Part shown: piece after piece, positions 1-38,217 of the stretch | Layout: each line of letters starts with the position of its first letter | Numbering within the stretch: position 1 is the stretch's first letter | DNA from: a virus | Taxonomy: Duplodnaviria > Caudoviricetes | DNA length: 38,217 bases | Strand: one strand, 5' to 3' | Virus record (IMG/VR): IMGVR_UViG_3300043103_000226 | Coordinates: 1 to 38,217 of that record | Translations under genes and position numbers: made by a program | The notes under the pieces: model-generated | What the model was told of the DNA's origin: nothing | What the model saw: only the letters and a program-made list of their open reading frames with translations | The model's database searches: none

Positions 1-127
1 AGTCGATGCCACCCTGCGCCGCTCCACCGTGCGCTGGCTGCGCTACGATGATCTGGATCTCTTCTGGTTCTTCCGCCGCATCGAGGGCGAGATCCTCCGC
101 GCCAATGCCACCTTTGGCTACGAGCTC
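1..127. repeat. 127-bp terminal direct repeat (copy 1), assembly circularisation overlap
   Basis: 1-127 is identical to 38091-38217; 127 is a common assembler k-mer; an ORF reads through the junction in frame. Confidence 0.95.
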
Positions 128-442
128 CAGCACAGCAGCACCGAGTGGCAGCTCACCGAATACGACAGTGCCGACCGCCAACTCTACGACTGGCATCAAG
201 ACAGCAGCGAGCTCTGCAAAGATGCCTTTGAGCGTAAGCTCACCCTTGTGCTCCAGCTCACCGACCCCGCCAAATACGAGGGAGGCACCTTTGAGCTCAA
301 AGGTGATCCCCTACCTGAAACCCATTTCAAAAATGCTGGTGATCTCCTCTTTTTTAGAAGTGCCCTCTGGCACCGCGCCACCGAAGTCACCCAAGGCAAA
401 CGCTACAGCCTCGTCAGCTGGATCAAAGGCCCGAGACGGTAA
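1..442 (+). CDS. 2OG-Fe(II) oxygenase, prolyl-4-hydroxylase/PKHD-like (3' part; gene starts at 37963 across the junction, 189 aa)
   Basis: HxD (YDWHQD), RKLTLVLQL..YEGG strand, distal His (LWHRA), 2OG-binding RxS (GKRYSLVSW). Confidence 0.9.
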   Translation, partial: VDATLRRSTVRWLRYDDLDLFWFFRRIEGEILRANATFGYELQHSSTEWQLTEYDSADRQLYDWHQDSSELCKDAFERKLTLVLQLTDPAKYEGGTFELKGDPLPETHFKNAGDLLFFRSALWHRATEVTQGKRYSLVSWIKGPRR

Positions 443-445
443 ATC

Positions 446-679
446 ATGAGTATAACTCAAGAACAAAATAAACGTGAGTCACCGGTGCTGTGCATGTCTG
501 ATGGGTGCCCAAGAAAGCGGCACGCTGCACAGTGGCTTTACGATTACCCTGGCATAGCATGGTTCCCAATGTGCGACCGTGCGCGCCACCGATTGATGAA
601 TCCTCCTGCAAAATTTCAACCCGGCCTGTCTGTGAATGACTTCACCCCTTTGCCTTTGAACACCAAGCTCATCGGCTGA
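446..679 (+). CDS. small hypothetical protein (77 aa)
   Basis: ATG 3 nt after the oxygenase stop, fills the gap, no recognisable motif. Confidence 0.5.
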   Translation: MSITQEQNKRESPVLCMSDGCPRKRHAAQWLYDYPGIAWFPMCDRARHRLMNPPAKFQPGLSVNDFTPLPLNTKLIG

Positions 680-708
680 GCTTTTACAGAAGTTCGGAGC
701 AGCAGATG

Positions 709-749
709 TTCGTCATTCTTTCGTCATTCGGATTTAGGCCTTCGTCATT
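709..749 (+). repeat. 3x TTCGTCATT direct repeat
   Basis: copies at 709-717, 720-728 and 741-749, directly before a TTGACA element. Confidence 0.8.
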
Positions 750-752
750 TTT

Positions 753-774
753 TTGACACCGCCCCCAGATCGTG
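753..774 (+). promoter_or_regulatory. late element TTGACA-N13-GTG
   Basis: TTGACA 753-758, start codon 772. Confidence 0.7.
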
Positions 775-2622
775 GAAACCGCGATCTTCGTCAACCTCTC
801 CAAATACACCGCTCACGCAGGCATCACGGGGGTAGCACCTCCCACGGTTGACTGCACTCTGCTCACCGAGTGGCAGGTCAGCTTTGCCTTCTTCCAGCCC
901 GGCTCCGCCGCCGCTGCCCTCAGTGGTGCCACCTTCCGCTTTGCCCTCAAAGAGACCCCCACCAGCAGCCCGCTGATCTTTAGCAGCAGCCTCACCAATT
1001 CAGGGGCCGTCTACACGGCCGACTTCAGCAGCGTAGACAGTGCCGCCCTGCGCACCCTCATCGGCGATCAGCCCACCATCGAAGTCGTCGGCGAGATCGA
1101 GTGGACCATCAGCAGCCGCCGTGAGCGCGTGCATTTCCCCGTCACCGTCACCAATGCCTGGGCACGGCCTGACGACGCCGCACCCGATCCCGTCGCAGAG
1201 GCCAGCATCGTCTGGTTCAATGAGCAGCTCGCCACTCGCGCCGTGCGTTTTGATGTCGCTCAACAACTCACCACACAGCAGAAGACCCAAGGCCGCGACA
1301 ACCTAGGCATCACCGGCACCGGTGGCAGTGCAGCCTGGGCAGACATCACGGGCAAGCCCAGCACCTTTCCGCCAAGTGCCCACACGCATAGTGCTTCCGA
1401 TATTGTCAGCGGCGCACTGGCCGTGGCTAATGGCGGCACCGGATCAACAACCGCATCGGCCGCACGGGAAGCCCTAGGTCTGAGACTGGCCCAAGATGTG
1501 CAGCCTTACAGCGCGGTTTTGGATGCACTGCTGCCTCTTAATGTGCTGGATACTGGAGGCGATGTCGGAACCACTCTTCAGCTAGGCTCTGGTGCAAATT
1601 TTGTTGACGATAATGCCACGACATCAGGAGGTGATGCTGGGGAAATAAGGCTTGTAGGCGGAGATGCGTATGGAGATGCCTCGATCCAGCGTAACGGCGG
1701 AGATGCAGGATTGATTCTGATGCTTGGCGGTCATGCCTCTGATCAGTCTGAAGGCGGAGCTGCTGGCACCATCAATACCAGCGCATCCGGTCAATACCTT
1801 GGCGGCAGCCTGCTGATGAATGCCACTGACCGAAACGCAGGCAGCATCAACACGCAGGCTGGTGGTAATCTAACCATGGGCACAGCCAACGTCTCAGGGC
1901 CAGCCGTTGCTGGCACGCTGCTCACTGATGCCAGCAGCCTGCCAGCCGCTAACCTCACCGGCACCATCGACAATGCTCGTTTAGCTGCAAATATCACTGG
2001 TAGAGCAAGCTTTTCTGCCACAGACGGATCAACAAAAGACTCATCTTTAAGTGCCTCAAATCTTTCTTTTACGGATAACGATTCAGGTCAGCTAGTTAGC
2101 ATAGAGACGCCTGCCACAGGCAGTCAAATTTTCCTCACTTGGCCAAGTTCGACTGGCGTCTTACTAACCAACAACAGCAGTCTTCCAGCCGCTAACCTAA
2201 CAGATACGATTGCAGCAGCTAGAATGGGTTCAGGCACTGCGAACTCGAGCACCTACCTGCGAGGTAACAATACTTTTGCAGCCTTGCCAACAACCATCCA
2301 ACTTGCCTGCTCCGACGAAACAACGGCACTGACTACTGGGGTAAAAGTGACCTTCCGAATGCCCTATGGGATGACTCTCACGTCAGTGCGAGCTAGTCTG
2401 ACAACTGCACCAACGGTGTCCTCGGTTATAGTGAATGTTAAAGAAAGTGGTGCTACTGTTTTAAGTTCTTTGCTGACCATTGCTACTGGATCAAAAACTA
2501 GCACGACAACATCAATCAGCGACTCGTCATTGGCTGACGATTCGGAGATAACAATAGAGGTAACACAAAGTGGAGGCGTGGCCGCAGGTTTGAAATTAAC
2601 GCTCATTGGAACAAGATTATGA
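772..2622 (+). CDS. tail fibre / baseplate-attached fibre protein (616 aa)
   Basis: BppU-like N-terminus, WADITGKPSTFPPSAHTH fibre motif, GALAVANGGTG motif, Gly-rich shaft, repeated LLTxxSSLPAANLT, C-terminal beta domain. Confidence 0.8.
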   Translation: METAIFVNLSKYTAHAGITGVAPPTVDCTLLTEWQVSFAFFQPGSAAAALSGATFRFALKETPTSSPLIFSSSLTNSGAVYTADFSSVDSAALRTLIGDQPTIEVVGEIEWTISSRRERVHFPVTVTNAWARPDDAAPDPVAEASIVWFNEQLATRAVRFDVAQQLTTQQKTQGRDNLGITGTGGSAAWADITGKPSTFPPSAHTHSASDIVSGALAVANGGTGSTTASAAREALGLRLAQDVQPYSAVLDALLPLNVLDTGGDVGTTLQLGSGANFVDDNATTSGGDAGEIRLVGGDAYGDASIQRNGGDAGLILMLGGHASDQSEGGAAGTINTSASGQYLGGSLLMNATDRNAGSINTQAGGNLTMGTANVSGPAVAGTLLTDASSLPAANLTGTIDNARLAANITGRASFSATDGSTKDSSLSASNLSFTDNDSGQLVSIETPATGSQIFLTWPSSTGVLLTNNSSLPAANLTDTIAAARMGSGTANSSTYLRGNNTFAALPTTIQLACSDETTALTTGVKVTFRMPYGMTLTSVRASLTTAPTVSSVIVNVKESGATVLSSLLTIATGSKTSTTTSISDSSLADDSEITIEVTQSGGVAAGLKLTLIGTRL

Positions 2623-3989
2623 GTTTCATCATCAACCCATATAGTTTCGGGTTTAACCCTTTGTCGCTGAGTCCTGCTCTTTGGCTCAGTGATACAGGCA
2701 GCGACCCTGCTGTTTGGCCGGATTTGTCAGGCAATGGGAGGAATGCTACGCAGGCAACAGTAGGAGCGCAACCTGCTATTGTGACAGGTGCAATTAACGG
2801 GCGGCAGGTAAGGCGGTTTAATGGTTTAACTAACTACCTTCAAAGCAACTCTGCTTTAGCCACTACTACAGGGACTATTTTTGTCGTCAGTCAATTTACA
2901 GATTTGATTGTTGCTGATCGAGTGATTTTTCAAGCGGGAACCAACGCTACAAAAGCAAGTGTTGGTTTATCAATTCACACTAATCGTGCTCGAAAATCAT
3001 TCATTTATGGATCTACGGATATAATTGGAACTGCTACAACAAATGCCACAAGCATGAGTTGCATATTCAACGCTTCTGGCAATACCTATTACCAAGATGG
3101 CACACTAGTTGGGTCTGTTAGTGTAACAGGAATTAGTTGCGGTGCAGGCTTTACTGTTGGTTCATTGCGGGACGGATCTTTTACGACTTTTTACAAAGGC
3201 GACATCGCCGAAATTCTCGTCTTTCCAACCGCACTCAGCACCACAGACCGCCAAGCCGTTGAGTCCTACCTCCGCACCAAATGGGGCACACCTGCTCCAT
3301 TTGACCCGCTCTCACTAAGCCCAGCTCTTTGGCTTAGTGACACAGGCAGCGACCAGTCTGTGTGGCCTGATCTTTCGGGCAATGGGAGAAATGCTACAGC
3401 AGGCGCAGGGCAGCAACCTGCTATTATAGCTGGAGCGCAAAATGGGCGACAGGTTAGACGCTTTGATGGCTCAAATGATTACATGAGCTGCGGTAATGTG
3501 ATTAATGTTGGATTAGGAGAAATCACTTTATTTGCAGTTACTAAAATCAACTCAGGCGTTAATGTTGGGATCGTTGGAAAGTCGGTATCAGCAGCCGCGG
3601 GTGGGCGTTATACGATTGTAAGATATTTGGGTAATCTTGAAGCAAATGGTTCGTTTGATGCCGCTGGTGTTGGCCCGTCAGCAGTGTTACCATCCGATTC
3701 AAGCACTGCTATGCGTGTTCTGGGTGCTGTGCTAACAAGAGGGACTAGCACGCTTTATGTTAACGGTTCCTTGGCTGCAACAGCTTCATATACTGCTGTC
3801 AATACTGATTTTAATAATAGCTATCCATTGTATATCGGAGCATTTCAAAATGCAACTGGAACGGCACCAGTAGCTGGGTTTTACTTAAACGGTGACATTG
3901 CCGAAATCTTTATTTTTCAAAGAGCACTCAGCACCACCGACCGTCAAGCCGTCGAGTCTTACCTTCGCACCAAATGGGGCACACCATAA
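2619..3989 (+). CDS. receptor-binding protein with two tandem LamG/ConA-like domains (456 aa)
   Basis: two copies of F[ND]PLSLSPALWLSD...GDIAEI...ALSTTDRQAVESYLRTKWGTP; ATGA overlap with the fibre gene. Confidence 0.8.
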   Translation: MSFIINPYSFGFNPLSLSPALWLSDTGSDPAVWPDLSGNGRNATQATVGAQPAIVTGAINGRQVRRFNGLTNYLQSNSALATTTGTIFVVSQFTDLIVADRVIFQAGTNATKASVGLSIHTNRARKSFIYGSTDIIGTATTNATSMSCIFNASGNTYYQDGTLVGSVSVTGISCGAGFTVGSLRDGSFTTFYKGDIAEILVFPTALSTTDRQAVESYLRTKWGTPAPFDPLSLSPALWLSDTGSDQSVWPDLSGNGRNATAGAGQQPAIIAGAQNGRQVRRFDGSNDYMSCGNVINVGLGEITLFAVTKINSGVNVGIVGKSVSAAAGGRYTIVRYLGNLEANGSFDAAGVGPSAVLPSDSSTAMRVLGAVLTRGTSTLYVNGSLAATASYTAVNTDFNNSYPLYIGAFQNATGTAPVAGFYLNGDIAEIFIFQRALSTTDRQAVESYLRTKWGTP

Positions 3990-3997
3990 AAACGCTC

Positions 3998-4468
3998 ATG
4001 TCTAAAATTCTCTACTATATCCCCACTGGGACCCTTCGCCCATATCCTCGTAATGATGACGAGCCTGTGGTCGGTCTAGATCCAGATTACGACGTGTTTG
4101 ACGTAACCCATGAGGATCGGATACCGTATGATCCCGCCACTCAGTGCCTAACCGAAACTGAAACTATTGACGTTCCAGCAAAAACGGTGACTTACGGCTG
4201 GCGGATCGACGATCTTCCTTCCCCTCCGCCTCCACTCGACTACAAAATCTGGGCAAACGCGCAGGCATTTGTGGCGGAATTTACAGACGAGGAAAAGGCG
4301 GGAATTGCCCTCAGCACTGACCCGACAGTTGCCGCTCTGCGCTTTGAGCTTTCCACTTGGTTTTCCGAAGTCCATTCTAACGATCCTCGCGTTGTCGCGG
4401 GACTAGACAAACTCATCGAATTGCAGATCATCACCGAAATCCGACGAACCGAGATCATCGCACACTGA
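3998..4468 (+). CDS. tail fibre-associated/assembly protein
   Basis: follows the RBP; YDPATQCL..E motif, Pro linker, C-terminal DPRVVAGLDKL..ITEIRRTEII; start at ATG 3998. Confidence 0.55.
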   Translation: MSKILYYIPTGTLRPYPRNDDEPVVGLDPDYDVFDVTHEDRIPYDPATQCLTETETIDVPAKTVTYGWRIDDLPSPPPPLDYKIWANAQAFVAEFTDEEKAGIALSTDPTVAALRFELSTWFSEVHSNDPRVVAGLDKLIELQIITEIRRTEIIAH

Positions 4469-4471
4469 CGC

Positions 4472-4855
4472 ATGCTGACCCATCTCGCCACTCATGCCAC
4501 CGAGATTAAGCTGACCGCCGCCGCCGTGCTGGGCTTCTCAGCGTGGCTCGCTGATGCCAGTGGAGATCAAGAGATCAAAGGCTGGGAAGAGATCGGTCTC
4601 AAGGGCATCTTACTGTTTGCCGTCTATTACATCGGCAGGCTTTTTTTGTCAGCCCAGCGCGAGCACAAGGCCGAGATGAAAGAGACCTGGGACCTGCACA
4701 AAAACGAGTCCCTCAAACGTGAAGAACGCATGGCCGAAGCCATGACCAAGCAAACCGTCAGCCTCGAAAAACTCTGCGAGATCAGCCAGGAGCAGGTCGA
4801 ACATTTCCGCGCCTTCGTCAAAAGTGCCGTCGATGAAAAAATGCGGCCTCACTGA
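4472..4855 (+). CDS. membrane protein, holin/spanin-like
   Basis: two hydrophobic segments then a charged coiled coil; first gene of the lysis cluster. Confidence 0.5.
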   Translation: MLTHLATHATEIKLTAAAVLGFSAWLADASGDQEIKGWEEIGLKGILLFAVYYIGRLFLSAQREHKAEMKETWDLHKNESLKREERMAEAMTKQTVSLEKLCEISQEQVEHFRAFVKSAVDEKMRPH

Positions 4856-4888
4856 CCTGACCTTTAAAGCTCGCAGAGCGTAGGAGGT

Positions 4889-4913
4889 TTGACATCCTGA
4901 CCGGATTGTCATG
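4889..4913 (+). promoter_or_regulatory. late element TTGACA-N13-G (ATG 3 nt further)
   Basis: TTGACA 4889-4894, ATG 4911. Confidence 0.6.
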
Positions 4914-5159
4914 AAAACCCGCCCCATCGCCCTCATCCTGCTCTTGGCCATCATCGGCTTCATGCTCGCCGCCGTCACCAGCTGCTCAAGCCTCTCGCCC
5001 AGCACGCAGGCCAAGCTAGATGCTGCCTCCACCAAATACGAGACCACCACCGGCATCAGCCTTACCCAGACCCTTGGCCTAATCACCCAATGGTATCGTG
5101 ATTATCAGCGCACCAAAGCCGCCAACACGCCCCCAGCTCCCGACCTGCCGACCAAGTAA
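4911..5159 (+). CDS. lipoprotein, possible spanin component
   Basis: basic N-terminus, hydrophobic h-region, lipobox-like AVTS-C, Pro-rich tail, lysis context. Confidence 0.6.
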   Translation: MKTRPIALILLLAIIGFMLAAVTSCSSLSPSTQAKLDAASTKYETTTGISLTQTLGLITQWYRDYQRTKAANTPPAPDLPTK

Positions 5160-5183
5160 CTAAGCACCACGACTCTCATCGCC

Positions 5184-5441
5184 ATGAAGACTCTCATCAA
5201 ACTCGCCACTCGTTACCTGCAACCAGCCCTGGCCAACTACAAGACCACCCTCGCAGGCATCGCCATGATCCTGCACGCCTCACTCGTCATCATTGATCAA
5301 ACCGTCGGCATTGCCAACGGCACCGCCGAACTCAGCCCCGAGCAGCTCATGCTCGCCAAAGCCGAGATCCTTGGTGGCTTCGGCTTCATCTTTGCGCGCG
5401 ATGCCGACAAATCCAGCCAGCAAAGCGGCATCCGCAAATAG
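5184..5441 (+). CDS. putative holin (85 aa)
   Basis: NYKTTLAGI start, two TM segments, charged ARDADKSS tail, adjacent to the endolysin. Confidence 0.6.
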   Translation: MKTLIKLATRYLQPALANYKTTLAGIAMILHASLVIIDQTVGIANGTAELSPEQLMLAKAEILGGFGFIFARDADKSSQQSGIRK

Positions 5442-5476
5442 TCCTCTCGATCCAGTCTCATCCGCTCCCACTCCCA

Positions 5477-5512
5477 GCCGCTACCTGCACACCAGGCAGC
5501 GGCCTTTTTTTT
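5477..5512 (+). terminator. intrinsic terminator merging into a TTGACA element
   Basis: GCCGCTACCTG/CAGGCAGCGGC stem followed by T8. Confidence 0.7.
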
Positions 5513-5532
5513 GACAATCGTCTCAAGACATG
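5511..5532 (+). promoter_or_regulatory. late element TTGACA-N13-ATG
   Basis: TTGACA 5511-5516, ATG 5530. Confidence 0.7.
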
Positions 5533-5961
5533 TCCACCTCTGCCAAGATCTACGCCGCCGCCCTGCCCTACCTTGGCACCAAAGAAACCCCTGGAGCGGC
5601 CACAAATCCCACCATCACCCGCTGGATCAAACAAGCCGCCACATGGCTCGACAAAGACGACAGCAAAACCGCCTGGTGCGGCTGCTTCCGAGGTCACCTC
5701 GGCATCGAGACCGCCACCGGCTGCCCTCCTGAACATTACCGCGCCGCCGCCTGGGCTAAATGGGGCACCCGCATCGACATCACCAAGCCATTGCTCTGGC
5801 AACGTGGCGACACCATCGTCATGACCCGCCCCGGCGGCAACCACGTCTGTCTCCTTGACCGCATCCAAGGAACCAAGGCATACTGCCTAGGCGGCAACCA
5901 AAGTGACGCCGTCACCATCGCCCCCTTCCCCATCACCCGAATCACACACGTCAGACGTTAA
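5530..5961 (+). CDS. endolysin, CHAP/NlpC-P60-like (TIGR02594-type)
   Basis: YLGTKE.PG..TNP.I, TAWCGCF (catalytic Cys), GNHVCL (His), LGGNQSDAV. Confidence 0.85.
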   Translation: MSTSAKIYAAALPYLGTKETPGAATNPTITRWIKQAATWLDKDDSKTAWCGCFRGHLGIETATGCPPEHYRAAAWAKWGTRIDITKPLLWQRGDTIVMTRPGGNHVCLLDRIQGTKAYCLGGNQSDAVTIAPFPITRITHVRR

Positions 5962-6010
5962 AATTAACGGTCAAAAAACAAGACCTTACCTTTTATAAAA
6001 CCTCAAAATC

Positions 6011-6181
6011 CGTGACTTTAAACGTGACGCGCCCCTCAAACCCATAAAAACGCCTGCTAGAACTGCCTTCGATTCCTGTCGGGGACACCACCTTTACTGG
6101 GTGGGTTACTGGGTAAAGGGGGTATGAAAACGCTCGAAAATGCGCGAAAGTGATTTTAGGACGTGACGCGGACGTGACTTT
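6011..6181 (+). promoter_or_regulatory. integrase arm-type sites (CGTGAC direct repeats) flanking the att core
   Basis: CGTGACTTT 6011, ACGTGACGCG 6022, GACGTGACGCG 6160, GACGTGACTTT 6171. Confidence 0.65.
6068..6090 (+). other. attP core equal to the 3' end of a host tRNA (Arg-like)
   Basis: TTCGATTCCTGTCGGGGACACCA is T-loop, T-stem, acceptor strand and CCA; no 5' tRNA half; ~110 bp upstream of the integrase. Confidence 0.85.
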
Positions 6182-6197
6182 GTAGGAGTCTTTGGGG

Positions 6198-7364
6198 ATG
6201 AAAATCAGGCGTCGTGTGTATAAATCGGGGACGGTATCTTACCAGGTGGATTTTGGGATTGTAGAGGGGCAACGGGTCCAAAGGTCGTTCCCTACAAAAC
6301 AGGAGGCGCGGGAGGCGGTGAGTCAGGCGGGGGTGGCACGGGCTCGCCATGGGCATGTGGCGGGGGCTTTGTCTTCACGGGAAATGGCGGAGATTATCCT
6401 GGCTAAAGATCGGCTGAAAATCACGGGGGCTTCGATTGCTGAGGCGGTGGATTTTTATCTGGGGAATGCGCCGGTGATGACGAAGAGCGTGAAGCTGAGG
6501 AAGTTGATCGATCTGTTCACGGATGCGAAGGAACGTGCTGGATGCAGCACGAGGTATGTGCGGCAGCTGCGGGTTTCCCTGGGGGCGGTGGAGAGGTCGA
6601 TGCCGGAGGTGATGGCGCATGAGGTGAAGCGGGAGGATGTGGAGTCGTGGCTGCGCTCGGGGACTTGGGCGGCGAGGACTAAGAACGGCTACTTGGGCGA
6701 TGTGGCATCGCTGTATTCATGGGCGATGCGCGAGGGCTATGCGCGGATGAACCCGGCGGTGATGGTGGATCGGGCGCGAGTGGCGGAGGGGGAGATCGGC
6801 ACGCTGACTTTGGCCCAGTGTGAGGAGCTGCTGCGCGCTGCGCTGAATGAGCCGCATGTGATGCCGTATCTGGTTCTGGGAATGTTTGGTGGGCTGCGGC
6901 CTGCGGAGATCGAGCGACTGGAGTGGCGGGCGGTGGATCTGGAAGCGGGGACGGTGATTGTGTCGGGTGCTCAGGCGAAGACCAGGCAGCGGCGGGTGGT
7001 GGATCTGTGCCCGAATGCGGTGGCGTGGATTCAAGCCTCCTTCGCTCTGCAAGCTACGAAGCCCACGGGCCCACTCTGTGGAAAATGGTGGGATGGGCGG
7101 TGGCGTTTGTTCCGGCACGCTTTAGGCTGGGCGGTGGGTGCGGGAGATCTGCGGGTGCCACGGCCGGACATCAAGCCGGTGCATGGGCTGTGGCCTCAAA
7201 ATGCGCTGCGGCATACATTTGCGAGCATGCACTATGCGCATCATCAAAATGAGGCGGCTTTGCAGGTGCAGATGGGTCATGAGTCGGCTGCGATGCTGCA
7301 CCGGCATTATCGAGCTATTAAAACAAGATCGGAGGCGGGGAAGTTTTGGGAGTTGCGGCCGTGA
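6198..7364 (+). CDS. int: tyrosine integrase
   Basis: arm-binding N-terminus, SAM-like core, GLRPAEI (R), AKT (K), NALRHTFAS, QMGH, RHY (Y); AGGAG RBS favours ATG 6198. Confidence 0.95.
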   Translation: MKIRRRVYKSGTVSYQVDFGIVEGQRVQRSFPTKQEAREAVSQAGVARARHGHVAGALSSREMAEIILAKDRLKITGASIAEAVDFYLGNAPVMTKSVKLRKLIDLFTDAKERAGCSTRYVRQLRVSLGAVERSMPEVMAHEVKREDVESWLRSGTWAARTKNGYLGDVASLYSWAMREGYARMNPAVMVDRARVAEGEIGTLTLAQCEELLRAALNEPHVMPYLVLGMFGGLRPAEIERLEWRAVDLEAGTVIVSGAQAKTRQRRVVDLCPNAVAWIQASFALQATKPTGPLCGKWWDGRWRLFRHALGWAVGAGDLRVPRPDIKPVHGLWPQNALRHTFASMHYAHHQNEAALQVQMGHESAAMLHRHYRAIKTRSEAGKFWELRP

Positions 7365-7384
7365 CTTGTGAGCCTTGAAAATAA

Positions 7385-7434
7385 TTCGCACAAAGTCCGA
7401 AAAAAGAATTTGCACAATTCGGACAATGTGCGAA
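7385..7434. promoter_or_regulatory. pair of 17-bp pseudo-palindromic operators
   Basis: TTCGCACAAAGTCCGAA 7385-7401 and TTCGGACAATGTGCGAA 7418-7434 in AT-rich DNA upstream of the HTH operon. Confidence 0.65.
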
Positions 7435-7474
7435 CTACTAAGGGTAGTCAGTCACAACAAACCAAAGCAAACTT

Positions 7475-7684
7475 ATGAAAACACAAATGGCCGTTCCTCA
7501 TCGTTACCTTGTATTTCACGGACTTAAGCAAGATGAAAATCAAAGCGAAAAAAGTCTGAACTGCTACTGGCTGCCTGCAGATGTTGATTCTTTCGAGTTT
7601 CAAGCTCGTAAAATGGAAGAGCTAAAATCCCAAATGGCTGATGATACCAGTGTTTTTTGGTCCAATACTCCTTTGCGTAAATGA
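7475..7684 (+). CDS. small hypothetical protein (69 aa)
   Basis: A-rich leader, ATGA overlap with the HTH gene. Confidence 0.65.
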   Translation: MKTQMAVPHRYLVFHGLKQDENQSEKSLNCYWLPADVDSFEFQARKMEELKSQMADDTSVFWSNTPLRK

Positions 7685-7866
7685 CCTTCGCCCAACAACT
7701 CAAAAGCGAGCGTCAACGCTTAGGTCTGACGCGGGTGGAGGCGGCAAGACTGCTTGAGGTCTCGGCTTCGTGGGTAGATAAGGCAGAACGTGATGTTCGT
7801 GAACCGATCAAGATCACGCAAGAGGGGGCTTTGGCCAGGCTAAAGCAGATTAAAAAGCCCAAATAA
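7681..7866 (+). CDS. XRE-family HTH protein (61 aa)
   Basis: FAQQLKSERQRLGLTRVEAARLLEVSASWVDKAE. Confidence 0.85.
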   Translation: MTFAQQLKSERQRLGLTRVEAARLLEVSASWVDKAERDVREPIKITQEGALARLKQIKKPK

Positions 7867-7890
7867 AAGCAGCCATTAACATTCAAATTC

Positions 7891-7923
7891 AGCGGAAGTC
7901 TTGGAAGAGTCTTCCGCTTTTTT
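7891..7923 (+). terminator. intrinsic terminator
   Basis: AGCGGAAG...CTTCCGCT stem followed by a T-tract. Confidence 0.75.
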
Positions 7924-7984
7924 GTGCCTATGTGGACGCCATTGACGATGTTGACCTTGTTGAGGGGTATGTCAGGATGCGACG

Positions 7985-8518
7985 ATGAATGGAAATCAAA
8001 CTTATTGGCTCTGCCGTGCGCAGGGATGTGCGACTGAGGGGCCGTTTACGTTGGCTCAGTTAACCACGATGTATGGTAAGGGTGCGGTGACGGCTGAGGC
8101 GATGCTGTGTGAGGCGGGATCTAGAACATGGGTGCTGTTGGTCCAGGTGCTGGAGGGTGGCGGAAAGGTGGCCTTTATTCACTCTCGTAAGATACGGGTC
8201 GGTGGTAGCACGCTGCTGGCTGTGTGCCTGTTCCTGATTGGGCTGTGTATGCTGATCTCTGCTTTGTTTCTGATTGGCTTGGCTATCATGGCAGCGAGTG
8301 GCCTGGTGCGGGCTAAGTATCGCATTGAGTCTTTCTGCTCGGACTGTGGCAACACAGTGGCAATGACGAGCCTCACCTGCCCCTCCTGTAAGGCTGAGCT
8401 TGAGCTTCCGCCTGAAACCAGTCAGCAGAAGATGACGAAGATCTTTTGGTGGATGCTTTATGCGGTGATCTTCTTTTGTATTGGCTTGATGATCGTCAAT
8501 GGTCTGGCCCCAAAGTGA
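7985..8518 (+). CDS. membrane protein with GYF_2-like N-domain, TM hairpin, zinc ribbon and C-terminal TM
   Basis: YW...EGPFTLAQL..MY..G.VT...W; CSDCG..CPSC; hydrophobic segments. Confidence 0.7.
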   Translation: MNGNQTYWLCRAQGCATEGPFTLAQLTTMYGKGAVTAEAMLCEAGSRTWVLLVQVLEGGGKVAFIHSRKIRVGGSTLLAVCLFLIGLCMLISALFLIGLAIMAASGLVRAKYRIESFCSDCGNTVAMTSLTCPSCKAELELPPETSQQKMTKIFWWMLYAVIFFCIGLMIVNGLAPK

Positions 8519-8525
8519 TAGGCAT

Positions 8526-8554
8526 AAAAAAAGGCCCGTGCTACCACGGGCCTT
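8526..8554. terminator. terminator between convergent genes (T-tract on the - strand)
   Basis: AAGGCCCGTG-ctac-CACGGGCCTT preceded by an A-tract. Confidence 0.8.
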
Positions 8555-8581
8555 GAATGATTTTGGTTGAGATGCTTGGGG

Positions 8582-9031
8582 TTAGGCTTCTTTTTTGTCT
8601 TGGCTCATCACAGGTTTTAAGCGCGCTTGTGCCGTTGGAGGCTGGTCGCTGGTGTCTGTGACCAAGTCGGTTGCGATGTGGATTTTGTTTGGCCCCGCTT
8701 TCACGGTTGGGGCTTGAGGCTTTGATGGCGTGTTTGTGCTGATCTCACGTTTGAGCACACTGTTGATCCATTCCCTGGTGCTGATGCCTTTTTCTTCAGC
8801 GAGGGCTTGGATTTTATTCCATTCTTCAAGACTGAATTCTGGATTGATCACAGGTGTGGGTTTCATGAGTAATTGCAGTAGCTGTAAGGCTGCACCCGTG
8901 ATGGGTCGCTTAGATGAAAGCCAGCCTTTGACGGTTTCTGCACTGACGTTGAGGTCTTTGGCGAGATCGGCACGACTTCGGCCGGTATGCTCTAGCCACT
9001 GATTGATTTGCTGGGGGGTGAGGGTTTTCAT
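8582..9031 (-). CDS. immunity repressor (HTH), no obvious S24 peptidase domain
   Basis: SRADLAKDLNVSAETVKGWLS HTH; only credible - strand gene; divergent from the early operon. Confidence 0.8.
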   Translation of the reverse strand: MKTLTPQQINQWLEHTGRSRADLAKDLNVSAETVKGWLSSKRPITGAALQLLQLLMKPTPVINPEFSLEEWNKIQALAEEKGISTREWINSVLKREISTNTPSKPQAPTVKAGPNKIHIATDLVTDTSDQPPTAQARLKPVMSQDKKEA

Positions 9032-9053
9032 AACTAGTTAAAATCGGGCCAAG

Positions 9054-9122
9054 GTTGCAATTTGCAACTTTTTAATTTGACGAGGTAGCATATTACCCCA
9101 TTATGGAGTCGCAATCTGCAAC
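9054..9122. promoter_or_regulatory. lysis/lysogeny switch: operators and rightward sigma70-like promoter
   Basis: perfect palindrome GTTGCAA-T-TTGCAAC 9054-9068, variant GTCGCAATCTGCAAC 9108-9122; TTGACG (9077)-N16-CATTAT (9099). Confidence 0.75.
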
Positions 9123-9130
9123 TTTACAAA

Positions 9131-9301
9131 ATGAAAATCGCTCTCGAAATTACTCCCGATAATACACTCACTGAGCAAGATTTTGCGGTGATGTGTGAAC
9201 TGGCTGAGGCTGATGGTCAGACGCCAGACATGTGGGCGGCATTGGCTATAAGAAAGGCAATTTACTCCCCATCAACCAAATCAGAGGAGGTGGCCGCGTG
9301 A
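9131..9301 (+). CDS. Cro-position small regulator (56 aa, absent from the ORF track)
   Basis: MKIALEITPDNTLTEQDFAVMCELAEADGQTPDMWAALAIRKAIYSPSTKSEEVAA; RHH-like pattern; ends in GGAGG plus GTGA overlap. Confidence 0.65.
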   Translation: MKIALEITPDNTLTEQDFAVMCELAEADGQTPDMWAALAIRKAIYSPSTKSEEVAA

Positions 9302-9435
9302 ATCACACGACACCACGCCAACGCCGCCTGCGGGCGGAGCATGAGCTTCGGATGGCCACGCTGCATGAGGCGGCGAGCATGATCCTCGGCGGACTGATGC
9401 TGGCGGCGATCTTCATCGTCTTTGCCCTGATTTAG
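9298..9435 (+). CDS. small membrane protein (45 aa)
   Basis: GTG start after GGAGG; C-terminal TM. Confidence 0.55.
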   Translation: MNHTTPRQRRLRAEHELRMATLHEAASMILGGLMLAAIFIVFALI

Positions 9436-9514
9436 GCCTGCGGGCTGAATTCCATTTTCTCTCCTGAGCTGAGCTTTGGGAGGGCTTCAAACCAAAACCA
9501 ACACACTGGATTCA

Positions 9515-9841
9515 ATGAGCTACGCGAACATGAACACAACTCTGGCCCAACGTCGGGTCGATAAATCAGGACAGGGGATGCTGGCATCGCCTGCCCTCTA
9601 CATGCTGCTGTATTTAAGCATTACGGACGCGGATCGCCTGCCCTGGCATAAGCTGACGGGCCAAGTGGCTAAATGCGGGGTGACGCTGCAAGACATGCAG
9701 ATCATGCATGATCTGGGCTGGGTGCAGATGCAGCAGTCTGCGACCACGAAGGTGGTGATCAGCATCACGCCTGCGGGCAATGAGGTGATGCGGAACCTGG
9801 TGACATTCTTTCAGCTGGGAGGGCAAGGGCATGAAGGATGA
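9515..9841 (+). CDS. winged-helix-like hypothetical protein
   Basis: LGWVQ...ISITPAGNEVM MarR-like wing. Confidence 0.5.
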   Translation: MSYANMNTTLAQRRVDKSGQGMLASPALYMLLYLSITDADRLPWHKLTGQVAKCGVTLQDMQIMHDLGWVQMQQSATTKVVISITPAGNEVMRNLVTFFQLGGQGHEG

Positions 9842-9865
9842 AGCTAGAAGGATGAAGGATGAGGG
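9831..9865 (+). repeat. 5x heptamer ATGAAGG-like tandem repeat
   Basis: ATGAAGG ATGAAGC TAGAAGG ATGAAGG ATGAGGG. Confidence 0.7.
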
Positions 9866-9998
9866 CGGGGAGGCTACGCCAGAAGCGGTGGCGGTGGTGT
9901 GGCCTGTGGCTCCTGAGGCGGAACGGCTGAAACTGCTAATGCGCGCTAAGGCGGCAGTTCTGAAAGCTCCCCAGAAGCAAAGGAGGGCACGAGCATGA
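9831..9998 (+). CDS. small hypothetical protein (55 aa, absent from the ORF track)
   Basis: MKDEARRMKDEGG...KQRRARA; RBS upstream, ATGA overlap downstream. Confidence 0.5.
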   Translation: MKDEARRMKDEGGEATPEAVAVVWPVAPEAERLKLLMRAKAAVLKAPQKQRRARA

Positions 9999-10138
9999 GC
10001 ATCGCTTTCACAGTCATTAAATGTGCGAAACGCAAGCCTGTGGTCTCCCGATCGGTGCTGCGATTGGTGGCCTTTTTGTTAGGTCTCGGGCTTGGGATGG
10101 TGGGGCTGGTATGTCTTTTTCTTTTTTCAATTCTATGA
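9995..10138 (+). CDS. small membrane protein (47 aa, absent from the ORF track)
   Basis: MSIAFTVIKCAKRKPVVSRSVLRLVAFLLGLGLGMVGLVCLFLFSIL; AGGAGG RBS; ATGA overlaps at both ends. Confidence 0.55.
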   Translation: MSIAFTVIKCAKRKPVVSRSVLRLVAFLLGLGLGMVGLVCLFLFSIL

Positions 10139-10596
10139 ACACGACTCAAATAGTTATTCCGATAAGATCGGCCCAAACACAGTTCGAGCTCGCTGCTGCT
10201 GACAGTGAGATTTTTCCTACCAAGTTCCATGAGTTTGTCTTGCTGGATGGTGTGGGCGGTCTCTGCTACATGCGGCACGCTGAATACAACGACTATCAGC
10301 GCATGTGTGCTCAGTGGACTGCTGCTGGCAGTGATCAGCATGATGCGCCTGAACCGGCGGTGATGCTGATGGCAAGTGAGGAAGAGGTGGCGGAGCTGGA
10401 GGCAGAGCAGCGCAGGCCGCGCTCTTATTTCAGGTCTGCTTTCCGCGAGATCGAGCACCTGGTGCTGAGCTGCCATCAATCCATCAGTGAAGATGAGCGT
10501 GATGACATCATCCTGACGCTCTTGTCGAAGCTGATGCCTCTGCGTGAGGCGGTGCTGCGCGCTGAGGAGATCTGGGAAGAAGGGAGGGCGGCGTGA
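10135..10596 (+). CDS. hypothetical early protein
   Basis: start reassigned to ATG 10135 by the ATGA overlap; coupled to the next gene. Confidence 0.6.
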   Translation: MNTTQIVIPIRSAQTQFELAAADSEIFPTKFHEFVLLDGVGGLCYMRHAEYNDYQRMCAQWTAAGSDQHDAPEPAVMLMASEEEVAELEAEQRRPRSYFRSAFREIEHLVLSCHQSISEDERDDIILTLLSKLMPLREAVLRAEEIWEEGRAA

Positions 10597-10979
10597 TGAG
10601 TGCGACGATTGAAGGTATGAATGCTGCGATCAGAGCCCGTGAAAGCTACGATCAAGATTCTTTAGATTCTAGCGCAACCATTGAAACTCTTGCTCAAGAG
10701 GTGCGGGGGCTGAAGACGCTGCTGGAGGCTGTGGCTAAGGTGCTGCAGCCTGCCTCCCAGTCACGACCGTTGTCGTCTTTGGAACTGATGACGCGCTGGT
10801 CTGTGGCAGGTCATACGTTTGATGATCGGCTGGATATTCTGGCGCGGATGTGCCGTGATCGCGGCCTGAAACGCATGAACGGCACGCGTGGGATGAACGC
10901 CACCTACATGGTGGCTGATGTGATCGCGGCTGAGGCGTATGCGAGCGGGAAATCTCAACGCAGGAGGAGGTCAGCGTGA
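10593..10979 (+). CDS. putative DNA-binding protein (Xis/MerR-like C-terminus)
   Basis: LSSLELMTRW...ATYMVADVIAAE. Confidence 0.5.
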   Translation: MMSATIEGMNAAIRARESYDQDSLDSSATIETLAQEVRGLKTLLEAVAKVLQPASQSRPLSSLELMTRWSVAGHTFDDRLDILARMCRDRGLKRMNGTRGMNATYMVADVIAAEAYASGKSQRRRRSA

Positions 10980-11206
10980 GACGGGCACGAATCAGAATCG
11001 CCTTTGATGAAAGTAGGGCCTTGGATGCATTCATCGACCTGCCTGGCCGCAAGGTTTTGGATTGTGAGATCGATGACGAGCATCTCGCAGAGCTAAACAC
11101 TATGCTGGCGGTCGCTGGTGCGGCTGTGGATGCGGCGGCTAAGCAGCGCGGGCTGAAGCTGGCGAGACCGAATGTAAACATCACTTTTGAGGAGGGGAAA
11201 GCATGA
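10976..11206 (+). CDS. hypothetical protein (76 aa)
   Basis: AGGAGG RBS, overlaps at both ends. Confidence 0.6.
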   Translation: MRRARIRIAFDESRALDAFIDLPGRKVLDCEIDDEHLAELNTMLAVAGAAVDAAAKQRGLKLARPNVNITFEEGKA

Positions 11207-11568
11207 AAAGACCAGTTAAACTTTGCTCTTATCAGTCGGTGCAGGCGAACCTGTTTCGTGCCGAATTAGAAGCGGCAGGCCTAAAGCGTGACAAGGTGTG
11301 CATCAGTGCGGTGGAGGGCTTGATCATTTTGACTCAGGGTCCGGTAACGGCAGTTAAAAACTCGCAACGTGGCAGTTCTAGCCCAGTGCACTCGATGGGC
11401 ACTATCATCCAGATGGGGCTGGCCCGCTTTGATGTGGCGACAAAAAGCTACACGCTGACACCTGCTGGGGTGGAATATCATGAGCAGCTGCATGCGGCGG
11501 GACTGACGGAGTCGGCTCTGCAATGCCGTGCACGGATCAACCAGTTTGCGAAGGAGGTGGCGGCATGA
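11203..11568 (+). CDS. winged-helix-like protein, paralog 1
   Basis: MGLARFD..TKSYTLTPAGVEYHEQL; close paralog downstream. Confidence 0.75.
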   Translation: MKRPVKLCSYQSVQANLFRAELEAAGLKRDKVCISAVEGLIILTQGPVTAVKNSQRGSSSPVHSMGTIIQMGLARFDVATKSYTLTPAGVEYHEQLHAAGLTESALQCRARINQFAKEVAA

Positions 11569-11933
11569 GTAAGCCCTGCGTTGAATTCTGCACGTTCCAG
11601 TCCGCTCAAGGGAAAGCTTTTAGCCGCGAGCTGAAGCAGGCTGGGCTGAAACGAGATAGGGTGTGCCTTGGTGTTGTGGAAGGTCTGATCGCTCTGGCGA
11701 GCGGTCCTCTGATGGCTGTTAAAAACCCGATGGGCCGCAATTCCAGCCCGGTGCATGCGATGGGCACGATCATTGTGATGGGCCTGGCCCGCTTTGATGT
11801 GGGGACGAAAAGCTACACGCTGACGCCTGCGGGTGTGGAATATCATGAGCAGCTGCAGGCAAAGGGGCTGACGGAGTCGGCTCTGAAATGCCGGGCACGG
11901 ATCAACCAGTTTGCCCAGGAGGTGGCGGCATGA
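11565..11933 (+). CDS. winged-helix-like protein, paralog 2
   Basis: tandem duplicate of 11203-11568; GGAGG plus ATGA start at 11565. Confidence 0.75.
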   Translation: MSKPCVEFCTFQSAQGKAFSRELKQAGLKRDRVCLGVVEGLIALASGPLMAVKNPMGRNSSPVHAMGTIIVMGLARFDVGTKSYTLTPAGVEYHEQLQAKGLTESALKCRARINQFAQEVAA

Positions 11934-12208
11934 GTGAGCTTCTCTATAAGCTAACTCCGGAGGCTCTGGAAGCTGAGGCGAAGCATCTCAATGAGACGAC
12001 TTCGGCCCTGCTGACGCAGTGGTCGGCGGCTTTGCTGAAGCCTGGTCTGACGATCGAGGAGCAGGAGGCTCTGATGCTGGAAATCAAACTCAGTGCGGTG
12101 TGGATCACGGTGGGCCTGAACAAGCGGAAGGAAGCGGCGAAGCAACGTGAGAAGCTTCAACCGTGCTTAGAGCTCTGGGCACGCATTGCGGGGGATGTGT
12201 CTTTTTAG
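11930..12208 (+). CDS. hypothetical helical protein
   Basis: GGAGG plus ATGA start at 11930. Confidence 0.6.
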   Translation: MSELLYKLTPEALEAEAKHLNETTSALLTQWSAALLKPGLTIEEQEALMLEIKLSAVWITVGLNKRKEAAKQREKLQPCLELWARIAGDVSF

Positions 12209-12211
12209 ATT

Positions 12212-13009
12212 ATGAACGACTTCTCTGATCTGGCTGCCCTACGCACGAACCGCACGGATGGTGCGGGGCCGCGCTCTGGGCGCGTGACGCTGCTGTCTCA
12301 GGTGCTGGTGGCCTGTGTGACGGGTCGGCCTGCGCTGCCAGATATGGGGATCAGGGCTCTGTTTCTGATCGGCCGCATCGTGCCTGGTGTGCAGGTGGAT
12401 GTGGGTCGTCGGGAGCTGCGGCGGGTTTGCTTAGAATCAGGCACGGCTTTGCATGGGGTGGGTCTGGGTGAGGTGTCACTGGAAGAAAGACAGCACGTGG
12501 CTGAGCTGGTGCTGGGCGGTGAACGTGAGCCGCGCCGTGTGGGACGCCGTGTGAGTCTGCTGGCTTATGCCTTTGAACGTGGTGACGGGGTGCGCAGTGT
12601 GCTGCCATCCTTTGAAGCCATCGGTGCGCTGTGGGGCCTGAAGGCACGCAATCAAAGATCGGCCGTGTGTGCGGCGATGGATAAGACCGTCAGGCAAATG
12701 GTGGAGAAAGGTCAGCTGCGGTCCTGTGACTATGAGCAGATGACGGAGCTGTGGTTTGCGAAGAAGCGGGTGACGCGGGAACGCTATCACGCGGCCCAGA
12801 TCGGGAATGAAAACCGAGTGCCGAAAGCTGCGCCTGCAGATGACGAGGATCTTTCTGAGAGTGCGAGTCAAGCGGTGAAGAAGGAGCATGCGGAGCTGAT
12901 CGAGGGTGTGCCGGTGAAGCCTGAATTCAAGGGCCTGAGTGCGCTGGAACTGCGAGCGCGACTGCAACGGCTGTATGAAGCGGCAGATCTGCGGCGGCTT
13001 GGGCTGTGA
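12212..13009 (+). CDS. hypothetical protein with possible sigma-region-4-like HTH (265 aa)
   Basis: SFEAIGALWGL..RSAVCAAM followed by basic KKRVTRERY. Confidence 0.55.
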   Translation: MNDFSDLAALRTNRTDGAGPRSGRVTLLSQVLVACVTGRPALPDMGIRALFLIGRIVPGVQVDVGRRELRRVCLESGTALHGVGLGEVSLEERQHVAELVLGGEREPRRVGRRVSLLAYAFERGDGVRSVLPSFEAIGALWGLKARNQRSAVCAAMDKTVRQMVEKGQLRSCDYEQMTELWFAKKRVTRERYHAAQIGNENRVPKAAPADDEDLSESASQAVKKEHAELIEGVPVKPEFKGLSALELRARLQRLYEAADLRRLGL

Positions 13010-13012
13010 GAA

Positions 13013-13357
13013 TTTTTTGTTAGTCGAAAACCAAACCAAAACCAAACCAAACGAATATGAAGGCATCAACACAATCAGAAGAAACACCCCCCAAACATGA
13101 TGAAGGCCTTTTGACGGCTGAAGAACTGCTGAAGGTGATCTGGCCGAATGAAAATAGCCGACCTTCTCTCAGGACTCTACGTGAATGGCAGGCTCAGCGC
13201 ATAGTCCCTTATGTGAAGATTGGTCGTCTAGTGTTTTTCAACCCGGTCAAGGTTCGCCAGTCTATCGCAAAACGCTTCACCGTAGAGGCTAAATAATCAT
13301 CTTTTGTTAGTCAAAAACCGAAAAACCAAACCAAACCAAAACAAACCAAATAATATG
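13013..13357 (+). repeat. duplicated leader TTTTGTTAGTC-(AAACC)n-AATATG
   Basis: copies at ~13013-13059 and ~13301-13357, each ending at a start codon. Confidence 0.75.
13057..13296 (+). CDS. excisionase-like HTH protein
   Basis: LLTAEELL..PSLRTLREWQ..RIVPYVKIGRLVFFNP. Confidence 0.75.
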   Translation: MKASTQSEETPPKHDEGLLTAEELLKVIWPNENSRPSLRTLREWQAQRIVPYVKIGRLVFFNPVKVRQSIAKRFTVEAK

Positions 13358-14140
13358 AAATGCGAACTCAAAACGATAACGCCGGAAGTTGCCATGGAAA
13401 TGCTTAAAGCTAATGCTATTAACAGGACAGTTAACAAAGGAAATCTGGATGTCCTTGTTAAAGAACTGAAAGCGGGCCGCTGGAAGGTAAATGGTGATAC
13501 TATTCGATTTACCGAGGACAATATACTCATTGATGGGCAGCACCGCCTTTTAGCCGTTGTTCGCTCTGGAATAACAATCCAGACGTTTGTGACCTATGGT
13601 CTTCAGGCTGATGTGTTCGACAGCATTGACGTGGGTAAACGTAGGTCTGGCGGTGATACATTGTCGTGCCTTGGTGAAAAGAACGCGCGTCGTATGTCGG
13701 CGGCTCTTGTCATGATTGATAAATACATGACGGGTCGATTGCAAAAATCTATTGTTTACTCAAACACGGAGATTCAGGGGTTATTGGTAAAATATCCCGA
13801 TATTAGGATAACCCTAAAGACGACTCTCAACGCTAAAGGTTTGATCGTGGGTTCTGCTCTGGACTCTTGTCATTATTTATTCTCTAAAAAAGACCCAGTT
13901 ATGACGGAAATCTTCATTGAGAAGATTTTTAAAGGAGTGGGCCTTGAAGAGGGTGACCCATGGTATGTGCTAAGAGAAAGGCTGTTAACAAACTCTATGT
14001 CAACAGCTAAGCTTTCGACTGAATTCATGATGGCATTATGCATCAAGGCATGGAATGCCGCCCGTCAAGGCAAGCAGATCTCACATCTTAAACTAAACCT
14101 AATAGACGGGAAGTTAGGAAACTTCCCAATTTTGCTTTGA
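13355..14140 (+). CDS. ParB/Srx-fold protein with DGQHR motif
   Basis: ITPEVA..ML..N..NR..G.W..NGDTI.F..LIDGQHRL; start ATG 13355. Confidence 0.75.
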   Translation: MKCELKTITPEVAMEMLKANAINRTVNKGNLDVLVKELKAGRWKVNGDTIRFTEDNILIDGQHRLLAVVRSGITIQTFVTYGLQADVFDSIDVGKRRSGGDTLSCLGEKNARRMSAALVMIDKYMTGRLQKSIVYSNTEIQGLLVKYPDIRITLKTTLNAKGLIVGSALDSCHYLFSKKDPVMTEIFIEKIFKGVGLEEGDPWYVLRERLLTNSMSTAKLSTEFMMALCIKAWNAARQGKQISHLKLNLIDGKLGNFPILL

Positions 14141-14175
14141 TTGATCTTTTCAAACCAAAAATAAACTGAAAAAGC

Positions 14176-15573
14176 ATGAACGAAAACAATGGGATAGCGG
14201 TGGTCAGATCTCTGGCCCGAGTGGAGGAATGGGAAGTGAATCCGCGGGGTAACTCCTGCGTGAAGATCGAGGAGATGATGGAATCTCTGACTCTGATGGG
14301 CCTGCAAGATGCGATCCATATCTGGCCACGGCCGGATCGTGATCTGCTGCTGAAAGGTCACCGGCGTTTCGCGGCGATGACTCGACTGGGCTGGGAGGAG
14401 TGCGCGCAGGTGATCCATCATTTTGATGATGAGGCGCAGGCGTTTCAATACCTGCTGCAGGATCACGGGCACACTGAGCCGCTGAACAATGAGGAGAAGG
14501 TGTGCGCGATCGAAAACGGGGTGCGGCTGGGTCTGACGATTTCCGATTTGGCCCCAGCGATGGGGGTGACGCATGAACGGGCACAGCTGTGGTTTGATCT
14601 GGGTGAGGGTCTGTCTCAGGCGGGGCGGTCTGCCCTGGCTAAGGGTCTGCTCAGCGTCAATGTGGCGGAGGTGCTGCTGCAGGTGCCGGATAAGAAGGAC
14701 CGTGCTGCGGCGACTCAGCTGGTGCTTGAGGATATGATGGGTGAGCCGCTGAGCTACAAGGCGGCGCGTGACCTGGTGGAGGCAAACTACATTCTGCCTG
14801 CCAAATACAGAAGACAATGGCTGGAGATGCAGACCCAGCTAAAGAAGCGGTTTCGGGTGATCGATGGCTACATTTACGTGGACTATGAGATCATGAGTGA
14901 CTACACGATGGGGCTGAGTGGTCAGCCTTATCCTGACTTTGAATATGGTGACGGGCTGATGCCAAAGAGCACGGACGGTGAACGCTGGCAGGAGAAGGCG
15001 AAGCGGCTGGGTGTGCCGGTGTATGTGGTGCCTGCGCCGCTGCACTGTGACAAGTTTGTGCTGCTGGTGAGCTGGAAGATGATCCGTGATGCGGAGAGCG
15101 TGAAGCCTGCGGATCGGTCACCTGACGTGCCAGAGACGCCTGAGCAAGATGACGAGCAAATGCATGTGGATTTTATAGCATGCCAGGAGCCGGAGGTGGA
15201 GAAGCACGCTGATTTGAATGATGAGCAGCGAGCTCAGGTGAAGCTTTTTATGGGCGCGATCTGGGAGGCGATGCAGGAGAAGCCTGCGGTGGTGATGACC
15301 AGCGGCCCGTGGGAGCTGGTGCTGGATCGGCTGGTCTTTCAAGCTGAGGTGGGGATGGACTGGGCTCTGCATGCTTGGCTTGGCATCAACAGCACCGATG
15401 AGCTGGTGCTGTGGCTGAAACAGGATAAGCGGCAGCGTGCGCCGCTGCGTCAGGCATTGATGCTGCTGATGGCGGCGGAGATCGATGCGGTGGGCTCTCC
15501 GGGCTACATGCTGAAACGCATGGCGCAGGAGGTCGGGCTGGATGCTGACACTCTGGGAGGGCAGACCTGGTGA
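14176..15573 (+). CDS. ParB/RepB/Spo0J-like protein (465 aa)
   Basis: NPRG...SL...GLQDAI.I..LLLKGHRRFAAM; downstream HTH LTISDLAPAMG. Confidence 0.8.
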   Translation: MNENNGIAVVRSLARVEEWEVNPRGNSCVKIEEMMESLTLMGLQDAIHIWPRPDRDLLLKGHRRFAAMTRLGWEECAQVIHHFDDEAQAFQYLLQDHGHTEPLNNEEKVCAIENGVRLGLTISDLAPAMGVTHERAQLWFDLGEGLSQAGRSALAKGLLSVNVAEVLLQVPDKKDRAAATQLVLEDMMGEPLSYKAARDLVEANYILPAKYRRQWLEMQTQLKKRFRVIDGYIYVDYEIMSDYTMGLSGQPYPDFEYGDGLMPKSTDGERWQEKAKRLGVPVYVVPAPLHCDKFVLLVSWKMIRDAESVKPADRSPDVPETPEQDDEQMHVDFIACQEPEVEKHADLNDEQRAQVKLFMGAIWEAMQEKPAVVMTSGPWELVLDRLVFQAEVGMDWALHAWLGINSTDELVLWLKQDKRQRAPLRQALMLLMAAEIDAVGSPGYMLKRMAQEVGLDADTLGGQTW

Positions 15574-15803
15574 ACTATCTATCTAATGAACACGGGCCTG
15601 ACATCACGATCACGATCACGGGGCAACGTGGCAGCGGTAAGAGCTGCCTGATGGGGGATCTAGTAGCGATGCTGGAGCTCTACGGCTGCGAGGTGCGCTG
15701 CTACAAAAGAAGCCGCATGAGCGTGATCGATCACCCGATGCCGAAGCCGCCCGAGGGGCATTTTAACGCGATCCGGAAAATAAAAATGGTGGAGGTGAAT
15801 TGA
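15570..15803 (+). CDS. small P-loop protein (77 aa)
   Basis: ITITITGQRGSGKS Walker A. Confidence 0.55.
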   Translation: MNYLSNEHGPDITITITGQRGSGKSCLMGDLVAMLELYGCEVRCYKRSRMSVIDHPMPKPPEGHFNAIRKIKMVEVN

Positions 15804-15804
15804 G

Positions 15805-16017
15805 ATGATGAGCAACCCAATAGAACAAGCTGTGAGCCAACTCTGGAAGGAAGGAGCGTCTGCCAATGATGTCGTAAAAGAGCTGGCGATTGCTTTGGCT
15901 TCGATTGCGATGGTTTCAAAGCCCAAGGAATTCAGCTGGAATGATATGAAGGCCATTGTGCTGGATGAATTAGAGCAGGCGAAACACGCACTTCAGGAGG
16001 ATCAAAGCCATGGATAA
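15805..16017 (+). CDS. hypothetical protein
   Basis: GGAGG RBS, in the gene chain. Confidence 0.55.
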   Translation: MMSNPIEQAVSQLWKEGASANDVVKELAIALASIAMVSKPKEFSWNDMKAIVLDELEQAKHALQEDQSHG

Positions 16018-16231
16018 GCAAGGCAGAATCACAAAGATTAGTGAGGTGGAAGTGCTGGGCGAATACCGCTGGAAAAAAGGAAACACTATTGATGAAGACA
16101 AAATCATCGTCCTCGAAAAGCCGTCTCTGTTTCAGCCTTATATCGTGGCCGAGGTGAACGGCTATCGGATCAATCTCTGGCACTGGCGAGGTCGTCTGCT
16201 GCCTTGGAATAACAAACAAATAAAAACCTAA
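16010..16231 (+). CDS. hypothetical protein
   Basis: AGGAGG RBS, overlaps the previous gene. Confidence 0.55.
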   Translation: MDKQGRITKISEVEVLGEYRWKKGNTIDEDKIIVLEKPSLFQPYIVAEVNGYRINLWHWRGRLLPWNNKQIKT

Positions 16232-16235
16232 CATT

Positions 16236-16490
16236 ATGAAAATCACACGCAAAACAATCGGCAGAATCACTTATGAAAAACAATGTGAGGCCATATTCAC
16301 AAAGCAGCAGATACGTGAATTAAGATCATCGCCCGAACACCTTCAGCGGCAAGCTTACAATGAATGGAAGAAGATGATGGTCTCAATTGGCTTCGACATA
16401 AAGACGCTGGACATGCTTTGCAGCGATGAGCAGGCCGAGGGTATGGCTGCGGCTATGACGCTACCCAAACTGACGTGGGATGAAAGCTAG
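16236..16490 (+). CDS. hypothetical protein
   Basis: A-rich leader, in the gene chain. Confidence 0.55.
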   Translation: MKITRKTIGRITYEKQCEAIFTKQQIRELRSSPEHLQRQAYNEWKKMMVSIGFDIKTLDMLCSDEQAEGMAAAMTLPKLTWDES

Positions 16491-16545
16491 TCAGAAGCAT
16501 TCTCAAAACCAGAAAGCACCACAAAACAAAACAGAAGATCAGACC

Positions 16546-16746
16546 ATGATTACAACTATCACAAAGGAGACTCAGCAACAAATACTGAGCCATTTGACGC
16601 CACTTCTTGAATTGCTCAGAGGCATCGATAACGACGAGTTTCCACTCAGAGAATGTTACGTCGAGGCCATCTACGAATTTCTTCAAGAAGACGGCCAAGT
16701 CGAAGATGAAGATTCATTTCTTTACACCGGAGGATCAAACCAATGA
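16546..16746 (+). CDS. acidic hypothetical protein
   Basis: A-rich leader before ATG 16546; ATGA overlap downstream. Confidence 0.5.
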   Translation: MITTITKETQQQILSHLTPLLELLRGIDNDEFPLRECYVEAIYEFLQEDGQVEDEDSFLYTGGSNQ

Positions 16747-16973
16747 GCTCATGCCAATATTGCAAATACTGGAAGCAGCATCAGCATGCAACAGATGAAA
16801 CAGTCACGAGATATGGGGATTGCTGGAAATATGCTCCCCGACCTGTGATCGGAATGATGAATAAGAGCCGTCTAAGAGACACAAATGTGCAATGGCCAAT
16901 CACTCAGTTCAATGATGGCTGCGGTGAATTTGAGAGAAATTGGGAAATTGGAGAAAAATCCAAAAATCCATGA
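16743..16973 (+). CDS. small Cys-rich metal-binding protein
   Basis: CQYCKYW...GDCWKYAP...WP...GCGEF. Confidence 0.65.
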   Translation: MSSCQYCKYWKQHQHATDETVTRYGDCWKYAPRPVIGMMNKSRLRDTNVQWPITQFNDGCGEFERNWEIGEKSKNP

Positions 16974-17197
16974 GCAATGTGCCCCTGCTGATTCGTGCTG
17001 AGTTAGCTGACAGCATCGAGGAGATGGGTCAAGCCATGGGCCTGCTGCGTGAATCAGTGGCCGATCATGAACTAGGCAATGTGAACGGTGCGCAGATCTG
17101 CGCATCGGATGCGGTGGAACTGATTTCTGGGCTGGAATCTAAGTTTGCAGACATGGCGGCTAGGCTATGCGCCTGGACAAATGTGTCTGTGGACTGA
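16970..17197 (+). CDS. hypothetical protein
   Basis: ATGA overlap start at 16970. Confidence 0.55.
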   Translation: MSNVPLLIRAELADSIEEMGQAMGLLRESVADHELGNVNGAQICASDAVELISGLESKFADMAARLCAWTNVSVD

Positions 17198-17298
17198 ATG
17201 CGGCTTTTTAAAGCTTTTATTGTTAGGTGTCTTTTATGACACGGGGAAATCGAAGCAGTGAGAGGGCTGCTGATCCCTTAATTTTTAAAACCAAGATA

Positions 17299-18363
17299 AT
17301 GAGCATGGATATAAACCAACGTGAGCGGATTGCTTGTGATTTGCTGGGCATACCTGCACTGGAGGTGGGTGGCTATGCTGCGTGCCCAGGTGCGGCAAGG
17401 CATACCAAGGGCGGTGGCCGCCGTGATTTTAAAGTGACGCTGGAGACGGTGCCGACTGGCTTTTGCTTCCATTCAAGCTGCTCAGGTGAGGTGGAGGAGT
17501 TTAACCTGAACCTGCGCCGTGCGATCTGGCGTGTGGAAAATGGAGATAAGAGGTCACCGGCGTCGTCATTCTATGGGGTGACTGCGCCTGCACCTCAGCC
17601 TGAGCGTGGCGTGAAGCGTCCGCCTTTTGATCCGAAGAAGCTGCAGGACATGGCTGAAAATGTGAAGGAGGTGATCACACGCGAGTGGCTGATGGCGGCT
17701 TCGCCTATGCTTTTGAAGCCTAATATGCGTGGTGTGGGTGATACTTTTCTAGAGGCTCTCTACGAGGACCGTGAGAAGGTGCTGATCTTCACAAAGTTTA
17801 CTTCTCAAGGGGATTATGGCTACCATGTGGGGTTTGGGGGCTGGCGACTGGGCAGGGATCGGGGGGTGAAGCCGGTGAAGTCGGATCTTCCTCTAGGTGG
17901 TGCTGACGGGGTGTGGTTTCTTTGCAATCCTGTTTCGGGTGAGTGGAAGATCAACTCCGACTCGGTGGGCTATCATGGGCAGACGAAATGGGGCCGTAGG
18001 CATGGTGCCTGCGTGACGGCGTGGCGTTACCTAGTGCTGGAGAATGATGTGGCTCCGATGGCGCAGTGGCTGAGGCTGCTGGTGCAGCTGCCTTTGCAGA
18101 TCGTGGCGATCTACACTTCAGGCGGCCGCAGTGTGCATGCTCTGGTGCGTGTGGATGTGGCCAGTAAGGCTGAGTGGGATATGGAGAGGGATATGCTGGT
18201 GCAGCTGCTGGCACCTCTGGGGGCAGATCCTGCGGCGATGACGGCGGTGCGGCTGACGCGCCTGCCGGGCTGTCTGCGTGGTGAGTCACTGCAGGAGCTG
18301 TGGTATCTGGACCCGAGGCCTAGAGCGCATACAACGATCCTGCAAAGGAGGCTGGCACGATGA
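17299..18363 (+). CDS. AEP/RepB-like DNA primase with N-terminal Zn finger
   Basis: CPGAARH...CFHSSC; YLVLEND, YTSGGRSVHALVRV, DPAA...RLTRLPG. Confidence 0.8.
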   Translation: MSMDINQRERIACDLLGIPALEVGGYAACPGAARHTKGGGRRDFKVTLETVPTGFCFHSSCSGEVEEFNLNLRRAIWRVENGDKRSPASSFYGVTAPAPQPERGVKRPPFDPKKLQDMAENVKEVITREWLMAASPMLLKPNMRGVGDTFLEALYEDREKVLIFTKFTSQGDYGYHVGFGGWRLGRDRGVKPVKSDLPLGGADGVWFLCNPVSGEWKINSDSVGYHGQTKWGRRHGACVTAWRYLVLENDVAPMAQWLRLLVQLPLQIVAIYTSGGRSVHALVRVDVASKAEWDMERDMLVQLLAPLGADPAAMTAVRLTRLPGCLRGESLQELWYLDPRPRAHTTILQRRLAR

Positions 18364-19979
18364 GCGAGTCCGCGAAAATACCGATGGAGATGCTGCGCCT
18401 CTTAGCCCCTTTAGCCGCGCAGGCGGGTATCGATCTGCCTGGTCAAGCAGATATGGTGCCGCAGATCAATCTAGATGAGCAGACTCTGAAGATCGCTGAG
18501 CAACTAGGGGGCCTGCTTTCAAGGTGTGATGTCTTTGCTAGAGGTGATGAAGTGGTCACTGTAGAGAGTGGAAAAATGGTGCCGGTCAGTAAGGACCGCT
18601 TTTGCACTCTGATCGAAGAGTATGTAACGTGCATTAAGTTTGGCCAACAGGGGCCGAAGGTGATCACGATGGGCAAGGATATGGCGGCTAAGGTTCTGGA
18701 GTGCAGACAATTCACAAGACGGCTGCCGCAACTGGAAGGGATCGTCCCGGTGTCGGTGCCAGTGCGGCGTGCTTCTGGAGCTGTGGAGTGGCTGGCCGCT
18801 GGTTACGATAAGGAATCCAAGGTGTGGTGCAATGATGGGGTGAGCTATGACCGTGAGATGTCTGTGCAGGCGGCGATGCAGTGGCTGTGGGATCAGTTCG
18901 GTGAGTTTGAATTTGCCTGGGAGCAGGAGGTGCGGAAGGACTGGATTTTTCTGAATCGTTCATTCTCTGTGCAGATCGCGGCGATGCTCTCGACTTACAC
19001 CCGACTGATGCTGCCAACGGGCACGCCTAGGCCTTTGTTTCTGTGGGTGGCGAATCAGCAGGGATCGGGCAAGTCGGTGCTGGCTGAGTCGGCCCTAGCG
19101 CATGTCTTTGGTGATGTGGCAACGGTGTCTCTGCCTGAGAGTCGTGAGGAGTTTGAGAAGCTGCTGAACACGACCGCGATGAATATGCGGCCTTATTTGT
19201 TCCTGGATGATGCGCCAAGCTGGGTGGCTAGTAATGCGCTCAACCGTTTCATCACATCACGGCGTCATGCCGGGCGGAAGCTGGGTGGCAATGAGGAGTT
19301 TGATGTGCCGAATGTGACGACAGTAAGCGTGACGGCTAACAATCTGGAGATCACGCCCGACTTGATGCGCCGGTCTTTGGTCTGTGAGTTGTTTGTGCCA
19401 GGTGACATCGAGAAGCGGACGTTCAAACGGAATATTGAGCCCGGCTATTGGTCACGGCCTGATGTGCGTGCCCAGTCACTGGCCTCGATGTGTGCTTTGC
19501 TCAAGCATTGGATCTCTCAGGGCGAGCCTGTAGGATTAGACTGCAAGCCTACCTTTGAAGCATGGAGCACAATGATCGGTGGGATCGTCGCAGCTTTGCC
19601 TGACGCTGGTCAGGGTCTGGGAAGACCGATGCTCAAGGCTGAGCTTCCAATGAGTGGTGACCGGCGCGGTGAGGAATGGCGGCAATTGCTGGTCAGTATT
19701 GCTGAACGCCTTGAGGCAGAGGCTGGTGATGATTTGCTGAAGGAGGTCGTGTTTACCACGCATGATATTATTGCGGCCGCCCGTGCTGAAAAGCTGCTGG
19801 AGGATCTCTGCGGTGCAGAGGGTGATAAGGACCTAGGAGAGAAAGAGAGGAAACGAATCGGTCACGAACTGAAGCGGTGGAGAGGTCGTGAACTGGTGAC
19901 TACCACAACAAGGCGAGCTTTCCGTTTTGGTAAGCGACACCAGAGGCGTGGGGCGGAATATCCGCTTGAATGGCTGTGA
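18360..19979 (+). CDS. replicative helicase / P-loop NTPase
   Basis: Walker A NQQGSGKS, Walker B YLFLDD, motif C VTANN, DLMRR; coupled to the primase. Confidence 0.8.
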   Translation: MSESAKIPMEMLRLLAPLAAQAGIDLPGQADMVPQINLDEQTLKIAEQLGGLLSRCDVFARGDEVVTVESGKMVPVSKDRFCTLIEEYVTCIKFGQQGPKVITMGKDMAAKVLECRQFTRRLPQLEGIVPVSVPVRRASGAVEWLAAGYDKESKVWCNDGVSYDREMSVQAAMQWLWDQFGEFEFAWEQEVRKDWIFLNRSFSVQIAAMLSTYTRLMLPTGTPRPLFLWVANQQGSGKSVLAESALAHVFGDVATVSLPESREEFEKLLNTTAMNMRPYLFLDDAPSWVASNALNRFITSRRHAGRKLGGNEEFDVPNVTTVSVTANNLEITPDLMRRSLVCELFVPGDIEKRTFKRNIEPGYWSRPDVRAQSLASMCALLKHWISQGEPVGLDCKPTFEAWSTMIGGIVAALPDAGQGLGRPMLKAELPMSGDRRGEEWRQLLVSIAERLEAEAGDDLLKEVVFTTHDIIAAARAEKLLEDLCGAEGDKDLGEKERKRIGHELKRWRGRELVTTTTRRAFRFGKRHQRRGAEYPLEWL

Positions 19980-20223
19980 TCAAAGTGATCACGGGTGATG
20001 GTCACAGATGATCACACAAGGGGGCATAGGGTGCTTCGTGCTCCCCGTGCCCCTTTTTTAGGTCACGAAAACGAACCTTTTAACCACATTGGTCACAGCA
20101 TGGTCACGCTGGAAACCTTGATTTTACAACATCGGTGATCTTGTGACCTTTGTGACCTGTCAGATGGTAGTTTGTGAAATATGATCCTGATGCCATGAGG
20201 TGGAGTGCATGGTCACTGGTCAC
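19976..20223. repeat. iteron-like G(G/A)TCAC array, putative replication origin
   Basis: GGTCAC at 20000, 20061, 20091, 20102, 20211, 20218; GTGACC at 20143, 20152; GTGATC/GATCAC at 19976, 19985, 20010, 20135. Confidence 0.7.
20018..20059 (+). terminator. terminator ending the early/replication operon
   Basis: AAGGGGGCA...TGCCCCTT hairpin followed by T6. Confidence 0.7.
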
Positions 20224-20347
20224 ATGGGGGGTGGGTAAGGAATCTTTTTTTCCAGCCCAGCCTCCCCGCAGGTTTAATGTCTCTTGGCGTATTTGGGAGT
20301 GGGGGCGCAATGGGGAAAGCGCAAGGGTTTGGCGCAGGGTTTGCGTT

Positions 20348-20367
20348 TTGACATTGCGAGATGCGCA
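20348..20367 (+). promoter_or_regulatory. late element TTGACA-N13-A upstream of the terminase
   Basis: TTGACA 20348-20353; likely ATG at 20385. Confidence 0.55.
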
Positions 20368-20384
20368 AAGGGGCAATTCGCGCA

Positions 20385-21068
20385 ATGTCTGAGCATAGAA
20401 ACGCAGATCTCATCACGGCTTACTGGCGTGAGGTGCTGCCGCATTGTGCGACGAAGCGCACGGCACAGGACCACTGCAAGAAGAACAACCCGAAGTGGAT
20501 CGCGTGGCTGGCGACTCAGGGGCGGAAGGTTCACAGCCCGAAGGAGACTCCGGGGGTGGTGCAGATTTTGGCACTGACGAAGAGGCTGAAGGAATCTCCG
20601 CCTGGTGCGGAGGAGGCTGAAGATCAGGCACCGAAGCCGCCTGGCTACGGTAAGCCGATCGAGGAAAGGACGCCGGAGGAGCATGCGGAGGTGGTGGCGT
20701 GGCAGATGTTTACGGAAAATTCATCGGCGGCGGAAAGGCTGGCGCGCTCTGATAGCATCACGGCGGCTGGGTTTGCACGTATTGCTTGCCAGTGTCTCGC
20801 GTCGTATCATGTGGCCAGGGCGAAGCGGGTGCAGGCGGATATTGAAAACAAGCGGCTGCTGCCGGTGTCGGAATATGAATCGCTGTGCCAGGATGCGCGG
20901 AGGCTGGCGGATCTTTGGAAGTCATTGGTGCCAGACTTGGCGGCGCAGATCGATCCGACGAATCCGGGGCGGGTGCGGAATCTGTTTGAAGAGTGGATTC
21001 AAAAACGGATCAACCCGGTGGTGCAGCGGTTCATCTTGAATGGGGAGCTGCCAGAATTAGCGGCATGA
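20385..21068 (+). CDS. terS: terminase small subunit (Nu1-like)
   Basis: position before TerL; YHVARAKRVQADIENKRLLPVSE coiled motif; start could also be 20361. Confidence 0.6.
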   Translation: MSEHRNADLITAYWREVLPHCATKRTAQDHCKKNNPKWIAWLATQGRKVHSPKETPGVVQILALTKRLKESPPGAEEAEDQAPKPPGYGKPIEERTPEEHAEVVAWQMFTENSSAAERLARSDSITAAGFARIACQCLASYHVARAKRVQADIENKRLLPVSEYESLCQDARRLADLWKSLVPDLAAQIDPTNPGRVRNLFEEWIQKRINPVVQRFILNGELPELAA

Positions 21069-22855
21069 GTGCGCGGCGTGAACATTTTCTGCGGCAGTTC
21101 CTCATCGAGCAGCGGCCTGAGGTGGTGGACTTTTTGACGAAGAACATTTCGATCCCGCGCTCGATGTCACCGGCTCGGGTGCATGGGTCGTCGTCGCCGT
21201 TTAGTTTGCAGCATCAGGGCTTTGCGAAACATATTCTTGAGTGCGCGAACCCATCGCTGGGGATCACGGATGTGACGACTTGCTCGGCCACGCAGGTCTT
21301 TAAAACTTTTGGCCTGCTGATGATGCTGGTCTATCGCATGGTGAATGTGCCTTCACCGAAGCTGATCGTGTTCCCGACTAAGGACTCGGCCCAGAAGGCG
21401 GTCTCGCGTAAAAAATTGCAGCCGCTGATCAATGGAAATCCGATTTTGGCGGAGAGGAAACCGTCGAACAAAGACCATTTTACGGACATGGAAATGGACA
21501 TGCTGGGCGGTGCGATCCGCCTGACGGGGACGAACTCACCCGCCAATCTGGCATCGACTTCTGAGCAGGACATTTTTCAAGATGAGTGCTGCAAGTTTGA
21601 GCATCACAGCAACGAAGATTCACCCGAGGCCCACCCGATGGATCTGGCTGATGAACGTGCCAAGTCCTTTGGTGCCGATGCTTTTCGCTACAAATCGAGT
21701 TCACCGAACATTATCACCCATCCGTTTTGGACTCGGTATGAGGCGGGGTCGCAGACGCACTTCCTGGTGAGCTGCCCGAACTGCCAGCACCGTTTTCCGT
21801 TTGAGGATTGGCCGGATAAGACTCACGACGATCGTCATCCTGGTTATGAAAAGGTGGGGCCAGATTATCGCTCGTTGGTGTGGTCTCCTGAGGCCAAGGA
21901 TTCCCGTGGGCTGTGGATCGAAGGCAAGGTGCGTGAGTCCATCCGCTTCATTTGTCCGGCCTGTGCTTTCCCGATCCCTGAGGACTGCCGACTGGGTATG
22001 CTGGATGATGTAGAGAAGATGGACCTGAATCCCGGCGCGAGTGATCGCAACCGATCCTTCCGACTGCCGAGCTTTTATTCACCGGCCCTGACCTTTGGTG
22101 ACATTGCATGGAATCGCATTAAGCCCAGTGACCTGTTTGCGAATCATCAAAATCACGCGAACTCATGGCTGGCGAACTGCTGGAGCGATCTGGCCTACAA
22201 CGTCAAAGAGGAGACGGTGAAGCAATGTGTGAGCCGTGACTACGGGCGCGGGGCTCTGCCTTTCAAGCCGAAGCTGCTCATGATCACGGCTGACCCGGGT
22301 GAACGTCTCACGCATTGGGAAGTCACGGCGGTGGATGCAAACGGTGGTTTGTTTGTCATCGACTGGGGCACGCTGCTTTCATCCCGTGAACTGATCTCGG
22401 CTGAGTTCCTCCGGCATCGACTTTACACCGTGCCAGGCACAGGAGAAAAGATCGTGCCGCAGGTCGGTTACATTGACTCAGGTTATCTCACGGAAACCCA
22501 GTATGATATTTGTCAGGCCTCCGGTGGTTTCTTCTGGCCCACCAAAGGTTCCGATGCCAAGCACGGAGCCATCAATGAGACCCGTGCGGCCTCTCGGCCT
22601 AACTTGAAACTTTACACCTATTCAGACACTCAGGCCAAAGATGAGCTTTATGGAGCGCGCATCTCACGCCACACCACGCCTGGCTTCCACCTGCCGAGTG
22701 ATGCCGATGCCGATGTCATTCTAGGTCATGCAGGGCAGATGAAAGACAAGAGCACAAACCTTTGGAAAAAAGTCCCTGCTGACCATTACGGCGACTGCTC
22801 AAAGCTCGCCCTGATGGGCTTATGGATTGCACGCACCGTGCCCGGTTTCATGTGA
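21065..22855 (+). CDS. terL: terminase large subunit, lambda GpA family
   Basis: SATQVFKT Walker A variant, DIFQDE Walker B, SSSP, CPNC/CPAC, ITADP, YIDSGY, PTKG, DHYGDC; ATGA start at 21065. Confidence 0.9.
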   Translation: MSARREHFLRQFLIEQRPEVVDFLTKNISIPRSMSPARVHGSSSPFSLQHQGFAKHILECANPSLGITDVTTCSATQVFKTFGLLMMLVYRMVNVPSPKLIVFPTKDSAQKAVSRKKLQPLINGNPILAERKPSNKDHFTDMEMDMLGGAIRLTGTNSPANLASTSEQDIFQDECCKFEHHSNEDSPEAHPMDLADERAKSFGADAFRYKSSSPNIITHPFWTRYEAGSQTHFLVSCPNCQHRFPFEDWPDKTHDDRHPGYEKVGPDYRSLVWSPEAKDSRGLWIEGKVRESIRFICPACAFPIPEDCRLGMLDDVEKMDLNPGASDRNRSFRLPSFYSPALTFGDIAWNRIKPSDLFANHQNHANSWLANCWSDLAYNVKEETVKQCVSRDYGRGALPFKPKLLMITADPGERLTHWEVTAVDANGGLFVIDWGTLLSSRELISAEFLRHRLYTVPGTGEKIVPQVGYIDSGYLTETQYDICQASGGFFWPTKGSDAKHGAINETRAASRPNLKLYTYSDTQAKDELYGARISRHTTPGFHLPSDADADVILGHAGQMKDKSTNLWKKVPADHYGDCSKLALMGLWIARTVPGFM

Positions 22856-22859
22856 GGTA

Positions 22860-22881
22860 TTGACACCCGGCCACCACGATG
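22860..22881 (+). promoter_or_regulatory. late element TTGACA-N13-ATG
   Basis: TTGACA 22860-22865, ATG 22879. Confidence 0.7.
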
Positions 22882-23208
22882 GCTGCCGTCTCCATTTCTG
22901 ATCTTACCAGTGACTACCTTTTCCACGCGAGGATGCTTTATCCTGCTAGCGCGGAGAGTCAAAAGACATGGCTCAGTGACCAGTATCTGGCTGAGGCTGA
23001 TGACCGCTCTGGGGCTGAGGTGACAAATCTGTCCTATGTGGGCAGTTCACACGCGGCCCAGTTCCGCGCATCGAATCCTGAGGAACGCCGCAACGCTCTA
23101 AGGAAAGCCATCGAAGAAGTCGAGGCCACGATTGCTGGCAGTGTGGCTTCCCAATTTGCCAAGCCGTTTGGTTTCCGCCCTGGTGGTGCCTTTAACATCC
23201 TTGGTTAG
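22879..23208 (+). CDS. head-tail joining protein (gpW position)
   Basis: between TerL and portal as in lambda-like heads. Confidence 0.55.
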   Translation: MAAVSISDLTSDYLFHARMLYPASAESQKTWLSDQYLAEADDRSGAEVTNLSYVGSSHAAQFRASNPEERRNALRKAIEEVEATIAGSVASQFAKPFGFRPGGAFNILG

Positions 23209-23216
23209 ACCTTCCA

Positions 23217-24833
23217 ATGTTTACGAAAAAACCAACACGCAAATCACCGAAGTCTGTGTCATCGATGACACCGATCACCAATGCTGCCTTGCCGACGAGC
23301 CGTGGCACCTATCGCAGCTTGCCCACGTATCAGCCGTGGAGCAGCAAGCAATTGGAGCAGCTGTCGAAGTCGCGTGATCAGGTTCAGATCTCCCGTTTTC
23401 TCCAGGAGAAGATTCCGGTGCTGGGTTACTGCACTCAGGCCCTGCCGAAAGAAGCCATCGGTAAGGGCATCGGCCTCAAGAGCATTTCCAGCAATCCTGA
23501 GTTTAAAGCTGCGGCCACGCGTTACTACAAAGCCTGGGCAGACTCACGGGCTGTTGATCTTCGTAAAGAGGGCACCTTCTACGAACTGCAGGCACGCTGG
23601 CTGTCGGCCATCATTGGCGATGGCGAGGCCTTTGTGCAGAAGGTCAGCGACACCTCAGCGGCATCAATGCAGTGGTCACTGGCTGACAAGGCCAAACGCC
23701 GACTCCAACTGCAAACGCTGCTGCGTGACCAGATGACCTCGATGGGCCTGACACGCAATGAGCAGAAAGATTCCCGCTGGATCGAGGGTCTGCAATACAA
23801 TGCCCTAGACCAGCTGATCACGCTGCGGGTGATCACCGGCGACAACATCAACAGCGGCATCCCGAAAACCATCGATCTAGCTGCCAGCAATGTCTTTCAC
23901 CTGAAAGAAAGCATCCGCTTCAATCAATACCACGGCACGCCGTTCATCTTCCGGTCGAATGAGGATCTGCTGGATGTGCTGGATCTTAAGGCGATCCGTA
24001 AACACTCGGCCAAGATCCGCTCGGCCCTACTCGGTGCCACGACCACGCGTGACGGTAAAGCACCCAACGCCATGCAGGCCGTGATGGCCGCTGAACGTGA
24101 GGGGAACCCCTCGGTGGATACAGGCAAACGCTTTGTCGAGATCGCCGAAGGTGCGGTCATGATTCCGCTGGCTGATGGCGAGACAATGAGCTTTTTCCAA
24201 GGCGGCGAGGCGATCCCGTTCAAGCAGATTCTGGAAGAGTTAACGCATCCCTTTGTCTTTGGTCTGGGTTATCCTGTCGAGTGGATCTTTGGCATGGGCT
24301 CCCTCGGTGGCACCGCCTTCCGTGGCGTGATCGAGAAAGTCCGCAGGGCACACGAGAACATGCGCGCCATGCTCTACCCGTTCCTGCAGTGGACATGGGA
24401 ATGGGTCATCGCTGATGCCATGATGCCTGGTGGCGCACTGGCTGCATTTGCCACGGTGGAAGATTGGTCTGAGATCGACTTTGTCACTGATCCTGATCCG
24501 TCGGTGGATCTTGGACGAAACCACACGGCCGACATGGAGCGGCTGCGCGCCAATGCGGGGACCATGGAAGACTACATCGAAGCGCGCACCGGCGGCAGTG
24601 GTGTGGAGGTCCGCAAAGCACGCATCACTGAAAAAATTGATGACGTGAAATTTGCCATCAGCATCGCCACCGGCCTGCCGATGGATCAGATCACGGTGCC
24701 TGCCAGCATCGCCACCTTGCTGGCCATCGATCCGATGCAGCTGCAGGCCATGAGTGGTCTGGCATCGACACTGGCTCCAGAGTCGATCGCCAGCGATCTG
24801 GAGCAGATCGACCCACCGAGATCACAGGCTTGA
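23217..24833 (+). CDS. portal protein, lambda family
   Basis: 538 aa; IIGDGEAF, VFHL..IRFNQYHGTP, GLGYPVE; synteny. Confidence 0.85.
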   Translation: MFTKKPTRKSPKSVSSMTPITNAALPTSRGTYRSLPTYQPWSSKQLEQLSKSRDQVQISRFLQEKIPVLGYCTQALPKEAIGKGIGLKSISSNPEFKAAATRYYKAWADSRAVDLRKEGTFYELQARWLSAIIGDGEAFVQKVSDTSAASMQWSLADKAKRRLQLQTLLRDQMTSMGLTRNEQKDSRWIEGLQYNALDQLITLRVITGDNINSGIPKTIDLAASNVFHLKESIRFNQYHGTPFIFRSNEDLLDVLDLKAIRKHSAKIRSALLGATTTRDGKAPNAMQAVMAAEREGNPSVDTGKRFVEIAEGAVMIPLADGETMSFFQGGEAIPFKQILEELTHPFVFGLGYPVEWIFGMGSLGGTAFRGVIEKVRRAHENMRAMLYPFLQWTWEWVIADAMMPGGALAAFATVEDWSEIDFVTDPDPSVDLGRNHTADMERLRANAGTMEDYIEARTGGSGVEVRKARITEKIDDVKFAISIATGLPMDQITVPASIATLLAIDPMQLQAMSGLASTLAPESIASDLEQIDPPRSQA

Positions 24834-24835
24834 TT

Positions 24836-24857
24836 TTGACATGCCGTCTCCGGCATG
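24836..24857 (+). promoter_or_regulatory. late element TTGACA-N13-ATG
   Basis: TTGACA 24836-24841, ATG 24855. Confidence 0.7.
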
Positions 24858-25883
24858 TCCAAATGGTTCAACATTACCAACTCCGCCGCAGGTTCCGCCG
24901 TCATTGATATTTTTGACGAGATCGGATATTACGGCATCACGGCCAAAGATTTCGTGAATCAGCTGCGCCTGGCCACCGGCAACAACCTGACGAGTTTGAC
25001 CCTCAACATCGACAGCCCTGGTGGATCGGTCGATGACGGCCTGACGATCTATGATGCGATCAAGGCTCTGGGCGTGCCGGTCACTTCCAATGTCACCGGC
25101 ACCGCTGCGAGCATGGCTAGCGTGATCATGCTGGCCGCTGATAAAATCACCATCGCTGAAAATGGCCGCGTGATGATTCACCGCGTCTCCGGTGGTGTGG
25201 TGGGGAATCCTGATGACGTGGCGGCTGCGGCCGCTGTGATGAAGCAGTTTGAGGATCGCATCATTGAAATCTACATGGCACGCACGGGCAAAGATGAGAC
25301 AACGATCCGTGACCTGATGAAGGCTGAGATCGGCACGTGGTTCTTTGGTCAGGAGGCCGTGGATGCAGGCTTTGCGGATGAGGTCACGCCTGGTGTGCAG
25401 GCCAAGGCCTTTCAGCCGAACTGGATGAAGAATTTCACGATGCTGCCTGTGGCTTTGTTTGACATGCCAACAAACGCGAAGCCCACCGCTCACTCTCCTA
25501 AAAACATGAAAGCCCTCATTGCCCTCGCCTCCCTCGTCGGCCTCTCGCTCAACGGCGACGAGACCGAAGACCAACTCTGTGCCGCCATCGCGGCCCACAA
25601 GCCGACTCCACCGAAAATGGAGCTGAATGTGGAAGACCCTGAAACCAAGGCCCATTTCCAGAAGCTCGTCGATGAAGCCACTGCCAGCCTGAAAACTGAA
25701 GTGACCAATCTCACCGCTCTGATCAAGAACGGTGCCGCTGGTGCTGCTGGTGCCGGTGCCCCGGTGACTGCTGGTGCTCCAGCTCCTGAGGCTCCCACCA
25801 TGAGCCGCAAGGCCTTCAACGCACTCTCCCATGCTGAGCGCAATGCCTTCATGGCCACGAATGGAAAACTTTCCAACGACTAA
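24855..25883 (+). CDS. ClpP-type head maturation protease fused to scaffold
   Basis: IDSPGGSV, AASMASVI (Ser), MIH, TWF...EAVDAGFAD; C-terminal scaffold motif MSRKAFNALSHAERNAFM. Confidence 0.9.
   Translation: MSKWFNITNSAAGSAVIDIFDEIGYYGITAKDFVNQLRLATGNNLTSLTLNIDSPGGSVDDGLTIYDAIKALGVPVTSNVTGTAASMASVIMLAADKITIAENGRVMIHRVSGGVVGNPDDVAAAAAVMKQFEDRIIEIYMARTGKDETTIRDLMKAEIGTWFFGQEAVDAGFADEVTPGVQAKAFQPNWMKNFTMLPVALFDMPTNAKPTAHSPKNMKALIALASLVGLSLNGDETEDQLCAAIAAHKPTPPKMELNVEDPETKAHFQKLVDEATASLKTEVTNLTALIKNGAAGAAGAGAPVTAGAPAPEAPTMSRKAFNALSHAERNAFMATNGKLSND
25506..25883 (+). CDS. nested in-frame scaffold protein (125 aa)
   Basis: internal TTGACA 25459 and CTCTCCTAAAAAC leader before ATG 25506. Confidence 0.55.
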   Translation: MKALIALASLVGLSLNGDETEDQLCAAIAAHKPTPPKMELNVEDPETKAHFQKLVDEATASLKTEVTNLTALIKNGAAGAAGAGAPVTAGAPAPEAPTMSRKAFNALSHAERNAFMATNGKLSND

Positions 25884-25927
25884 TCCTCAAACAGCAACAC
25901 CCCACACTCCTCTAGATCCCCACTATT

Positions 25928-27094
25928 ATGGCTAACGACATCTCCCTCACAGGTCTCACTGAAATCCTTTATGCAGCCCGCGACATCGTCGCACGCGAGC
26001 CGAGTGGCTTCGCTCAGGGCGTCATCGTCAACGGCGGCTCCGAAGGCGTCTCCGCAGGCGGCACCGTCACCTCTCTGCGCACCACAGAGCCAACGCTTGA
26101 AACGAGCTACACTCCAGCCATGACACCGCCTGACGCGGCTGACATCACCACCATCGCCGACACACTCTCCCTGAGTCTGTATGCAGGCGTTAGCATCCCG
26201 CTCAAAGGTGAGCAATTCCAGCAGCTCGCCGCCACCGTCGGTGCTGAGCTCGCTCTCCAGCAGCTCTACAAGCAAGGCATCCGTGCGATGATCAACCGCA
26301 TGGAAAGCTCCATCGGCACTGCCGCTTATCAGGGTGCATCCCGCGCCACTGGCACCGCTGGCACCACGCCGTTTGGCAGCAACTTCAATTCCATCAATGA
26401 GCTCCGCCAGATCCTTGAGGACAATGGCTGCACGCTCGATGACGGTGAGCTCTCACTCATCATCAACAGCGTCGCTGGCACCAATCTCCGCAACCTCAGC
26501 CAATTGACCAAGGTCAATGAAGCTGGTGGTGACGCGCAGCTGCGCCGTGGTGAATTGCTGAACGTCTCCGGATTCAGCATCCGCACTTCCGCAGGTGTGC
26601 AGAGCCACACCAAAGGTGCTGGCACTGGCTACCTCATCAATGGTGCTGAGGCCATCGGCCAGACCTCTCTGACCTTTGATACCGGCACGGTGAACACCAC
26701 CGGCATCAAGGCTGGTGACATCATCACCCACGCGTCTGACACCACGAACAAATACGTGGTGAAGACTGGCAGCACCGCCACCTCGGGTGACATCATCATC
26801 AATCACCCAGGTCTCCGCATCGCTGCGGCTGACAATGCGGCCATCACGGTGGGCAACAGCTACACGGCCAACGTGGGCTTCCACAAGTCCGCCATCGAGC
26901 TTGCCATGCGCCCACCCGCACAGCCACCCGGCGGTGACGTCGGTGAAGAGATCGCAGTGCTTGTCGATGAAAAGACTGGCCTCTCATTCTCTGCCCGCCT
27001 CTACAAAGGCTACGGCATGAACCAGATCAAGCTCATGGCTTTCTACGGCGTCAAAGTCTGGAAACCTGAGTTTGTGGCCACGCTCATTGGCTAA
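25928..27094 (+). CDS. major capsid protein (P22-coat-like, HK97 fold)
   Basis: 388 aa after the protease; strong codon bias; NVGFHKSAIELAMRP, YGVKVWKPE. Confidence 0.85.
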   Translation: MANDISLTGLTEILYAARDIVAREPSGFAQGVIVNGGSEGVSAGGTVTSLRTTEPTLETSYTPAMTPPDAADITTIADTLSLSLYAGVSIPLKGEQFQQLAATVGAELALQQLYKQGIRAMINRMESSIGTAAYQGASRATGTAGTTPFGSNFNSINELRQILEDNGCTLDDGELSLIINSVAGTNLRNLSQLTKVNEAGGDAQLRRGELLNVSGFSIRTSAGVQSHTKGAGTGYLINGAEAIGQTSLTFDTGTVNTTGIKAGDIITHASDTTNKYVVKTGSTATSGDIIINHPGLRIAAADNAAITVGNSYTANVGFHKSAIELAMRPPAQPPGGDVGEEIAVLVDEKTGLSFSARLYKGYGMNQIKLMAFYGVKVWKPEFVATLIG

Positions 27095-27134
27095 ACATAC
27101 TTTCCTGAGCCAACTCAGGTTTGTTGAAAACATA

Positions 27135-27173
27135 GGTGCCGCCCTTTTGGTTTGGGGCGGCATCTTCTTTTTT
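27135..27173 (+). terminator. intrinsic terminator merging into a TTGACA element
   Basis: GGTGCCGCCC...GGGCGGCATC stem followed by a T-rich tail. Confidence 0.75.
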
Positions 27174-27193
27174 GACACTGCTCTGACGGTATG
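27172..27193 (+). promoter_or_regulatory. late element TTGACA-N13-ATG
   Basis: TTGACA 27172-27177, ATG 27191. Confidence 0.7.
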
Positions 27194-27445
27194 ATGGCCA
27201 CCGTCACAGAAGACTCAGATCCTTATGAAACGCTCAACGGCTTCCGCCGATTTGTGATCGAGCAGGGTGACAGCCAGATCATCATGCAGGTGCGCCAGAT
27301 GGTGCGTGAATCCTGTGACGGTGAGATCCACCCAGTGGATGGATTCAGCCACAGCAATCAGGTGGTGAATAACCAGCAGCTGATCTACGCGCTCAATCAA
27401 CTCTCCGCCGCTGCGACAACCAGCCCCCGCCTCCAAAGCTTATGA
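27191..27445 (+). CDS. hypothetical protein (84 aa)
   Basis: starts at a TTGACA element; ATGA overlap downstream. Confidence 0.6.
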   Translation: MMATVTEDSDPYETLNGFRRFVIEQGDSQIIMQVRQMVRESCDGEIHPVDGFSHSNQVVNNQQLIYALNQLSAAATTSPRLQSL

Positions 27446-27774
27446 GCCTGAAAGCCCTTCAAGCTGCGATGGCCTTGCAGCAAAAAATCAAGGAAACCTG
27501 CTATTCTGGCAGCTTCCGCTGGGCTGGCATTATCTATCCAGCGGCGATCACTCGGGGGCCTGCCTCGCAGGTGGCTATGGCAGATGGGTCTGGCTTTCGC
27601 CTGGTGCAGATGCTGACGATCTCGGTGAAGAAAACTTGCTTAACCACTGCCCCACCTGATGGCGGTATCCTGACGATCAATGCTCAGTCCTGGCGCGTGG
27701 ATGGCGTGGATGGCTACGACTCGGGCGATCTTAACTGGCGCATCACGGCCACGCAGTTCTCTCAAAGCTCATGA
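27442..27774 (+). CDS. head closure/head-tail adaptor (gpFII-like)
   Basis: 110-aa beta-rich protein, LTINAQSWRVDGV; synteny. Confidence 0.6.
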   Translation: MSLKALQAAMALQQKIKETCYSGSFRWAGIIYPAAITRGPASQVAMADGSGFRLVQMLTISVKKTCLTTAPPDGGILTINAQSWRVDGVDGYDSGDLNWRITATQFSQSS

Positions 27775-28580
27775 TCATCACGGCCAAAATTGACGCCTCG
27801 CGGCTGCTGAAAGTTTTGGCACAGTTTCCCTCTCAAACGGCGGCTGAGCAAAACAAGCTGCTCAATGACAATGTGCGGCTGCTGATCAGCTCCTCGGGCA
27901 ATGTGCCAGGGCTGGTGCAGATCATTCCGCCGCATTCTGAGGGCGTCAGTGGCACGGCTGCTAAGAAGCAGGGTGAGGGTGCGGTGATGCGTGATCTGAG
28001 CCGCGTGTATGCTAATCCGGGCACGGTGTATGCTGCGATGAAGTCGATAGGGGCTGACGGGCCTGCTGCGGCTTATTGGGCGGCATGGAAGGTGAAGGAT
28101 GTCTCTAAGATGCAACGCATCGCCGATTCTGTGCCGAGTCTGCCGTCTCAATTCAAAAGGCATCGCAGCTTTGATGGCGGCTCGGAGCATGGGAAACGCC
28201 GCGGCCGGAATGGCCGCGTGAATGGCATCAAGCCCTCCTTTGTGGTGACTGATCCGGCTGCGCTGAAAGCGTATCGACGCCGCAAGATGAAGAACGTGGG
28301 TATGCTGGCCTCGGCAGTGCCTTCGGCTTACAGTGGCCGCTTCGGTGCGCTGCGTGGCGTGCCTGCCTGGGTGAAGCGTCACAGTGCCCCAGGTGGCTAT
28401 GTGCGTGAACAAAAAACCAGTGCGGGACGAGTGGTAAAGATCGGTATCACTAGCCGGGCGATCTCTGACATGCAACGGCGGTTTAATAAGGTCCTCGGAT
28501 ATCGCGTGGCAGCGATTCAGCGGCAGCTGCCTTTCCTTGCCCGTAGTTTAGAAAAAAAACTGGCTGCTGGTTTAACCTGA
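27771..28580 (+). CDS. neck/tail completion protein
   Basis: very basic 269 aa; synteny. Confidence 0.55.
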   Translation: MIITAKIDASRLLKVLAQFPSQTAAEQNKLLNDNVRLLISSSGNVPGLVQIIPPHSEGVSGTAAKKQGEGAVMRDLSRVYANPGTVYAAMKSIGADGPAAAYWAAWKVKDVSKMQRIADSVPSLPSQFKRHRSFDGGSEHGKRRGRNGRVNGIKPSFVVTDPAALKAYRRRKMKNVGMLASAVPSAYSGRFGALRGVPAWVKRHSAPGGYVREQKTSAGRVVKIGITSRAISDMQRRFNKVLGYRVAAIQRQLPFLARSLEKKLAAGLT

Positions 28581-28587
28581 TTTTCTT

Positions 28588-29049
28588 ATGCCTCCGAATA
28601 CTGAATCCCTCATCCCTCAATTGCTGGCCAATTACGTGCATTCACGGCGCGCTGATCTGAGTCTGCCTTCCTCCACGCTGCTGCCCTTTGTGGTGGGTCC
28701 GACGACAGCTGAGGCTACCTATCCACGGGTCATCTTCCTGACCTCAACGGTGGAGATGATGCACCCGAAACGCTTTAAGCTGACGATCCTGGTGGAGTTA
28801 CAAAATCACGAAAAAAGTGATCCGGTGCAGGAGAATACATGGACGGCCGGCATCCGCTACATCCTAGCAGATGTGCAGGCATTTAGCACGTATCTGCGCG
28901 GCCTGACTTTGGCCCAGCGCACTGGCTGGAACATGATCGGCTATCGGCTGGGTGAGAGTGATCTGAGCCTGATCACGGACTCAGCCACACGCACGCGCAG
29001 CACGGACGTGATCGTGACGGTGCGCTCAGACGAGTTGGCTCCAGATTGA
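28588..29049 (+). CDS. tail terminator-like protein
   Basis: 153 aa, TYPRVIF motif; synteny. Confidence 0.5.
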   Translation: MPPNTESLIPQLLANYVHSRRADLSLPSSTLLPFVVGPTTAEATYPRVIFLTSTVEMMHPKRFKLTILVELQNHEKSDPVQENTWTAGIRYILADVQAFSTYLRGLTLAQRTGWNMIGYRLGESDLSLITDSATRTRSTDVIVTVRSDELAPD

Positions 29050-29069
29050 CATCTTGGGGATTCTGTATG
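29046..29069 (+). promoter_or_regulatory. late element TTGACA-N13-G (ATG 2 nt further)
   Basis: TTGACA 29046-29051, ATG 29067. Confidence 0.6.
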
Positions 29070-29555
29070 CGCAAACTTACCCTTCTTCTGCTTACCGCTT
29101 TTGCCGTCGTTTCCCACGCGGCTGACCTCACCATCACCGCTGCCAATGTGGTGCCCTCCAACAATGCCGTGGTGCGCTATGCCACCGCCGGTGCCACCAT
29201 CGCCGCGGGTCAGCTGATCTATTTGGATGCAGCGGATGTGGATGTGAACAACTTTGGCAAGGCCAAGCTTTCTGATGCCAATGGAGCTGTGGCTCTGCGG
29301 GTGGTCGAAGGCATCGCGGTGAACTCGGCTTCTTCCGGTCAGCGCATCTCTTACGTTTCCCATGATCCGGCCTTGGTGATCGCAGCTTCCGGTCTGACGA
29401 CGAATATGGTGCTGATCAGCTCGGGCACTGCTGGTGGCATCGCCCCAGTGGCTGATCTGACCACGGGCTGGTTCCTGCACGCGGTGGCAGTGGTGAAGAA
29501 CGGCACAACCGTTTATTTCCGCGCGCCTGGTCTGGTTTCTAGTGCTGCTAACTAA
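29067..29555 (+). CDS. decoration/cement-like protein with N-terminal signal peptide
   Basis: MRKLTLLLLTAFAVVSHA then ADLTITAANV..AGATIAAGQLIY..GIAVNSA..GQ. Confidence 0.6.
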   Translation: MRKLTLLLLTAFAVVSHAADLTITAANVVPSNNAVVRYATAGATIAAGQLIYLDAADVDVNNFGKAKLSDANGAVALRVVEGIAVNSASSGQRISYVSHDPALVIAASGLTTNMVLISSGTAGGIAPVADLTTGWFLHAVAVVKNGTTVYFRAPGLVSSAAN

Positions 29556-29579
29556 ACGCTCATCTCCCTCACTCCTCTT

Positions 29580-29975
29580 ATGCCTGCTCCCACTCCTCTC
29601 ATCATTCACGGTTCGGCTGATTCTCTCAACGACTTGCTCGATGAGGAAAACCTCGACGTCGAAGATTTTAAAATCAAATTCAGCCGCCAGACACGTGACC
29701 GCACGAACCGCTTTGGCAACCTGCGCCGCCGCGAGTATTTTAACCCGATGACGGCCATCAGCTTCACGGCTTTCGTGGTGACGGCTGCAGGCCTCGCGGC
29801 TCAGCATCCCGGCACACGTGTGATCTCTCTGGCAAATTTCGCTGTGGAGAAACGTGGCTTTGATCCAGCTGTCGGCACCATGATGCTCGATGACGCTGAG
29901 GACAGCTACACGCTCACGGAAGATCTGAAGACTTCGATGAATATCACGCACGCACCGTTTGTGGTGACTGCGTAA
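29580..29975 (+). CDS. major tail tube protein (putative)
   Basis: 131 aa beta-rich, strong codon bias, upstream of the chaperone and TMP. Confidence 0.6.
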   Translation: MPAPTPLIIHGSADSLNDLLDEENLDVEDFKIKFSRQTRDRTNRFGNLRRREYFNPMTAISFTAFVVTAAGLAAQHPGTRVISLANFAVEKRGFDPAVGTMMLDDAEDSYTLTEDLKTSMNITHAPFVVTA

Positions 29976-29994
29976 AAATCCCGCCTTAGACATC

Positions 29995-30771
29995 ATGAAG
30001 AACACTGCCGCACCGGCTTACACACGCACCACCAGCGTGGAGCTGGCTGCGGCTTTGTCCGTTATCGGGGTGCAGGTGAAGCCTGATCTCAGTGAGGACC
30101 GCGTGAGTGGTAAACGCTGGGAAAGCCTGCTGGTCAGCCTAGACACGCTGCCAGATCCGCAGGGTGAGCAATTGCCCAGCCATCAGACGAAACTGGTGAT
30201 GGCCATGGTGCAGACTGGGCAACTGCAGGATGCCGATCCGCATCACCCGGTGCTGGATGCTCTGCGAGCCTGCAAGGCGGCAGATACGCTGATCGAGTGG
30301 ACTCGTAAGGCAAAGCCGCACCGCCAAATGAAAGTGAAGGGCGCACAGCGGTGGCTGCTGGCTGAGGGTCAGTTACCACCCAGCATGAGCAGCATGCCAG
30401 GTCTGCTGGGCACGCGTGACATCAAGCTAGCGGCGTCTCTGATTGTCCTGGGCTTTCAGCTGCTGCGGCTGGAGGGCTCCGCTCCTGAGGTGCTCTTTGT
30501 CTTTGGGCAGGCTTTATTTCTCCCAGCTGAATCTCCACAGATCCTGCGCACGGCTTACCGCAACGGCAGCTTGGCGGCGGAATCCCCTGAGCATCCGCTG
30601 CTGTGGATGATGCAGGCTCTGAGTAACCGTGAGGCCATCCGTGACATGTTGCGGAGCCGTCAGCCGCTGATTCTGATCCGCGCACCGAATACAGGCCGGG
30701 CCAGCCTAGTGTCCAGCAATGCCAAAGGAAAGACGATGGACCGCGTGAAACGCCACCTGCAAATCCCATGA
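29995..30771 (+). CDS. hypothetical protein with internal duplication
   Basis: TTSVELAAALSVIG..DPHHPVL and TRDIKLAASLIVLG..SPEHPLL. Confidence 0.65.
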   Translation: MKNTAAPAYTRTTSVELAAALSVIGVQVKPDLSEDRVSGKRWESLLVSLDTLPDPQGEQLPSHQTKLVMAMVQTGQLQDADPHHPVLDALRACKAADTLIEWTRKAKPHRQMKVKGAQRWLLAEGQLPPSMSSMPGLLGTRDIKLAASLIVLGFQLLRLEGSAPEVLFVFGQALFLPAESPQILRTAYRNGSLAAESPEHPLLWMMQALSNREAIRDMLRSRQPLILIRAPNTGRASLVSSNAKGKTMDRVKRHLQIP

Positions 30772-31373
30772 ACACCGAAGAAATTCCCCTGCACCCCTGC
30801 GACTCCATCGAGGTCGAAGAAGCTGCCCATCTCAACCTTGAGTCGAACGGCTTTAGCGTGCCTGCCTCTGCGCCGATCATGATGGATGATGATGTGCCTA
30901 CCGATGGCCAAGATAAGAAAACAGAAGTGGATGAGGCCTTTGCAGCCCGTCCATTTTTTTGGAAACTTTTTAAGTTAGCCCCGTTCGCCATCGATCGTGA
31001 AGGCGACTGGCTACGCCACCGCGTGATGCTGCAGGAACCATCTCTAGATGAGCTGATTCGTGAGCCAAATGCCATGATGGCTGATGTGGCCCGTGTGCTC
31101 TGGTTTCTCACGCATGAGCCTGAGGAATGGCTGGCACTGCCAAGCATGAAGCAGCTCGGTGAGGCTGAAGATTACCGCTGGGTGAAGCTTTCTGCCTTTG
31201 ATCGGGCCATGGTCTTAGAGCTAAAGATTCGAGCATGGTCCATCGAGCATATTCATCACAGTGAAGCCGTGCAGGCTTTGGCCTTGTTTTATGACATTTA
31301 CCAGCGCGCCCAGGCCACCCGCGCCACGTCCCGGCCAAACGCTCAGCACGATGCCTCACGCGAAAAAAAATAG
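30768..31373 (+). CDS. tail assembly chaperone (gpG-like)
   Basis: ends GAA AAA AAA TAG; upstream of the TMP. Confidence 0.75.
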   Translation: MNTEEIPLHPCDSIEVEEAAHLNLESNGFSVPASAPIMMDDDVPTDGQDKKTEVDEAFAARPFFWKLFKLAPFAIDREGDWLRHRVMLQEPSLDELIREPNAMMADVARVLWFLTHEPEEWLALPSMKQLGEAEDYRWVKLSAFDRAMVLELKIRAWSIEHIHHSEAVQALALFYDIYQRAQATRATSRPNAQHDASREKK

Positions 31374-31594
31374 CTCGGCCCTGCCTGAGTGCCACCTACG
31401 TGTCGCTTGTGTCCAGGGCCTGTCCTTCTCTCACCAATGAAGACTTCATCCGTTATCACTTACCGCAAGAACGCGGCTGGGCCTACATCCATGAGTATCT
31501 CCTATCACAAGGCGGCGACATGCGCTGGCCGCAGAGTCAAGACAACGCCGAAGGCCGCTGGTGGCAAAGAATCCTCAAAAGTTTGAAATCATGA
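31370..31594 (+). CDS. -1 frameshift extension (gpT-like; fusion ~275 aa)
   Basis: -1 frame is open from the A8 run: IARPCLSATYVSLVSRACP...LKS. Confidence 0.75.
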   Translation: MARPCLSATYVSLVSRACPSLTNEDFIRYHLPQERGWAYIHEYLLSQGGDMRWPQSQDNAEGRWWQRILKSLKS

Positions 31595-31836
31595 TCACAT
31601 CAGAAGCCTTTTACATTTTAGAGGCCTTTGGCTTTGAGTTTGTTGGCCCTGATAAAAAGCAGCGGGAAAACTGGGTTTATCTGGCAAAGACTGCCACGCA
31701 GGATGTGGTGATCTCTCTGCCGGAGAATGCCTGCACGGAGGAGCTGTTGGAGGCCATCGTGGCTACGGGCCGTGCGCAGAATCGTGAGAAGGTGAGGGAA
31801 GCGCATCAGCGGTGGCTTGAGACTTTCAAAGGCTAA
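31591..31836 (+). CDS. hypothetical protein (81 aa)
   Basis: ATGA overlap start at 31591. Confidence 0.6.
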   Translation: MITSEAFYILEAFGFEFVGPDKKQRENWVYLAKTATQDVVISLPENACTEELLEAIVATGRAQNREKVREAHQRWLETFKG

Positions 31837-31865
31837 AAGACGGCGCGGCTTGAGGTGGGTTCATT

Positions 31866-31893
31866 GTGTCAATGACACGCGCCGTTAAGTATG
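31866..31893 (+). promoter_or_regulatory. late element variant ATGACA-N13-ATG within palindrome GTGTCA-A-TGACAC
   Basis: ATGACA 31872-31877, ATG 31891. Confidence 0.55.
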
Positions 31894-33858
31894 GCGGCAG
31901 AAATTCAACTGGGGTGGAATAACAACCAATTACGCGCGGGAGCCGCTGGGGCCTCCGCCATTGTCAGCCGTGCTACGGCTGATATGAAAAAAAGCTTGGG
32001 TGACATTAGTTCCGGACTTGGGGCTGGGCTGGGCTTTGGCATCTTTGATACGGCTAAAAACATGATCGTTGGAGCCACGGGCGCGATCTATGAAGCCACC
32101 GTTACCGCCGACTCTCTACGCAATGGCATGACGGCACTAGAAGGTAGTGTGAGCTCCGCCAATCAGCGGCTCAATGAAATGCGCCAACTGGCCAAAGATC
32201 CAGGCCTTGGCTTTGAGCAGGTCGTGCGCGGAGACATCAGCCTGCGCAGTGTCGGCCTGAGTGCTGAGCTTTCCACCCGTGCGATGCGTGAGTTTGGCAA
32301 TGCGCTGACCGCTGTGGGTAAAGGCAAAGCCGATCTGGATGGCGTCTTGCTAGCCATCACTCAGATCGTTTCCAAAGGCAAAGTCAGTGCTGAGGAAATC
32401 AATCAGATCGCAGAGCGTGTGCCGCAGATCCGTAACGTGATGAAAGAAACTTTTGGCACAGCTGATACTGAAGCCCTCCAAAAGATGGGTCTTTCAGTCG
32501 AGAAATTTGTGGAGATGCTCGTTCAAGGTTTTGAAAATAATATTCCACGCGCCATTGCTGGCCTTCAGGGTAAAGTGGACAATTTCACTGATGCGGCCAC
32601 ATCGCGCCTTGGTGACTTTGGTGAGGGATTATCAAAAGGCTTTTTAGGCCCTTTATCGGATGCCACCAGTGTGTTGGAAAAAAGCACCGGAGAAAGTAAA
32701 GCTTTCGGTGAAGCTCTAGGTTCTATTGGCATGGCCTTTTATGAAGTCGGTAAATTATCCGCTACCGGCTGGAAAATCATGCTTGATGGCTTTGGTGAAT
32801 TCAGCACTAAGGTAGCCTTTGCGGGCTTGGAAATGGCAGGCTTTAAACGTATCGCCACCGAAACCAAAGAAGAAACGTTTCGCCTTAGGCTGGCGGAGCT
32901 TCAGGCAGGCTGGGCAGCTGATGATCTAGCCCGTTCTCAGCGTGAGGCTGAGGCCACCACCAAGAGACTTTCGCAGGCTCGTGAAGAAGCGGCCCGACGC
33001 GCCAATGAGCAGGCCATGGCCGAGGCTAAGCTCACGGCGGAGATCATCAAAAACACCAATGCGTCACGTGACAATTTCATGTCGGAGCGCGGCAAGACAG
33101 CAGACCTTTACCTAACGGATCAAGAAAAACTTGAAAGGGTCAAAGAACGCATCGCCAAGATTGATGCGGACATCAATAAAACTGTCGGCCAAACAGGTGG
33201 CGAAGAGATCACCTACAAACTCATGGCGGCCCGTGAGCAGGCCATGCAGGAAATTTTGCAACTTAGCAAATCCATCGCCGCTGAAAATGAGCGTGCCGCT
33301 GCGACGGATACCAAAAGCCTGCGCTCATCGGCTGAAAAAGTCGCCACGAAAGAACGCTCTCTGCAGCTGCTGGACCTGGAGCTAAGCATCCTGCAAGCGC
33401 AGGCCAAGGGTCAGGATGAAAAGGCCCGTCGCTTACAGGAAGAAGCGGAGATCATTGAGACGACAGCTCGCCTGGTCTCTGAATTAGGGCTGTCCTACGA
33501 AGATGCTGCTCAAAAGGCTACGCAACTGGTGAAGGCCCGTGCTGCAGCAGAATCCCGCCAATCGGGCCGTGATGAAAATGGCCGATCTAAAATCCAAGGC
33601 TATTCCCAAGAGCAAGGCGGCCGCGAGGATGCTCGGGGACGCGCGCAAATGCGGACGAATGAAGCGCGTCAAAACTATGATGATTCCATTCAAAAATTCT
33701 TTGGCAATACCTCGCGCACCGACACCCGCGGCCTGTCTGCTGGCGCGAGGATTCCCGCAGCGGAGACGGCTAAGGATGGCGGCATGACTGAGCTGACCTC
33801 GGCCTTTGACGCCTTTGCTACTAAGACAACAGAAATTTTTGAACGTGCCCTGAACTAG
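31891..33858 (+). CDS. tape measure protein (655 aa)
   Basis: AITQIVSKGKVSAEEINQIAERVP tape-measure domain, long Ala/Glu helical region. Confidence 0.9.
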   Translation: MAAEIQLGWNNNQLRAGAAGASAIVSRATADMKKSLGDISSGLGAGLGFGIFDTAKNMIVGATGAIYEATVTADSLRNGMTALEGSVSSANQRLNEMRQLAKDPGLGFEQVVRGDISLRSVGLSAELSTRAMREFGNALTAVGKGKADLDGVLLAITQIVSKGKVSAEEINQIAERVPQIRNVMKETFGTADTEALQKMGLSVEKFVEMLVQGFENNIPRAIAGLQGKVDNFTDAATSRLGDFGEGLSKGFLGPLSDATSVLEKSTGESKAFGEALGSIGMAFYEVGKLSATGWKIMLDGFGEFSTKVAFAGLEMAGFKRIATETKEETFRLRLAELQAGWAADDLARSQREAEATTKRLSQAREEAARRANEQAMAEAKLTAEIIKNTNASRDNFMSERGKTADLYLTDQEKLERVKERIAKIDADINKTVGQTGGEEITYKLMAAREQAMQEILQLSKSIAAENERAAATDTKSLRSSAEKVATKERSLQLLDLELSILQAQAKGQDEKARRLQEEAEIIETTARLVSELGLSYEDAAQKATQLVKARAAAESRQSGRDENGRSKIQGYSQEQGGREDARGRAQMRTNEARQNYDDSIQKFFGNTSRTDTRGLSAGARIPAAETAKDGGMTELTSAFDAFATKTTEIFERALN

Positions 33859-33859
33859 T

Positions 33860-34732
33860 ATGCCTTTACCTCCCCAAGTGATTTCCTTCGGTGCTCTGGA
33901 AGAGCAGATCGGTGGCCTGAGATGGCGGCTCCGGCCTAATGATTTTGATTCCTGCTTTTACAGCGTGGATTCTACCAATGAAGCCTTTGTGAGCCCCGGC
34001 GCGGCCATGCCGGGCTACCCGATCATGCGGGCTGTGGATGTGGCGGCCAATCAATTGGGTGATGTGTGGGTCTTTGATGCGGAATACAAAGGCTTTAAGT
34101 CTGCGGCAGAAACATGGCGGCTTTTTCAATCCTCAGAAAATTCACCTTCAGAAGGCTTTGATAACATCAGCATGGTCATCGGCACGCGCACGCCTGATGA
34201 TCCGATCTTTGCCCGGGGTGAGCTTTCACCTTTGGCTGGGCCGCATCCGCAGATGTATATCATGGATGTGGCCAAGGAGCCGACGGAGATCGCCGGATAC
34301 ACGATGATGAACTTGCAGCTGCGTGGCCAGATCGGCAATAAGCCCTACACGCGCCGCATCAACACTGCCACCCAGACCTTTTCACCTTCGGCTCCATGGA
34401 CTGCGGCGGATCAGATCAATGGCAACGGTGACCCGATTTACGGATGGACTGCGGAGGGTGCTCAGCCTGCTGAATTCACGATCCCACGGACGACTCTGAC
34501 TGACAGCTTTGTGACCATCACTGAGCCGCCGTTCAATGGCATCCCTGGCAACGTGCTGCCGGAAAATCGGCCTCTACTCACTGAGTTCACTTTTTGGACC
34601 TCCGGCGGCTACCGTTACCACTGGCCCTATGGCTGGCGGAGAGCCAGCATCAGCTCAGAGCAGCTGCCCGGCAGGAATGTGTGGTTTGTCAGCATCACCT
34701 ATGAAGCCCAACAAAAAATCCTCCCTGAATAA
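33860..34732 (+). CDS. distal tail / tail tip protein (putative)
   Basis: 290 aa immediately after the TMP. Confidence 0.55.
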   Translation: MPLPPQVISFGALEEQIGGLRWRLRPNDFDSCFYSVDSTNEAFVSPGAAMPGYPIMRAVDVAANQLGDVWVFDAEYKGFKSAAETWRLFQSSENSPSEGFDNISMVIGTRTPDDPIFARGELSPLAGPHPQMYIMDVAKEPTEIAGYTMMNLQLRGQIGNKPYTRRINTATQTFSPSAPWTAADQINGNGDPIYGWTAEGAQPAEFTIPRTTLTDSFVTITEPPFNGIPGNVLPENRPLLTEFTFWTSGGYRYHWPYGWRRASISSEQLPGRNVWFVSITYEAQQKILPE

Positions 34733-34955
34733 TCCTGAGCTAACTGCAGCTCTGCCGCCGATCTCGGCCCAGATGCAGGCATTCATGGAGAAAAGCTTCA
34801 CGCCGCACCCTGGCCGGTGGTTTTATCACCTCGACCAATTTCAGGCAGACATTGATTCGCAACTCTTGGTTCGCGGATTGGTGGAGCGTGAAGAGGTCGA
34901 GTTGAAAGGTCTAAAGCTCCATCGTTATCGATTGGCTGAATCCATCCCTGAATGA
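34701..34955 (+). CDS. small hypothetical protein
   Basis: start uncertain (34701 or 34773); ATGA overlap with collagen A. Confidence 0.5.
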
Positions 34956-35968
34956 TCCAGAAGCGGCCAGTCTATCGCCTAAGAGCTCAGCGTGGCATTG
35001 CTACGCTGCGCATGATGCGTGACTTTGCTGCGTGGTTAGGCCCACGGCTCAGCGCGCCTTTCGACATCCATTTTAACGGTGAGAGATCCCGCGGCGAAAA
35101 CACGTCTAACCTGACGACGATCGATCACCATTTAGCCAGTGGCAGTGGTGGGCCTGTGGGGCCGACGGGTGATCCCGGTGCACCGGGTCCTGATGGGCCG
35201 CCCGGAAGTGCGGGAAGTCCAGGCACACCAGGCGCAGCGGGCACACCAGGCACACCGGCACCACCTGTGGGACCTAAGGGCAGGAAAGGCCAAAAAGGTA
35301 GCAAAGGCGGCGTGGGTGAGCGCGGAGATCCCGGCCCAGCCGGTGAGCGCGGAGATCGCGGAGATGTAGGGCCTGTGGGTGCATCCCTGCCCGGTTTGCC
35401 GGGCCCACCGGGGCCACCGGGAAGTATTTATTATGAGGGTGAACCGGGGCCCCCTGGGGCACCGGGGCCAAACGGTTTACCGGGACCAGCGGGGCCACCG
35501 GGGCCACCCGGAGAGCGTGGGCCATCCGCCATCACACCCGGCGGCCCAGGGGAACCCGGCCCGCCCGGCCCTGAGGGGGCTACAGGTGATTTTGGAGACC
35601 CGACCAAGACGGCTATTCTGAACACGTCACTGGGCATCTTTGGCATGGCAGCGGTGGAGATGCCGGAGGCGCGCTTCCGTGAGCAGATCAAGGTAGTGCT
35701 TAAAAACCGCCCCGTGATCCATACCATTGATGCACGATTCCTCGGCAGCATCGAGCCCTGCTCTCTGCGCATTGTTTCCATCATCAGCACTAGCCCAGTG
35801 AAGGTGGAGCTTAAAGGCAGCCGCGTGCATGTCTCAGCCCAGTGCCATGCCGTGGCCACGATCATCGTCTCAGGCATTCGGCGTGGTTTTTTAAATCAAC
35901 GTTTCCCTAGATTCACCGCTGATCAAATGCACGCCAATGCTAACTTTTACCGGAGGGCTCACCGCTGA
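34952..35968 (+). CDS. collagen-like protein A (338 aa)
   Basis: ~47 Gly-X-Y triplets between N- and C-terminal domains shared with B and C. Confidence 0.9.
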
Positions 35969-36978
35969 TGGAAGCTCGCAGAAAACCGCTGAAATACAGG
36001 CTGCCGCCGAAAGGGGTGCTGAAGGTGGAGTCACTCAATGACTTCGTAAAATTCATGGGCCGCGCGCTCAATTTTAATGTGAACTTTGACTCAGCCACCT
36101 CACAGGTCCGCGCTGATGGCAGCACTTACGTCACCGGCGCAGGTGGTGAAGGTGGCCCTGGCCCAAAGGGACCCGACGGGCCAAGCGGTCCAACCGGGCC
36201 ACCGGGCTCAGCCGGTAGTAATGGCATGCCCGGAGCCCCCGGCGGCAATGGGGCCAGCCCAGTGGCCCCCATCGGCCCAGACGGTGATCCCGGTGAGATG
36301 GGAGATCAGGGTTCCAAAGGGCCCGCAGAAACTGAACCTGGGCCCAAAGGCCCCAAGGGAGATCCCGGCCCGCCTGGTGATGACCTAGCGGGACCAGCCG
36401 GACCACCCGGAGAAATAGGTGAGCCTAACATTGATCCTGGTCCTGACGGGCCTCCGGGCCCGCCCGGCCCACCCGGCACACCTGCCTTTGAACCCGGCAG
36501 TCCGGGACCTCCTGGAGATCCGGGCGGCCCCGGCTTTACCTTTCCCGGTTTGCCCGGCGATGAAGGCCCGCCTGGTGCTAAAGGTGAGCCGGGGAATAAA
36601 TACGCCATCGTCACGATCCCTGATGGCCGCCATGTGGGCCTGCATGCCACAGAGGCCTCGCGGCCGTGGTTCATGGATGAAATCACGTTTAAGATCCCGC
36701 CGCTGCTGGCCTACATCGATCTGCCCATCGATGCGCTTTTATTAGGCAGTATTGAGCCAGCGAGCCTCTGCGTCATTCAGACCAGCACGCCTGCCATCGG
36801 TGCCCAGATCATGGGAGATCGGGTCCGCATCACCGCGAGTCCTTTCCGCCTTTCCAGCATCACCGGCGTGGTCACGCTGGCAGGCATCCGCGCCGGATTT
36901 TCAGACTGGCATTTCAAAAGCTTCACGGCTGAGCAAATGACCCGAAACAACGCCTTTTATTCCGCCGCTTATGGTTAG
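35968..36978 (+). CDS. collagen-like protein B (336 aa)
   Basis: ~44 Gly-X-Y triplets; TGATG overlap with A. Confidence 0.9.
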
Positions 36979-37966
36979 CCAAAAAACAACGTATCGATTC
37001 AAACGCAGCAAGGGCTTTGCTTATGTTTCAGATTTTCGGGAGTTCGTGAGCTTTGTGCTCGCACGACTGCAGCAGTCCATCGCGAACCCAAACATCATCA
37101 AAATCTCAGAGTTGCCTGATGGCTTTCAGGTCACGTTCGATGCCGAGACTGCCACCACCGGCCCTGAAGGACCTGCGGGACCAGAGGGGCCAACTGGCGG
37201 CGTAGGCCCTGCGGGAAGTCCAGGCACACCGGGAGCCCCCGGCACACCAGGCATCCCCGGCGCAGCCGGTGGCAGTCCTGGGCCCCCAGGAGATCCTGGA
37301 GATAAAGGCGATCCCGGAGATCCCGGTGACCCGGGCCCTTTCACGATTGGAAACAAAGGGGCCATCGGCCCACAGGGCCCAGCGCAGACCGTCGGTGGTC
37401 CTACTGGCCCGCCTGGCCCTGTGGGACCTCCGGCTGGTCCTAACACCATCGTCGGCCCTGATGGCCCTCCGGGCCCGCCCGGAAATCCCGGACCTGAAGC
37501 TGAGGTCGGGCCTAAGGGGCCACCCGGTTTGAATGGCTTCTCTAGTTTTGGTCCTGACGGTCCGCCCGGCCCGCCCGGCCCTGTCGGTCCTCCCGGCCCT
37601 AAGCTAGCCATCGTGAAGTCCTGTGATGAAATCGTCGGCCTGCATGTGCTAGAGGCACCTGAGTTTCGCTTCCTTGAAATCATGCCCTTCACTGACAGTG
37701 GCCGCCTGCCCATCGACCCGCGTTTCCTCGCCGTCTGTGAGCCTGACAGCCTCACCGTCATCGGCCTGGTCACAGCACGGCCGGCCGCCACGCGTGCCAT
37801 CCTGCACCATGACCGCGTGCAGGTCATCTGCCCGCGTGGTATGACAGGCACCGTAACTTTATCAGGCATCGCTAAAGGTCACGCATCACGGCGATTCCCT
37901 GAATTCACCGCAAACCAACAAAACCAAAACGCCGCCTTCTGGGCGTCGGCCCTCATCGCCTCATGA
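36971..37966 (+). CDS. collagen-like protein C (331 aa)
   Basis: ~44 Gly-X-Y triplets; 8-nt overlap with B. Confidence 0.9.
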
Positions 37967-38217
37967 CTCGTAATCACTGGTATCACAGCCCAGCCTTTCT
38001 GACCCCGAAAGAATGCACCATGCTCATCAAGCATGCCGTAAAAAACTACCCGGCCAAGCCAGCCGTCGTCGGCCATGGCGGTCAAAGCCGAGTCGATGCC
38101 ACCCTGCGCCGCTCCACCGTGCGCTGGCTGCGCTACGATGATCTGGATCTCTTCTGGTTCTTCCGCCGCATCGAGGGCGAGATCCTCCGCGCCAATGCCA
38201 CCTTTGGCTACGAGCTC
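37963..38217 (+). CDS. 2OG-Fe(II) oxygenase (5' part; continues to 442)
   Basis: ATG 37963 overlaps the collagen C stop; [25 protein letters not shown]...[12 protein letters not shown] is in frame with ORF 29-442. Confidence 0.9.
38091..38217. repeat. 127-bp terminal direct repeat (copy 2)
   Basis: identical to 1-127. Confidence 0.95.

Follow-up and report, generated by a model that had tools for sequence, protein, structure and literature searches.

Upstream of late genes in this phage lies an exact TTGACA hexamer, often followed after 13 nucleotides (nt) by the start codon itself, which raises the question of whether the hexamer acts in transcription or in translation. The preliminary description had offered both readings, namely a phage-specific late promoter centered near −16 that makes leaderless or short-leader mRNAs, or else a new translation-initiation signal. 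We examined the window (the whole 38,217-nt stretch of DNA, from a temperate phage) alongside related phages. The TTGACA sites likely mark a compact late promoter, predicted from sequence, for virion and lysis genes.

Hexamer position in the window

A full scan of both strands counted 12 TTGACA in the window, nine on the + strand and three on the − strand (3797, 13998, and 31867). As shuffling predicts 20.6 ± 4.1, the hexamer is without overall enrichment; its signal in the window is positional. The scan bore out the earlier observation that the nine + strand copies all lie in late modules. Exactly 13 nt (N13) separate the hexamer from ATG or GTG at 753, 5511, 22860, 24836, and 27172, and likewise for ATGACA at 31872, just as had been described; the probability of at least five of nine sites at N13 is 1.5e-7, or 4.6e-6 after multiplication by 30 spacings. 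The 14th base, also as described, is a purine at 4889, 20348, 25459, and 29046 too, and so at all nine sites. The 13th base is a pyrimidine at eight of the nine, and A or T precedes the hexamer at every one. Strand bias is weak in the window alone (+ strand, 9 versus 7.1 expected; − strand, 3 versus 7.6 expected). The features are as follows:

753..772, + strand: TTGACA-N13-GTG opening a tail protein gene (772-2622) whose mRNA is predicted to be leaderless
4889..4911, + strand: TTGACA in the lysis module, predicted +1 at 4908 (T/G), 3-nt leader, and ATG at 4911 opening an 82-aa protein with a hydrophobic N-terminus
5477..5530, + strand: terminator-like hairpin followed by a T-run that passes directly into TTGACA (5511-5516)-N13-ATG, where a lysozyme-like gene (5530-5961) begins
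9077..9104, + strand: weak sigma70-like site TTGACG-16-CATTAT (9/12, a consensus match only), preceding the early operon that contains the candidate activator
12212..13009, + strand: candidate late activator, 265 aa
14176..15573, + strand: ParB-like protein, 3′ of the candidate activator
20348..20385, + strand: TTGACA, predicted +1 at 20367 (C/A), 18-nt leader, and ATG at 20385 of a putative small terminase (by position)
22860..22879, + strand: TTGACA-N13-ATG of a 109-aa gene that is flanked by large terminase and portal and, from this position, gpW-like
24836..24855, + strand: TTGACA-N13-ATG of a Clp-type head maturation protease
25459..25883, + strand: TTGACA inside the protease gene, past the Clp domain, with +1 predicted at 25478; the ATG at 25506, in frame with the protease, starts a putative scaffold protein of 125 aa
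27134..27191, + strand: terminator (stem 27134-27165) that follows the major capsid gene, its T-run merging into TTGACA (27172-27177)-N13-ATG
29046..29067, + strand: TTGACA in the tail module, predicted +1 at 29065 (T/G), 2-nt leader, and ATG at 29067
31866..31893, both strands: 13-bp palindrome (31866-31878) in which the tape measure gene's ATGACA-N13-ATG (+ strand) overlaps a − strand TTGACA

Some earlier claims stood only in part. The hexamer at 25459 had been placed ahead of a gene start; it lies inside the protease gene, and the in-frame internal ATG at 25506 follows it. A transcript from 25478 would cover the needs of the capsid gene (25928) as well, since that gene has no separate hexamer in this phage. 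Absence of a Shine-Dalgarno (SD) sequence holds at motif-linked genes and is not special to them, the whole late region being without one: an SD-like word precedes 1/26 late starts versus 12/24 early starts (one start left out of each list). The statement that early genes use GGAGG thus applies, as GGAGG-like words, to only about half of them and fails for the remainder. As a side observation, contigs of one RNA run (word share 0.05) gave 12 records on 19500-38217 and one partial record on 1-19500; these contigs carry no start information.

Spacing and strand distribution in related phages

All 17 near-complete relatives use N13 spacing, as the promoter proposal had anticipated. Across 61 loci and the window, a start codon lies at N13 in 53 of 164 unique-spacer sites, and each of 18 one-mismatch hexamers tested gave 0-3 N13 starts; the seven cluster representatives gave 31/82. 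A pyrimidine-purine (Y/R) step occupies N13 in 76 of the 109 sites without a start codon at N13/14 (background, 0.254), and N12 in one of the same 109. The step was likewise found in 31/49 sites of the seven cluster representatives (p = 2.6e-8) and in 53/84 sites without any start at N11-18. Start codons themselves range from N13 to about N68 after the hexamer. Each genome has 7-15 sites in a gene-by-gene layout, often directly after terminators, and a terminator T-run merges into the hexamer at 9/169 sites versus 24/1500 controls.

Little else is shared among the sites. A C is weakly seen 7-8 bases after the hexamer (80/164 and 69/164 sites), spacer GC is 67%, and GGAG, GAGG, or AGGA occurs in 0/36 longer leaders. 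The logo holds no second conserved element from −49 to +41, so a sequence-specific activator could bind only the hexamer. The absence of a −10 box also proved correct, with TAnnnT at the canonical distance (16-18 nt) in 2/169 sites; canonical TTGAC[AG]-16/18-TAnnnT promoters occur elsewhere in the relatives. Nor does a −10-type hexamer stand some 6 nt ahead of the predicted start, the logo being flat at −12 to −7 and TAnnnT beginning at −13 to −11 in 1/169 sites. Sigma54 promoters consist of a −24 GG and a −12 GC; no GG of this type about 12 bp upstream of a downstream element was seen, as the logo has no information upstream of −21.

The hexamer is also distributed unevenly between strands. 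In 18 genomes, the late-gene strand carries 216 TTGACA versus 95.5 expected and the antisense strand 15 versus 97.1, with counts near expectation in two motif-negative phages. Within the protease gene, TTT-GAC-A is kept upstream of the internal scaffold start in 17/17 genes examined. With TTT used for 55 of 217 Phe codons, this intragenic hexamer is held against codon bias; the residue after TTT-GAC varies (Thr, Ile, or Met).

A candidate activator and a second lineage

The product of ORF 12212-13009 has an N-terminal helical domain, a helix-turn-helix (HTH) with a weak sigma region-4-like fold at ~86-170, and a conserved basic helix at ~181-202. The ORF is present in 17/17 motif-bearing genomes and 18/18 near-complete records; nine of the 17 were found via the ORF itself and only two motif-negative phages were compared, and the eight fetched genomes chosen by protease only all carry it. 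It persists where primase/helicase (9/17) or head genes are swapped. Verrucomicrobia phages Moulinsart and P8625 lack it, and N13 spacing in them is 0/14 and 0/20, respectively.

In VIA structure comparison, sigma chains made up 18 of the top 50 rows (best sigma row Z 5.3, rmsd 3.5, 69 aligned), and with a second model the top four rows (Z 4.2-4.4), all Z values in the range reached by common helical arrangements. The sigma rows align only over model residues ~77-177. Foldseek against PDB and BFVD returned nothing at E <= 0.001, PDB sequence searches with queries A1 and A5 found nothing significant, Pfam Sigma70_r4 did not match, and ESM Atlas neighbors (0.90-0.91) had no names. No sigma-2 match to the protein was seen. 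A resemblance of its C-terminal basic helix to NUMOD3 found no support in Pfam.

The ParB-like protein is the sole other universal early gene, found like ORF 12212 in 17/17 genomes of the N13 lineage. The idea that it is an obligatory, T4 clamp-like co-factor was weakened by a second lineage, in which 0/10 records have ParB. Separately, complex prediction for the two proteins scored 0.00, neither for nor against.

In that second lineage, the start lies at N14 in 44/109 sites and at N13 in two. An HMM of ORF 12212 matched 0/10 of its records, and the lineage has a different small HTH protein, 165 aa long. Similarity between the two HTH families was weak, both on full profiles (E 0.14) and on cores trimmed after inspection (E 0.003, probability 10%). 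The nearest named ESM Atlas clusters to the N14 protein are Sigma70_r4 types (0.75-0.76), a lead only.

Proposed initiation mode and its rivals

The promoter reading came through every sequence test run, namely N13 spacing kept in relatives, the Y/R step without a start codon, antisense depletion, and intragenic conservation; the same spacing, Y/R, antisense, and intragenic tests disfavored the translation-initiation alternative. The promoter role is one that we infer from sequence. W-TTGACA-Y, which precedes a fixed Y/R step by 13 bases, is likely a late promoter of one element that would span −20 to −13, with the hexamer at −19 to −14. The phage itself likely encodes the reader of this element, the sigma region-4-like product of ORF 12212, through which host RNA polymerase would initiate without a −10 box. 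We consider it highly probable that the 14th base is the +1, which would make about a third of messages leaderless and give the others SD-less leaders of 1 to ~55 nt. Given that start, a phage factor is quite probably required and would provide late timing; both steps jointly, a predicted N13 late promoter with a phage factor, are fairly probable. Should a phage factor be required, there is a reasonable case for its being ORF 12212, and were it so, we would lean slightly toward its HTH, not host sigma-A region 4, contacting the hexamer. Against the promoter reading counts the GC-rich stretch at −12 to −1, which without a −10 element is hard to melt. More tentatively, and with considerable doubt, we suggest a novel initiation mode in which a family of phage proteins, limited to a sigma region-4-like domain, would let host polymerase start 13-14 bp after a lone TTGACA, without a −10, the protein variant setting N13 or N14; such proteins could also silence host sigma-A promoters by binding their −35 consensus.

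The same promoter might instead be read by host sigma-A region 4, with a phage protein shifting it ~16 bp downstream onto the −35 word, remodeling the holoenzyme, and aiding melting. This opposes only the HTH contact in our scheme, and over its whole chain we judge it unlikely. The exact host −35 word is kept in both lineages though their HTH recognition helices differ, which better fits a host sigma contact than a phage HTH, and a hexamer ending at −14 closely precedes the −12 to −7 slot. Lambda Q loading offers a precedent: there, sigmaR4 comes off the flap-tip helix and contacts a −35-like site that directly precedes the one held by sigmaR2 (PMC9388147). A −35-like word at a non-canonical position beside the sigmaR2 slot, used with phage protein help, would be common to both. 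As described there, however, the Q complex is a paused elongation complex that depends on a Q-binding element in addition to a −10-like pause element (PMC9388147), both missing here (TAnnnT, 1/169 sites; no second element).

A translation-initiation signal on a polycistronic late mRNA, in place of an SD, would account for the fixed ATG/GTG distance at about a third of sites and for spacers without an SD. It is nevertheless very improbable: the fixed feature is the Y/R step even without a start codon (53/84 sites), start codons are scattered (N13 to about N68), an SD is missing from motif-free late genes too, an mRNA signal would leave antisense purging without a reason, and at some sites terminators end upstream transcripts at the motif. 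We give equally little credence to an RNA-processing or antiterminator-loading site, at which upstream transcripts would be cut or modified at a measured distance into processed leaderless messages. Fixed 5′ ends would result as well, and the VIA rows include one chain from the AlpA-loaded antitermination complex (7xyb_G, Z 4.7), but antisense purging and the Y/R step fit initiation, the 7-15 sites per genome are laid out gene by gene and often right behind terminators, and the genomes compared contain no universal nuclease candidate. Finally, ordinary sigma70 −35 boxes, each paired with a degenerate −10 and starting transcription inside the ORF, or chance, would explain the canonical −35 sequence, and P8625 does have TTGACA 29-30 nt before late starts. 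This explanation is extremely unlikely, given a P near 5e-6 for the window, the 2/169 sites that have TAnnnT 16-18 nt away, and canonical starts that at N13 sites would lie within coding sequence.

No description of a compact TTGACA element was found in the open literature searched. The lytic promoters of Streptomyces phage phiC31 are alike in placing a single phage-specific conserved block immediately before lytic starts; that block is 21 bp long and not known to be related to the host −35 word. Y-1/R+1 is a general bacterial start pattern, Akkermansia included, and 10% of Akkermansia starts are leaderless (PMC4782308). Sigma70/sigma-A promoters, including leaderless ones in Verrucomicrobia (Akkermansia, PMC4782308; phage P8625 by sequence), share TTGACA, Y-1/R+1, and the leaderless use predicted for our sites, whereas the hexamer here is ~16 bp nearer the predicted start and is without a −10 element. 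The T4 late promoter (gp55/gp33, gp45 clamp) and Mu C involve, as is proposed here, phage proteins that redirect host core polymerase to late genes, with one canonical element missing; they keep the −10 and lack the −35 (PMC12867686), whereas here the −35 word is kept and moved and the −10 is missing. Thermus phage Lalka27a is also temperate, lacks its own polymerase, and has many gene-by-gene late promoters with one hexamer, TAGGGT; this is a variant of the −10, and mapped starts follow it at 6 nt, compared with a 13-nt gap to the predicted start here (bioRxiv 10.64898/2026.04.20.719267).

The uncultured phage group with the motif probably infects Verrucomicrobia; a capsid protein search of genome contigs returned no Verrucomicrobia record. 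In this large group, the N13 rule would help to annotate where genes begin and to spot scaffold genes nested within others. In the prevailing view, bacterial promoters open either through a −10-type element that sigma region 2 recognizes or through sigma54 and its ATPase. If the proposed mode is true, RNA polymerase would be placed and opened in another manner, by a promoter that consists of just the −35 word at −19 to −14 and lies over GC-rich DNA, and a 265-aa protein with a 20-bp cassette could yield a compact orthogonal switch for leaderless expression.

TTGACA sites in the phage genome

The window is the complete genome of a temperate siphophage with a 127-bp terminal repeat, organized as follows.

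~6.2–20.0 kb: integrase, repressor and early genes
20.3–38.2 kb and 0.7–6.0 kb: head, tail and lysis genes
25459–25883: putative internal scaffold gene (125 aa, ATG at 25506), lying within the Clp protease gene in the same reading frame

The host is probably a verrucomicrobium. The best cultured match of the terminase is Akkermansia phage Moulinsart (34%), which PMC10197239 lists among induced prophages (host strain A. muciniphila YL44), and the ParB-like protein has a 47% homolog named from Prosthecobacter sp. Tandem paralogs encode three collagen-like tail fibres (34952–37966) and two early proteins with no assigned function (11203–11933). A GYF_2 and zinc-ribbon membrane protein gene adjoining the repressor (7985–8518), present in 12 of 17 relatives, is a possible superinfection-exclusion gene.

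TTGACA occurs 12 times in the window, with nine copies on the + strand and three on the − strand; the expected total was 20.6. As the preliminary description had proposed, all nine + strand sites lie in late modules; five are followed by ATG or GTG after exactly 13 nt (N13; P = 1.5e-7, or 4.6e-6 over 30 spacings), and at the other four the 14th base is a purine, with ATG after 15, 16, 31 and 41 nt. The proposed contrast in SD use is real (1 of 26 late and 12 of 24 early starts in the window, with one row left out of each list) but general to late starts, not specific to the motif. The capsid gene of the window lacks the hexamer that many relatives carry 42 nt upstream, and the C/A-rich leader of the relatives is kept (25880–25928).

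Conserved spacing in two lineages

The window and 61 viral loci together gave 164 sites with unique spacers, of which 53 had a start at N13 (N14, 7; N15, 4; N16, 21); 18 one-mismatch hexamers gave 0–3 N13 starts each. The logo consists of W-TTGACA-Y, a flat C-rich spacer and a pyrimidine/purine (Y/R) step, with no further conserved element from −49 to +41. The expectation that relatives would share the spacing was borne out, with 3–8 N13 starts in each of 17 near-complete genomes (an eighteenth, G006, was excluded as almost the same sequence as the window) and 31 of 82 sites after collapsing relatives to 7 clusters. Four of five further records matched an N13–17 pattern, the exception being a 12.9-kb fragment; reversed controls gave one match in all. 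N13 spacing was not found in Moulinsart (0/14) or in P8625 (0/20), which has four TTGACA sites at N28–32. P8625, a cultured Verrucomicrobia phage, carries a different late element at 4637, 5412, 10736 and 15558, with GTATC in the spacer and ATG 29–30 nt after TTGACA, the canonical distance. The replication region of five relatives (G003, G005, G013, G019 and L002) has another conserved TTGACA, followed by a G-rich spacer and located ~640 bp before the small terminase site; its exact word is absent from the window.

Starting from loci L036 and L141, we found a second lineage with starts at N14 in 44 of 109 unique sites versus 2 at N13, a pattern matched in 32 of 33 loci. At its non-start sites the Y/R step was not clean (22/55 at N14, with similar counts at N11 and N19). 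In this lineage (L166–L198), 25 of 109 TTGACA sites are preceded by TGTCAA at a distance of no more than 12 nt, and in the window overlapping hexamers on both strands form a palindrome ahead of the tape measure gene (31866–31878). Such overlapping or back-to-back hexamers are possibly divergent promoters; no antisense product was found.

Promoter or translation signal

Four sequence-based tests bear on whether the compact feature is a promoter or a translation signal, and they support a promoter. At sites without a start at N13/14, a Y/R step fell at exactly N13 in 76 of 109 cases versus 1 of 109 at N12 (background 0.254); among cluster representatives, the N13 step occurred at 31 of 49 sites without a start. 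Y−1/R+1 is described as the general start pattern in PMC4782308, which also gives Akkermansia a canonical −35/−10 bias and 10% leaderless starts. In 18 genomes combined, the late-gene strand held 216 copies of TTGACA where 95.5 were expected, and the opposite strand 15 where 97.1 were expected; strand counts in the motif-negative phages Moulinsart and P8625 were close to expectation, and the bias is weak in the window taken alone. At 9 of 169 sites, including 5511 and 27172 of the window, the T-run of a terminator directly adjoins the hexamer, compared with 24 of 1500 controls. The absence of a −10 box, also claimed in the preliminary description, held across relatives, with one at the canonical distance in 2 of 169 sites and within the spacer in 1 of 169; no SD was found in 36 longer leaders. 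Because relatives also carry canonical TTGAC[AG]-16/18-TAnnnT promoters elsewhere, often as TTGACG, the compact sites are a class apart from the other promoters of these phages.

The site at 25459 lies within the protease gene, which provides the remaining one of the four tests. There, TTT-GAC-A after the Clp domain is kept in all 17 protease genes examined (G017, without a protease match, was left out), even though TTT makes up 55 of 217 Phe codons and the residue after the motif is variable. An in-frame ATG 38–68 nt downstream (14 nt in one genome) opens a C-terminal product of 124–188 aa, likely a scaffold. We consider 25459–25883 a probable internal scaffold gene with its own predicted compact promoter.

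Candidate activator and proposed mechanism

Among the early genes of the window, only ORF 12212 (12212–13009, +; a 265-aa HTH protein) and the ParB-like gene (14176–15573, +) occur in all 17 relatives; integrase is present in 16 of them, primase and helicase in 9. Moulinsart and P8625 have neither ORF 12212 nor the ParB-like gene. Since ORF 12212 itself led to 9 of the 17 genomes, its unbiased co-occurrence is 8/8. The ORF 12212 family (54 representatives at 50% identity) has no Pfam match, and the Sigma70_r4 HMM did not match the protein. Two predicted models (mean pLDDT 76 and 83) are all-helical, and residues ~86–170 align with sigma region 4, which appeared in 18 of 50 rows of a first structure search (69 residues aligned at rmsd 3.5 in the best row, Z 5.3) and in the top four rows with the second model (Z 4.2–4.4), weak Z scores in both searches; Foldseek found nothing. 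The ParB-like gene encodes a GHRR motif and an HTH. In the 8 relatives whose gene order was mapped, the two genes are arranged in tandem; in the window (12212–15573) they are separated by an excisionase-sized ORF and a phrog_5931 gene.

N14 phages have, ahead of their terminase genes, a gene for a 165-aa HTH protein, and HMMs for ORF 12212 or ParB matched in 0 of 10 of their records, most of uncertain completeness. The two HTH families align weakly in register (E 0.14; trimmed cores E 0.003, probability 10%, with 0 of 100 block shuffles scoring higher). As the N13 and N14 lineages have different HTH proteins, spacing varies with regulator family; host differences could also account for this. 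The ~165-aa family (L141:76-573, L166–L198) is large and unnamed, and its Atlas clusters reach 432 members.

In the most likely course, early transcription from sigma-A promoters would yield the ORF 12212 protein, which would bind W-TTGACA-Y, the only conserved element, and position host polymerase to initiate 13 bp downstream at individual genes. The resulting late mRNAs would be leaderless or have short SD-less leaders. The main rival keeps the same promoter and, by analogy with Q (PMC9388147), would have the hexamer read by host sigma-A region 4 after Q-like repositioning; the exact host −35 match in two lineages favours this, but there is no −10-like or second element. Neither activation by ORF 12212 nor sigma-A reading accounts for melting of the 67% GC spacer.

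Tested against the elements that define the sigma70, sigma54 and Q-site classes, the compact sites fell outside all three. The late promoters of T4, Mu and Lalka (PMC12867686; bioRxiv 10.64898/2026.04.20.719267) likewise pair one element with a phage-redirected host polymerase, which here we infer, but they are defined by a −10 element that the compact sites lack. No description of the compact element was found in the literature searched, and the word "promoter" does not occur in the available text of the P8625 genome paper (PMC4642752). At the level of sequence, the compact TTGACA feature is real and conserved; it most likely represents an undescribed promoter architecture, with a candidate activator and a putative mechanism.

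Follow-up and report, generated by a model that had tools for sequence, protein, structure and literature searches.

A tailed-phage collagen cassette with its own predicted prolyl 4-hydroxylase

Described collagen hydroxylases and prokaryotic collagens

The chlorovirus PBCV-1 encodes vCPH, a prolyl hydroxylase that acts on proline-rich repeats and collagen-like peptides and, like animal collagen prolyl 4-hydroxylases (P4Hs) and algal P4H, uses a lysine as ligand of 2-oxoglutarate (2OG). We know of no operon in which vCPH is combined with three collagen chains. With the phage oxygenase described here it shares a small, single-domain build and the same fold (5c5t, TM 0.71, 18% identity; profile E 8e-4), although it comes from a eukaryotic virus. 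PPHD (4iw3) and PHD2-type P4Hs resemble the phage oxygenase in the arginine that serves as 2OG ligand within an RxS-like motif and in the proline-binding Arg and Tyr residues, but they target EF-Tu or HIF-α instead of collagen, are 21% identical to it or less, and have no collagen neighbors. EF-Tu is given as the substrate of Pseudomonas PPHD in the passages cited of PMC7864055.

Prokaryotic collagens are described as homotrimers without hydroxyproline in sections of PMC8968730, which also refer to a Bacillus P4H that acts on synthetic peptides and to the modification of mimivirus collagen, and in part of PMC3368898 bacteria and viruses are said to be without the prolyl hydroxylase. The latter source (Table 4) lists proline at the Y position of Gly-X-Y triplets (Y-Pro) as 9.3% in viral, 3.7% in Gram-positive, and 42.2% in human non-fibrillar collagens. 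EPclP fibers from prophages of E. coli O157:H7 likewise have a collagen, encoded in the tail module, that is flanked by N- and C-terminal domains but, in the portion cited of the same source, are homotrimers with 7% Y-Pro and no hydroxylase (PMC3368898). Iyer et al. (2010) predicted from gene neighborhoods that dioxygenases modify co-encoded collagen-like proteins in bacterial β-hydroxylase/collagen-like or tail-collar operons. In contrast to the locus presented here, these operons involve other enzyme families, are bacterial, and include sulfotransferases, and the passages cited contain no Y-Pro analysis (PMC2938197). P4H genes rank with the most frequent viral auxiliary genes in aquatic phages, and their role has been called “cryptic”, with tail-fiber collagen being mentioned (PMC9301287). 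Our literature search, which covered the main texts of openly accessible papers, found no published collagen hydroxylase or heterotrimer of a tailed phage.

Animal collagen P4H, together with heterotrimeric collagens and C1q, is matched by the phage locus in Y-Pro (44% in the phage vs 42% in human non-fibrillar collagens), in a predicted interrupted helix, in three paralogous chains of matched length, and in a C-terminal globular domain. Unlike the animal system, the phage enzyme has neither a peptide-binding TPR domain nor a PDI partner, its setting is cytoplasmic, the C-terminal domain of its collagens is unrelated, and the mixed trimer and the hydroxylation are predictions from genes.

The collagen cassette of a temperate phage and its oxygenase

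The window, i.e., the whole analyzed stretch of 38,217 nucleotides, carries 127 identical bases at both ends, so that the genome is a circle of 38,090 bp. It is a complete circular phage record in which a family scan of 40 chosen proteins found an integrase, lambda-type terminase and portal, a Clp protease, a major head protein, and a tape measure protein. The phage is temperate; a host search in a genome collection gave one distant match and no host. The tape measure gene is followed by a conserved unknown gene, three collagen genes, the oxygenase gene, and minor-tail-like genes (Table 1), and these neighbors assign the cassette to the tail module. Each collagen gene overlaps the next, and the ATG of the oxygenase gene overlaps the stop of the third one, confirming the arrangement of three collagen genes and a 189-aa oxygenase proposed in the earlier note. 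That the oxygenase gene crosses the circular junction, as the same note had suggested, is borne out by the terminal repeat and by an uninterrupted, 98% identical copy of the gene (L001). One open frame of 189 codons runs across the junction, the stretch from 34500 to 38217 lies mid-contig in a second assembly (X1), which may come from the sample that yielded the window, and a single contig from another study (X4) covers this stretch entirely. Among 11 loci anchored on the gene upstream of the collagens, nine contain the full cassette, on contigs already in the set, and two end before it. The cassette is a conserved, real module.

Table 1. Features of the collagen–oxygenase cassette and its context in the window
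Feature	Position	Strand	Remarks
Tape measure protein (context)	31891..33858	+	Family scan
Conserved gene, no known family	33860..34732	+	Between tape measure and collagens; places cassette in tail module
Collagen chain 1, 338 aa	34952..35968	+	N-terminal segment of ~63 aa; interrupted collagen 35141-35605 (47 triplets, 21 Y-Pro); C-terminal domain 35606-35968
Collagen chain 2, 336 aa	35968..36978	+	Collagen 36136-36597 (44 triplets, 19 Y-Pro); C-terminal domain 36598-36978
Collagen chain 3, 331 aa	36971..37966	+	Collagen 37160-37600 (43 triplets, 19 Y-Pro); C-terminal domain 37601-37966
Oxygenase gene, 5' part	37963..38090	+	Clade-marking G-H-G finger-loop motif; His38 codon at 38074
Oxygenase gene, 3' part	1..442	+	Codons R49 (17), Y105 (185), H108 (194), D110 (200), R121 (233), H167 (371), R177 (401), W183 (419)
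Minor tail protein-like gene, downstream of oxygenase (context)	772..2622	+	Family scan
Terminal repeat, 127 bases, equal to 1-127	38091..38217	.	Circular junction hiding the collagen–oxygenase gene link

All three chains exceed the Pfam cut-off of 27.2 bits for collagen (PF01391) with scores of 62, 45, and 48.5 bits. Counted over runs of at least 3 triplets, Y-Pro occupies 59 of 134 triplets (44%) in the pooled chains; the earlier count of 21/47 for the first chain was reproduced, while those of 20/44 and 21/44 for the other two became 19/44 and 19/43 on recounting. Proline at X (17, 18, and 25 triplets per chain; pooled 60/134) is level with Y-Pro, and chains 1, 2, and 3 contain 7, 8, and 9 GPP triplets, respectively. 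The encoded proline pattern is animal-like, with high Y-Pro. Interruptions divide the predicted helices into runs of 3 to 13 triplets, the longest unbroken run comprising 10–13 triplets per chain, and their length would be about 40 nm at a rise of 2.88 Å per residue (PMC3368898). The earlier note spoke of many interruptions ending in Pro-Gly; proline stands at the end of 7 out of 17, i.e., under half. The equal level of X-Pro and the matched, co-varying chain lengths are both absent from the earlier note.

For the C-terminal domain of the collagens, no Pfam or PHROG family was obtained, and structure searches gave no Foldseek match in the PDB, nothing at Z 8 or more, and no Atlas match of 0.9 or more. 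Viral tail proteins and uncharacterized proteins in BFVD match this domain, fiber tips doing so only at Z 6–6.8, and among cultured phages none has it. The idea of a Peptidase S74-like chaperone was dropped, as family and structure searches gave no support for it. Folding the three C-terminal domains together as a complex, with no alignments supplied, gave a score of 0.00 and no verdict.

The oxygenase is over the Pfam cut-off for PF13640, and the motif noted earlier as HQD...H...RYS is present as H108-x-D110, H167, and R177-x-S179. A structure model was made of P0001, a 93%-identical relative of the window oxygenase (pLDDT 88.5). Its best Foldseek match is the P. putida prolyl 4-hydroxylase PPHD (4iw3, TM 0.78), followed in order by algal P4H (3gze, with peptide), vCPH (5c5t), a PKHD protein, and PHD2; the modeled fold is a DSBH of the prolyl hydroxylase type. 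In a profile alignment to algal P4H, R49 falls on Arg93 and R121 on Arg161, Y105 is placed at Tyr140 by its spacing before HxD, and W183 is matched to Trp243 only by its position after the 2OG ligand. In sections of PMC2847220 and PMC4396695, Arg/Tyr/Arg and Trp are the residues around the target proline in P4H, and a Tyr at the place of algal Tyr140 marks C4 rather than C3 hydroxylases. The 189-aa oxygenase is thus predicted to be a phage prolyl 4-hydroxylase. Its 2OG ligand is Arg177, and Arg is found in 21 of the 22 clusters of the clade described below, the remaining one being truncated. Through this predicted ligand, the oxygenase is PHD-like and lies outside the Lys-type collagen P4Hs. 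With NCBIfam PKHD models (PRK05467) it reaches 17–44 bits vs cut-offs of 143–399, and aligned PKHD proteins have Thr/Ile-Arg-Thr and Phe where the oxygenase keeps the proline-binding Arg and Tyr. From the earlier caveat of a PKHD- or PHD-like enzyme, the PKHD part is therefore weakened, and the Arg ligand, PHD-like and not Lys-type, is retained. The proline-binding residues are invariant in all 66 oxygenase clusters, including 44/44 outside the clade. Peptidyl prolyl 4-hydroxylases thus seem to make up the aquatic-phage family as a whole, and nothing about collagen can be read from the active site by itself.

An oxygenase clade and Y-proline-rich collagens

The wider oxygenase family comprises 10,793 representatives at E<=0.001 and 315 phage records. 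From enzyme scans and collagen-pattern loci, 167 oxygenase frames were clustered at 90% into 66 clusters, and a tree of these clusters plus the window enzyme places the latter in a clade of 22 clusters with a support of 96/92. An earlier tree of 54 rows agrees with it. In 21 of the 22 clade clusters, a collagen is encoded within 1.5 kb; in the 22nd, the locus is cut by the contig end beside the C-terminal domain of the collagens. Clade collagens contain 15–88% Y-Pro with a median of 47% (n=21), as compared with a median of 4% for the outside relatives (n=20), i.e., those 20 of 44 clusters that have, within 3.2 kb, a Gly-X-Y frame with at least 14 triplets; one of them exceeds 23%. With X-Pro at 4% or less, four of these 20 outside frames are probably not collagens but other Gly-rich proteins. 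A true collagen outside the clade with 0/22 Y-Pro (L223) was dropped by the density filter. X-Pro is alike in both groups (57% in the clade vs 52% outside), and Thr at Y accounts for 41% in outside collagens vs 5% in the clade. Clade loci are GC-richer (58 vs 45%); GC content as the sole cause of the Y-Pro difference was rejected, as there is no trend of Y-Pro with GC within either group.

Phages with a clade enzyme are lambda-like, of other mid-size types, or 200 kb in size, and their collagens may have or lack the C-terminal domain; what carries the argument is that the link persists when phage backbone, number of chains, and flanking domain change. As the clade has a single evolutionary origin, small p-values overstate independence. 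A G-[HY]-G motif, in a segment aligning to the substrate-enclosing finger loop, is present in 22/22 clade clusters. Three sister rows share G-H-G and have no adjacent Y-Pro collagen (1/13 in L327; none within 5 kb in L365 and L389), and one clade lineage (L299/L310) reaches only 15–21% Y-Pro. Several outside enzymes (L208, L333, L384) adjoin collagens with 0–2% Y-Pro, so that adjacency to a fiber gene alone is weak evidence. Among cultured phages, none has the clade enzyme (best identity 36%).

A control scan with the C-terminal domain taken from non-clade proteins yielded 73 loci, 23 of them with 14 or more triplets; after dropping two Gly/Ser tracts, 21 collagens from 9 lineages remained. 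These contain 0–22% Y-Pro, the Y position being taken mostly by Gln or Thr; a pair with 66% GC is among them, and the clade enzyme was found near 0/73 loci. Of the 23 control records, most of which are fragments, 19 were searched whole, and the one enzyme matched was of the outside type and lay among replication genes. For viral collagens in general, an enzyme of the family was encoded nearby in 4/48 picked by (GPP)3 (48 collagen frames among 80 flanked of 123 loci) vs 6/54 controls with an X-Pro pattern (80 flanked of 129 loci), and in whole records (35 chosen each) in 7/30 vs 6/31. At least one complete genome has a collagen with 42% Y-Pro and no enzyme. A general link between Y-Pro and enzyme across all viral collagens was therefore rejected. 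As Y-Pro-rich collagens mostly occur without the enzyme, the implication is one-way: the clade enzyme implies a Y-Pro collagen, not the converse. The earlier note had counted related phages with Y-Pro-rich collagens and no oxygenase as contrary evidence. Such collagens do occur among viral collagens in general; the enzyme clade itself tracks Y-Pro, and the comparison of enzyme presence with Y-Pro and adjacency across phages, as proposed in that note, speaks largely in favor for this clade.

Chain assembly, oxygenase substrate, and significance

In 11 three-gene sets, measured after exclusion of near-copies and two truncated sets, helix spans vary from 58 to 156 aa, with a standard deviation of 3 aa within a set and 28 aa between sets; 0/50,000 permutations were as tight as the observed within-set spans. 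In a quick tree of the C-terminal domains from nine genomes, copies at the same gene position fall together (3 changes as against 13.6 after shuffling), implying that the three lengths changed together after the paralogs had split. Such co-variation of chain lengths suggests a heterotrimer. One heterotrimer and three equal fibers appear about equally probable, and the specific proposal that the three genes give three separate homotrimeric fibers of equal reach, with no mixed helix, seems just short of an even chance. It is consistent with the single collagen chain of eight clade lineages, which indicates that a homotrimer is workable, with a full C-terminal domain on every chain, with the description of prokaryotic collagens as homotrimers in passages of PMC8968730, and with breaks that are out of register in the window chains (8 matches vs 7.4 expected, no better than chance). 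However, exactly three genes recur even as bare collagen chains without the C-terminal domain (L107 and L363 sets), lengths co-vary though the three positions are old paralogs, and pooled break matches exceed the expectation from segment shuffling (96 vs 61±5, 0/5,000; without the first break 66 vs 48, 1/5,000). Bacterial heterotrimers have been raised merely as a possibility (PMC7743900).

Clade enzymes adjoin Y-Pro-rich collagens in nearly all phages examined, which makes it likely that this phage hydroxylates the collagen fiber it encodes, and the hydroxylation reading of the earlier note is partly supported. We consider it probable that the oxygenase is a phage collagen prolyl 4-hydroxylase acting on the fiber encoded beside it. 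The overlapping genes in the tail module might be translated jointly late in infection. Fe(II) would be bound by the H108/D110/H167 motif and 2OG by R177/S179, and R49, Y105, R121, and W183, which match known residues, may hold X-Pro-Gly of unfolded chains under the G-H-G finger loop. Conversion of Y-position prolines of the three chains to hydroxyproline would stabilize the short, much-interrupted triple helix. From what is known of the family, C-terminal β-sandwich domains might register the three chains before the helix zips up, and the basic N-terminal segment could, at a guess, dock on the tail. The product is likely a tail fiber or whisker of about 40 nm, possibly with one copy per chain.

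A prolyl 4-hydroxylase with another target, i.e., a host protein such as EF-Tu or another virion protein, the collagens being mere neighbors in the tail module, is unlikely. The top fold match, PPHD, is bound to EF-Tu (4iw3), and the wider family adjoins many tail genes regardless of Y-Pro content, but the link of the clade to Y-Pro-rich collagens holds across phage backbones and collagen architectures, and collagens with the same domain and no clade enzyme use Gln or Thr at Y. It seems less likely still that collagen is hydroxylated as a handle for decoration (glycosylation, sulfation, or acylation) or for receptor or defense recognition and not for helix stability. Passages of Iyer et al. 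predict hydroxylation followed by sulfation of bacterial collagen-like proteins (PMC2938197), and in L354 two genes that look enzyme-like separate collagen and oxygenase; however, the scan of 40 window proteins detected no transferase family, and proline enrichment is specific to Y, the stabilizing position. A PKHD/PiuC-type or small-molecule oxygenase unrelated to proteins is highly improbable, for although the best PDB sequence matches are PKHD-type hydroxylases and public labels read “PKHD-type hydroxylase”, these matches cover mainly the C-terminal half, the score is 39.5 bits vs cut-offs of 143–399, and the proline-binding Arg and Tyr are kept where PKHD proteins differ.

Hydroxylation of the phage's own collagen probably works like that of animals or chloroviruses, with vCPH and mimivirus as known parallels, though not by a Lys-type collagen P4H. 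More tentatively, and on balance doubtfully, tailed phages may have independently evolved an animal-style system, in which a heterotrimeric helix of three different chains is hydroxylated at Y-Pro by a dedicated single-domain, cytoplasmic P4H of PHD ancestry with a G-H-G loop. Reviews deny hydroxyproline and heterotrimers to prokaryotic and phage collagens in the passages cited (PMC8968730; PMC3368898). For one branch of the “cryptic” phage prolyl hydroxylases, the clade supplies a specific candidate substrate that can be tested and a motif that marks it in sequence. Hydroxylated recombinant collagen and control over heterotrimers are named as open problems in parts of PMC8968730. If this 189-aa enzyme did evolve to hydroxylate collagen in the bacterial cytoplasm, it would be a direct candidate for use in E. 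coli to make recombinant collagen that is hydroxylated, and the C-terminal domains would be candidates for directing heterotrimers.

Lifestyle, gene calling and the start of the collagen operon

The phage is predicted to be temperate, since a protein family scan identifies a tyrosine integrase and a GYF_2-domain protein among its products. Its collagens are easily missed, because all that the public gene calls of the record retain of them are C-terminal pieces of two chains, 107-117 aa long (P0050, P0053), and Gly-Pro repeats are also readable in three stretches on the opposite strand. The 60-codon frame that runs into the start of the collagen 1 gene looks like an insertion, as judged by gene order, because in the related locus L001 collagen 1 directly adjoins the conserved upstream gene.

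Coordinates of features in the window and in related loci
Feature	Position	Strand	Context
Tyrosine integrase	window 6192-7364		protein family scan
GYF_2-domain protein	window 7985-8518		protein family scan
60-codon frame	window 34773-34955	+	between conserved upstream gene and collagen 1
Antisense Gly-Pro repeats	window 35431-35877, 36306-36686, 37126-37869	-	opposite collagen genes
Bare-chain collagen trios (two chains visible in L312)	L107:3979-5267; L363:3424-4541; L312:142-806		then clade enzyme

Collagen architectures in related loci

Trios of collagen chains devoid of any flanking domain precede the clade enzyme, a predicted prolyl 4-hydroxylase, in L107 and L363, and two such chains are visible in L312; in the L107 trio, the breaks of the chains lie almost exactly in register. 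The collagen of L354 (2261-5534) consists of two zones, the first half carrying Thr at Y and the second half Pro; between it and the clade enzyme lie two enzyme-like genes, whose motifs, judged by eye, look like those of an acyltransferase and a glycosyltransferase. Fragments of large phages (L521, L524, L526-L535) encode very long collagens, often in tandem, that share the C-terminal domain of the window chains; these comprise 274-475 triplets, and Gln occupies about 55-80% of their Y positions.

Incomplete and possibly distant collagen-enzyme pairs

In L026 (2342-4099), a terminase-like gene is followed by chain 3 and the enzyme only; the near-identical L302-L304 carry all three chains, and the lack of chains 1 and 2 in L026 reflects either a deletion or an assembly error. 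L389 and L070 belong to the same contig, on which a sister G-H-G enzyme is situated about 18 kb away from a collagen with Pro at Y in 9 of 33 triplets; therefore, enzyme and collagen may also be paired at a distance.

What the first reader, a model, noticed from the sequence alone, without database searches (positions are those of the whole stretch)
34952..37966. Three equal-length, in-register collagen paralogs suggest an ABC heterotrimer
Seen: the genes overlap each other and encode 338, 336 and 331 aa with collagen regions of ~154, ~153 and ~148 aa. Counting back from the conserved K-x-AI anchor, interruptions fall at ~117/74/60/27 (A), ~114/91/72/58/39/20 (B) and ~112/87/73/57-53/35/20 (C), so they largely coincide although the sequences have diverged. 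Established: a triple helix needs three chains, characterised prokaryotic collagens are homotrimers, and heterotrimers are typical of animals. Inference: one chain of each type forms a kinked fibre of roughly 40-45 nm (0.29 nm per residue). Shared ancestry alone could also explain part of the register.
Basis: partly seen in the sequence, partly recalled or inferred. Interest (0 to 1): 0.85.

Follow-up and report, generated by a model that had tools for sequence, protein, structure and literature searches.

The report
Phage ABC heterotrimeric collagen tail fibre
A bacterial virus carries three different collagen genes in a row whose lengths and kink positions change in step across related viruses, so one chain of each likely winds into a single three-chain tail fibre, an arrangement known from animal collagens, and the enzyme gene next to them likely adds the hydroxyproline that stabilises animal collagen.

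Summary
Observation confirmed. The window is a complete circular temperate phage, likely of Prosthecobacter-type hosts.

Twelve complete relatives keep exactly three genes in the same order. Collagen length varies from 58 to 156 residues between phages but matches within each (r 0.987–0.995; contrasts r 0.99). Two sister phages differ by 26/27/25-residue indels at the same place in all three chains, each with unrelated sequence. Interruptions coincide better than random (p<0.001) and better than cross-phage pairs (p=0.0002). Paralogs group by position, not by phage. An ABC model of the C-terminal heads scored 0.86 against a best control of 0.05; no homotrimer control was possible. Charge complementarity is weak, and one defective-looking locus has C alone.

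Best reading: an ABC heterotrimeric collagen tail fibre (0.8), likely hydroxylated by the adjacent enzyme (0.6). A 2022 review calls prokaryotic collagens homotrimers. The scan noted a similar trio-plus-hydroxylase idea on other DNA (e1-6078236).

The parts
31891..33858 (+). Tape measure protein (context: tail gene block)
   Evidence: Pfam TMP_3 E 3e-17; PHROG tape measure
33860..34732 (+). 290-aa protein between the tape measure gene and the triad; likely tail-tip component and possible anchor of the fibre (inferred from position only)
   Evidence: Same position in L001, L003, L010, L011, L014, L016, L147; no Pfam, PHROG or NCBIfam hit; Atlas look-alikes are unnamed viral clusters
34952..35968 (+). 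Chain A, 338 aa: ~55-aa N-domain, collagen 35141-35605 (155 aa, 47 triplets, 4 breaks), linker two residues longer than in B and C, C-terminal head 35606-35965
35968..36978 (+). Chain B, 336 aa: collagen 36136-36597 (154 aa, 44 triplets, 7 breaks), head 36598-36975
36971..37966 (+). Chain C, 331 aa: collagen 37160-37600 (147 aa, 43 triplets, 6 breaks), head 37601-37963
37963..38217 (+). 5' part of a 2OG-Fe(II) oxygenase of prolyl-hydroxylase fold; overlaps the stop of C by 4 nt
   Evidence: full 189-aa homolog in L001; fold search
2..442 (+). 3' part of the same oxygenase across the circular join, carrying H-x-D, the second His and the Arg
   Evidence: invariant columns
38091..38217 (.). 127-nt terminal repeat identical to window 1-127; the contig is a circular phage genome

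Best explanation
Three adjacent, overlapping phage genes encode diverged collagen chains of matched length and break pattern that likely assemble one of each into an ABC triple-helical tail fibre of about 40-44 nm, and the neighbouring oxygenase likely hydroxylates their prolines. Shown: the anatomy, the fixed order and copy number, and the co-varying lengths, indels and breaks. Predicted: the three C-terminal beta-sandwich heads bind as an ABC trimer. Inferred: the overlapping genes give roughly equal amounts of the three chains; the heads select one chain of each type and set the stagger, with A's two extra linker residues fitting a staggered helix to the head; the helix zips toward the N-domain, which docks on the tail tip; shared breaks act as hinges; the heads bind host surface sugars. 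Odds: heterotrimer 0.8, virion tail fibre 0.8, collagen as substrate of the oxygenase 0.6.
For: (1) Exactly three genes in order A-B-C plus the oxygenase in 12 of 12 complete loci. (2) Collagen length spans 58-156 aa between loci with a median within-locus range of 4.5 aa; r 0.987-0.995, permutation p 2e-5 on 10 loci, same r on 11 loci; the parse-free measure gives r 0.991-0.995. (3) 10 independent contrasts give r 0.990-0.996. (4) L011 vs L121: indels of 26, 27 and 22+3 aa within 40 aa of the anchor in A, B and C; longest DNA match among these stretches 9-11 nt. (5) Register 5.1 vs 9.3 for random placement (p 0.0005; 10 of 10 loci p<0.04) and vs 7.5 for locus-shuffled pairs (p 0.0002). (6) Head trees group by position, not by phage; heads within a locus average 31% identity. 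(7) L147, found after these tests, has 145/138/135 aa with matching breaks. (8) ABC head model 0.86 vs best of 3 controls 0.05; the mark was reached by 116 of 157 solved and 2 of 215 mismatched pairs, counts that hold only roughly here; runs agree in at least 89% of contacts, partner pLDDT at least 80. (9) The head fold matches predicted phage tail proteins (9 hits at E<=1e-3) and weakly the tips of trimeric fibres (Z 5.2-6.3); the single-copy relative L123 has a tail-fibre N-domain. (10) The oxygenase folds like prolyl hydroxylases; Pro fills 43% of Y positions in 1074 triplets.
Against: No homotrimer control could be run, and the tool warns that close cousins of a true partner also pass (10 of 12 colicin pairs), so the pass does not separate ABC from AAA/BBB/CCC. 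Charge complementarity is weak: pooled p 0.017, 1 of 10 loci below 0.05, window p 0.45; a post hoc focused test gave p 0.03 with 3 of 6 loci unremarkable. L007 carries C plus the oxygenase alone. Breaks coincide only partly; A lacks two that B and C share. A and B are not resolved as single clades. The oxygenase's best fold match acts on EF-Tu (4iw3) and its best sequence matches are PKHD/PiuC proteins. A distant homolog abuts a collagen with 2% Y-Pro (L041), and 9 of 14 distant clusters have no collagen upstream. No protein, virion or RNA data were examined.
Confidence: 0.8

Rival explanations
1. Three separate homotrimeric fibres (AAA, BBB, CCC) sit side by side or bundle on the tail tip and must have equal reach, for example three receptor specificities presented at one height.
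For: Single-copy relatives with the same head exist (L039, L122, L123, L143), so the head can presumably homotrimerise. Equal reach would explain length co-variation. The ABC model had no homotrimer control. Charge complementarity is weak.
Against: Equal reach does not need indels at the same place, locus-specific shared breaks, a fixed count of exactly three, or a class-specific +2 linker in A. Tightly bundled homotrimers could still need these, so this rival is not excluded.
Confidence: 0.12
2. The chains are interchangeable and form a mixture of trimers (AAB, ABC, BBC and others) that diversifies host binding; matched length is needed for any mixing.
For: It explains length and register matching equally well.
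Against: Copy number would be free to vary, yet 12 of 12 complete loci have three. In the model control, A plus C without B scored 0.05 (one control only).
Confidence: 0.06
3. The match is a by-product of recent duplication or gene conversion, with no co-assembly.
For: Paralog collagen regions within a locus share slightly longer exact DNA matches (mean 16.6 vs 13.2 nt across loci), which shared codon usage or short conversions could give.
Against: Heads within a locus are only 31% identical and group by position. Non-Gly collagen identity is no higher within loci (0.40) than across (0.43). The matched indels have unrelated sequence.
Confidence: 0.02

Closest known systems
Phage collagen-like tail fibres (EPclA/B of E. 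coli O157 prophages, PMC3368898, passages read)
   Same: Gly-X-Y domain between globular domains in a putative tail fibre gene of a temperate phage
   Different: There each fibre comes from one gene, and a review describes prokaryotic collagen-like proteins as homotrimers without hydroxyproline (PMC8968730, passages). Here there are three co-evolving paralogs, a different head family, Pro at 43% of Y positions and an adjacent oxygenase.
Animal ABC collagens: complement C1q (PMC11869133, passages) and collagen IX with its NC2 domain (PMC10404678, passages)
   Same: Three distinct chains in one interrupted triple helix; C-terminal globular heads (C1q); a non-collagenous domain that selects chains and sets the stagger (collagen IX NC2)
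   Different: No homology of the head to C1q or NC domains was seen. This is a phage operon made in a bacterial cytoplasm, so the likeness is convergent, and chain selection here is predicted rather than shown.
Virophage DSLV2 tripartite tail fibre (PMC12724248, passages)
   Same: Three consecutive viral genes shown by co-purification to form a 1:1:1 heterotrimeric fibre, related to homotrimeric phage fibres
   Different: It is a T4 gp37-like fibre with no mention of collagen in the main text (0 occurrences), in a virophage rather than a tailed phage.
Prolyl 4-hydroxylases: Pseudomonas PPHD (4iw3), Chlorella virus vCPH (5c5t), algal P4H (3gze, 2jig), PHD2
   Same: Fold (Foldseek E 8e-11 to 2e-8, TMq 0.66-0.79), H-x-D...H triad, and an N-terminal half aligning to algal P4H
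   Different: About 20% identity, substrate untested, PKHD/PiuC proteins score as well, and the 2OG-binding residue is Arg where collagen P4Hs use Lys (recalled).

Membership tests
Collagen triple-helix protein | Extended Gly-X-Y repeat, Pfam PF01391 above the gathering score | tested here: met
   62.1, 45.1 and 48.5 bits vs cut-off 27.2; 47/44/43 triplets
Collagen triple-helix protein | Forms a thermally melting triple helix | not testable with these tools
   needs CD or EM
ABC heterotrimeric collagen (works like C1q or collagen IX) | Three distinct chains with matched helical length and aligned interruptions | tested here: met
ABC heterotrimeric collagen (works like C1q or collagen IX) | Non-collagenous domain prefers ABC over homotrimers | tested here: inconclusive
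   ABC model passes (0.86 vs 0.05) but no homotrimer job could be run
ABC heterotrimeric collagen (works like C1q or collagen IX) | 1:1:1 stoichiometry shown biochemically | not testable with these tools
   experiment needed
C1q/TNF or collagen NC domain family (membership) | Head homologous to gC1q or NC1/NC2 | tested here: inconclusive
   No Pfam hit for the head; not among the listed fold matches, best Z 6.4. Not filed as a member.
Phage tail fibre | Position in the tail gene block behind the tape measure gene; head related to tail-protein tips | tested here: met
Phage tail fibre | Present on the virion and binds the host | not testable with these tools
   uncultured phage; no match among 50,697 GenBank phage records
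Prolyl 4-hydroxylase-type 2OG-Fe(II) oxygenase | Double-stranded beta-helix fold with H-x-D...H and a basic 2OG-binding residue | tested here: met
   H108, D110, H167 and R177 invariant in 38 of 38 sequences; Pfam PF13640; fold
Collagen prolyl 4-hydroxylase | Hydroxylates Y-position Pro in Gly-X-Pro | tested here: inconclusive
   Gene adjacency and Y-Pro richness support it; the closest structure acts on EF-Tu and PKHD proteins score equally; activity not testable here

The most novel reading that the evidence does not exclude
Phages of Verrucomicrobia independently evolved an animal-style collagen system in about 3.6 kb: three genes for an obligate ABC triple helix, a chain-selecting and stagger-setting head, and a dedicated prolyl hydroxylase that makes hydroxyproline collagen inside a bacterial cell. 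A second 120/118/116-aa collagen trio beside a related enzyme (L040) hints that this arose more than once.
Probability: 0.5. Interest if true: 0.92.

Novelty: new variant of a known kind. Interest (0 to 1): 0.84.

Why it matters
[quoted passage not shown] This module is a natural candidate exception on both counts. It gives a small system, expressible in bacteria, for asking how three chains are selected and staggered, how interruptions stay in register, and how a single-gene homotrimer evolves into ABC, since single-copy relatives with the same head exist. A new heterotrimerisation head and a matched hydroxylase could serve recombinant collagen work, which now uses the collagen IX NC2 domain (PMC10404678). 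The head also defines an unnamed family of 705 representatives.

Tried and rejected
Charge complementarity as main support: weak. The homotrimer energies are inflated by self-pairs and were not used.

Gene conversion: rejected.

Family libraries for the head: no Pfam, NCBIfam or PHROG hit at E<=1e-3. The PDB sequence search returned collagen stretches only, because alignment A9 carried collagen columns. Foldseek against the PDB gave no E<=1e-3; VIA best Z 6.4, which may reflect only a common sandwich. The ESM Atlas gave no usable hit for the head.

The first homolog search found only 2 close proteins among 39 candidates. An A-type locus scan failed for lack of a conserved stretch, so loci were found through mixed, B, C and oxygenase queries only.

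Genome searches found the head in 7 of 145 family genomes, 9 of 401 order genomes and 1 of 401 phylum genomes. No RNA holder listed.

The collagen parse tolerance was raised from 9 to 16 residues after mis-cut L014 A and crashed; the parse-free length measure gives the same correlations.

Seven paper searches listed no prokaryotic or phage heterotrimeric collagen. Only listings and passages were seen and no supplements were read, so a mention in unread text or outside the library is not excluded.

Full report
CONTEXT. The window is the whole record G000 and ends in a 127-nt repeat of its start, so it is a circular genome. It encodes integrase, gpA-type terminase, lambda-type portal, Clp protease, major head and tape measure proteins: a temperate tailed phage. 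Behind the tape measure gene (31891-33858) come a 290-aa protein, the three collagen genes A, B and C, and a gene that runs across the circular join and encodes a 189-aa 2OG-Fe(II) oxygenase. Relatives lie in Prosthecobacter genome bins (L120, L121) and in another genome of that family (G083), so the host is likely Verrucomicrobiaceae. That is inferred from relatives, not shown for this phage.

OBSERVATION. Each chain has a ~55-aa N-domain, 147-155 aa of interrupted collagen and a ~120-aa head. The chains are 40-42% identical overall to A and 35-36% in the head. Break coincidence in this phage beats random placement (5.5 vs 10.4 residues, p 0.003). Contigs from two other studies carry the block intact.

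COPY NUMBER AND ORDER. Scans with mixed, B-type, C-type and oxygenase queries gave 12 distinct complete loci: the window, L001, L003, L010, L011, L014, L016 (with near-copies L017-L020), L112, L113, L118, L121 and L147. All 12 have exactly three head-bearing collagen genes in order A-B-C, directly followed by the oxygenase. Five loci are cut by contig ends (L030, L115, L116, L117, L119), and L120 has a cut A with B and C identical to L118. One locus, L007, has C alone; it matches L113 at 99.6% from C's start and follows a terminase with no head or tail genes between, so it is likely defective or chimeric, but it counts as an exception. Single-copy genes with the same head (L039, L122, L123, L143; L084 and L149 on short or cut contigs) have other N-termini; where placed in a tree they fall outside the triad groups. 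L123's N-domain matches tail-fibre families. No A-only scan worked, and the oxygenase profile was built from triad loci, so its top class is partly triad-linked by construction.

LENGTH CO-VARIATION. On 10 loci (L001 dropped as a near-copy of the window), collagen length runs from 58 to 156 aa, yet the median within-locus range is 4.5 aa (largest 17); r = 0.987-0.995, permutation p 2e-5. A parse-free measure, N-terminal motif to anchor, gives r 0.991-0.995. Adding L147, found later (145/138/135), leaves r unchanged. On a tree of the concatenated heads of 11 loci, 10 independent contrasts give r 0.990-0.996. The clearest case is the sister pair L011/L121 (72-77% identical): L121 has 26, 27 and 22+3 extra residues in A, B and C, all within 40 residues of the anchor, and these stretches share no exact DNA match over 11 nt. 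In more distant pairs the indels cannot be placed reliably.

REGISTER. Over 10 loci the mean nearest-break distance is 5.1 against 9.3 for random placement (p 0.0005; each locus p<0.04). It is 7.8 for paralogs and 7.7 for orthologs from different phages; the locus shuffle gives p 0.0002. Breaks therefore track the partner chains more than the chain's own ancestry.

ANCESTRY. Heads group by position, never by phage, and the same two lineages recur in A, B and C (82 rows; 36 rows). C is one well-supported group (97/95). A and B each fall into two or three groups whose union is unresolved, so a single origin of the triad is likely but not shown. Heads within a locus average 31% identity, the same as paralogs across loci. 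Longest exact DNA matches are slightly longer within loci (16.6 vs 13.2 nt), while non-Gly collagen identity is not higher (0.40 vs 0.43). Duplication or conversion cannot account for the matches.

THE HEAD. AlphaFold2 gives a confident small beta-sandwich plus a C-terminal helix (pLDDT 96). It matches predicted phage tail proteins (9 at E<=1e-3) and weakly the tips of trimeric fibres and H-type lectins (7eea Z 6.3, rmsd 2.5, 65 aligned; 4ru4 Z 6.2; 6cxb Z 5.6; 4mtm Z 5.2), which may be only a common fold. An ABC model of the heads with 6-7 triplets scored 0.86 against a best control of 0.05; the mark was reached by 116 of 157 solved and 2 of 215 mismatched pairs, counts that hold only roughly for three chains with my own alignments; runs agree in at least 89% of contacts and partner pLDDT is at least 80. 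It supports binding but cannot exclude homotrimers, because cousins of true partners also pass. The last Gly lies 4 residues before the anchor Lys in 10 of 11 A chains, and 2 residues before it in 10 of 11 B and 11 of 11 C chains. A three-fold symmetric trimerisation domain is reported to fit the staggered helix poorly (PMC10404678, passages), so I infer that this class-specific linker sets the stagger.

CHARGES. Complementarity is weak: pooled p 0.017, 1 of 10 loci significant, window p 0.45; post hoc p 0.03 on the 6 of 11 loci with a basic block. I give it little weight.

THE OXYGENASE. The metal triad and Arg are invariant in 38 of 38 homologs. The model of the L001 copy (pLDDT 92) matches Pseudomonas PPHD (E 8e-11), PKHD proteins (8e-9), viral collagen prolyl hydroxylase (1e-8), algal P4H and PHD2; by sequence its N-terminal half aligns with algal P4H (E 6e-9). 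Pro fills 54% of X and 43% of Y positions in 1074 triplets. The review's table gives 33-42% Y-Pro/Hyp for human collagens and Thr as the commonest bacterial Y residue (PMC8968730, passages). Among oxygenase loci (80 of 154 viral hits were returned; 11 of 14 genome hits used), all 4 clusters at 200-214 bits have an adjacent collagen gene (L039 read, missed by the filter); Y-Pro is 0.30-0.62 in the three scored. Of 14 clusters at 171 bits or less, 9 have no collagen within 5 kb, 3 have collagen with 2-7% Y-Pro in the examples printed (one, L041, directly adjacent), 1 has Pro-rich collagen and 1 is too short. This favours, but does not prove, collagen as the substrate; PKHD-like or host-directed activity remains open.

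MECHANISM AND RIVALS. The most likely reading is an obligate ABC collagen fibre on the tail tip (0.8), zipped from chain-selecting heads, hinged at shared breaks, and stabilised by hydroxyproline from the adjacent enzyme (0.6). Rivals: three matched homotrimers (0.12), free mixing of chains (0.06), ancestry alone (0.02).

WHAT IS KNOWN. Prokaryotic collagen-like proteins are described as homotrimers (PMC8968730, passages). Phage collagen fibres are single-gene products (PMC3368898, passages). ABC helices are known from C1q and collagen IX (PMC11869133 and PMC10404678, passages). A non-collagen ABC fibre from three consecutive genes was shown in virophage DSLV2 (PMC12724248, passages), which makes the principle plausible in viruses. 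The heterotrimers in the phi92 paper are baseplate wedges (PMC13450770, passages). PMC11923368 (passages) has no occurrence of 'phage'. Seven searches listed no phage or prokaryotic heterotrimeric collagen; supplements were not read. The scan's own notes hold a similar trio-plus-hydroxylase idea for a giant phage (e1-6078236) and a case where a phage oxygenase was judged not to act on a nearby collagen (e1-2014067); neither was tested here. No look-alike of this locus was noted before.

VERDICT. The feature is real, the comparative evidence for co-assembly is strong, and it runs against a stated generalisation. New variant of a known kind; interest 0.84.

Noticed in passing
L040:4424-5541 (200-kb viral contig): Three tandem headless mini-collagen ORFs of 120/118/116 aa (collagen spans 105/102/103, Y-Pro 0.44-0.62) lie 0.4 kb upstream of a related oxygenase. 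Possibly a second, independent length-matched trio; its breaks agree only at about 74-78 from the C-end.
   Followed up: partly
window 34722-34961: A 223-bp insert between the 290-aa tail gene and chain A, flanked by a 17-nt imperfect direct repeat; absent in L001, where the two genes overlap.
   Followed up: partly
L118:1298-2232 and L120:581-1515: About 930 bp between A and B with small opposite-strand ORFs, one resembling a helix-turn-helix protein (label by eye); the triad stays length-matched.
   Followed up: partly
L007:2342-4099: C and the oxygenase are 99.6% identical to L113, with the match starting at C's start, directly behind a terminase gene with no head or tail genes between; likely a deleted prophage or a chimeric assembly.
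   Followed up: partly
window 35606-35965 (head family): An unnamed C-terminal domain of about 120 aa with 705 representatives at E<=1e-3. All of the best 150 carry it at or near the C-terminus; 50 of the 91 listed proteins of 230 aa or more have collagen, others have Ser/Gly linkers.
   Followed up: partly
L155:5431-8005 (G215:C145): Two tandem genes with the same head but Ser/Gly/Thr linkers instead of collagen, and no oxygenase within 13 kb.
   Followed up: partly
L147:4953-8199 (G083:C138): A Pro-poor triad in which all three chains carry a Gly-(Val/Ile/Arg)-(Asp/Asn) block at the same position: acidic in A, neutral in B, basic in C.
   Followed up: partly
window 772-3989: A second pair of tail or virion proteins behind the oxygenase (616 aa; 456 aa with a LamG domain, GC 0.46-0.47 against about 0.56 elsewhere); may be a separate, swapped receptor-binding module.
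   Followed up: no
window 7985-8518: A GYF_2-domain protein between the integrase and a repressor-like HTH gene.
   Followed up: no
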